Source of the DNA: Flavobacteriaceae bacterium
Lineage (GTDB): Bacteria; Bacteroidota; Bacteroidia; Flavobacteriales; Flavobacteriaceae
DNA: 32,000 nt
Assembly: GCA_965224465.1 (NCBI GenBank)
Contig: OZ245049.1
Span: 2,070,001 to 2,102,000 of the forward strand
Direction of reading: 5' to 3'
How positions within the stretch are numbered: the first letter of the stretch is position 1; every line of letters begins with the position of its first letter. This document shows positions 1 through 32,000 of this stretch, in pieces. A model generated the notes under the pieces. The model made no database searches and was not told the origin of the DNA. It was given only the letters and a program-made list of their open reading frames with translations. The position numbers and the translations under genes are program-made.

Positions 1-3000
1 AACCCTATCATTCCATTAACAGCCGCAGAAATAGTCCCTTCCATAGTAATCGGTAAATCATACTCTTGATCTGAATAAGCATTCAACCATGCAGCACCCG
101 TTACTTTCAATTGAGTATTTGTAGGAGATGAAACACTTGTAGCAGCAGCACCATGCCAAGAAAAATCTCCCGCATTCGTAGACACTACGACATTACAATC
201 CTGCTCAAGCACATCTAAAACACCATCGTTATCATCATCTATATCAATTACATCAGGAATGGAATCACCGTCGGAATCTATACAAGCATTTAAGTTGCTA
301 GAGCGCGCAAAATCAACGTAGGTAGAAGTATAACTCGTAGTCGCATTTATATTGTCTTCATTGCCAGCTCCACCCAATCCATTTGCCAATCCGTTATTCC
401 CATAAGGACCTTCTGCAAAGACATCTGATCTATTAGTCGTCGTATTTGTTGTACCATCACCATTTACAATATCACCTGCGAGTAAGGTCCCTGTGACTCC
501 TGCTTCTACGGCATCTGGACAGCCATCACCATCAGAATCTAGGTCTAAATAATTTGGTATTCCATCGGCATCGGCATCACTTGCGCAAGAGGATTTCGGG
601 GCCATTTCCGGAACAAAACTATGAAGATTTAATGTGATTTCCTTTACCCCTGAATAATAATTTGTTCCTGCAACACCATAAATTCTATATTTACCGTACA
701 CCGTAGCTGGATCAAGGGTATTCGTAAAGGTATCAACCCCATTTGCAACTGTGTTATGCGCTACTACTGAGGACAAATCTACCCATCCAATACCATTAGA
801 TCCTTGTAGTTTAACGGTGGAACTCGCGTTGGTCGTCATATACCAGTTCTTCATTTCAAATTCTATGCTACTTACAGCTACTGGAACTGTGGGTGTAATT
901 TCAAACAAGGTAACTCCTGTAATATTTTGTCCTACATTAAAAGAAGAATAAGTAGCCATATTGGTATCAAAACTCAATTCTATCCCTTCGTTATTCCTTG
1001 TGGAAAGTTCCGTAGTAACAGCCTTTACAAGCGCTGCTTGTGATGCTGAATAAAAACAGTTCGGTGATTCTATGGCATCTAAGATCCCGTCATTATCATC
1101 ATCTAAATCAAATATATCAGCAATGCCATCTCCATCTGTATCTGTACAGGCATTTAATAAAGCACTAACAGCATAGGTTTTATAAGTTGAAGCATAGGAT
1201 GTAGTCGCATTGATATCATCTTCGTTTCCTATTCCTCCCAATGCATTTGCCAATCCATTAGCTCCATAAGGACCTTCTGCCAAGGCTTTCAGTTTATTGA
1301 TCGTCGTATTTGTAGTACCGTCCCCATTTACAATATCTCCTGCAAGCAGTACCCCCGTAACCCCTGCCTCAAAGGCATCAGGACAGCCATCTCCGTCAGA
1401 ATCTAGGTCTAGATGATTTGGAATTCCATCGTTATCTGTATCCATTTCACTACAAAACACTTGAGACGTTGTACTTACTTTCACATCGATTGTCAAACCT
1501 TGATTACCACTTGCATATTCATTAATATAAAGCTTTAAGGTGTCTCCTTTATTAAAAGTAACCCCATACACCCCTGGACTAGAAACAGACCATTGAGGTT
1601 CACAAAAAAGAACTGTTTTAGTTCCATCGGCATCTATTTTAATTCCTAATTTACTATCATAAGTAGTCGTTGATGGATTCAAATTATAGACCCCTGCATC
1701 ACTCGCCGTAAAAGTATGGGAATGTTCTACGATCCAATGTGAACCAACAGGGTTTGAACCTACGACATTCCCTCCATTTGCATTTAATGTTGCTAACAAG
1801 GTACTAGCTCCTCCATTATTCCAATCTACTTTTAACTCGCCTGGAAACTCTGTCATTGTTCCAGAAGCAATCTCTATTGCAGCATCTATTCCTAAATTAT
1901 CTGCACAACTTGGTCCAGATCCCCCTTGGTACACTTTTATATCCCAAGCATGGTCAAAAACAGGTGTAGAAGAACAAAACATTTCGTCACTATCCAAAAT
2001 TCCATCATTATCATCGTCTATATCTACTGAATTTTTAATTCCGTCACCATCAAAATCACACGTAGGACCATATTCATTAGGATCTAGACATGGTATTGGG
2101 CAAGAAAACTTAGCCGCATCTAAAGCATCTGCATAAGTAGATGGATACGATGTAGTCGCATCTAGCTTGTCTTCGTTACCTGCTCCTCCTAATGTATTTG
2201 CTAAACCATTGTTTCCATAAGGCCCTTCAGCCAAGGCATCGACCTTATTCGTAGAAGTATTTGTTGTACCATCCCCATTTATAAGATCTCCTGCAAGTAA
2301 TGTTCCAGTAACTCCTGCTTCGAAAGCATCGGGACATCCGTCTCCGTCACTATCTAGGTCTAAATGGTTTGGAATACCGTCATTATCTGTATCTAATGTT
2401 TCTAAAATACATTCTGGTGTGTAAACTGTTGTATCGTGAGTGAATAACTCCCAAAGAGAGGATGAACTCCCATTAATAAGGTAAAAATCTACAGCTACAA
2501 CACCGCCTCTAGCCACAGCATTCGGTAAGTTATCAAATACTAATATCCCCCAAGCTTGATTAACACCAGAATATAAATATTTTCTTCCCTCGAAATAACT
2601 AGAATTTCCTACCCCTTCAGAAATAGGTAAATTATAATTAGTTCCTCCAGGAACTACATTATCATGGTTATGAGGATGCCCTGCTGTTGGAGGAGAACTG
2701 GTTTGGGTAACTAGTGTATAATCCGTTATTATTTCTGAGCTTCCATCTTTATATAACACAGTAAAATCTCCTAAAATCGTATCTACATTAAGAGACGCTA
2801 TACCTAAATCAAAAGTATTAAAAGATTCTCCATAACTAACCACACGATAATGGGTTCCACTTTCATTTAAAAGTATATTAAAAGGCCCTGAATAAGTACC
2901 TACAGATCCATCTCCCGCAACATCTTGCCATTCTAATTTTTTAGAAGATCTACAATCCATAACTAAGCCTTCATCCGTATCTAAAATCCCATCATTATCA

Positions 3001-4382
3001 TCATCAATATCCAGAGAATTAATAATTCCATCACCATCAAAATCACAATGATCTCCAGTATTATTTATTGTAGCACAATCTACAGGGCAAGAAAACTTAG
3101 TCGCATCTAAAGCATCTGCATAGGTAGATGTATAAGATGTAGTTGCATTCACATCATCTTCGTTACCTGCTCCTCCTAATGTATTTGCTAAACCGTTGTT
3201 TCCATAAGGCCCTTCAGCCAAGGCATCGTCCTTATTCGTAGTGGTATTTGTTGTGCCATCTCCATTTATAAGATCTCCTGCAAGCAATGTTCCTGTAACT
3301 CCTGCTTCGAAAGCGTCAGGACAACCGTCACCGTCGGAGTCTAAATCGAAATGATTAGGAATACCATCACTATCAGTGTCTATACTTGTTTCTCCAGTAC
3401 AGCTTAATACACCTCCAATATAAAAGTCGATAGCTGGTGCTCTTTCACAAATCCCACCATAAATAGTATATTCACACTTTACAGTAAGAACATTTGTAGT
3501 AGGAGTTGTTATAATCCCTTTTGTATTCACCGGAGTGTACCAGGTGGAAGATTTAGAAGAATGTGTTTTTACAACTACACCATTAAGTAATATTTTAGCA
3601 TCTACTCTTCGTAGATCTGCGTTCACACTCATAAAATTAACCTGGACAAATATATCTATAGGTACATTAGGAACAACAGTGAATTTAGACTCCCAATAAT
3701 AAGTCCCTTCCATATCGTTGGTCGTCTGATATCCAGTAGGATTAGAATGATTAGGTCCATTTAGATTTGTTAATGCACACCCTGATTGCAAAGGAGTACC
3801 CTCAGGAGCAACCGTAGCATGGTGACTAATATTAGCACCTAGTCCAGACATAGAATAAGTATTACGACAGGCAACAAAGCCTTCATCTACATCTAAGACA
3901 CCATCATTGTCATCATCAATATCTACTGAATTTATAATTCCGTCACCGTCGAGATCATCATTAGGACCTGTATTAGGTGCTAATAAAGCAGAAACCTCTT
4001 CAGACTTGAAGCTTTCATTCATAAAAACGAAAGCATTAAACAAGTCCGTTGAATAAGGTATCAACCAGTCAAAATGACTGTACCCATGTATTGATTTACT
4101 TTTCAAATGATCCACAGCATCAACCTCCGGAGATCTAGCTTTAAATGCTATAGAACCAAAAGTATCTACATAGGAAAAAACAGAACTATTTTCTATAGAT
4201 TTATCCAGATCCAAATAGGAAAATAGTCCTATTCCAGCCTCTACAGTAACAAACGAAACTGGAGTTTTAAGATACGTATTAACGTTAGTTTTAATTTCAG
4301 ATCCATAAAAACCATGAATGGATAGCACAAAAATAAGCAAGGCGATCAGCGATGCTTTACGAATGAGGAAAGTCTTTTTCAT
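1..4382 (-). CDS. Large secreted modular surface protein, 5' portion only (C-terminus beyond window start); paralogous in linker and domain design to the giant gene at 9770..32000
   Basis: ATG at 4382-4380 on the minus strand. Hand translation of 4382->3901 gives MKKTFLIRKASLIALLIFVLSIHGFYGSEIKTNVNTYLKTPVSFVTVEAG..., a basic N-terminus plus hydrophobic core typical of a Sec signal peptide, with no stops. The same frame (codon first bases at positions = 2 mod 3) is still open at the edge: 59->3 reads DLPITMEGTISAAVNGMIG. The track lists no minus-strand ORF in 1..4382, which is what one frame running off the edge without a stop would produce. At least four Asp-rich linkers (D-x-D-x-DGIPN-x-LDLDSDGDGCPDA-x-EAG...NGLAN-x-LGG-x-GNED...DIDDDNDGILD) lie at about 205-580, 1065-1445, 2000-2400 and 2970-3385, separating unrelated blocks of about 200 aa. 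I did not hand-check every codon of 61..3900. Confidence 0.8.
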   Translation of the reverse strand, partial: MKKTFLIRKASLIALLIFVLSIHGFYGSEIKTNVNTYLKTPVSFVTVEAGIGLFSYLDLDKSIENSSVFSYVDTFGSIAFKARSPEVDAVDHLKSKSIHGYSHFDWLIPYSTDLFNAFVFMNESFKSEEVSALLAPNTGPNDDLDGDGIINSVDIDDDNDGVLDVDEGFVACRNTYSMSGLGANISHHATVAPEGTPLQSGCALTNLNGPNHSNPTGYQTTNDMEGTYYWESKFTVVPNVPIDIFVQVNFMSVNADLRRVDAKILLNGVVVKTHSSKSSTWYTPVNTKGIITTPTTNVLTVKCEYTIYGGICERAPAIDFYIGGVLSCTGETSIDTDSDGIPNHFDLDSDGDGCPDAFEAGVTGTLLAGDLINGDGTTNTTTNKDDALAEGPYGNNGLANTLGGAGNEDDVNATTSYTSTYADALDATKFSCPVDCATINNTGDHCDFDGDGIINSLDIDDDNDGILDTDEGLVMDCRSSKKLEWQDVAGDGSVGTYSGPFNILLNESGTHYRVVSYGESFNTFDLGIASLNVDTILGDFTVLYKDGSSEIITDYTLVTQTSSPPTAGHPHNHDNVVPGGTNYNLPISEGVGNSSYFEGRKYLYSGVNQAWGILVFDNLPNAVARGGVVAVDFYLINGSSSSLWELFTHDTTVYTPECILETLDTDNDGIPNHLDLDSDGDGCPDAFEAGVTGTLLAGDLINGDGTTNTSTNKVDALAEGPYGNNGLANTLGGAGNEDKLDATTSYPSTYADALDAAKFSCPIPCLDPNEYGPTCDFDGDGIKNSVDIDDDNDGILDSDEMFCSSTPVFDHAWDIKVYQGGSGPSCADNLGIDAAIEIASGTMTEFPGELKVDWNNGGASTLLATLNANGGNVVGSNPVGSHWIVEHSHTFTASDAGVYNLNPSTTTYDSKLGIKIDADGTKTVLFCEPQWSVSSPGVYGVTFNKGDTLKLYINEYASGNQGLTIDVKVSTTSQVFCSEMDTDNDGIPNHLDLDSDGDGCPDAFEAGVTGVLLAGDIVNGDGTTNTTINKLKALAEGPYGANGLANALGGIGNEDDINATTSYASTYKTYAVSALLNACTDTDGDGIADIFDLDDDNDGILDAIESPNCFYSASQAALVKAVTTELSTRNNEGIELSFDTNMATYSSFNVGQNITGVTLFEITPTVPVAVSSIEFEMKNWYMTTNASSTVKLQGSNGIGWVDLSSVVAHNTVANGVDTFTNTLDPATVYGKYRIYGVAGTNYYSGVKEITLNLHSFVPEMAPKSSCASDADADGIPNYLDLDSDGDGCPDAVEAGVTGTLLAGDIVNGDGTTNTTTNRSDVFAEGPYGNNGLANGLGGAGNEDNINATTSYTSTYVDFARSSNLNACIDSDGDSIPDVIDIDDDNDGVLDVLEQDCNVVVSTNAGDFSWHGAAATSVSSPTNTQLKVTGAAWLNAYSDQEYDLPITMEGTISAAVNGMIG

Positions 4383-5113
4383 AAATTTGTAATTAATCTT
4401 TATTTCTAAAAATTGTATATAAAAACACAGGCACAAAAGCTATAAAAGCTTTTAATACCTATTTTTTTTAGTACGAATAAATAATTTTAACCTAGAAACA
4501 CCCCCTATTAAATTCAGAAGGATTCTATGTTTTTTTTTGCAATTTTATCTCTCAAATATATATCTAAATTAATTGAGTCCCCCCTTATCTAAAAGCTCAA
4601 CTACAACAACACAAGGCTATAAATCTATTTAAATCTAAGTACTACTTCATTCTTTATTAAACATAAACAACTAAATAACAACAACATAAAGACCTATTTA
4701 TTTGCAACAGAAAGAAAACAGACCTAAGACTTAAAAATTAAATTATTCTTAAAAAAATCATAAAAAACAAACTAATTTATTAAAAAAAACTAAATCATGA
4801 ATCTATGTTTAATCTTCTGTTTTTTTTTGTAATTCACACACGTTAGGTATTTAAGAAAAAAGCATTGACGTTAGCCCTATAGCATTTCAAATGAGGAATG
4901 TAAACCACCTCTTTTTCGTATTTACAACCAAAAAATTGAGTAACAGAAATGACTTTCCATCCATTTACCAACCATCTAATACAATTACAACCCAAAACAA
5001 CCGATATAAATAGTATCTTTTACGTTCTTGCGTTGTTAAAAAACAGAACGACAACTAAGACTATCCACCCATTTTACGCCTAGTTTTTTAAAAAAAAACC
5101 ATTTCAAAACAGT

Positions 5114-5121
5114 CACTTGGA
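5114..5121. repeat. Target-site duplication, left copy (CACTTGGA)
   Basis: 5114-5121 = cacttgga, immediately outside the left IS end. It is identical to 7102-7109. Confidence 0.9.
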
Positions 5122-5143
5122 GTAAGCATACGGCGTCCTACAT
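5122..5143 (+). repeat. IS66-family left terminal inverted repeat
   Basis: IRL is gtaagcatacggcgtcctacat. The reverse complement of the right end is gtaagcatgcggtcaagtacat. 11 of the outer 12 nt match, and 16 of 22 overall. Confidence 0.8.
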
Positions 5144-5199
5144 ATTGCACATCTAAATGAATAGTTTTTGCTTTGTAATTCATAAAAGCAACCTATAAC

Positions 5200-5541
5200 A
5201 TGTTCAATTTATCAAGTTCCCAAAAGTTTTATTTGTACAGTGAAAGTACAGATATGCGAAAAAGTTTTGACGGTCTGAGTGGTCTTATATTGACTGCTTT
5301 TGATCAAGTACCCACAAGTAGTTCGGTTTTTATTTTCATAAATAAGCGGCGAAACAAAATGAAATTATTACATTGGGCAGGAGGAGGGTTTGTTCTTTAT
5401 TACAAACGATTAGAAGAAGGTACATTTGAACTTTCTGAATATGATATTGACACAAGTTTGATTATTTTAGACTACACTAGTACAGTTATGTTAATTGATG
5501 GAATTAGTATTTTAAACATCAAAAAAAGAAAGAGATTTTAA
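5200..5541 (+). CDS. tnpB: IS66 Orf2-type accessory protein TnpB (113 aa)
   Basis: The motifs DMRKSFDGLSGL..., VFIFINKRRNKMKLLHW and GGGFVLYYKRLEEGTF match the conserved IS66 Orf2/TnpB signature (DMRKGFDGL...LFvF.N.r.d.lKiL.Wd..Gf.l.yKRLe.G.F). The size is right and it lies directly upstream of the IS66 transposase. Confidence 0.9.
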   Translation: MFNLSSSQKFYLYSESTDMRKSFDGLSGLILTAFDQVPTSSSVFIFINKRRNKMKLLHWAGGGFVLYYKRLEEGTFELSEYDIDTSLIILDYTSTVMLIDGISILNIKKRKRF

Positions 5542-5609
5542 CAGGTAACTCCTTGGTATTACTTGGTTTTAATAGTGATATTTCAGCTTAAAAAGCGTAT
5601 CTTTCTACT

Positions 5610-7073
5610 ATGGATAGAACGCTTGAGGTGGAATATGTTTCAAAAGAAAAGTACGATAAAGTTTGCTCTGACAACGCAGATTTAAAGTTTCAATTAGATC
5701 AGTTACAACGAGCTCTTTTTGGAAGGAAAACGGAACGTTTTATCCCTAGTATTGATGCGCAAATAGATTTATTTACAGGGACTTCTGCATGCGATCAAGT
5801 AGAAGAAAAAGAAAAAACGATTACATATACTAGAAAGCTCAATAAGAAAGAAAAGAAGAAGCCAATTCGTATGATTTTACCTGCTCACTTACCTAGAGTA
5901 ACGGAGATTATAGAACCCCTAGATAAAGAACATGGCGCAAAGAAAATAGGAGAAGAGATTACAGAAATATTGGAGTACAATCCCGCAAATATCTATGTAC
6001 GTCAGATTATAAGACCAAAATATGCGTATAAACAAGGGGTTTTAATTGCAGATTTACCCAGTCTCCCTATTCCAAGATCTAATGCAGGGGCAGGAATGTT
6101 AGCTTATGTTTGTGTTTCAAAATTTATAGATCATCTACCTTTTTACAGACAAATTCAAATTCTAAAGCGCCAAAACTTAATAATTAGCGCTTCTACTATG
6201 GGAGATTGGTTTAACGGAACTTGTAAATTGATACGTCCTCTTTTTGAAGCCTTAGAATCTCAAGTTTTAGAAAATACAGATTATTTACAAGCAGATGAAT
6301 CACCTATAAAAGTACAGGATAGTCATAAAGTAAAGGCTTTACATCAAGGTTATATGTGGCTTTTCAGAAATCCACAAAACAAGCTTGTACTATTTAAGTA
6401 TGATCAAGGACGTAGCCGTAAACTTCCAGAACGCGTTTTATCAAACTTTACAGGAATCTTACAGACGGATGGCTACAAAGTTTACCAAATACTTCAAACA
6501 AAAGGAGAAATAACACTTTTGGGCTGTATGGCACATGCAAGAAGGTATTTTGAGAAAGCCCTAGATAACGATAAAGATAGAGCTGGTCACGTTTTAAAAC
6601 AAATACAACTCCTATATCAGATTGAAGAAAAAGCTAGAGATAGGAAAGTAGAAGTGGGCATTCTAAAAAGGTATAGACAATTATATGCTGTACCTATTTT
6701 GGATGCATTAAAAATATGGTTAGAAGAAAATAGTTATAAAGTATTACCTAAAAGCGCAATAGGTAAGGCAATAGCCTATACCATGAATATTTATGAAAAT
6801 CTAAATAGATACGTCTTGGATGGCAAATTTGAGGTAGACAATAACAATATAGAAAATGCGGTCAGGCCATTAGCTTTAGGTCGTAAAAATTACTTATTTG
6901 CAGGTTCTCACAATGCTGCAGAAAATATTGCAATGATGTATTCCTTTTTTGCTTCCTGCAAAGCTTATGGTATTAATCCTTATACTTGGCTTGAAAATGT
7001 ATTGGACAGAATCCAAGAACATAAAGCAAATAAACTATATGAACTTCTTCCTGGTAATTGGAAAAACGTATAA
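5610..7073 (+). CDS. tnpC: IS66-family DDE transposase (487 aa)
   Basis: N-terminal LQRALFGRKTERF motif. Candidate DDE residues sit in QADESPIKVQD, LQTDGYKVY and NNNIENAVRPLALGRKNYLFAGS. Also present are CMAHARRYFEKA and the C-terminal GINPYTWLENVL, which are all canonical IS66 transposase blocks. The frame is intact. Confidence 0.95.
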   Translation: MDRTLEVEYVSKEKYDKVCSDNADLKFQLDQLQRALFGRKTERFIPSIDAQIDLFTGTSACDQVEEKEKTITYTRKLNKKEKKKPIRMILPAHLPRVTEIIEPLDKEHGAKKIGEEITEILEYNPANIYVRQIIRPKYAYKQGVLIADLPSLPIPRSNAGAGMLAYVCVSKFIDHLPFYRQIQILKRQNLIISASTMGDWFNGTCKLIRPLFEALESQVLENTDYLQADESPIKVQDSHKVKALHQGYMWLFRNPQNKLVLFKYDQGRSRKLPERVLSNFTGILQTDGYKVYQILQTKGEITLLGCMAHARRYFEKALDNDKDRAGHVLKQIQLLYQIEEKARDRKVEVGILKRYRQLYAVPILDALKIWLEENSYKVLPKSAIGKAIAYTMNIYENLNRYVLDGKFEVDNNNIENAVRPLALGRKNYLFAGSHNAAENIAMMYSFFASCKAYGINPYTWLENVLDRIQEHKANKLYELLPGNWKNV

Positions 7074-7079
7074 ACATAG

Positions 7080-7101
7080 ATGTACTTGACCGCATGCTTA
7101 C
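7080..7101 (-). repeat. IS66-family right terminal inverted repeat
   Basis: The reverse complement of 7080-7101 is gtaagcatgcggtcaagtacat. See IRL for the match counts. Confidence 0.8.
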
Positions 7102-7109
7102 CACTTGGA
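7102..7109. repeat. Target-site duplication, right copy (CACTTGGA)
   Basis: 7102-7109 = cacttgga, immediately outside the right IS end. It is identical to 5114-5121. Confidence 0.9.
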
Positions 7110-7146
7110 AAAGTATTTGGTATTATTACGAAATACTATAAACCAC

Positions 7147-7181
7147 AAAAAAAAGGGCATCTCAAATACAGAAATGCCCTT
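7147..7181 (-). terminator. Rho-independent terminator of the minus-strand giant-gene / porP-sprF / ompA-like cassette
   Basis: The minus strand reads AAGGGCAT-(13-nt loop)-ATGCCCTT followed by T8. The stem is 7174-7181 paired with 7153-7160 and the T-tract is 7154-7147. It begins 20 nt after the stop of the 7201..8778 gene. Confidence 0.7.
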
Positions 7182-7200
7182 CATATTCAATATAGATATT

Positions 7201-8778
7201 TTAATTCAAAACATCTGGGTTTAAAATCACAAACTCTGTCCTCCTATTCAATTGATGCTCTGATTCCGAACACTCAACGCCATTTGAGCAATGATTTGTC
7301 AATACTTCTTCTCCGTATCCTTTTCCTGAAATCCTATGAGTAGCTATCCCATGATTTGTGATATATCTAACTGTAGAAGAAGCTCTTCTGGTTGATAAAT
7401 TAAGATTATAAACATCATTCCCCCTTGCATCTGTATGTGAGCCAGACTCAATAATTAATGTTGGGTATTTTTTCATTACAGCAATCACTTTATTTAATTC
7501 ATACGCTGCATCTATACGAATTTGAGCATCGTCAAAGTCAAAATAAATAGGATTTATATTTATCAACAATTTGTCGCCTACATTCACAAATTCATTCATT
7601 TCAAGAACTAAATTTACTGTAATACCATTAGTATCGGAAGCTAAAAAGTACTTCTCAGTTGTTTCATACGGTTCTTTAGTTGCCGTTAAATGATAATTAT
7701 CTTCACAATTAATAACAAAATCAAACCATCCATAAACATCTGTTTCAACTTCCTTAAGAACTACACCTGCTTCACTTTTTAAAACAACAACAGCTCCCTG
7801 AACAGGTTTAAATGTAATTTTATCCATCACTTTCCCTTTCACATATTGCGTACATTCTTCTATTACTGGAGGAATAAGTTCAAAATAATAAATATCATCA
7901 CTTCCTTCCCCGCCTGCTCTATTGCTCGAAAAATAACCTGTAATTAATTCGGAGCCTGTATTTGTCTTTAAAAAAGAAAAATCATCTGAAATGCTATTTA
8001 AAGCCCTTCCCAAGTTTACAACTTTATTATTGTCTTGCCCTGAGATAACAACTCGATACATATCTAAGCCACCAAAATTCTCTTGCTGTCCATTCGAAGA
8101 AAAAAACAATTCGTTCCCATTTACAGATGGAAACATTTCCTTTTTCAAAGTATTAATTAACGGACCTAAATTTATAGGAACTCCATAGGTATCATTTCCT
8201 TCTAACTGAACCTTCCAAATATCTGTCTGTCCAATTCCGCCAGGCATATCTGAGGTAAAATACATCACTGTTTCTTCTTTATTTAAAGCCGGATGACCTA
8301 CAGAATACGCATCACTATTAAATGGAAGCTCCATAATATTATCCCATATTCCATCAGATGAAATACTAGCTTTGTAAATTTTTAAATTACTCCATCCATT
8401 TTTATCTCTTCTTTTTCTTCCTTTTAACATGTTATTTCGTGTAAAATACACTGTTTGTCCATCTTTGGTAAAAACGGCATTAGACTCGTGCAACTTCGTG
8501 TTTATTTTTTCTGACAATGACGAATAACTCCCTATCACACTGTCCTTCACTACCATTTCCTTATACAAATTCAAATAAGGTTGATTGTTTCTTTTCCATT
8601 TTTTACCACCTCCTTTTGCAGAGGTATACACTGCTTCTCTTTCGGCATTAAATGACAAGCCAAAATCAGAATATTTTGTATTCAAGGATAAGTTTTCAAT
8701 ACGATATACAGGCAGCTCTTTTTCTTGCCCTATCATTAGAGAAGAAATTAAGAATATTAAGGATACTATCTTTTTCAT
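7201..8778 (-). CDS. OmpA-family protein with PD40 (TolB-like beta-propeller) repeats, a CarboxypepD_reg-like domain and a C-terminal OmpA_C peptidoglycan-binding domain (PorE-like architecture), 525 aa
   Basis: Signal peptide MKKIVSLIFLISSLMIGQ with no lipobox Cys. Four PD40-like motifs: FTKDGQTVYFTRNN, EETVMYFTSDMPGGIGQTDIW, NGNELFFSSNG...GGLDMY and GYFSSNRAGGEGSDDIYYFE. CRD-like segment: VKGKVMDKITFKPVQGAVVVLKSE...TDVYGWFDF. OmpA_C block: NPIYFDFDDAQIRIDAAYELNKV...IESGSHTDARGNDVYNLNLSTRRASSTVRYI...GKGYGEE...NRRTEFVI. Confidence 0.9.
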   Translation of the reverse strand: MKKIVSLIFLISSLMIGQEKELPVYRIENLSLNTKYSDFGLSFNAEREAVYTSAKGGGKKWKRNNQPYLNLYKEMVVKDSVIGSYSSLSEKINTKLHESNAVFTKDGQTVYFTRNNMLKGRKRRDKNGWSNLKIYKASISSDGIWDNIMELPFNSDAYSVGHPALNKEETVMYFTSDMPGGIGQTDIWKVQLEGNDTYGVPINLGPLINTLKKEMFPSVNGNELFFSSNGQQENFGGLDMYRVVISGQDNNKVVNLGRALNSISDDFSFLKTNTGSELITGYFSSNRAGGEGSDDIYYFELIPPVIEECTQYVKGKVMDKITFKPVQGAVVVLKSEAGVVLKEVETDVYGWFDFVINCEDNYHLTATKEPYETTEKYFLASDTNGITVNLVLEMNEFVNVGDKLLININPIYFDFDDAQIRIDAAYELNKVIAVMKKYPTLIIESGSHTDARGNDVYNLNLSTRRASSTVRYITNHGIATHRISGKGYGEEVLTNHCSNGVECSESEHQLNRRTEFVILNPDVLN

Positions 8779-8793
8779 AATTTATATTTTTTT

Positions 8794-9717
8794 TTAAAAG
8801 AATCTAGGACTACGAACTTCCATACGACGCACATCAAACAAAAGCATTATTTCATGGGAACCACTATTATAATTCCCTAAATCAGACAAGGTATAATCAT
8901 AAGCATAGCCCAAACGAACATCCGGACTAATATTAAAGCCAACCATGGCACTTACAGAATCGTCCAAACGATACGAAAGCCCAAACTCTAATTTAGAGTA
9001 TATCAATGCATTTACAGACAAATCTATAGAGACTGGAGCTCCAAACGTAGCCTTAACCATTACTGACGGTTTTAAGTCTAGTGACTCTGAAATCTCAAAA
9101 ACATATCCCGAAGTCAAAAAATAATGTGCGGTTTCATTTGCGTTACTAACATACCCCTTTTTATCTTTATAGTACTTTGATTTTAAGATATTTGGAACTG
9201 ACAATCCTATATAATACTTGGACGTATAATAAAAAACTCCGACTCCAAAATTGGGAGACAATTTGTTTTCTCCTGCATTTATCAATAACTGATCATCGGG
9301 ATCTAAGGTAAATAGTAAGTCTCTATTGATAACATGAGAGGTAACACCTCCTTTTACCCCAAAGGCTAATTTTGAAAAATCCGTTACATCTATTGTATAA
9401 GAAAAATCCACGAAAATATTACTCTCTTTTACAGGTCCCAATTGATCATAGACCACCGACAGTCCCAATCCTACATTTTTCTTAAAAGGAGCATGGATAG
9501 AAAACGTAGCTGTTTCTGGCGCTCCATCTATCCCTACCCATTGCGTACGCCCCAAGAAGTTAATACTCAATGTTTCTCTAGCCCCTGCATAGGCTGGATT
9601 CAAGACATTCATGTGGTACATGTATTGTGTCGCCTGAATGTCTTGCTGACTGTAAAGCATCCCACTAAACATTAGTAGTACACTTAAAATTAAGTTTATC
9701 TTTTTCATGTTTTTCAT
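8794..9717 (-). CDS. Type IX secretion system membrane protein, PorP/SprF family (307 aa)
   Basis: Signal peptide followed by the family-defining N-terminal block QQDIQATQYMYHMNVLNPAYAG, compared with the consensus QQDPQFSQYMFN.L..NPAYAG. The rest has a beta-barrel-like alternating pattern and ends ...SPRFF. The size and the position immediately downstream of a type-B-CTD cargo gene are typical. Met1 or Met4 could be the true start. Confidence 0.9.
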   Translation of the reverse strand: MKNMKKINLILSVLLMFSGMLYSQQDIQATQYMYHMNVLNPAYAGARETLSINFLGRTQWVGIDGAPETATFSIHAPFKKNVGLGLSVVYDQLGPVKESNIFVDFSYTIDVTDFSKLAFGVKGGVTSHVINRDLLFTLDPDDQLLINAGENKLSPNFGVGVFYYTSKYYIGLSVPNILKSKYYKDKKGYVSNANETAHYFLTSGYVFEISESLDLKPSVMVKATFGAPVSIDLSVNALIYSKLEFGLSYRLDDSVSAMVGFNISPDVRLGYAYDYTLSDLGNYNSGSHEIMLLFDVRRMEVRSPRFF

Positions 9718-9731
9718 TTGTATATTTAATC

Positions 9732-9756
9732 ATAGGAAAGAATAATCCTTCCCTAT
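9732..9756 (-). other. Intercistronic RNA stem-loop between the giant gene and the porP/sprF gene (possible processing or stability element; not a canonical terminator)
   Basis: The minus-strand RNA AUAGGGAAG-GAUUAUU-CUUUCCUAU forms a 9-bp stem with one G-U pair and a 7-nt loop. No U-tract follows it. It lies within the 52-nt gap 9718..9769. Confidence 0.3.
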
Positions 9757-9769
9757 AAGAACTATCATT

Positions 9770-12700
9770 TTACTCGTTTATATAAATCCATGCTGCTATC
9801 CCTTCTGTTTTTCCATCATTGAAATTTAAAATATAATAATAAGTACCTGTTGAAACTTTCTGACTAGAACCTATTGTCATCTCACCACTAGAATAACCAT
9901 CCCACCATCTTGGACTTGCTTTTTTATCCCCATTGTGATGGTAACTGTAAATAATATTCCCCCATCTGTTATAAATTTTTAATTCAAAATCAGGGTGTAA
10001 TTCCACTAAGTTTTCAATTTTAAACACATCATTCACACCATCATTATTAGGCGTAAACACCGTTGGAATAACAAGCTTATTATTCTCTTCCCCATTTGGA
10101 ATTCCATCTCCATCACAATCAGCAATCGCCCATTCATCAGATTGAAGTTCCGTAATATTCACTTCTAAATAATCACAAAAATCATTTGGATCGGTGCCAT
10201 CAATTGCTTCTTGTCCATCTGTGACTCCATCTCCATCCGAATCTATATTATTTGGATCCGTCTTATTTCCGTTTGGATTTGCAGGCGTACTAGGATCGTC
10301 TATTCCTGTAGATTCCTCTGCATTGGTCAAGCCATCAGCATCACAATCTGCAACTAACCAGTCGCCTCCTTGAGTTTCCGTAACGCTTATTAGCGTATAA
10401 TCACATAGATCATTTGGATCGGTACCATCAATCGCTTCCTGTCCATCTGTGACTCCGTCTCTATCCGAATCTATATTATTTGGATCCGTCTTATTTCCGT
10501 TTGGATTGGCAGGCGTACTAGGATCGTCGATTCCTGTAGACTCCTCTGCATTGGTCAAGCCATCACTATCACAATCTGCTGTCAACCAATTCCCAGTCTG
10601 GGTTTCTGTAATCCTTGCAGTTATATAATCACAAGAGTCATTTGGATCGGTAGCTTCTGAATCTATTTTTGTATCCGACCCATCAAGTACCTCTTGCGCA
10701 TCCGTAACTCCATCTCCATCGGTATCTTTCTTGTTTGGATCTGTTGTGTTTCCGTTTGGATTTGCAGGCGTGCTTGGATCGTCGACGCCTGTGGTTTCTT
10801 CGCCATTGGTCAAACCATCACTATCACAATCTGCTGTCAACCAATTTCCTGCTTGGGTTTCTGTGATGCTTGCTACTGTCAAGGCACATGGGTCGTTTGG
10901 ATCTGTGCCATCTGTGGCCTCTTTTCCGTCCGTAACTCCATCTCCATCCGTATCACTCTTGTTTGGATCTGTTGTATTTCCGTTTGGATTTGCAGGGGTG
11001 CTTGGATCGTCGACGCCTGTGGTTTCTTCGCCGTTGGTCAAGCCGTCCGAGTCACAGTCTACTGTCAACCAATTTCCTGCTTGCGTTTCTGTAATACTTG
11101 CCGCTGTCAATGCACATGGATCGTTTGGATCTGTGCCATCTGTGGCTTCTTTTCCGTCCGTAACTCCATCTCCATCGCTATCTTTCTTGTTTGGATCTGT
11201 TGTATTTCCGTTTGGATTTGCAGGCGTGCTTGGATCATCGACTCCCGTGGTTTCTTCGCCATTGGTCAGTCCGTCCGAGTCACAATCTACTGTCAACCAA
11301 CTTCCTGCTTGGGTTTCTGTAATGCTTGCAACTGTCAATGCACATGGATCGTTTGGATCTGTGCCATCTGTGGCTTCTTTTCCGTCCGTAACTCCATCTC
11401 CATCGCTATCTTTCTTGTTTGGATCTGTTGTATTTCCGTTTGGATTTGCAGGCGTGCTTGGATCGTCGACGCCTGTGGTTTCTTCGCCATTGGTCAGTCC
11501 GTCCGAGTCACAATCTACTGTCAACCAACTTCCTGCTTGGGTTTCTGTAATGCTTGCAACTGTCAATGCACATGGATCGTTTGGATCTGTGCCATCTGTG
11601 GCTTCTTTTCCGTCCGTAACTCCATCTCCATCGGTATCTTTCTTGTTTGGATCTGTTTTGTTTCCATTTGGATTTGCAGGCGTGCTTGGATCGTCTATTC
11701 CAGTCGTTTCTTCACCATTGGTCAGTCCGTCCGAGTCACAATCTGCTGTCAACCAATTTCCAGACTGGGTTTCTGTGATGCTTGCCGCTGTCAAGGCACA
11801 TGGGTCGTTTGGATCCGTGCCATCTGTGGCTTCTTTTCCATCTGTAACTCCATCTCCATCCGTATCTTTCTTGTTTGGATCTGTTGTATTTCCGTTTGGA
11901 TTCGCAGGCGTGCTTGGATCGTCGATTCCTGTGGTTTCTTCGCCGTTGGTCAAACCGTCCGAATCACAGTCTACTGTCAACCAATTTCCTGATTGGGTTT
12001 CTGTGATGCTTGCTACTGTCAAGGCACATGGATCGTTTGGATCTGTGCCATCTGTGGCCTCTTTTCCGTCCGTAACTCCATCTCCATCCATATCTTTCTT
12101 GTTTGGATCTGTTGTGTTTCCATTTGGATTCGCAGGAGTGCTTGGATCGTCGACGCCTGTGGTTTCTTCGCCGTTGGTCAAGCCGTCCGAATCACAGTCT
12201 ACTGTCAACCAATTTCCTGATTGGGTTTCTGTGATGCTTGCTACTGTCAAGGCACATGGATCGTTTGGATCTGTGCCATCTGTGGCTTCTTTTCCGTCCG
12301 TAACTCCATCTCCATCGGTATCTTTCTTGTTTGGATCTGTTGTGTTTCCGTTTGGATTTGCAGGCGTGCTTGGATCGTCTATTCCAGTCGTTTCTTCACC
12401 ATTGGTCAGTCCGTCCGAATCACAATCTGCTGTCAACCAATTTCCAGACTGGGTTTCTGTGATGCTTGCCGCTGTCAATGCACATGGGTCGTTTGGATCT
12501 GTGCCATCTGTAGCCTCTTTTCCGTCTGTAACTCCATCTCCATCGGTATCACTCTTACTTGGATCTGTTGTGTTTCCGTTTGGATTTGCAGGCGTGCTTG
12601 GATCGTCGACACCTGTAGTTTCTTCGCCGTTGGTTAGTCCGTCTCCATCACAATCTACTGTCAACCAACTTCCTGCTTGCGTTTCTGTGATACTTGCTAC

Positions 12701-15700
12701 TGTCAATGCACATGGATCGTTTGGATCTGTGCCATCTGTGGCCTCTTTTCCGTCCGTAACTCCATCTCCATCGGTATCTTTCTTGTTTGGATCTGTTGTA
12801 TTTCCGTTTGGATTTGCAGGCGTGTTTGGATCGTCGATTCCTGTGGTTTCTTCGCCATTGGTCAAGCCGTCTCCATCACAATCTGCTGTCAACCAATTTC
12901 CTGCTTGGGTTTCTGTGATGCTTGCTACTGTCAACACACATGGATCGTTTGGATCTGTGCCATCTGTGGCTTCTTTTCCGTCCGTAACTCCATCTCCATC
13001 GGTATCTTTCTTGTTTGGATCTGTTTTGTTTCCATTTGGATTTGCAAGGGTGCTTGAATCGTCGACGCCTGTGGTTTCTTCACCATTGGTCAGTCCGTCT
13101 CCATCACAATCTACTGTCAACCAACTTCCTGCTTGCGTTTCTGTGATGCTTGCTGCTGTCAATGCACATGGATCGTTTGGATCTGTGCCATCTGTAGCCT
13201 CTTTTCCATCTGTAACTCCATCTCCATCGGTATCTTTCTTGTTTGGATCTGTTGTGTTTCCGTTTGGATTTGCAGTGGTGCTTGGATCGTCAATACCTGT
13301 GGTTTCTTCACCATTGGTCAGTCCGTCTCCATCACAATCTGCTGTCAACCAACTTCCTGCTTGGGTTTCTGTGATGCTTGCCGCTGTCAATGCACATGGA
13401 TCGTTTGGATCTGTGCCATCTGTGGCCTCTTTTCCATCTGTAACTCCATCTCCATCGGTATCTTTCTTGTTTGGATCTGTTGTGTTTCCGTTTGGATTTG
13501 CAGGCGTGCTTGGATCGTCGACACCTGTAGTTTCTTCGCCGTTGGTTAGTCCGTCTCCATCACAATCTACTGTCAACCAACTTCCTGCTTGCGTTTCTGT
13601 GATACTTGCTACTGTCAATGCACATGGATCGTTTGGATCTGTGCCATCTGTGGCCTCTTTTCCGTCCGTAACTCCATCTCCATCGGTATCTTTCTTGTTT
13701 GGATCTGTTGTATTTCCGTTTGGATTTGCTGGCGTGCTTGGATCGTCGATTCCTGTGGTTTCTTCGCCGTTGGTTAGTCCGTCTCCATCACAATCTGCTG
13801 TCAACCAATTTCCATACTGGGTTTCTGTGATGCTTGCCGCTGTCAATGCACATGGATCGTTTGGATCTGTGCCATCTGTGGCCTCTTTTCCGTCCGTAAC
13901 TCCATCTCCATCGGTATCTTTTTTGTTTGGATCTGTTGTGTTTCCGTTTGGATTTGCAAGCGTGCTTGGATCGTAGATTCCTGTGGTTTCTTCACCATTG
14001 GTTAGTCCGTCCGAGTCACAATCTGCTGTCAACCAACTTCCTGCTTGGGTTTCTGTGATGCTTGCTACTGTCAATGCACATGGGTCGTTTGGATCTGTGC
14101 CATCTGTGGCCTCTTTTCCATCCGTAACTCCATCTCCATCCGTATCACTCTTGTTTGGATCTGTTGTATTTCCGTTTGGATTTGCAGGGGTGCTTGGATC
14201 ATCGATTCCTGTGGTTTCTTCGCCGTTGGTCAAACCGTCACTATCACAATCTGCTGTCAACCAATTTCCTGCTTGGGTTTCTGTGATGCTTGCCGCTGTC
14301 AATGCACATGGATCGTTTGGATCTGTGCCATCTGTGGCCTCTTTTCCGTCCGTAACTCCATCTCCATCCGTATCTTTTTTGTTTGGATCTGTTGTATTTC
14401 CGTTTGGATTTGCAGGCGTGCTTGGATCGTCGATTCCTGTGGTTTCTTCACCGTTGGTCAGTCCGTCCGAGTCACAATCTGCTGTCAACCAATTTCCTGC
14501 TTGAGTTTCTGTGATGCTTGCTACTGTCAAGGCACATGGGTCGTTTGGATCTGTGCCATCTGTGGCTTCTTTTCCGTCCGTAACTCCATCTCCATCGGTA
14601 TCTTTCTTGTTTGGATCTGTTGTGTTTCCGTTTGGATTTGCAGGGGTGCTTGAATCGTCGACCCCTGTGGTTTCTTCTCCATTGGTCAGTCCGTCTCCAT
14701 CACAATCTGCTGTCAACCAATTCCCTGCTTGCGTTTCTGTGATACTTGCTACTGTCAATGTACATGGATCGTTTGGATCTGTGCCATCTGTGGCTTCTTT
14801 TCCGTCCGTAACTCCATCTCCATCCGTATCTTTTTTGTTTGGATCTGTTGTATTTCCGTTTGGATTTGCAGGGGTGCTTGGATCGTCGATTCCTGTGGTT
14901 TCTTCTCCGTTGGTCAAACCGTCTCCATCACAATCTGCTGTCAACCAATTCCCTGCTTGCGTTTCTGTAATACTTGCTACTGTCAATGCACATGGATCGT
15001 TTGGATCCGTGCCATCTGCAGCTTCTTTTCCATCTGTAACTCCATCTCCATCAGTATCACTCTTGTTTGGATCTGTTGTATTTCCGTTTGGATTTGCAGG
15101 CGTGCTTGGATCGTCGACTCCTGTGGTTTCTTCACCATTGGTCAATCCGTCCGAGTCACAATCTGCTGTCAACCAATTTCCTGCTTGAGTTTCTGTGATG
15201 CTTGCTACTGTCAATGCACATGGGTCGTTTGGATCTGTGCCATCTGTGGCTTCTTTTCCATCTGTAACTCCATCTCCATCGGTATCTTTCTTGTTTGGAT
15301 CTGTTGTGTTTCCATTTGGATTCGCAGGCGTGCTTGGATCGTCGATTCCTGTGGTTTCTTCGCCGTTGGTTAGTCCGTCCGAGTCACAATCTACTGTCAA
15401 CCAACTTCCTGCTTGCGTTTCTGTGATGCTTGCCGCTTTCAATACACATGGATCGTTTGGATCTGTGCCATCTGTGGCTTCTTTTCCGTCCGTAACTCCA
15501 TCTCCATCGGTATCACTCTTGTTTGGATCTGTTGTGTTTCCGTTTGGATTTGCAGGGGTGCTTGAATCGTCGACCCCTGTGGTTTCTTCTCCATTGGTCA
15601 GTCCGTCTCCATCACAATCTGCTGTCAACCAACTTCCTGCTTGCGTTTCTGTGATGCTTGCCGCTGTCAATGCACATGGATCGTTTGGATCTGCTTGCGT

Positions 15701-18700
15701 TTCTGTGATGCTTGCCGCTGTCAATGCACATGGATCGTTTGGATCTGTGCCATCTGTAGCCTCTTTTCCATCTGTAACTCCATCTCCATCGGTATCTTTC
15801 TTGTTTGGATCTGTTGTGTTTCCGTTTGGATTTGCAGGGGTGCTTGAATCGTCGACCCCTGTGGTTTCTTCTCCATTGGTCAGTCCGTCTCCATCACAAT
15901 CTACTGTCAACCAATTTCCTGATTGGGTTTCTGTGATGCTTGCTACTGTCAAGGCACATGGATCGTTTGGATCTGTGCCATCTGTGGCTTCTTTTCCGTC
16001 CGTAACTCCATCTCCATCGGTATCTTTCTTGTTTGGATCTGTTGTATTTCCGTTTGGATTTGCTGGCGTGCTTGGATCGTCGATTCCTGTGGTTTCTTCG
16101 CCGTTGGTCAAGCTGTCCGAGTCACAATCTGCTGTCAACCAATTTCCTACTTGAGTTTCTGTGATGCTTGCTACTGTCAATACACATGGATCGTTTGGAT
16201 CTGTGCCATCTGTGGCTTCTTTTCCATCTGTAACTCCATCTCCATCGGTATCTTTCTTGTTTGGATCTGTTTTGTTTCCATTTGGATTTGCAGGAGTGCT
16301 TGGATCGTCGATACCTGTGGTTTCTTCACCATTGGTCAAACCGTCTCCATCACAATCTGAAGTCAACCAACTTCCAGACTGCGTTTCGGTGATGCTTGCT
16401 ACTGTCAATACACATGGATCGTTTGGATCTGTGCCATCTGTGGCTTCTTTTCCGTCCGTAACTCCATCTCCATCGGTATCTTTTTTGTTTGGATCTGTTG
16501 TATTTCCGTTTGGATTTGCAGGGGTGCTTGGATCGTCGATTCCTGTGGTTTCTTCTCCGTTGGTCAAACCGTCTCCATCACAATCTGCTGTCAACCAACT
16601 TCCTGCTTGCGTTTCTGTGATGCTTGCCGCTGTCAATGCACATGGATCGTTTGGATCTGTGCCATCTGTGGCCTCTTTTCCGTCCGTAACTCCATCTCCA
16701 TCGGTATCTTTCTTGTTTGGATCTGTTGTGTTTCCGTTTGGATTTGCAGGGGTGCTTGAATCGTCGACCCCTGTGGTTTCTTCTCCATTGGTCAGTCCGT
16801 CTCCATCACAATCTGCTGTCAACCAATTCCCTGCTTGGGTTTCTGTGATGCTTGCCGCTGTCAATGCACATGGATCGTTTGGATCTGTGCCATCTGTAGC
16901 CTCTTTTCCATCTGTAACTCCATCTCCATCGGTATCTTTCTTGTTTGGATCTGTTGTATTTCCGTTTGGATTTGCAGGCGTGCTTGGATCGTCGACACCT
17001 GTAGTTTCTTCGCCGTTGGTTAGTCCGTCTCCATCACAGTCTGCTGTCAACCAATTTCCAGACTGGGTTTCTGTGATGCTTGCTACTGTCAAGGCACATG
17101 GATCGTTTGGATCTGTGCCATCTGTGGCTTCTTTTCCATCTGTAACTCCATCTCCATCCGTATCTTTTTTGTTTGGATCTGTTGTATTTCCGTTTGGATT
17201 TGCAGGGGTGCTTGGATCGTCAATTCCTGTGGTTTCTTCTCCGTTGGTCAAACCGTCTCCATCACAATCTGCTGCCAACCAATTCCCTGCTTGGGCTTCT
17301 GTGATGCTTGCTACTGTCAAGGCACATGAGTCGTTTGGATCTGTGCCATCTGTAGCCTCTTTTCCGTCTGTAACTCCATCTCCATCGGTATCACTCTTAC
17401 TTGGATCTGTTGTGTTTCCGTTTGGATTTGCAGGCGTGCTTGGATCGTCGATTCCTGTGGTTTCTTCGCCATTGGTTAGTCCGTCTCCATCACAATCTGC
17501 TGTCAACCAATTTCCTGATTGGGTTTCTGTGATGCTTGCTACTGTCAATACACATGGATCGTTTGGATCCGTGCCATCTGTGGCTTCTTTTCCATCTGTA
17601 ACGCCATCTCCATCGGTATCTTTCTTGTTTGGATCTGTTGTATTTCCATTTGGATTTGCAGGGGTGCTTGGATCATCGACACCTGTGATTTCTTCGCCGT
17701 TGGTCAAACCGTCCGAGTCACAATCTGAAGTCAACCAATTTCCAGACTGGGTTTCTGTGATGCTTGCTACTGTCAATGCACATGGATCGTTTGGATCTGT
17801 GCCATCTGTGGCTTCTTTTCCGTCCGTAACTCCATCTCCATCGGTATCTTTCTTGTTTGGATCTGTTGTGTTTCCGTTTGGATTCGCAGGCGTGCTTGGA
17901 TCGTCGATTCCTGTGGTTTCTTCTCCATTGGTTAGTCCGTCCGAGTCACAATCTGCTGTCAACCAATTTCCTGCTTGGGTTTCTGTGATGCTTGCTACTG
18001 TCAAGGCACATGGATCGTTTGGATCTGTGCCATCTGTGGCTTCTTTTCCGTCTGTAACTCCATCTCCATCCGTATCTTTTTTGTTTGGATCTGTTGTGTT
18101 TCCGTTTGGATTCGCAGGCGTGCTTGGATCGTCGATTCCTGTGGTTTCTTCTCCATTGGTTAGTCCGTCCGAGTCACAATCTGCTGTCAACCAATTTCCT
18201 GCTTGGGTTTCTGTGATGCTTGCTACTGTCAAGGCACATGGATCGTTTGGATCTGTGCCATCTGTGGCTTCTTTTCCGTCCGTAACTCCATCTCCATCGG
18301 TATCTTTCTTGTTTGGATCTGTTGTGTTTCCGTTTGGATTTGCAGGCGTGCTTGGATCTTCGATTCCTGTGGTTTCTTCTCCATTGGTCAAACCGTCCGA
18401 GTCACAATCTGAAGTCAACCAACTTCCTGCTTGCGTTTCTGTGATACTCGCCGCTGTCAATGCACATGGATCGTTTGGATCGGTGCCATCTGTGGCTTCT
18501 TTTCCGTCCGTAACTCCATCTCCATCGGTATCACTCTTATTTGGATCTGTTATATTTCCGTTTGGATTTGCAGGCGTGTTTGGATCGTCGACACCTGTGG
18601 TTTCTTCGCCATTGGTCAAGCCGTCCGAGTCACAATCTGCTGTCAACCAATTTCCAGACTGGGTTTCTGTGATGCTTGCCGCTGTCAATGCACATGGGTC

Positions 18701-21700
18701 GTTTGGATCTGTGCCATCTGTAGCCTCTTTTCCGTCCGTAACTCCATCTCCATCCGTATCTTTTTTGTTTGGATCTGTTGTATTTCCGTTTGGATTTGCA
18801 GGCGTGCTTGGATCGTCGATTCCTGTGGTTTCTTCTCCATTGGTCAGTCCGTCTCCATCACAATCTGCTGTCAACCAACTTCCTGCTTGCGTTTCTGTGA
18901 TGCTTGCCGCTGTCAATGCACATGGATCGTTTGGATCTGTGCCATCTGTAGCCTCTTTTCCATCTGTAACTCCATCTCCATCGGTATCTTTCTTGTTTGG
19001 ATCTGTTGTGTTTCCGTTTGGATTTGCAGGCGTGCTTGAATCGTCGACCCCTGTGGTTTCTTCACCATTGGTCAGTCCGTCTCCATCACAATCTGCTGTC
19101 AACCAATTCCCTGCTTGGGTTTCTGTAATGCTTGCAACTGTCAATGCACATGGATCGTTTGGATCCGTGCCATCTGTGGCTTCTTTTCCATCTGTAACGC
19201 CATCTCCATCGGTATCTTTCTTGTTTGGATCTGTTGTATTTCCATTTGGATTTGCAAGGGTGCTTGAATCGTCGACCCCTGTGGTTTCTTCACCATTGGT
19301 CAGTCCGTCTCCATCACAATCTACTGTCAACCAACTTCCTGCTTGCGTTTCTGTGATGCTTGCCGCTGTCAATGCACATGGATCGTTTGGATCTGTGCCA
19401 TCTGTAGCCTCTTTTCCATCTGTAACTCCATCTCCATCGGTATCTTTCTTGTTTGGATCTGTTGTGTTTCCGTTTGGATTTGCAGGCGTGCTTGGATCGT
19501 CTATTCCAGTCGTTTCTTCACCATTGGTCAGTCCGTCCGAGTCACAATCTGCTGTCAACCAATTTCCAGACTGGGTTTCTGTGATGCTTGCCGCTGTCAA
19601 TGCACATGGGTCGTTTGGATCTGTGCCATCTGTAGCCTCTTTTCCGTCCGTAACTCCATCTCCATCCGTATCTTTTTTGTTTGGATCTGTTGTATTTCCA
19701 TTTGGATTGGCAGGCGTGCTTGGATCGTCGATTCCTGTGGTTTCTTCACCATTGGTTAGTCCGTCCGAGTCACAATCTGCTGTCAACCAATTTCCAGACT
19801 GGGTTTCTGTGATGCTTGCCGCTGTCAATGCACATGGGTCGTTTGGATCTGTGCCATCTGTGGCTTCTTTTCCGTCCGTAACTCCATCTCCATCGGTATC
19901 TTTCTTGTTTGGATCTGTTGTATTTCCGTTTGGATTTGCAGTGGTGCTTGGATCGTCAATACCTGTGGTTTCTTCACCATTGGTCAGTCCGTCTCCATCA
20001 CAATCTGCTGTCAACCAACTTCCTACTTGGGTTTCTGTGATGCTTGCCGCTGTCAATGCACATGGATCGTTTGGATCCGTGCCATCTGTGGCTTCTTTTC
20101 CATCTGTAACGCCATCTCCATCGGTATCTTTCTTGTTTGGATCTGTTGTATTTCCATTTGGATTTGCAGGGGTGCTTGGATCATCGACACCTGTGATTTC
20201 TTCGCCGTTGGTCAAACCGTCCGAGTCACAATCTGAAGTCAACCAATTTCCAGACTGGGTTTCTGTGATGCTTGCTACTGTCAATGCACATGGATCGTTT
20301 GGATCTGTGCCATCTGTGGCTTCTTTTCCGTCCGTAACTCCATCTCCATCGGTATCTTTCTTGTTTGGATCTGTTGTATTTCCGTTTGGATTTGCAGGCG
20401 TGCTTGGATCGTCGACGCCTGTGGTTTCTTCGCCATTGGTCAGTCCGTCCGAGTCACAATCTACTGTCAACCAATTTCCAGACTGGGTTTCTGTGATACT
20501 TGCTACTGTCAATGCACATGGATCGTTTGGATCTGTGCCATCTGTGGCTTCTTTTCCGTCCGTAACTCCATCTCCATCGGTATCTTTCTTGTTTGGATCT
20601 GTTGTGTTTCCGTTTGGATTTGCAGGCGTGCTTGGATCGTCGACACCTGTAGTTTCTTCGCCATTGGTCAAGCCGTCTCCATCACAATCTGCTGTCAACC
20701 AGTTTCCTGTTTGCGTTTCGGTGATGCTTGACGCTGTCAATGCACATGGATCGTTTGGATCTGTGCCATCTGTAGCTTCTTTTCCGTCTGTAACTCCATC
20801 TCCATCGGTATCACTCTTATTTGGATCTGTTGTATTTCCGTTTGGATTTGCAGGCGTGCTTGGATCGTCGACGCCTGTGGTTTCTTCGCCGTTGGTCAGT
20901 CCGTCCGAGTCACAATCTGCTGTCAACCAATTTCCAGACTGGGTTTCTGTGATACTTGCTACTGTCAATGCACATGGATCGTTTGGATCTGTGCCATCTG
21001 TGGCTTCTTTTCCGTCCGTAACTCCATCTCCATCGGTATCTTTCTTGTTTGGATCTGTTGTGTTTCCGTTTGGATTTGCAGGCGTGCTTGGATCATCGAC
21101 GCCTGTGGTTTCTTCACCATTGGTCAAGCCGTCTCCATCACAATCTGAAGTCAACCAACTTCCAGACTGCGTTTCTGTGATGCTTGCTACTGTCAATGCA
21201 CATGGATCGTTTGGATCTGTGCCATCTGTGGCTTCTTTTCCATCTGTAACTCCATCTCCATCAGTATCTTTTTTGTTTGGATCTGTTGTGTTTCCGTTTG
21301 GATTTGCAGGCGTGCTTGGATCGTCGATTCCAGTCGTTTCTTCACCATTGGTCAGTCCGTCCGAGTCACAATCTGCTGTCAACCAATTTCCAGACTGGGT
21401 TTCTGTGATGCTTGCCGCTGTCAATGCACATGGGTCGTTTGGATCCGTGCCATCTGTGGCTTCTTTTCCATCTGTAACTCCATCTCCATCCGTATCTTTC
21501 TTGTTTGGATCTGTTGTATTTCCGTTTGGATTTGCAGGCGTGCTTGGATCGTCGATTCCTGTGGTTTCTTCACCATTGGTTAGTCCGTCCGAGTCACAAT
21601 CTGAAGTCAACCAACTTCCTGCTTGGGTTTCTGTGATGCTTGCCGCTGTCAATGCACATGGATCGTTTGGATCTGTGCCGTCAAGTACTTCTTGTGCATC

Positions 21701-24700
21701 AGTAACTCCATCTCCATCGGTATCTATTATCACAATAGCAGCTACAGCAATTTGAATATTTGCAGTTGCAAGACCGCCAGCAACATCCTTAATTTCGTAG
21801 GAAAAACTTACAGACCCCACATAATTAGCATCAGGAATAAAACTGATTGTACCATTCGTCGCTACCTCAACTGTTCCATTTGTTACAGGTATTGTTTGTA
21901 CAATACTAGGGGTTAACGTAACAGCATTTATAGAAAACACAGATACAACACCTCCTGTAGCAGACTCCGAATCATTCCCTAAAGGTGTTAATATAATGGA
22001 TATATCTTGATTTGTGGTATAGGCATCATCTACTGCAATCGGTAATATAAGGGTTAACTTTGTTTGATTTTCTTGCGTACAATAACTACTTGGATGTGAC
22101 ACAATCACCTTATACACATTATCTACCATTGTAGCATTGACAAGGGCTAAAATTAAATTTTCACCTGTTTCCGCAGGAGAAAAATCGACAAAACCACTCC
22201 CTGTATCCACTTGCCAATTATATGTAAGCGAAGCTGTATCATCTGTATAATCAGGCACACCATTGCTAAATGTAGTAGCTACTTGGGCAGAAGCCCCAGC
22301 AGACAAAGTTAAGGTAGTTAATCCAGTAATATCCGTGGTCGTACCCAGGACAGTATTTATTGTTATCTTAGCAGCTGACAAAGCACTAGCCGTATACGTT
22401 GAGGTATAATTTATAGTACTTGAAGTTCCACTCTCAAAACCATCCAACAAACCATTAGAATTAACATCAGCACCTGTATTGTAATTTACAACATCATTTG
22501 TAGATGTACCTGTAGTTGATGCTTCCATTGAATCTGAACAACCATCGTTATCTGAATCTAGATCTAAATAATCAGGAACCCCATCTCCATCGGTATCTTT
22601 CTCACCACTACATGGGACTGTAAAATACTCTAAAATAGACATCTCAACTCCAAACCCATCCGAACCAAGAATTTGACCTTGGTGAAAATTAAGATCTATC
22701 AACATTGGGTTAATAGCTGTAATCGAAGAAAAATCATTAAATACCATTCCCCAAAAAGCAGTATCCGCTGGATTATAATGATTATCCGCAGTCCAATTTG
22801 AAGGCGTTAAGTCCCAATCATAATAGGTTCCTTCTCCTTCTTTTAATATAGTTCCAGGAAGAATCTCATCACTATCTGTTAAACCTTGAATATTACCATC
22901 TTGAGCATCTGGATAATTTTGATAAATAGCATTACCTACATTCGTAGAAATAATCTCCCAAGAAGAATAATTTGAATTTGCAGTTCCCGAAGGAGATCTA
23001 TAAAAACGATAATCTAGACCTTCATCAAAATAAACACCATTTCTAGGGATAAATTCTAACTTAAATAAATAAGTAGCTTTAAGAGCACTACCACTCCCAT
23101 AAACTATTCGCATTCCTACTTTATTACCATTTTGCATACTAGCCACAGATCTTAGAAAATTTTGTGGATCATCAATTCTTAATTGACCTAAGACAGTTCC
23201 TGTTCCTAAATCTGTAATATCAGACTCCCAAGCAGTTCCGTTTTTAACAGTTACAGATTGCGCTAAAGAAGATACAGCTAGCCCATCTCCAGAAGCACAG
23301 TAATACATTTCATCTTTATCTAAAATACCATCATTATCATCATCTATATCCACCAAATCTTTTATGCCATCGCTATCTACATCCGCACACAGACTTAAGA
23401 AATCCGACTGTGCATATTTCAAATAGGTAGAGGTATAGTTTAGCTTCCCTGAATCGGCAGATGTTTCTACACTATCTTCCAAACCATTGACACCAACATT
23501 GGCCGCTGGAAAAGCAAAATTTACTGTCTCATCCGTGGTTGCCCCTGCTTCGAGAGCATCTGAACAACCATCGTTGTCTGAATCAGAATCTAAGTGATTA
23601 TAGATTCCATCACCATCCGTATCTGCATCACAATTAGGTTTCGGATAATCCTGCGGATCAAAACCAGCTTCATCAATCAGCAATTCTAATTCTCCATAGC
23701 CATTCGAATACGTTGTACCAGAAACACCTAACAAGCGGTAATATTTATAAACAGCACTGTTTTGAGTTACAGCAAACACATCTTCGTCAGGAATAGGATT
23801 TGTGATATGTGTACTACTGGTATTTAGGTCTATCCACGTATTATCATCGTTACTTCCTTGTAAAGTAAGTACTCCATTATTAAAAAACCCATACGTACTG
23901 GCGTAATTAAACTTCAAACTTTCCAGCTCTAATGCGTTTGCTAATTCTACTTTATAAACTTCTTTTCCAGCGATGGCTTGTGAATTATTAAACCTTGGAT
24001 TGCTCGCTGTTGTTTTTACTCCATCGATAGAACTCTCTATTGGATTTGTTGCATAGGTTAGCATTTCTGAACTCACGACAAAACCATCTACAGTACTTCG
24101 GTCTCCCGTTAGCGGAAGATCACTTATCGTATAATAACAATTCGGTGACTCTACAACATCTAAAACACCATCATTATCATCATCTATATCTACCAAATCT
24201 TTTATACCATCGCTATCTGTATCCGCACATAGACTTAAGAAATCTGATTGTGCATATTTCAAATATGTAGAGGTGTAGTTTACCTCCCCAGAATCGGCAG
24301 ATGTTTCTATACTATCTTCCAATCCATTGACACCAACATTGGTCGTTGGAAAAGCAAAACCTGTAGTTTCGTCTGTGGTTGCACCAGCTTCAAAAGCATC
24401 TGAACAACCATCGTTGTCTGAATCAGAATCTAAATGGTTATAGATTCCATCACCATCTAGATCATCTGCACAGACTGCTTTCGGAAAATCATGTGTATTA
24501 AAACCAACCATCGTAGGTGATATTTCGTACACCCTATTGTAGTATGTTTTTCCTGAAACCCCTAGAATCCTATATTTACTATAGACATCTCCTGTCTGAT
24601 TAAAACTATAGGTATTGGTTCCGTTTACACCTTGAGTCTCAGACAAATTACCCGTTACGCTTACCCAGTCCGTTCCATTAAATGCTTGCCACTTAAACAC

Positions 24701-27700
24701 TGCAGCCGTTTGAAACATACTATAATTATAAACCACAGACATTTGCGTTAATTCTACAGGGAATTCAAGTGTTACTTCATAAACTGCCTCCCCTGTAATA
24801 TCGGTTCCATTGACACCATAAGCAGCCATATTATCTAAAACTCCATCGTATAACTCGGTAAAAGAATTGGCAGCACTTGTACTGTAATTTGTCAATGTTG
24901 TTGTGACGTCTTTTATTTTTACATCATCTATTGAATAATAACAATTTGGTGATTCTACAACATCTAAGACACCATCATTATCATCATCTATATCTACCAA
25001 ATCTTTTATACCATCATTATCTGTATCCGCACACAGACTTAAGAAATCCGACTGTGCATATTTCAAATATGTAGAGGTATAGTTTACCTTCCCTGAATCA
25101 GCAGTTATTTCTACACTATCTTCCAAACCATTGACACCAACATTGGTTGTTGGAAAAGCAAAATCTACTGTCTCATCCGTGGTTGCCCCTGCTTCGAGAG
25201 CATCTGAACAACCATCGTTGTCGGAATCAGAATCTAAGTGATTATAGATTCCATCACCATCCGTATCTGCATCACAATTTGTTTTCGGAAAATCGTGCGG
25301 ATCAAAACCAGCTTCATCAATCAGCAATTCTAATTCTCCATAGCCATTCGAATACGTTGTACCAGAAACTCCCAACAAGCGGTAATATTTATAGACCGCA
25401 CTGTTTTGAGTTACAGCAAACACATCTTCGTCAGGGATAGGATTTATTGTATGTGTACTACTTGTATTTAAATCTACCCATGTACTATCATCGTTACTCC
25501 CTTGCAAAGTAAGTACTCCATTATTAAAAAAACCATACGTACTTGCGTAATTAAACTTCAAACTTTCCAGTTCTAATGCGTTTGGTAATTCTACTTTATA
25601 AACTTCTTTTCCTGCGATGGCTTGTGAATTATTAAACCTTGGATTACTCGCTATTGTTTTTACTCCATCAATAGAACTCTCTATTGGATTTGCCGCATAG
25701 GTTAGCATTTCTGAACTCACAACAAAACCACTTACAGCACTTCGGTCTCCCGTTAGCGGAAGATCACTTATCGCATAATAACAATTCGGAGATTCTACAA
25801 CATCTAAAACACCATCATTATCATCATCTATATCTACCAAATCTTTTATGCCATCGCTATCTGTATCCGCACACAGACTTAAAAAATCTGATTGTGCATA
25901 TTTCAAATATGTAGAGGTGTAGTTTACCTCCCCAGAATCGGCAGAGGTTTCTATACTATCTTCCAAACCATTGACACCAACATTGGTCGTCGGAAAAGCA
26001 AAATCTACTGTCTCATCCGTGGTTGCACCAGCTTCAAAAGCATCAGAACAACCATCATTATCTGAATCAGAATCTAAGTGATTGTAGATTCCATCACCAT
26101 CTAGGTCATCTGTACAGACTGCCTTTGGAAAATCATGTGCATTAAAATCAACCATCGTAGGTGATATTTCGTACACCCTATTGTAGTATGTTTTTCCTGA
26201 AACCCCTAGGATTCTATATTTACTATAGACATCTCCTGTCTGATTAAAACTATAGGTATTGGTTCCGTTTACACCTTGAGTTTCAGACAAATTACCCGTT
26301 ACGCTTACCCAGTCCGTTCCATTAAATCCCTGCCACTTAAACACTGCAGCCGTTTGAAACATACTATAATTATAAACCACAGACATTTGCGTTAACTCTA
26401 CAGGAAATTCAAGTGTTACTTCATAAACTGCCTCCCCTGTAATATCGGTTCCATTGACACCATAAGCAGCCATATTATCTAGAACTCCATCATATAACTC
26501 GGTAAAAGAATTGGCAGCACTTGTACTGTAATTTGTTAATGTTGTTGTGGCGTCCTTTATTTTTACATCAGCTATTGAATAATAACAATTCGGTGATTCT
26601 ACAACATCTAAGACACCATCATTATCATCATCTATATCTACCAAATCTTTTATACCATCATTATCTGTATCCGCACACATACTTAAGAAATCCGACTGTG
26701 CATATTTTAAATATGTAGAGGTATAATTTAGTTTCCCTGAATCGGCAGATGTTTCTACACTATCTTCCAAACCATTGACACCCAAATTGGTAGTTGGAAA
26801 AGCAAAATCTACTGTCTCATCCGTAGTTGCCCCTGCTTCAAAAGCATCTGAACAACCATCACCATCTGAATCTAAATCTACATGGTTGTAAATGCCATCA
26901 TTATCTAGATCATCTGAACAGGTGTTTTTGGGAAAATCGTGCGGATCAAAACCAGCTTCATTAATCAGCAATTCTAATTCTCCATAGCCATTCGAATACG
27001 TAGTCCCAGAAACACCTAACAAGCGGTAATATTTATAGACTGCACTGTTTTGAGTTACAGCAAACACATCTTCGTCAGGAATAGGGTTTGTTGTATGTGT
27101 ACTACTTGTATTTAAATCTACCCATGTACTATCATCGTTACTTCCCTGCAAAATAAGTACTCCGTTATTAAAAAACCCATACGTACTGGCATAATTAAAC
27201 TTCAAACTTTCCAACTCTAATGCGTTTGGTAATTCTACTTTATAAACTTCTTTTCCTGCGATGGCTTGCGAATTATTAAACCTTGGATTACTCGCTGTTG
27301 TTTTTACTCCATCAATAGAACTCTCTATTGGATTTGCCGCATAGGTTAGCATTTCTGAACTCACAACAAAACCACTTACAGCACTTCGGTCTCCCGTTAG
27401 CGGAAGATCACTTATCGTATAATAACAATTCGGTGATTCTACAACATCTAAAACACCATCATTATCATCATCTATATCTACCAAATCTTTTATACCATCA
27501 TTATCTGTATCCGCACATAGACTTAAGAAACCCGACTGTGCATATTTCAAATATGTAGAGGTGTAGTTTACCTCCCCAGAATCGGCAGAGGTTTCTACAC
27601 TATCTTCCAAACCATTGACACCAACATTGGTCGTTGGAAAAGCAAAATCTGTAATTTCGTCTGTGGTTGCTCCAGCTTCAAAAGCATCTGAACAACCATC

Positions 27701-30700
27701 ATTATCTGAATCAGAATCTAAGTGATTGTAGATTCCATCACCATCTAGATCATCTGTACAGACTGCTTTTGGAAAATCATGTGCATTAAAATCAACTATA
27801 GTAGGTGATATTTCGTACACCCTATTGTAGTATGTTTTTCCTGAAACCCCTAGGATTCTATATTTACTATAAACATCTCCTGTCTGATTAAAACTATAGG
27901 TACTGGTTCCGTTTACACCTTGATTTTCAGACAAATTACCCGTTACGTTTATCCAGTCCGTTCCATTAAATGCTTGCCACTTAAACACTGCAGCCGTTTG
28001 AAACATACTATAATTATAAACCACAGATATTTGCGTTAACTCTACAGGAAATTCAAGTGTTACTTCATAAACTACCTCCCCTGTAATATTGGTTCCATCT
28101 ACACCATAAGCAGCCATATTATCTAAAACTCCATCGTATAACTCGGTAAAAGAATTGGCAGCACTTGTACTGTAATTTGTCAATGTTGTTGTGGCGTCTT
28201 TTATTTTTACATCAGCTATTGAATAATAACAATTTGGTGATTCTACGACATCTAAAATACCATCATTATCATCATCTAAATCCACATCATCCATAATACC
28301 ATCACCGTCTGTATCAACTGAAGGAAAAACAATCCCTATTGGATCTTTAATCTCTCCTCCTACAGTACTTTCATCTCCCGCTTCGCCATCAGTTAATGTA
28401 TAGCTCAGGACAGGCACATTTAGCCCTCCAATTAACTCAGAAGAAATAGCGAAATTTTTTGTAGTATAACTCGCATCATTTGCTCCAGGAATGGAAGACC
28501 CAAATTTACGAATGAGATCAATAGAAGTAGATCCATGCCAATATAATTTAACAGCAACAGATTCTCCAGGGTTGTTACACTCCACGGTATAGTTTAACAA
28601 ACCAAAAGGATAATCATAGGCACTGTCAAGTTGCCCTACTTCGTTTTCTAACAATCCGTCTATCTGAATAATTTTATTACAAGTAGCACTTGTAATTTCA
28701 AGTGTTATATAAGATTTCCCTAGAGCATCTTCTAAAGAAGCAACATTCCCTTGTGCAGAATCTAGTGTTCCGTCTCCATTACCATCCCCATTATTAGGTC
28801 CCGCATCTTCTACAGAAGCACTTATTCCATCTCCATCGTCTGTTAAACACTGTTTTATTACTGGGTCTATTACATTTGCATAGGTTGCAATATAATTTGG
28901 AATCCCATCGTTATTCAAATCTACAGCATCTACTAGTCCATCATTATTCGTATCTGCTCCCGTAAATTGATAATCAACTTCCAACTTTGTAGTAGCACCT
29001 GATTCATACGCATCCGAACAACCGTCACCATCAGAATCTAAATCTAAATGATTTGGAATTGTATCATTATCTATATCGCTATCACAACTAACTGAGATCC
29101 CTCCATGTATCCTCCCAGGCAACCAACCATGTGTAAAATTCACAAAGGCTAGCCCTGTATATTCTATTTTTGTAACTTTTAAATCAGAGGCGTCAAAGCT
29201 TATATATTTACCCGCTTGTAAATTTGGAGCAATTGCATAGGTTGACATTAAGCCATAGGTATTATCTTGAACCAACTGAGATCCCGCTTCCCCTAAAGCC
29301 AATCCGTTTTTATCTACAAACCTAGTACCCCAACCATTTGCATTATTATACACAAGCGTGGTTCCGTCTATCAAAGTAACTTTAAACTCACTAATTGACT
29401 CATGTGGCCCCGAAGGCTCAAAATCGCTCCACCTATAGATCAGACCTTCAATATAAAACGGATTTCCTGTACCTGTTTCTGTAAAAGTAATTGTTTGCGT
29501 AGTTCCTGTTGAAGCCCTAGAATAATAACCATCAGCACTACTAGCTATCCCAGAAATAGCAGGACTAAAACGAACGTCAAAAGAAGCTCCCGAACTTAGA
29601 ACAAAAGGTCCTTGAGTAGCTGTAGAAGACATCGCAACTTTTCCCAAAGACACATTGGTTGAAGCAGCTGTTTCAAAATTAGCCAATTCTCCCCTTGATA
29701 GAGAAACACCTCCTAGGCATTCATCAACATCTAAAATCCCATCATTATCATCATCTATATCTAAGACATCACCTATACCATCATTATCAGAATCCGCACA
29801 AGCGTTTAAGCCTGCTGAAATAGCAATGCTATAATCTAAGGTATAATTAATGGTTCCTGTTGCCCCATTTTCAAATTGATCTAGCAATCCATTATTATTA
29901 AGATCTACCCCTGTATTATAATTTACACTATCATTGTTTGACGCCAAAACCACTCCTACTTCTACACTATCCGAACATCCATCGCCATCAGAATCTAAAT
30001 CTAGATGGTTTGGAATCCCATCACTGTCGGTATCTGGACAAGTAAAAATTGGATTATTTAAAGCTGCTACCGCAGAAACATTAATAGACCACCAATATTC
30101 TCCTATATTAACATTAAAAGAAAAAGCACTTACCTCTGTATTTATTAACTTTATAGAACCTTCCATGTAAGACCCTATATTATAAGCTACATCTGTAGTT
30201 TCGTTAACATGTAAATTTGTTCCACCTGCTCCTCCTGCAAACACCTTTTCAATATCAGTATTAAAAGTAGCTTTCATTGCTTGTGCTCCAGCTCCAAAAG
30301 ACCAAAAATGTACATGAGGCATATATATTGGTTCGGAGAATGTTAACGTATAAGTTCCCGCTTTATCTAATTGAGGAATAAAACTACTAAAAGGCTTACC
30401 ATCTGGTTTAGGGCAAAATTGTGCATTAGAACTTTGCCAATAATTATAAGTAGTAGCACGTGTTCCTACAGGAGCCTCTAAAGTAACCGTTATTGTTCTA
30501 TCTAACATTACCATTTCACCAGTATAAATAGTCCCTGATTGAGATTTCCAATCAATAAAAGTCTGTTTGTTTGCTAAAGGAGCACATTCCCCTACCTCTT
30601 CAGCGGGAGGACATTCATCCTTATCTAAAATCCCATCATTATCATCATCTATATCTGTAATATCTAAAACACCATCGCCATCTGTATCGACACAATTAGG

Positions 30701-32000
30701 ATTTAAAGTTACCGTTACTCCATTACTACTAGGACTGTAGCAACTATTTGCAGCATTATAATAATACGCGTAGTAAACGCCTGCTGCAGAAATAGGCATC
30801 GTTTCTACACTTGATAAACCGTCACTAGCATCCTTATCTGTACTCCACACTAACACAGCTTCTGCAGGTGTATTTCCAGTATGTAATGTATTTAGATTCA
30901 TGCTCGGAATCGCGCAAGTATTTGTCATACTCGTTGCAGATAAAGGAGGAGAAATAATTCCAGAAGGACAGCATAAATCTGGTGTAGTTGTAGTTTCTAC
31001 CTTTTCACCCGCCTTAAAGAAAACACCATTCATTATCACTGCATTTTCTTGTGTACCTATCCCAGTTCCAAATCCACTAGGAATTGTTGTGTCTATAGAA
31101 GTAGTTTCAAAAGTACCGTCTCCCTTTCCTAAGAAAACAGAAACCCCTGAATTTGCCCCAATATTATCATAAGCAGATACATAATCTATCTTACTATCTT
31201 TATTTACATCCACTAAGAAAGATTGCTCTGCATTGGTATAGTTCCCTATCCTAACATTTCCTATTGTAGAAGATATTGTAAGGGCAGTGGTACTTGCATT
31301 GGTATTTATAAGTCCAGTCCCATTGTTTAGGAAACACATTATTTTAATCTCTGAACCATCATTAAAAGCATGTACATAATCCAAATAACCATCGTTATTC
31401 ACATCTGAAAAAGAAGAATATTCATTCTCTGCCGAACCAGAACTATTTGTATATCCAGAATCTTCTAGAGTAATATCAAAAAAGAGATTGGTATGAAACC
31501 TTCCATCTCCATACCCAAGCCAAGCTTGCATTCTCCCTGTAGATCCATCGTCAAAAGCACCTACTAAATCGGCAATATTATCTCGGTTTAAATCCTTTAA
31601 AAAAAACTGTTCCGACCCCGAAACCCCACTCGTTCCTTTAGCTGTGGCACCCGTAAGATAAGAACTAATTCTATTTCTTATAAAAGTACCATCACCGTTA
31701 CCAAGATAAGAATGTATTTTATTATCATTTCCTGAGAAAACATAATCTAATATAAAATCTCCATTTACATCAGCTAACCAGCCTTGTTCTGAGTTTGTTT
31801 CTCCAGCAAAAACTTGCCCATCGGTAACCTTAGAAAAACCTGTAGTTACAATAGCTGAAGTTACAAAAGTACCATCTCCATTATTTAAATAAACATAAAT
31901 GCTATTGTTTCCATCCTCTGTAATGTGTACAACATCTTTATCTCCATCGTTATCAACATCACCAAAACAAGAAGAAGAAGAAGCTCCTTTCCCAAAGACT
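9770..32000 (-). CDS. Giant modular acidic cell-surface protein, T9SS type-B cargo (partial; N-terminus beyond window end; at least 7,409 codons in window)
   Basis: The track ORF 9770..31531 is 7,253 aa. I translated 31999->31532 in the same frame with no stop and no Met (VFGKGASSSSCFGDVDNDGDKDVVHITEDGNNSIYVYLNNGDGTFVTSAIV...GAFDDGSTGR-MQAW...), so the ORF is open to the window edge. The stop is TAA at 9772-9770. It ends in a type-B T9SS sorting domain and is followed by a PorP/SprF gene. Confidence 0.95.
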   Translation of the reverse strand, partial: VFGKGASSSSCFGDVDNDGDKDVVHITEDGNNSIYVYLNNGDGTFVTSAIVTTGFSKVTDGQVFAGETNSEQGWLADVNGDFILDYVFSGNDNKIHSYLGNGDGTFIRNRISSYLTGATAKGTSGVSGSEQFFLKDLNRDNIADLVGAFDDGSTGRMQAWLGYGDGRFHTNLFFDITLEDSGYTNSSGSAENEYSSFSDVNNDGYLDYVHAFNDGSEIKIMCFLNNGTGLINTNASTTALTISSTIGNVRIGNYTNAEQSFLVDVNKDSKIDYVSAYDNIGANSGVSVFLGKGDGTFETTSIDTTIPSGFGTGIGTQENAVIMNGVFFKAGEKVETTTTPDLCCPSGIISPPLSATSMTNTCAIPSMNLNTLHTGNTPAEAVLVWSTDKDASDGLSSVETMPISAAGVYYAYYYNAANSCYSPSSNGVTVTLNPNCVDTDGDGVLDITDIDDDNDGILDKDECPPAEEVGECAPLANKQTFIDWKSQSGTIYTGEMVMLDRTITVTLEAPVGTRATTYNYWQSSNAQFCPKPDGKPFSSFIPQLDKAGTYTLTFSEPIYMPHVHFWSFGAGAQAMKATFNTDIEKVFAGGAGGTNLHVNETTDVAYNIGSYMEGSIKLINTEVSAFSFNVNIGEYWWSINVSAVAALNNPIFTCPDTDSDGIPNHLDLDSDGDGCSDSVEVGVVLASNNDSVNYNTGVDLNNNGLLDQFENGATGTINYTLDYSIAISAGLNACADSDNDGIGDVLDIDDDNDGILDVDECLGGVSLSRGELANFETAASTNVSLGKVAMSSTATQGPFVLSSGASFDVRFSPAISGIASSADGYYSRASTGTTQTITFTETGTGNPFYIEGLIYRWSDFEPSGPHESISEFKVTLIDGTTLVYNNANGWGTRFVDKNGLALGEAGSQLVQDNTYGLMSTYAIAPNLQAGKYISFDASDLKVTKIEYTGLAFVNFTHGWLPGRIHGGISVSCDSDIDNDTIPNHLDLDSDGDGCSDAYESGATTKLEVDYQFTGADTNNDGLVDAVDLNNDGIPNYIATYANVIDPVIKQCLTDDGDGISASVEDAGPNNGDGNGDGTLDSAQGNVASLEDALGKSYITLEITSATCNKIIQIDGLLENEVGQLDSAYDYPFGLLNYTVECNNPGESVAVKLYWHGSTSIDLIRKFGSSIPGANDASYTTKNFAISSELIGGLNVPVLSYTLTDGEAGDESTVGGEIKDPIGIVFPSVDTDGDGIMDDVDLDDDNDGILDVVESPNCYYSIADVKIKDATTTLTNYSTSAANSFTELYDGVLDNMAAYGVDGTNITGEVVYEVTLEFPVELTQISVVYNYSMFQTAAVFKWQAFNGTDWINVTGNLSENQGVNGTSTYSFNQTGDVYSKYRILGVSGKTYYNRVYEISPTIVDFNAHDFPKAVCTDDLDGDGIYNHLDSDSDNDGCSDAFEAGATTDEITDFAFPTTNVGVNGLEDSVETSADSGEVNYTSTYLKYAQSGFLSLCADTDNDGIKDLVDIDDDNDGVLDVVESPNCYYTISDLPLTGDRSAVSGFVVSSEMLTYAANPIESSIDGVKTTASNPRFNNSQAIAGKEVYKVELPNALELESLKFNYASTYGFFNNGVLILQGSNDDSTWVDLNTSSTHTTNPIPDEDVFAVTQNSAVYKYYRLLGVSGTTYSNGYGELELLINEAGFDPHDFPKNTCSDDLDNDGIYNHVDLDSDGDGCSDAFEAGATTDETVDFAFPTTNLGVNGLEDSVETSADSGKLNYTSTYLKYAQSDFLSMCADTDNDGIKDLVDIDDDNDGVLDVVESPNCYYSIADVKIKDATTTLTNYSTSAANSFTELYDGVLDNMAAYGVNGTDITGEAVYEVTLEFPVELTQMSVVYNYSMFQTAAVFKWQGFNGTDWVSVTGNLSETQGVNGTNTYSFNQTGDVYSKYRILGVSGKTYYNRVYEISPTMVDFNAHDFPKAVCTDDLDGDGIYNHLDSDSDNDGCSDAFEAGATTDETVDFAFPTTNVGVNGLEDSIETSADSGEVNYTSTYLKYAQSDFLSLCADTDSDGIKDLVDIDDDNDGVLDVVESPNCYYAISDLPLTGDRSAVSGFVVSSEMLTYAANPIESSIDGVKTIASNPRFNNSQAIAGKEVYKVELPNALELESLKFNYASTYGFFNNGVLTLQGSNDDSTWVDLNTSSTHTINPIPDEDVFAVTQNSAVYKYYRLLGVSGTTYSNGYGELELLIDEAGFDPHDFPKTNCDADTDGDGIYNHLDSDSDNDGCSDALEAGATTDETVDFAFPTTNVGVNGLEDSVEITADSGKVNYTSTYLKYAQSDFLSLCADTDNDGIKDLVDIDDDNDGVLDVVESPNCYYSIDDVKIKDVTTTLTNYSTSAANSFTELYDGVLDNMAAYGVNGTDITGEAVYEVTLEFPVELTQMSVVYNYSMFQTAAVFKWQAFNGTDWVSVTGNLSETQGVNGTNTYSFNQTGDVYSKYRILGVSGKTYYNRVYEISPTMVGFNTHDFPKAVCADDLDGDGIYNHLDSDSDNDGCSDAFEAGATTDETTGFAFPTTNVGVNGLEDSIETSADSGEVNYTSTYLKYAQSDFLSLCADTDSDGIKDLVDIDDDNDGVLDVVESPNCYYTISDLPLTGDRSTVDGFVVSSEMLTYATNPIESSIDGVKTTASNPRFNNSQAIAGKEVYKVELANALELESLKFNYASTYGFFNNGVLTLQGSNDDNTWIDLNTSSTHITNPIPDEDVFAVTQNSAVYKYYRLLGVSGTTYSNGYGELELLIDEAGFDPQDYPKPNCDADTDGDGIYNHLDSDSDNDGCSDALEAGATTDETVNFAFPAANVGVNGLEDSVETSADSGKLNYTSTYLKYAQSDFLSLCADVDSDGIKDLVDIDDDNDGILDKDEMYYCASGDGLAVSSLAQSVTVKNGTAWESDITDLGTGTVLGQLRIDDPQNFLRSVASMQNGNKVGMRIVYGSGSALKATYLFKLEFIPRNGVYFDEGLDYRFYRSPSGTANSNYSSWEIISTNVGNAIYQNYPDAQDGNIQGLTDSDEILPGTILKEGEGTYYDWDLTPSNWTADNHYNPADTAFWGMVFNDFSSITAINPMLIDLNFHQGQILGSDGFGVEMSILEYFTVPCSGEKDTDGDGVPDYLDLDSDNDGCSDSMEASTTGTSTNDVVNYNTGADVNSNGLLDGFESGTSSTINYTSTYTASALSAAKITINTVLGTTTDITGLTTLTLSAGASAQVATTFSNGVPDYTDDTASLTYNWQVDTGSGFVDFSPAETGENLILALVNATMVDNVYKVIVSHPSSYCTQENQTKLTLILPIAVDDAYTTNQDISIILTPLGNDSESATGGVVSVFSINAVTLTPSIVQTIPVTNGTVEVATNGTISFIPDANYVGSVSFSYEIKDVAGGLATANIQIAVAAIVIIDTDGDGVTDAQEVLDGTDPNDPCALTAASITETQAGSWLTSDCDSDGLTNGEETTGIDDPSTPANPNGNTTDPNKKDTDGDGVTDGKEATDGTDPNDPCALTAASITETQSGNWLTADCDSDGLTNGEETTGIDDPSTPANPNGNTTDPNKKDTDGDGVTDGKEATDGTDPNDPCALTVASITETQSGSWLTSDCDGDGLTNGEETTGVDDPSTPANPNGNTTDPNKKDTDGDGVTDGKEATDGTDPNDPCALTVASITETQSGNWLTADCDSDGLTNGEETTGVDDPSTPANPNGNTTDPNKSDTDGDGVTDGKEATDGTDPNDPCALTASSITETQTGNWLTADCDGDGLTNGEETTGVDDPSTPANPNGNTTDPNKKDTDGDGVTDGKEATDGTDPNDPCALTVASITETQSGNWLTVDCDSDGLTNGEETTGVDDPSTPANPNGNTTDPNKKDTDGDGVTDGKEATDGTDPNDPCALTVASITETQSGNWLTSDCDSDGLTNGEEITGVDDPSTPANPNGNTTDPNKKDTDGDGVTDGKEATDGTDPNDPCALTAASITETQVGSWLTADCDGDGLTNGEETTGIDDPSTTANPNGNTTDPNKKDTDGDGVTDGKEATDGTDPNDPCALTAASITETQSGNWLTADCDSDGLTNGEETTGIDDPSTPANPNGNTTDPNKKDTDGDGVTDGKEATDGTDPNDPCALTAASITETQSGNWLTADCDSDGLTNGEETTGIDDPSTPANPNGNTTDPNKKDTDGDGVTDGKEATDGTDPNDPCALTAASITETQAGSWLTVDCDGDGLTNGEETTGVDDSSTLANPNGNTTDPNKKDTDGDGVTDGKEATDGTDPNDPCALTVASITETQAGNWLTADCDGDGLTNGEETTGVDDSSTPANPNGNTTDPNKKDTDGDGVTDGKEATDGTDPNDPCALTAASITETQAGSWLTADCDGDGLTNGEETTGIDDPSTPANPNGNTTDPNKKDTDGDGVTDGKEATDGTDPNDPCALTAASITETQSGNWLTADCDSDGLTNGEETTGVDDPNTPANPNGNITDPNKSDTDGDGVTDGKEATDGTDPNDPCALTAASITETQAGSWLTSDCDSDGLTNGEETTGIEDPSTPANPNGNTTDPNKKDTDGDGVTDGKEATDGTDPNDPCALTVASITETQAGNWLTADCDSDGLTNGEETTGIDDPSTPANPNGNTTDPNKKDTDGDGVTDGKEATDGTDPNDPCALTVASITETQAGNWLTADCDSDGLTNGEETTGIDDPSTPANPNGNTTDPNKKDTDGDGVTDGKEATDGTDPNDPCALTVASITETQSGNWLTSDCDSDGLTNGEEITGVDDPSTPANPNGNTTDPNKKDTDGDGVTDGKEATDGTDPNDPCVLTVASITETQSGNWLTADCDGDGLTNGEETTGIDDPSTPANPNGNTTDPSKSDTDGDGVTDGKEATDGTDPNDSCALTVASITEAQAGNWLAADCDGDGLTNGEETTGIDDPSTPANPNGNTTDPNKKDTDGDGVTDGKEATDGTDPNDPCALTVASITETQSGNWLTADCDGDGLTNGEETTGVDDPSTPANPNGNTTDPNKKDTDGDGVTDGKEATDGTDPNDPCALTAASITETQAGNWLTADCDGDGLTNGEETTGVDDSSTPANPNGNTTDPNKKDTDGDGVTDGKEATDGTDPNDPCALTAASITETQAGSWLTADCDGDGLTNGEETTGIDDPSTPANPNGNTTDPNKKDTDGDGVTDGKEATDGTDPNDPCVLTVASITETQSGSWLTSDCDGDGLTNGEETTGIDDPSTPANPNGNKTDPNKKDTDGDGVTDGKEATDGTDPNDPCVLTVASITETQVGNWLTADCDSDSLTNGEETTGIDDPSTPANPNGNTTDPNKKDTDGDGVTDGKEATDGTDPNDPCALTVASITETQSGNWLTVDCDGDGLTNGEETTGVDDSSTPANPNGNTTDPNKKDTDGDGVTDGKEATDGTDPNDPCALTAASITETQADPNDPCALTAASITETQAGSWLTADCDGDGLTNGEETTGVDDSSTPANPNGNTTDPNKSDTDGDGVTDGKEATDGTDPNDPCVLKAASITETQAGSWLTVDCDSDGLTNGEETTGIDDPSTPANPNGNTTDPNKKDTDGDGVTDGKEATDGTDPNDPCALTVASITETQAGNWLTADCDSDGLTNGEETTGVDDPSTPANPNGNTTDPNKSDTDGDGVTDGKEAADGTDPNDPCALTVASITETQAGNWLTADCDGDGLTNGEETTGIDDPSTPANPNGNTTDPNKKDTDGDGVTDGKEATDGTDPNDPCTLTVASITETQAGNWLTADCDGDGLTNGEETTGVDDSSTPANPNGNTTDPNKKDTDGDGVTDGKEATDGTDPNDPCALTVASITETQAGNWLTADCDSDGLTNGEETTGIDDPSTPANPNGNTTDPNKKDTDGDGVTDGKEATDGTDPNDPCALTAASITETQAGNWLTADCDSDGLTNGEETTGIDDPSTPANPNGNTTDPNKSDTDGDGVTDGKEATDGTDPNDPCALTVASITETQAGSWLTADCDSDGLTNGEETTGIYDPSTLANPNGNTTDPNKKDTDGDGVTDGKEATDGTDPNDPCALTAASITETQYGNWLTADCDGDGLTNGEETTGIDDPSTPANPNGNTTDPNKKDTDGDGVTDGKEATDGTDPNDPCALTVASITETQAGSWLTVDCDGDGLTNGEETTGVDDPSTPANPNGNTTDPNKKDTDGDGVTDGKEATDGTDPNDPCALTAASITETQAGSWLTADCDGDGLTNGEETTGIDDPSTTANPNGNTTDPNKKDTDGDGVTDGKEATDGTDPNDPCALTAASITETQAGSWLTVDCDGDGLTNGEETTGVDDSSTLANPNGNKTDPNKKDTDGDGVTDGKEATDGTDPNDPCVLTVASITETQAGNWLTADCDGDGLTNGEETTGIDDPNTPANPNGNTTDPNKKDTDGDGVTDGKEATDGTDPNDPCALTVASITETQAGSWLTVDCDGDGLTNGEETTGVDDPSTPANPNGNTTDPSKSDTDGDGVTDGKEATDGTDPNDPCALTAASITETQSGNWLTADCDSDGLTNGEETTGIDDPSTPANPNGNTTDPNKKDTDGDGVTDGKEATDGTDPNDPCALTVASITETQSGNWLTVDCDSDGLTNGEETTGVDDPSTPANPNGNTTDPNKKDMDGDGVTDGKEATDGTDPNDPCALTVASITETQSGNWLTVDCDSDGLTNGEETTGIDDPSTPANPNGNTTDPNKKDTDGDGVTDGKEATDGTDPNDPCALTAASITETQSGNWLTADCDSDGLTNGEETTGIDDPSTPANPNGNKTDPNKKDTDGDGVTDGKEATDGTDPNDPCALTVASITETQAGSWLTVDCDSDGLTNGEETTGVDDPSTPANPNGNTTDPNKKDSDGDGVTDGKEATDGTDPNDPCALTVASITETQAGSWLTVDCDSDGLTNGEETTGVDDPSTPANPNGNTTDPNKKDSDGDGVTDGKEATDGTDPNDPCALTAASITETQAGNWLTVDCDSDGLTNGEETTGVDDPSTPANPNGNTTDPNKSDTDGDGVTDGKEATDGTDPNDPCALTVASITETQAGNWLTADCDSDGLTNGEETTGVDDPSTPANPNGNTTDPNKKDTDGDGVTDAQEVLDGSDTKIDSEATDPNDSCDYITARITETQTGNWLTADCDSDGLTNAEESTGIDDPSTPANPNGNKTDPNNIDSDRDGVTDGQEAIDGTDPNDLCDYTLISVTETQGGDWLVADCDADGLTNAEESTGIDDPSTPANPNGNKTDPNNIDSDGDGVTDGQEAIDGTDPNDFCDYLEVNITELQSDEWAIADCDGDGIPNGEENNKLVIPTVFTPNNDGVNDVFKIENLVELHPDFELKIYNRWGNIIYSYHHNGDKKASPRWWDGYSSGEMTIGSSQKVSTGTYYYILNFNDGKTEGIAAWIYINE
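9773..10075 (-). other. T9SS type-B C-terminal sorting domain (gliding-motility-associated CTD; CHU_C / TIGR04131-type, accession from memory)
   Basis: The last ~101 aa are LVIPTVFTPNNDGVNDVFKIENLVELHPDFELKIYNRWGNIIYSYHH...PRWWDGYS...STGTYYYILNFNDGKTEGIAAWIYINE. This matches the consensus FTPNGDG.ND.F.I...........I.NRWG..V......WDG.....G.YYY......G....G.I.L. Confidence 0.85.
10244..21724 (-). repeat. In-frame tandem array of 228-bp (76-aa) units: 48 near-identical units (10727..21724, including one 54-bp insertion) plus divergent units R49 (255 bp, 10472..10726) and R50 (10244..10471); a partial 51st unit continues to about 10079
   Basis: Unit consensus: DTDGDGVTDGKEATDGTDPNDPCALT[AV]ASITETQ[AS]G[NS]WLT[ASV]DCD[SG]DGLTNGEETTG[IV]DD[PS]STPANPNGNTTDPNK[KS]. 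I split the translated ORF unit by unit. The 228-nt period also shows in the plus-strand shadow ORFs, for example starts at 11993 and 12221. Boundaries were checked at nucleotide level: the GAT of R1 is at 21724-21722, preceded by ...IQIAVAAIVII, and the GAT of the partial unit is at 10243-10241. Confidence 0.97.
15637..15744 (-). repeat. Perfect 54-bp direct duplication inside one 228-bp unit (in frame, adds 18 aa)
   Basis: ctgcttgcgtttctgtgatgcttgccgctgtcaatgcacatggatcgtttggat occurs at 15637-15690 and again at 15691-15744. The protein reads ...ITETQA-DPNDPCALTAASITETQA-GSWL. The trinucleotide ctg follows both copies, giving junction microhomology. Confidence 0.9.
21725..22045 (-). other. 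Cadherin-like / bacterial Ig-like (VCBS or tandem-95 type) domain immediately N-terminal to the repeat array
   Basis: LPIAVDDAYTTNQDISIILTPLGNDSESATGG...VTNGTVEVATNGTISFIPDANYVGSVSFSYEIKDVAGGLATANIQIAV fits the pattern A.DD...T..D......L.ND.......V..G.V....G...Y.P...Y.G.D.F.Y...D..G....A.V.I.V. Motif-level call only. Confidence 0.45.
23318..28249 (-). repeat. Higher-order tandem repeat, 3 x 1644 bp (548 aa); each copy is an A module (804 bp) plus a B module (840 bp)
   Basis: The codons for VVESPNCYY of the A modules start at 28249, 26605 and 24961 (exact 1644-nt spacing). B1 starts at 27445. The equivalent position after the third copy, 23317, reads LDKDEMYYC instead. Plus-strand shadow ORFs at 24040, 25684 and 27328 are 1644 nt apart and nearly identical. 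Similarity extends about 65 nt further upstream into the preceding DIDDDNDG linker. Confidence 0.9.
31080..32000 (-). other. FG-GAP / VCBS-type repeats (integrin-alpha-like beta-propeller blades), continuing off-window
   Basis: Recurrent pattern of hydrophobic-x-DVN/D-x-DG-x-x-D-hydrophobic-V followed by ...NNGDGTF: FGDVDNDGDKDVVHI...YLNNGDGTF; LADVNGDFILDYVF...YLGNGDGTF; LKDLNRDNIADLVGA...WLGYGDGRF; FSDVNNDGYLDYVHA...FLNNGTG; LVDVNKDSKIDYVSA...FLGKGDGTF. Confidence 0.55.

Follow-up and report, generated by a model that had tools for sequence, protein, structure and literature searches.

Most of the 32,000-nucleotide stretch analysed here (the window) is occupied by part of one giant gene, whose product we interpret, with a probability of roughly 0.6, as a T9SS substrate of a Flavobacteriaceae-like bacterium and a static adhesin with a Ca-loaded stalk that would attach to surfaces bearing glycans. 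In the ORF reading of the window, the minus-strand frame is open at 9770..31999 (7,409 codons and a TAA stop; all features given below with coordinates lie on this strand, and residue numbers refer to the part of the protein within the window). As stated in the first-pass annotation, this single frame is uninterrupted, with no stop or frameshift over 22.2 kb, and lacks its N-terminus, which lies beyond the window end; the signal peptide consequently falls outside the window, and FG-GAP-like blades are still running at the window edge. A mass of at least 770 kDa was computed from the part within the window. The gene is real but incomplete in the window, and encodes a cell-surface protein of more than 770 kDa.

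The C-terminus consists of a type-B T9SS sorting domain (9773..10069, aa 7311–7409), for which both CHU_C in Pfam (E = 2.4e-24, 85.7 bits versus a cutoff of 27) and TIGR04131 in NCBIfam (45.3 bits versus a cutoff of 35) scored above their cutoffs. The gene for a PorP/SprF-like outer-membrane protein of 307 aa follows the stop codon of the cargo after 52 nt (8794..9717; PorP_SprF in Pfam, E = 6.4e-86; TIGR03519, 286.8 bits versus a cutoff of 90.6). Profile searches thus recovered both elements of the type-B cargo and adjoining PorP/SprF gene that had been proposed before. Fifteen nucleotides downstream of the PorP-like gene lies a further gene (7201..8778), missed in the earlier annotation, coding for a PorE-like protein of 525 aa with a signal peptide, a PD40 propeller, a CarboxypepD_reg domain and an OmpA_C peptidoglycan-binding domain (OmpA E = 1e-12). 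This protein matched the NCBIfam models T9SS_PorE (E = 1.5e-78, 265 bits versus a cutoff of 600) and CHU_0125_OmpA (E = 3e-100, 337 bits versus a cutoff of 620); since 265 bits is below the cutoff of 600, it is PorE-like and no PorE equivalog. The match spans positions 215–597 of the 648 in the PorE profile (from 141 in CHU_0125), so the protein has no counterpart to the N-terminal part of PorE, and a lipobox Cys is absent. Instead of copying the sprB–sprF arrangement, as had been claimed, the locus is a triad of cargo, PorP-like and PorE-like genes. The triad is conserved in 77 of the 78 evaluable loci having the closest PorP relatives (GTDB representative genomes; Lutibacter, Winogradskyella and related MAGs; closest relative 60% identical), and the cargo varies among them. 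Orthology of the cargo with the neighbours of these PorP genes was rejected, none of the 78 cargos containing the repeat unit described below. At least one TSP3-array cargo, from Flagellimonas flava (L116), has a PorP neighbour and no PorE-like neighbour.

PorE, PorP and PG1035 of Porphyromonas gingivalis assemble into a complex, and SprF is a binding partner of SprB (PMC9143113). Flavobacterium johnsoniae has five operons of the cargo/PorP-like/PorE-like type; Fjoh_3952 depends on Fjoh_3951 and appears to have a static anchorage through Fjoh_3950, a homologue of PorE (PMC12618676). Mobile cargo such as SprB has no adjacent porE-like gene (PMC9143113, PMC12618676), and the dynamic F. johnsoniae cargos SprB, Fjoh_4750 and also Fjoh_1123 are all encoded without one (PMC12618676). 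The window locus resembles Fjoh_3952/3951/3950 and PG1035/PorP/PorE in that a type-B CTD cargo gene is followed by PorP/SprF-like and PorE-like genes in one orientation, and by analogy the triad would link the window cargo to static, peptidoglycan-tethered type-B cargo, by a rule (cargos with a PorE-like gene next to them are anchored statically) that is based on one F. johnsoniae cargo and P. gingivalis. The window cargo is, however, far larger than Fjoh_3952 and PG1035 and unrelated to them outside the CTD, and its PorE-like protein is shorter than the PorE of these triads, has no lipobox Cys and stays under the equivalog cutoffs.

A mobile, SprB-like gliding adhesin, whose CTD and PorP partner would load it onto the gliding track and whose long fibre would give traction, is an unlikely alternative, even though sprB–sprF likewise pairs a giant T9SS substrate bearing a type-B CTD with a PorP/SprF-family gene beside it. 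SprB has roughly 6,500 aa, a size to which that of the window protein is comparable, the window protein being the larger. Moreover, relatives carry the name 'gliding motility-associated C-terminal domain-containing protein', which is a domain-based label only. Against this alternative, no SprB repeats (PF13573) were found at E ≤ 0.01 in aa 1–3440, in sampled units or in the C-terminus, nor at E ≤ 5 in individual blocks; the absence of SprB-type repeats reported earlier therefore extends to every part that was scanned. In addition, the window locus has a TSP3-type repeat tract and a PorE-like gene directly after PorP, as is the case for static Fjoh_3952 (PMC12618676, PMC9143113), whereas sprB–sprF has no PorE-like gene (PMC9143113).

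The anchor is preceded by 51 tandem units of 76 aa (10064..21724, aa 3426–7312), identified with a unit HMM, TRF and TSP3_bac. The unit HMM placed 51 units across aa 3426–7312, and TRF reported an array at 10181..21725 with a period of 228 nt, 50.3 copies and 87% matches. The earlier figure of 3,827 repeat residues was about right (3,850–3,890), and over half of the protein is indeed an acidic double-TSP3 repeat tract. Each unit contains two TSP3-type DxDxDGxx[D/N]xxE motifs (101 in the array), a single segment containing Trp, and two Cys that are conserved. The composition given before, 13 Asp and 4 Glu against 3 Lys with a net charge of −14 per unit, proved exact, with the two Cys to be added to it, and the array as a whole has a net charge of about −730. 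TSP3_bac (PF18884) matched with E = 1.1e-22 (80 bits versus a cutoff of 25) in 4 stretches within 241 aa (3.2 units), read as about two per unit and agreeing with the two motifs per unit already noted. The last three units are divergent, and a 94-aa unit beginning near aa 5401 contains a 54-nt (18-aa) internal duplication (15637..15747; TRF period 54, 2.1 copies, 100% match). The GC content rises from 0.37 to 0.48 where the array lies, a jump that is probably due to the content of Asp, Gly, Thr and Pro codons and not to foreign origin.

Identity among the units is 93% in protein and 91% in DNA, and their pN/pS is 0.135; the array is therefore under selection and does not look like an assembly artefact; this selection acts at the protein level. 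Only two unit pairs reach at least 99% nucleotide identity. Long ORFs on the plus strand of the array, reaching 1,864 aa and translating into low-complexity sequence, were rejected as antisense artefacts of codon bias, because it is the minus frame that has the Pfam matches and the pN/pS of 0.135. A mis-assembled 11.5-kb array, or a gene that is not intact, is extremely unlikely: although short-read assemblies break at arrays of this kind, relatives are in many cases short 'partial' fragments, the longest exact string repeated in the array reaches 319 nt, one unit holds the internal duplication and an IS66 element is close by, the frame is open throughout, collapsed or duplicated reads would not yield units that differ by 9% in nucleotides at mostly synonymous positions, and similar arrays of 12–35 units are present in finished or large-contig genomes. 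The ends of the IS66 element near the giant gene showed no convincing terminal inverted repeats.

An AlphaFold2 (AF2) model of three units was confident as a whole (pLDDT 90.7, pTM 0.79). The unit model had no significant match among solved structures (Foldseek against the PDB, best E = 2.5), and the repeat unit had none by sequence. In 50 homologues, each of the two Cys of the unit is conserved to 90% or more. The unit is predicted to bind Ca2+, to form disulfides and to be rigid. A different use of the same tract, in which a released or loosely bound matrix polyanion would cross-link cells, exopolymers and mineral surfaces (as a biofilm or aggregate scaffold, or in Ca2+ buffering) and would not act as a head-bearing stalk, would suit the charge of the array and its 101 Ca-type motifs. 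Some T9SS cargos are released, and sfGFP–type-B CTD fusions were detected in F. johnsoniae culture supernatant in secretion assays (PMC12618676). The conserved order of head, array and CTD together with the PorP/PorE-like partners nevertheless points to a cell-bound orientation, and purifying selection on specific non-acidic positions (Trp, Cys, Pro) goes beyond what composition would demand, which makes such a matrix role quite improbable.

The order of domains described in the first-pass annotation held in its main points, including the Asp-rich linkers between blocks, for which both motif types were counted nine times each (DSD[GN]DGCSD and D[IL]DDDNDG[IV]LD); corrections concern the A and B modules, which are homologous and of predicted discoidin fold, and one block that is a borderline choice-of-anchor U domain. 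The (A-B)x3 region comprises six Cys-bracketed modules (23390..28246) starting at aa 1254, 1522, 1802, 2070, 2350 and 2618 and separated by TSP3-like Asp-rich linkers of about 100 aa. In keeping with the earlier description, it is a threefold super-repeat, with a period of exactly 548 aa and copies that are 91–94% identical. A and B align with 28% identity (E = 5e-10) and are homologous to each other. A profile of the modules matched CBM32 chains in the PDB (2ls6, E = 1.2e-5; 7nsn, E = 5e-5), and the top Foldseek matches of an AF2 module model (pLDDT 81) were FVIII C2 and CBM32 (probability 1.0, TM 0.55–0.66). The N-terminal Cys does not vary, and most alignment rows have a C-terminal PKxxC segment; the modules share this Cys bracket with discoidin domains, in which a disulfide joins the N- and C-termini. 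The window modules themselves had no Pfam match, even at E ≤ 5, and did not reach the gathering score of PF00754; on five of ten homologue segments F5_F8_type_C was found below threshold (E = 1.6e-4 to 0.08; 13.5–22 bits versus the PF00754 cutoff of 28.2). Profile, AF2 and Foldseek results together identify the A and B modules as six predicted discoidin/F5-8-type-C/CBM32-fold domains, and most likely the stalk holds these putative sugar-binding-type domains away from the cell.

The N-proximal end of the head in the window consists of FG-GAP/VCBS-like beta-propeller blades (31010..31999, aa 1–330, cut by the window end), which were expected on this side and gave an FG-GAP_3 match in Pfam with E = 7.9e-23 in 5 stretches; the blades are 50% identical to propeller regions of one compared protein (P0003). 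They are followed by a probable Ig-like domain of the CHU_C-associated type (30665..30982, aa 340–445), a weak assignment from an Ig_7 match of E = 0.01, under the Pfam cutoff, with 35–46% matches in metagenome loci. Block b1 (30020..30616, aa 462–660) had no Pfam or PDB sequence match and no homologue among the proteins fetched for comparison. Block b2 (29075..29686, aa 772–975), likewise without a Pfam or PDB match, is about 30% identical to segments of two compared proteins (P0050, P0072). The next block (28328..28624, aa 1126–1224) is the borderline choice-of-anchor U domain (NF041766 in NCBIfam, 32.6 bits versus a cutoff of 32), with 47–51% identity to segments of four compared proteins (P0269, P0026, P0025 and P0030). 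C-terminal to the discoidin-type modules, block b4 (22595..23311, aa 2897–3135) had no Pfam or PDB match and no homologue among the proteins fetched for comparison, and it precedes a bacterial Ig/cadherin-like domain (21743..22042, aa 3320–3419; Big_9 in Pfam, E = 3.9e-12; Cadherin_5, E = 6.2e-8), as had been predicted. Pfam TSP_3 matched weakly in the head linkers (E = 4.8e-4). Among the matches returned (1,900–6,017 aa), UJ101_02214 was the best for aa 1–3440, with 43% of the query aligned at 51% identity, and aa 1–460 found in metagenomes only partial matches of about 35–50% identity or short matches to Asp-rich linkers.

The composition of the head also bears on a protective surface brush, in which dense polyanionic fibres would fend off phages, grazers and colloids, with the head domains in a secondary role. 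A tract of such extreme length and charge would fit a brush, as would the second modular surface protein encoded next door. Nothing specific speaks in its favour, however, and the elaborate, duplicated lectin-fold head argues for ligand binding, so we consider it very unlikely. The neighbouring gene codes for a modular surface protein that is paralogous to the giant cargo.

The C-terminal part of the protein has many relatives. A module of TSP3 units and a type-B CTD was found in 2,427 cluster representatives among 1.84 billion, and hundreds to thousands of proteins from Bacteroidota have TSP3 units right in front of a type-B CTD. Most of those from one of the searches are seen only as short fragments, and two that were checked begin at the end of a contig. 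In most relatives the unit is immediately N-terminal to CHU_C. These 'TSP3_bac + CHU_C' proteins, for example those of Maribacter aquivivus (WP_282049785), Psychroserpens sp. NJDZ02 (QCE40326) and Zobellia nedashkovskayae (WP_226975887), share with the window protein the Cys-stapled double-TSP3 unit (40–66% identity) before the type-B CTD, and have variable heads and copy-number polymorphism: strains of M. aquivivus have 30 versus 35 units, by a looser count, and are 99.3% identical elsewhere. They differ from the window cargo in unit period (62–73 aa versus 76 aa), in the composition of the head and in the number of full-length units (1–27, or 35 in Maribacter by the looser count, versus 51). 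With 27 full-length units in the next-longest array found, the 51 units of the window are the longest such array detected among the 1.84 billion cluster representatives. None of the relatives is characterised, and their annotation goes no further than 'T9SS type B sorting domain-containing' or 'gliding motility-associated C-terminal domain-containing' protein. The earlier claim of novelty stands in that no characterised homologue was found, but not as regards the C-terminal pairing of TSP3 units with a type-B CTD, which is common in Bacteroidota. The window protein is an extreme example of a common protein type without characterised members and not a new kind of system; what is exceptional in it is the copy number of 51 and the total size.

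RTX adhesins project ligand-binding domains on extender regions that are stiffened by Ca2+ (PMC5550230, PMC7493085, PMC4083281). The window cargo is like the RTX giant adhesins (MpIBP of Marinomonas primoryensis, LapA/FrhA) in having a predicted Ca2+-binding repeat region by the anchor and putative binding domains at the distal end, where RTX adhesins carry sugar-, peptide- or surface-binding domains. Their secretion differs, the window cargo being a T9SS substrate with a C-terminal anchor whereas RTX adhesins are exported by T1SS and held by an N-terminal retention module, and so does the repeat fold, which is a loop-rich TSP3 unit in the model of the former and a BIg beta-sandwich in the latter. 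No Pfam or NCBIfam matches to RTX nonapeptide repeats, a T1SS C-terminal signal or BIg extender repeats were found in the window protein, and the RTX giant adhesins are a functional analogue and no relative. The type 3 repeats of thrombospondin and COMP ('calcium wire') likewise have DxDxDGxxDxxE-type motifs, and they have disulfides between repeats, as predicted for the window array; the window unit, unlike these, has an extra Trp-containing segment and forms a 51-fold homogeneous array, and thrombospondin (2rhp) came only at rank 20 in Foldseek (E = 6), with no significant structural match. As a tentative proposal, which we rate slightly below even odds, the Cys-stapled double-TSP3 unit of 62–76 aa may be an 'extender' whose Ca2+-dependent fold is uncharacterised and which corresponds, in the T9SS, to the RTX BIg extender, with a copy number tuned by gain and loss of units to set the reach of static type-B cargos.

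As a static stalk adhesin, the protein would be exported first by Sec, after which the T9SS translocon would recognise the CTD. The cognate PorP-like shuttle would receive the cargo and keep it on the surface, and the PorE-like partner would tether the cargo–PorP complex to peptidoglycan, so that the protein is proposed to stay put and not to travel on the gliding track. The repeat array beside the anchor, Ca2+-loaded and with one disulfide per unit, would form a long polyanionic stalk lifting the ligand-binding head past the cell surface layer, where the discoidin-type domains may bind glycans on algae, particles or hosts; gain or loss of units would alter the length of the stalk. A role of FG-GAP/cadherin/TSP3 repeat proteins of marine flavobacteria in adhering to marine snow and to the mucilage of algae was proposed earlier (PMC2668756).

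Marine Flavobacteriia commonly have giant T9SS surface proteins, but since short-read assemblies break at the repeat arrays, these proteins are hardly ever seen in full; the window offers an intact 11.5-kb array in its genomic context. It provides a test case for whether PorE-like neighbours separate static from mobile type-B cargos, for the way in which the T9SS deals with a cargo that exceeds 770 kDa and is extremely acidic, and for TSP3 arrays as Ca2+-dependent spacers that may set the reach of adhesins in seawater.

The giant cargo is encoded by a single minus-strand reading frame (9770..31999) that runs for 7,409 codons without interruption to a TAA stop; since the frame at the window edge still lies within FG-GAP-like blades, the N-terminus is absent from the window, as the first-pass annotation had stated. 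The part inside the window (residues numbered from its edge) amounts to 770 kDa with a net charge of -1,127. Profile searches bore out the domains proposed there from reading the sequence: FG-GAP_3 in the N-terminal part within the window (E 7.9e-23), Big_9/Cadherin_5 for the cadherin/Ig-like domain (aa 3320-3419), TSP3_bac about twice per repeat unit, in keeping with two TSP3-like motifs in each (E 1.1e-22), and, for the type-B T9SS sorting domain (CTD), CHU_C at the C-terminus (E 2.4e-24) together with an NCBIfam match to TIGR04131 exceeding its cutoff. SprB repeats, already noted as missing, gave no profile match in the parts of the giant that were scanned. A choice-of-anchor-U match (aa 1126-1224) was borderline, and the blocks aa 462-660, 772-975 and 2897-3135 had no Pfam or PDB match.

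Tandem Repeats Finder placed the repeat array at 10181..21725 (period 228 nt, 50.3 copies, 87% matches), and an HMM of the unit found 51 units (aa 3426-7312), spaced by exactly 76 aa in 47 cases, the final three being divergent. The consensus unit, KDTDGDGVTDGKEATDGTDPNDPCALTVASITETQAGNWLTADCDSDGLTNGEETTGIDDPSTPANPNGNTTDPNK, contains two Cys, one Trp and, exactly as first counted, 13 Asp and 4 Glu against 3 Lys. One unit carries a perfect 54-nt tandem duplication (15637-15747, minus strand; ADPNDPCALTAASITETQ repeated), which adds 18 aa, making it 94 aa long, and a third Cys. The array might have been an assembly artefact; however, the units, with 93% protein and 91% DNA identity, differ mostly synonymously (pS 0.26, pN 0.036, ratio 0.135), their similarity is independent of how far apart they stand, DNA identity reaches at least 99% in only two unit pairs, and the longest recurring exact string is 319 nt. 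This pattern indicates an old array under selection and is unlike that from collapsed or duplicated reads. Long plus-strand ORFs across the array were rejected as antisense artefacts. Exactly over the array (10001-22000), GC rises from ~0.37 to ~0.48 and AT skew falls to ~-0.45, a shift attributed to Asp/Gly/Thr/Pro/Asn codon content rather than foreign origin. A count of the Bacteroidota O-glycosylation sequon D[ST][AILVMT] over aa 1-7312 gave 17 in the head (the region N-proximal to the array) and only one in the 3,887-aa array, despite the latter's Thr content of 18%.

The alternating Cys-bracketed modules A and B of the head, described earlier as (A-B)x3, form a super-repeat of exactly 548 aa with copies 91-94% identical, and A and B are themselves homologous (28% identity, E 5e-10). 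Neither module had a Pfam match in the window, and F5_F8_type_C gave sub-threshold scores only, in five of ten homologue segments. The module profile matched CBM32 structures (2ls6, E 1.2e-5; 7nsn, 5e-5), and the AF2 model of the module (pLDDT 81, pTM 0.81) matched factor VIII C2 and CBM32 modules (probability 1.0; TM 0.55-0.66). The Cys bracket corresponds to the disulfide joining N- and C-termini that is typical of discoidin domains. Profile, model and bracket together identify a predicted discoidin/CBM32 fold. No full-length relative of the 3,440-aa head was found in the homologue search. The best match, UJ101_02214 of Flavobacteriaceae bacterium UJ101, was 51% identical over 43% of the query (~53% by local BLAST, over a 1,440-aa stretch in the discoidin region), and propeller-region matches fell on other proteins; on these sequence comparisons the giant reads as a mosaic of shuffled modules.

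A three-unit query returned 343 proteins, nearly all with TSP3_bac and CHU_C; among the matches listed, all were <400 aa and several marked 'partial'. In both of the two examined, the gene starts where its contig does and PorP_SprF comes after it; a PorE-like gene is next in one and absent in the other. Searching two units against 1.84 billion cluster representatives gave 2,427 proteins at E ≤ 1e-3 (214 at E ≤ 1e-30). When full-length units were counted in the best 150 of these and in other proteins fetched, the next-longest arrays had 27, 14, 12 and 12 units, versus 51 in the giant. Among the organisms with such arrays are Maribacter aquivivus, Psychroserpens sp. NJDZ02, Zobellia nedashkovskayae and Geojedonia litorea, whose unit-bearing proteins carry generic names only. 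Copy number is polymorphic within a species, since two M. aquivivus variants (30 vs 35 units by a looser count) are exactly five 62-aa units apart and 99.3% identical elsewhere. Three Z. nedashkovskayae strain variants (P0322, P0389 and P0390) have lengths of 4,537, 4,753 and 4,969 aa, set apart by multiples of 216 aa, and the change sits in a region between the TSP3 units, not inside them, which is a second type of length polymorphism in such cargos.

The adjoining PorP/SprF-like gene was found where expected (8794..9717, minus strand), starting 52 nt past the cargo stop. In the gap (9718-9769, minus strand) sits a hairpin of 13 bp (-13.1 kcal/mol, z -2.46) that has no U-tract and could affect read-through or mRNA stability between cargo and shuttle. 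Another 15 nt past the PorP-like gene lies a PorE-like gene (7201..8778, minus strand; 525 aa), unmentioned in the first-pass annotation, with a PD40 propeller, CarboxypepD_reg and OmpA_C. Its NCBIfam matches (PorE, E 1.5e-78; CHU_0125 OmpA, E 3e-100) are both under equivalog cutoffs, and the PorE profile aligned only from position 215, so the protein lacks a counterpart of the PorE N-terminal part. Through the PorP-like protein (45-60% identity), 80 loci (L001-L080) were fetched from Lutibacter, Winogradskyella, Bizionia, Lacinutrix, Flavobacterium and others, 78 of them with enough sequence to judge. A PorE-like gene lies directly 3' of PorP in 77 of the 78, an ORF, mostly large and in several cases extending past the stored 10 kb, lies 5' of every PorP, and 45 of the 78 cargos have a CTD resembling that of the window. 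The 76-aa unit was absent from all these cargos (up to 10 kb each), and thus the cassette is conserved while the cargo is swapped. Many assemblies stop a few kb upstream of PorP, within the cargo (e.g. L003-L006, L009, L012, L014, L017); in Flavobacteriaceae genomes, contigs are probably often broken by repeat-rich type-B cargos.

The locus had been likened to sprB-sprF of F. johnsoniae; that pair has no porE-like neighbour (Gorasia et al., PMC9143113), whereas here a PorE-like gene follows the PorP-like gene. The same authors showed that PorE, PorP and PG1035 form a complex and that SprF binds SprB, and proposed that PorP-PorE-like complexes tether non-mobile type-B cargos to the wall (PMC9143113). 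In a 2025 study, Fjoh_3952 depends on its cognate shuttle Fjoh_3951, next to which the PorE homologue Fjoh_3950 is encoded, and appears static; the dynamic cargos SprB, Fjoh_4750 as well as Fjoh_1123 have no adjoining PorE homologue gene (PMC12618676). The order cargo, PorP-like shuttle, PorE-like gene is the same in Fjoh_3952/3951/3950 and in the window, and by this gene order the giant resembles the static class rather than sprB-sprF.

A second large surface-protein gene (1-4385, minus strand) opens with a signal peptide, MKKTFLIRKASLIALLIFVLSIHGFYG, and is cut by the window start after at least 1,461 aa. Its product has 17 TSP3-like motifs, 38-41% identity to the giant's discoidin-plus-linker modules and no Pfam match; its NCBIfam BamM-like matches probably reflect Asp-rich TSP3-like motifs only. 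The protein is probably a modular adhesin paralogous to the giant. Between it and the PorE-like gene lies an IS66-family element (5200-7073, plus strand) with TnpB/Orf2 (5200-5541, plus strand, E 1.9e-29) and a DDE transposase (5610-7073, plus strand, E 2.7e-86); no tnpA-like ORF or convincing terminal inverted repeats were found in it. GC is only 28.5% at 4001-5000.

AlphaFold modelling of two to three units, suggested in the first-pass annotation, gave a confident three-unit model of loops and short helices (AF2, pLDDT 90.7, pTM 0.79; 50-sequence alignment, both Cys at least 90% conserved). A structural match did not follow: the unit matched no solved structure by sequence or fold (best Foldseek E 2.5), thrombospondin-1 scoring E 6. 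Its motifs suggest Ca2+ binding, disulfides and stiffness. The giant is a new, extreme T9SS type-B cargo of a known sort with PorP-like and PorE-like partners, and its T9SS secretion route is well supported. Most plausibly, its C-proximal half is a Ca2+-loaded stalk, and its head bears binding domains of lectin-fold and other types; that the giant is anchored statically, that the tract works mechanically as a stalk and that the head binds glycans is inferred. The proposed stalk parallels the logic of RTX adhesins, which have Ca2+-stiffened extenders (PMC5550230, PMC7493085, PMC4083281). A stalk adhesin would agree with what had been proposed before, namely that repeat proteins of this kind fasten marine flavobacteria to algal mucilage and to particles (PMC2668756).

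Follow-up and report, generated by a model that had tools for sequence, protein, structure and literature searches.

A 48-unit array of bacterial TSP3 repeats with shuffled differences in a giant putative surface protein of a Flavobacteriaceae bacterium

The giant gene, its array and its neighbourhood

The 32,000-nt window analysed here is dominated by one minus-strand gene from a marine flavobacterium (Flavobacteriaceae), with an open frame of 8,044 amino acids, or about 8,030 codons (~8,034) from the first ATG (Table 1). The nearest relatives are found in Olleya, Mesoflavibacter, Nonlabens and Winogradskyella. The C-terminal sorting domain is also recognised by TIGR04131 (45.4 bits, cut-off 35), and the 48 repeat units comprise ~3,670 residues, which is 46% of the protein. 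TRF and translation place the array exactly where the first-pass annotation had put it, and TRF reports a period of 228 nt and 50.3 copies over 10181..21725. The units are numbered in the direction of minus-strand translation, from R1 (21724..21497) to R48 (10954..10727). Each is composed of a bacterial TSP3 motif, a 19-residue loop bracketed by cysteines, a second TSP3-like motif and a PNGN tail, and Pfam TSP3_bac (PF18884) matches four units with 99.5 bits (cut-off 25). A single unit, R27 (15796..15515), is 282 nt long instead of 228, and its internal duplication adds 18 residues and a third cysteine. Divergence is greatest in the units at the array edges: the nearest relative of R1 is 20 nt away, and R49 to R51 are degenerate, R49 starting with the same AQEVLDG variant as R1.

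Table 1. Features of the window, with positions counted from its first nucleotide
Feature	Positions	Strand	Evidence
Giant surface-protein gene (putative)	9770..31999	-	ORF list, translation, open frame; 5' end outside the window
Ig-like domain (Big_9 / Cadherin_5), adjoining the array N-terminally	21749..22042	-	PF17963, 47.3 bits, head residues 3320-3417
Array, 48 in-phase units of 228 nt (76 aa)	10727..21724	-	TRF, translation; TSP3_bac
Exact in-frame 54-nt internal duplication in R27	15637..15747	-	TRF period 54, 2.1 copies, 100% matches
Three degenerate terminal units R49-R51, after R48	10070..10726	-	TSP3_bac, 56.3 bits
C-terminal T9SS type B sorting domain (CHU_C)	9779..10069	-	PF13585, 85.7 bits (cut-off 27)
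PorP/SprF-like outer-membrane protein gene, directly 3' of the giant gene	8794..9717	-	PF11751, 288.7 bits
PorE-like gene	7201..8778	-	Pfam: PD40 beta-propeller repeat, carboxypeptidase-regulatory-like (CarboxypepD_reg), OmpA

The PorE-like gene is so labelled for its combination of domains, which we take to be that of PorE, and the SprA translocon is encoded in the same genome (2535.7 bits). Type B CTD proteins associate with PorP-like proteins, and a PorE-PorP-cargo complex has been described, according to excerpts of PMC9143113; by analogy, the PorP/SprF-like protein is presumed to anchor the type B CTD of the giant protein. A three-unit AlphaFold model was too poor to be of use (pLDDT 43.4), and a model of a 58-residue module was confident (pLDDT 97.0). 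The module model matched no solved fold, sequence searches for solved relatives gave nothing significant (the best PDB matches were EF-hand proteins, E 0.35-1), and the solved chains of thrombospondin and COMP had no significant sequence match to the stalk unit. Family membership and gene neighbourhood suggest a stalk that would bind calcium, take the shape of a rod and be anchored at the cell surface.

Could the order, number or mosaic make-up of the units have been produced by an assembler working on a tangled repeat graph? Most draft assemblies break at such arrays, contigs end within the array at many of the related loci, and unit order and number rest here on one assembly, with public-run unitigs inside the array of 60-145 nt. 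Against this, the genome is a single contig of 5.24 Mb with 99.99% completeness, the reading frame is uninterrupted over all 11 kb of the array, one contig of ~1.76 kb per run spans the junction between head and array with 0 differences, and unitigs from the two runs of organism A cover R1-R8 and differ little from them (at least 99% identity for 285 and 154 unitigs). The shuffling described below takes place at 4-30 nt, below any assembly word length, and would be beyond what an assembler can produce. We regard an artefact of assembly as very improbable.

Diversity of the units and exchange between them

The protein-level details listed in the first-pass annotation were all confirmed. Its description of the units as near-identical is too strong for the DNA, where 76 of the 228 sites vary and two units differ on average by 20.0 nt (91.2% identity, dS 0.32). 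In DNA, 47 of the 48 units are distinct, R7 and R18 being the only identical pair; 43 of the 76 third codon positions vary and 33 never do, and many variable sites are near 50:50. Protein identity is 93%, with 50 of the 76 residues fixed and 40 distinct sequences among the 48 units, and the duplicates already noted (R2=R9=R10=R41; R16=R17=R32; R7=R18; R13=R23; R6=R42) form a correct and complete list. All eleven variable sites of the first-pass annotation are present with the residues given (position 27, for instance, is Ala in 21 units and Val in 27), as are the combinations QAGS, QAGN, QSGN and QSGS and the linkage of DDSST to GDG and VDD (7/7 units). In all, 26 of the 76 residues vary, 17 of them in at least two units, and positions 2, 14, 54, 58, 61 and 74 were missing from that earlier list. 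Similarity between units shows almost no dependence on array position: adjacent units are 19.3 nt apart compared with 20.0 nt for all pairs (Mantel rho 0.07, p = 0.03), nearest relatives are scattered (R2-R44, R10-R41, R8-R37, R11-R38), and some neighbours differ by just 3-4 nt.

What might explain these combinations? One possibility is an old burst of amplification, after which each unit mutated independently under protein constraint, with no exchange. This would fit the high dS, the weak dependence on position, and the fact that protein-identical units mostly differ in DNA (8 lost to protein-identical groupings, against the one DNA-identical pair). All four gametes are present in 874 of 1225 pairs of informative sites (71%), and the Hudson-Kaplan Rm is 27 within 228 nt, but recurrent mutation alone can also yield many site-wise four-gamete pairs. 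We ran 120 coalescent simulations that lacked recombination and allowed recurrent two-state mutation, set so as to match the diversity of the array. Their four-gamete fraction rose in one setting to 0.73, compared with 0.71 observed, and therefore recurrent synonymous mutation adds to the site-wise count; the variance of pairwise differences, up to 19.8 simulated and 23.1 observed, was likewise reported as overlapping. These are the weaker statistics. Mean r2, in contrast, never fell below 0.083 in the 120 runs, whereas the array itself has 0.034.

Multi-nucleotide alleles, with differences at 2-4 nt, cannot recur by mutation, and they are also shuffled: 20 of 28 pairs have every one of the four combinations, including blocks just ~6 nt apart. 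As the first-pass annotation had reported, the TQ[A/S]G site has three alleles, CAA-GCA (27 units), CAG-TCT (13) and CAA-TCA (4), and the CAG-TCT doublet travels together, G at nt 102 being fully linked to T at nt 105 (r2 = 1.00). Such alleles of 2-4 adjacent nucleotides, for example the codon 34-35 and codon 44-45 blocks, each occur in 13-29 units and in all combinations, and the same multi-base change cannot have arisen independently so often. For sites 1-3 nt apart r2 averages 0.42; the mean drops to 0.069 at 4-9 nt and to 0.023 beyond 120 nt, and past 3 nt r2 declines with distance (Spearman -0.16, permutation p = 0.001). Although two units usually show 20 differences per 228 nt, there are in-phase exact matches as long as 319, 259, 209 and 200 nt. 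Both ends of these tracts fall within units, out of register with the unit borders, and the units that share them are 1-14 apart. Compared with 200 shuffles that preserved short-range linkage, tracts of at least 100 nt are in large excess (67 observed, mean 6.4 and maximum 17 in the shuffles), and four tracts of at least 200 nt are found where the shuffles gave none. At the codon level, the index of association comes to 0.62, and its Vobs of 15.05 exceeds all 500 shuffles.

A ten-unit array in another genus (G108) has the same 76-aa architecture, and every one of its units is at least 64 of 228 nt away from those described here, compared with the within-array mean of 20 nt. The G108 array is structured in dimers, and four gametes appear in 36% of its site pairs, as opposed to 71% here. 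The copying of tracts between units by gene conversion or unequal exchange, and thus the earlier picture of recombining cassettes, is supported by the multi-nucleotide four-gamete combinations, the decay of linkage, the excess of long tracts, the failure of simulations without recombination and the distance to the other genus. An old burst without exchange is scarcely credible beside these facts, and the many sites near 50:50, next to 33 third positions that never vary, also speak against it. With a single genome, gene conversion is not wholly distinguishable from unequal crossing-over and subsequent loss.

The synonymous heterogeneity could itself have been selected, so as to break up identical tracts and protect an 11-kb repeat from recombinational collapse. 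DNA identity is indeed lower than protein identity (91% and 93%), more than half of the third positions vary (43 of 76), any two units have, on average, one difference per 11 nt, and the 48-unit array has persisted long enough to accumulate a dS of 0.32. Yet long identical tracts are more frequent, not rarer, than under the linkage-equilibrium null (for tracts of at least 100 nt, 67 compared with 6.4), neighbouring units are no more dissimilar than distant ones, some of them differing by no more than 3-4 nt, and the frequency spectrum is near neutral. Neutral mutation in balance with infrequent conversion accounts for the same facts, and selected recoding appears unlikely.

Selection on the Cys-bracketed loop

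The first-pass annotation had seen in the array a displayed, diversified loop on an invariant calcium-binding scaffold. Under such a model the loop would face a ligand or antigen, selection would favour many versions of it, and conversion would generate the combinations. The associated statement that the differences lie mostly in the Cys-Cys loop goes too far, even though, by weight, the loop has 48% of pairwise residue differences in 25% of the positions (19 of 76), and residues 27, 35, 37 and 41, which are among the six with most polymorphism, belong to it. The dN of the loop is 2.2-fold that of the remainder (0.063 vs 0.028), its positions 35-37 vary also in the L012 and G108 arrays, and it is the most divergent part of the unit between genera. 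By count the statement does not stand: five of the 17 recurrent variable sites are in the loop (Fisher p = 0.75), loop enrichment of variable positions is absent by count in both comparisons (the other at p = 0.18), and no skew was detected over four unit segments (chi-square p = 0.54 for all variable sites, 0.25 for recurrent ones). An even spread of variable sites, which the earlier annotation had itself named as evidence against its proposal, is what is found at the nucleotide level and, by count, at the protein level; it refutes only the loop part of that proposal.

Purifying selection acts throughout the unit, the loop included. The dN/dS ratio is 0.11 overall, 0.20 in the loop and 0.085 outside it, and the ratio of nonsynonymous to synonymous states does not differ between loop and remainder (14:16 and 26:44, p = 0.38). 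The loop tolerates about twice as much change as the remainder, yet is still constrained. The frequent replacements are small and conservative (A/V, A/S, N/S, I/V, S/G), and S29, I30, T31, W38 and both cysteines are invariant. Among the variable DNA sites the majority are synonymous, and these show the same shuffling. The positions that vary in the array are also the most variable columns in 135 related modules from other genomes (mean entropy 1.86 vs 0.99 bits, p = 0.007), and no excess of balanced alleles was detected (Tajima's D +0.6 from segregating sites, -0.4 from mutation counts). The display-loop reading is unsupported because replacements are conservative and fall in family-variable columns and because selection is purifying everywhere; we consider it improbable.

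A recombining stalk in the light of known systems

We favour, with a probability of roughly 80%, the view that the array is the long stalk of a giant surface protein, a weakly homogenised repeat family shuffled by within-gene recombination, and that the shuffling is not a diversification device. The protein would be attached to the outer membrane through the PorP/SprF-like and PorE-like proteins encoded just downstream, and its 48 TSP3-type units would bind calcium and project the heterogeneous N-terminal head domains outward from the cell. At the DNA level, the data show that misaligned homologous recombination inside the gene repeatedly copies patches between units at any distance in the array, the recent ones being ~100-320 nt long with endpoints anywhere. 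Accumulated patch copying has brought old point differences, mostly synonymous, near linkage equilibrium, and purifying selection restricts replacements to those columns that are under least constraint. That the protein looks combinatorial is a by-product of the shuffling.

This stalk is reminiscent of the periscope proteins, bacterial surface proteins in which tandem repeats that are long and very alike make up a stalk whose length varies, and which are detected by repeats of more than 50 residues and more than 80% identity, as set out in excerpts of PMC8201768. The repeats described here exceed both values, the giant would likewise be surface-anchored, its head domains and its anchor lying at opposite ends, and its DNA similarity likewise permits recombination within the gene. 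Unlike the periscope proteins so described, it has a T9SS type B CTD as anchor and belongs to the Bacteroidota (the main text of PMC8201768 contains no word beginning with "Bacteroid"), its unit is a TSP3-type calcium-binding motif and not an Ig-like, SHIRT or G5-E domain, and its units share only 91% DNA identity, with thoroughly shuffled differences. The defining behaviour of periscope proteins in those excerpts is between-strain variation in length, whereas the present array is known from one genome. With SprB and other type B cargo the giant shares the type B CTD, the PorP/SprF-like gene and then the PorE-like gene downstream, and SprA in the genome; its repeat type and 48-unit array are absent from the features reported in the excerpted text of PMC9143113, and the likeness is one of gene context.

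We read the array as a periscope-type stalk of the ordinary sort, subject to weak concerted evolution and shuffled with unusual thoroughness. It illustrates clearly a process that is already known and does not amount to a new system. In concerted evolution, tandem multigene or repeat families are homogenised by gene conversion and unequal exchange. The array conforms in that its units are much closer to each other than to those of another genus, its edge units are the most divergent and its tracts are mosaic. It departs in that its units are only weakly homogenised (dS 0.32), the distance between two units in the array has almost no bearing on exchange, linkage has decayed in less than 10 nt, and mixing is more thorough than in the G108 array.

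Eukaryotic thrombospondin type 3 repeats, to which the Pfam name TSP3_bac refers, are calcium-binding and have aspartate-rich DxDxDG-type motifs with interspersed cysteine pairs. The stalk unit has both DxDxDG-type motifs and cysteine pairs and would share a calcium-dependent mode of folding; the resemblance is one of motif, the searches of solved chains and folds having returned no significant match. In the head region of the giant protein, cysteine pairs right after and right before TSP3-like motifs bracket inserts of ~59 and ~157-169 residues. The 19-residue loop of the stalk unit occupies the same kind of position, although it is a short loop where the pendant insert of the head is a domain, and may represent a minimal version of the pendant-domain site.

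The repeat array and its gene

Tandem Repeats Finder assigns the array a period of 228 and 50.3 copies, and minus-strand translation resolves it into 48 TSP3-type units of 76 residues in strict phase (R1 to R48, in the order of the single assembly), followed by three degenerate units and a C-terminal domain. The frame that carries them is 8,044 aa long in the whole genome (one contig, 5.24 Mb), which by arithmetic leaves ~8,034 codons from the first ATG, and the 48 units account for ~46% of the protein's length.

Mean protein identity among the 76-residue units is 93.3%, with a maximum of 12 differences in 76 positions; residues vary at 26 of 76 positions, recurrently at 17 of these, and the acidic motif residues are invariant in 48/48 units. 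For the protein, the first-pass annotation was accurate. The eleven variable sites that it listed are all present with their residues, position 27 is alanine in 21 units and valine in 27, the four QxGx combinations all occur, DDSST is linked with GDG and VDD in 7/7 units, and the TQ[A/S]G site has three alleles with a linked CAG-TCT doublet. The five groups of protein-identical units were correct and are also the complete set, giving 40 distinct proteins in 48 units. For the DNA, that description was incomplete: 76 of 228 sites vary (variable third positions, 43/76), 47 of the 48 units are distinct, and protein-identical units differ in DNA, the exception being R7 and R18. The mean difference between two units is 20.0 sites (91.2% identity), and no offset stands out in mean differences as a higher-order periodicity of this array.

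Unit R27 has 94 residues, owing to a 54-nt duplication that repeats 18 residues comprising the last part of the first TSP3 motif, the first cysteine and most of the loop between the two conserved cysteines, so that the unit has three cysteines. The duplication looks very recent, because its copies are 100% identical. On the plus strand, antisense open reading frames as long as 1,864 aa cross the array; they were set aside and look like by-products of a repeat with no stop codons in those frames, since their Pfam matches include no single passing stretch. At the array's edges, R1 is the most isolated unit, and over its first 51 nt it differs from the first degenerate unit at 7 positions and from the array majority sequence at 10. 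This likeness suggests that the 47 units between them expanded inside one ancestral unit.

Features of the giant gene, its array and its neighbourhood, with the related array of G108 (a complete genome of another genus)
Feature	Position	Strand	Evidence or remark
Giant gene	9770..31999	minus	Sole long frame through array, open at window's end
Units R1 to R48	21724 down to 10727	minus	Translation
Whole tandem repeat	10181..21725		Tandem Repeats Finder
AQEVLDG opening variant	21677-21724 (R1) and 10679-10726 (first degenerate unit after array)	minus	Common to both
Exact in-frame duplication, 54 nt	15637..15747, inside R27 (15515-15796)	minus	Tandem Repeats Finder
CHU_C (PF13585) type B sorting domain	Extreme C-terminus	minus	85.7 bits, cut-off 27
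Large head repeats	~23300-28300	minus	Residues ~1250-2900
Segment modeled (residues 1-58)	18131-18304	minus	AlphaFold
Antisense open reading frames	10694-21755	plus	
PorP/SprF-like gene	8794-9717	minus	PF11751, 288.7 bits; 52 nt downstream of giant gene's stop codon
PorE-like gene (PD40, carboxypeptidase-regulatory-like and OmpA domains)	After PorP/SprF-like gene	minus	Pfam
IS66-family element	5200-7073	plus	TnpB-like Orf2 and DDE transposase
Second giant gene	3-4436	minus	Begins here, continues beyond window
L055 array	G108:C1:246000-262000, L055 7700-10150	-	10 units, same 76-residue architecture

The C-terminal sorting domain is corroborated by TIGR04131 of NCBIfam (45.4 bits, cut-off 35). 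The repeat is recognised by the 22-residue TSP3_bac profile PF18884, with 99.5 bits against a cut-off of 25 over 5 stretches in four units, and with 56.3 bits in the terminal units. The heterogeneous head of the protein has FG-GAP-like, choice-of-anchor U and Ig-like domains, and a hydrophobic stretch can be seen by eye at the N-terminus as read from the first ATG. SprA (TIGR04189, 2535.7 bits, above cut-off) is encoded in the genome, and PMC9143113 describes a complex of PorE, PorP and type B cargo, and SprF bound to SprB. From the sorting domain, the PorP/SprF-like neighbour and SprA, we infer that the gene encodes a T9SS-exported, PorP-anchored giant surface protein of which the 48 units would be the stalk; its secretion, anchoring, calcium binding and rod shape are all predictions from sequence. 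The nearest relatives of the C-terminal part are found in Olleya and Mesoflavibacter (62% identity), then in other Flavobacteriaceae.

An IS66-family element, whose transposase has all four IS66 domains, separates the PorE-like gene from the beginning of the neighbouring giant gene. The first 1,478 residues of that second giant gene match no Pfam family at E <= 0.001.

Shuffling of variation among the units

The evidence supports shuffling of the array's variation by recombination. All four gametes occur in 874 of 1,225 pairs of the 50 informative sites, with Rm = 27 within 228 nt. Because synonymous sites can mutate repeatedly, the four-gamete test was rerun on eight alleles of 2-4 nucleotides, and 20 of 28 pairs of these multi-nucleotide alleles have all four combinations, including blocks ~6 nt apart. 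Mean r2 drops from 0.42 at 1-3 nt to 0.069 at 4-9 nt and 0.023 for sites more than 120 nt apart, and beyond 3 nt it falls with distance (rho -0.16, p = 0.001). Could recurrent mutation without recombination produce the same pattern? When coalescent histories without recombination were simulated 120 times, with 76 sites mutating recurrently between two states at a rate tuned to match the observed diversity, mean r2 was always at least 0.083, against 0.034 observed. Two weaker statistics overlapped: the simulated four-gamete fraction rose as high as 0.73 in one setting (0.71 observed), and the highest simulated variance of pairwise differences was 19.8 (23.1 observed).

Some linkage remains, the codon-level index of association being 0.62 and greater than in all 500 shuffles, and this is attributable to recent copying, as seen in long shared tracts. 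In-phase exact matches of 319, 259, 209 and 200 nt have both their ends inside units and join units 1 to 14 apart. Tracts of at least 100 nt number 67, where 200 shuffles gave an expectation of 6.4 and never more than 17; those of at least 200 nt number 4, against 0 expected. The 319-nt tract, from R6:208 to R8:70, matches R17 to R19, 11 units apart, and the surrounding units differ; it would thus appear to be a converted patch and not a block duplication. The copying of tracts between units by conversion, proposed in the first-pass annotation, is therefore supported by the four-gamete tests, the decay of linkage and the long exact tracts. Position along the array matters little: neighbours differ by 19.3 nt, only slightly less than the 20.8 nt between units separated by more than 30 places (Mantel rho 0.07, p = 0.03), and the nearest relatives of units are scattered along the array.

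What operates here is concerted evolution by conversion, an ordinary process. No new mechanism is revealed, and the array illustrates very cleanly how shuffling within one gene can come close to completion; with 48 units and 50 informative sites it is also a clean natural data set for conversion tract lengths in a bacterial gene. A stronger reading, which we consider unlikely (perhaps one chance in five), is that the 48 cassettes form a nearly panmictic population within one gene, in which exchange does not depend on distance over 11 kb and, set against unit gain and loss, happens often enough to remove linkage beyond ~10 nt, yet too seldom to make synonymous sites uniform (dS 0.32). If such a state were stable and general for long TSP3 stalks in Flavobacteriaceae, one genome would preserve both the spectrum of tract lengths and the relative rate of within-gene conversion in Bacteroidota. 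If the reading were true, an 11-kb repeat at 91% identity could have persisted through a selected balance between a uniform protein and resistance to collapse.

Constraint on the variable positions

Is the variation selected for diversity? The first-pass annotation had seen in it a displayed variable loop on a calcium-binding scaffold, with the differences gathered in the 19-residue Cys-Cys loop. By weight the loop does stand out, contributing 48% of pairwise residue differences; by count it does not, with 5 of the 17 recurrent sites in 19 of 76 positions (Fisher p = 0.75), nor are variable sites concentrated along the unit when it is divided into four segments (chi-square p = 0.54 and 0.25). 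By the Nei-Gojobori method, applied to all 1,128 unit pairs, dS is 0.324 and dN 0.036; dN/dS is 0.11 for the whole unit, 0.20 for the loop, 0.085 for the remainder and 0.037 for the first TSP3 motif. Nonsynonymous and synonymous states stand at 14:16 in the loop and 26:44 outside it (p = 0.38), and no excess of amino-acid-changing over silent variation was found at the variable sites. The common replacements are A/V, A/S, N/S, I/V and S/G. With a dN/dS of 0.20 in the loop and replacements this conservative, the displayed-loop reading is not supported, and dN/dS and the state ratios speak against selection for diversity. In a unit under constraint, the loop is where constraint is weakest.

The variable positions of the array coincide with the columns of high entropy in the family alignment (1.86 vs 0.99 bits, p = 0.007), and the arrays of G108 and of a second related locus, L012, vary at the matching positions. 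The frequency spectrum is near neutral, with Tajima's D at +0.6 or -0.4, and no selection against similar neighbouring units was seen within the array. A two-unit DNA query of the whole genome found the repeat nowhere outside the giant gene, except for 26- and 35-nt matches at E ~1e-4, and it returned no silent donor copies outside the expressed gene. Programmed diversification, with the units as antigenic-variation cassettes, was rejected on the lack of a nonsynonymous excess and of donor copies matched by the two-unit query. Combinatorial protein variants in a repeat stalk need not mean a diversity device; at the DNA level they read as neutral or nearly neutral polymorphism, mixed by conversion and under purifying selection.

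Unit architecture and related stalks

Related loci often have a 41-residue period consisting of only the first TSP3 motif and the Cys-bracketed segment, and the 76-residue unit can therefore be described as that module plus a second, Cys-free TSP3-like motif and a tail. An AlphaFold model of residues 1-58, built from 136 aligned modules (pLDDT 97.0), predicts a short helix after each Asp-rich loop and another at NWLT in the Cys-bracketed segment; this very confident model bears on the single module and says nothing on the arrangement between units. A three-unit model from a 13-row alignment was unusable (pLDDT 43.4). Against the PDB, the 58-residue model found nothing at E <= 0.001 with Foldseek and no chain with Z >= 2 in the wide VIA-align search, and because neither method matched it, this appears to be a bacterial TSP3/Cys module without a solved representative. 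A PDB sequence search with one protein gave no match, and a profile search of the PDB gave only EF-hand proteins, weakly, at E 0.35-1.

In the head, two types of large repeat (~270-280 residues) alternate, six repeats in all. Cysteine pairs right beside TSP3-like motifs in the head bracket inserts of ~59 and ~157-169 residues, and because of this similar bracketing the 19-residue loop may be the empty form of a head-type insertion site.

Periscope proteins are the closest described class: PMC8201768 attributes to them long, highly similar repeats and within-gene recombination that yields stalks of variable length. The repeats of the giant gene fall within the limits used there (>50 residues, >80% identity). 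Unlike the class as set out there, the giant gene has a T9SS type B C-terminal domain as its anchor, a TSP3 repeat, DNA identity of only 91% and thoroughly mixed differences. Periscope-type architecture is extended here to a T9SS-anchored giant protein of marine Flavobacteriaceae with a TSP3-type stalk; a search of titles and abstracts found no description of conversion within a TSP3 stalk.

Among 400 other genomes of the family, 8 have matches at E <= 1e-30, with no close orthologue among them, and many related arrays stop at contig ends. The array was not seen in 4 genomes of the same genus (62-82% complete) with a two-unit protein query. Units of the 76-residue type, likened by architecture, number ~6 in G287, a genome of a related genus. 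In G108 the 10 units are 87% identical and follow a two-unit higher-order pattern (19.0 differences at offset 2 vs 34.2 at offset 1), with all four gametes in 36% of pairs. Each G108 unit differs from each unit here at 64 or more of 228 nt, a divergence that points to concerted evolution of the units in each lineage, or to their separate expansion there. The G108 head has four 333-residue repeats, all of which begin with the same 76 residues.

The assembly gives the genome as one complete contig, and the frame stays open throughout the 11 kb. In the public runs, for which eight units plus flank were examined, only 60-145-nt unitigs are found inside the array, where read depth is not equivalent to copy number; the shuffling probably occurs below any assembler's word length. 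In both read runs of one organism, a contig of ~1.76 kb spans the junction of head and array with 0 differences. A marine-sediment metagenome (X1) holds a relative that differs by ~3% in the unique flank (13/430 and 7/221 letters, window 21835-22500), together with array-like words from which no array structure emerged; the environment therefore harbours a close relative whose stalk is similar.
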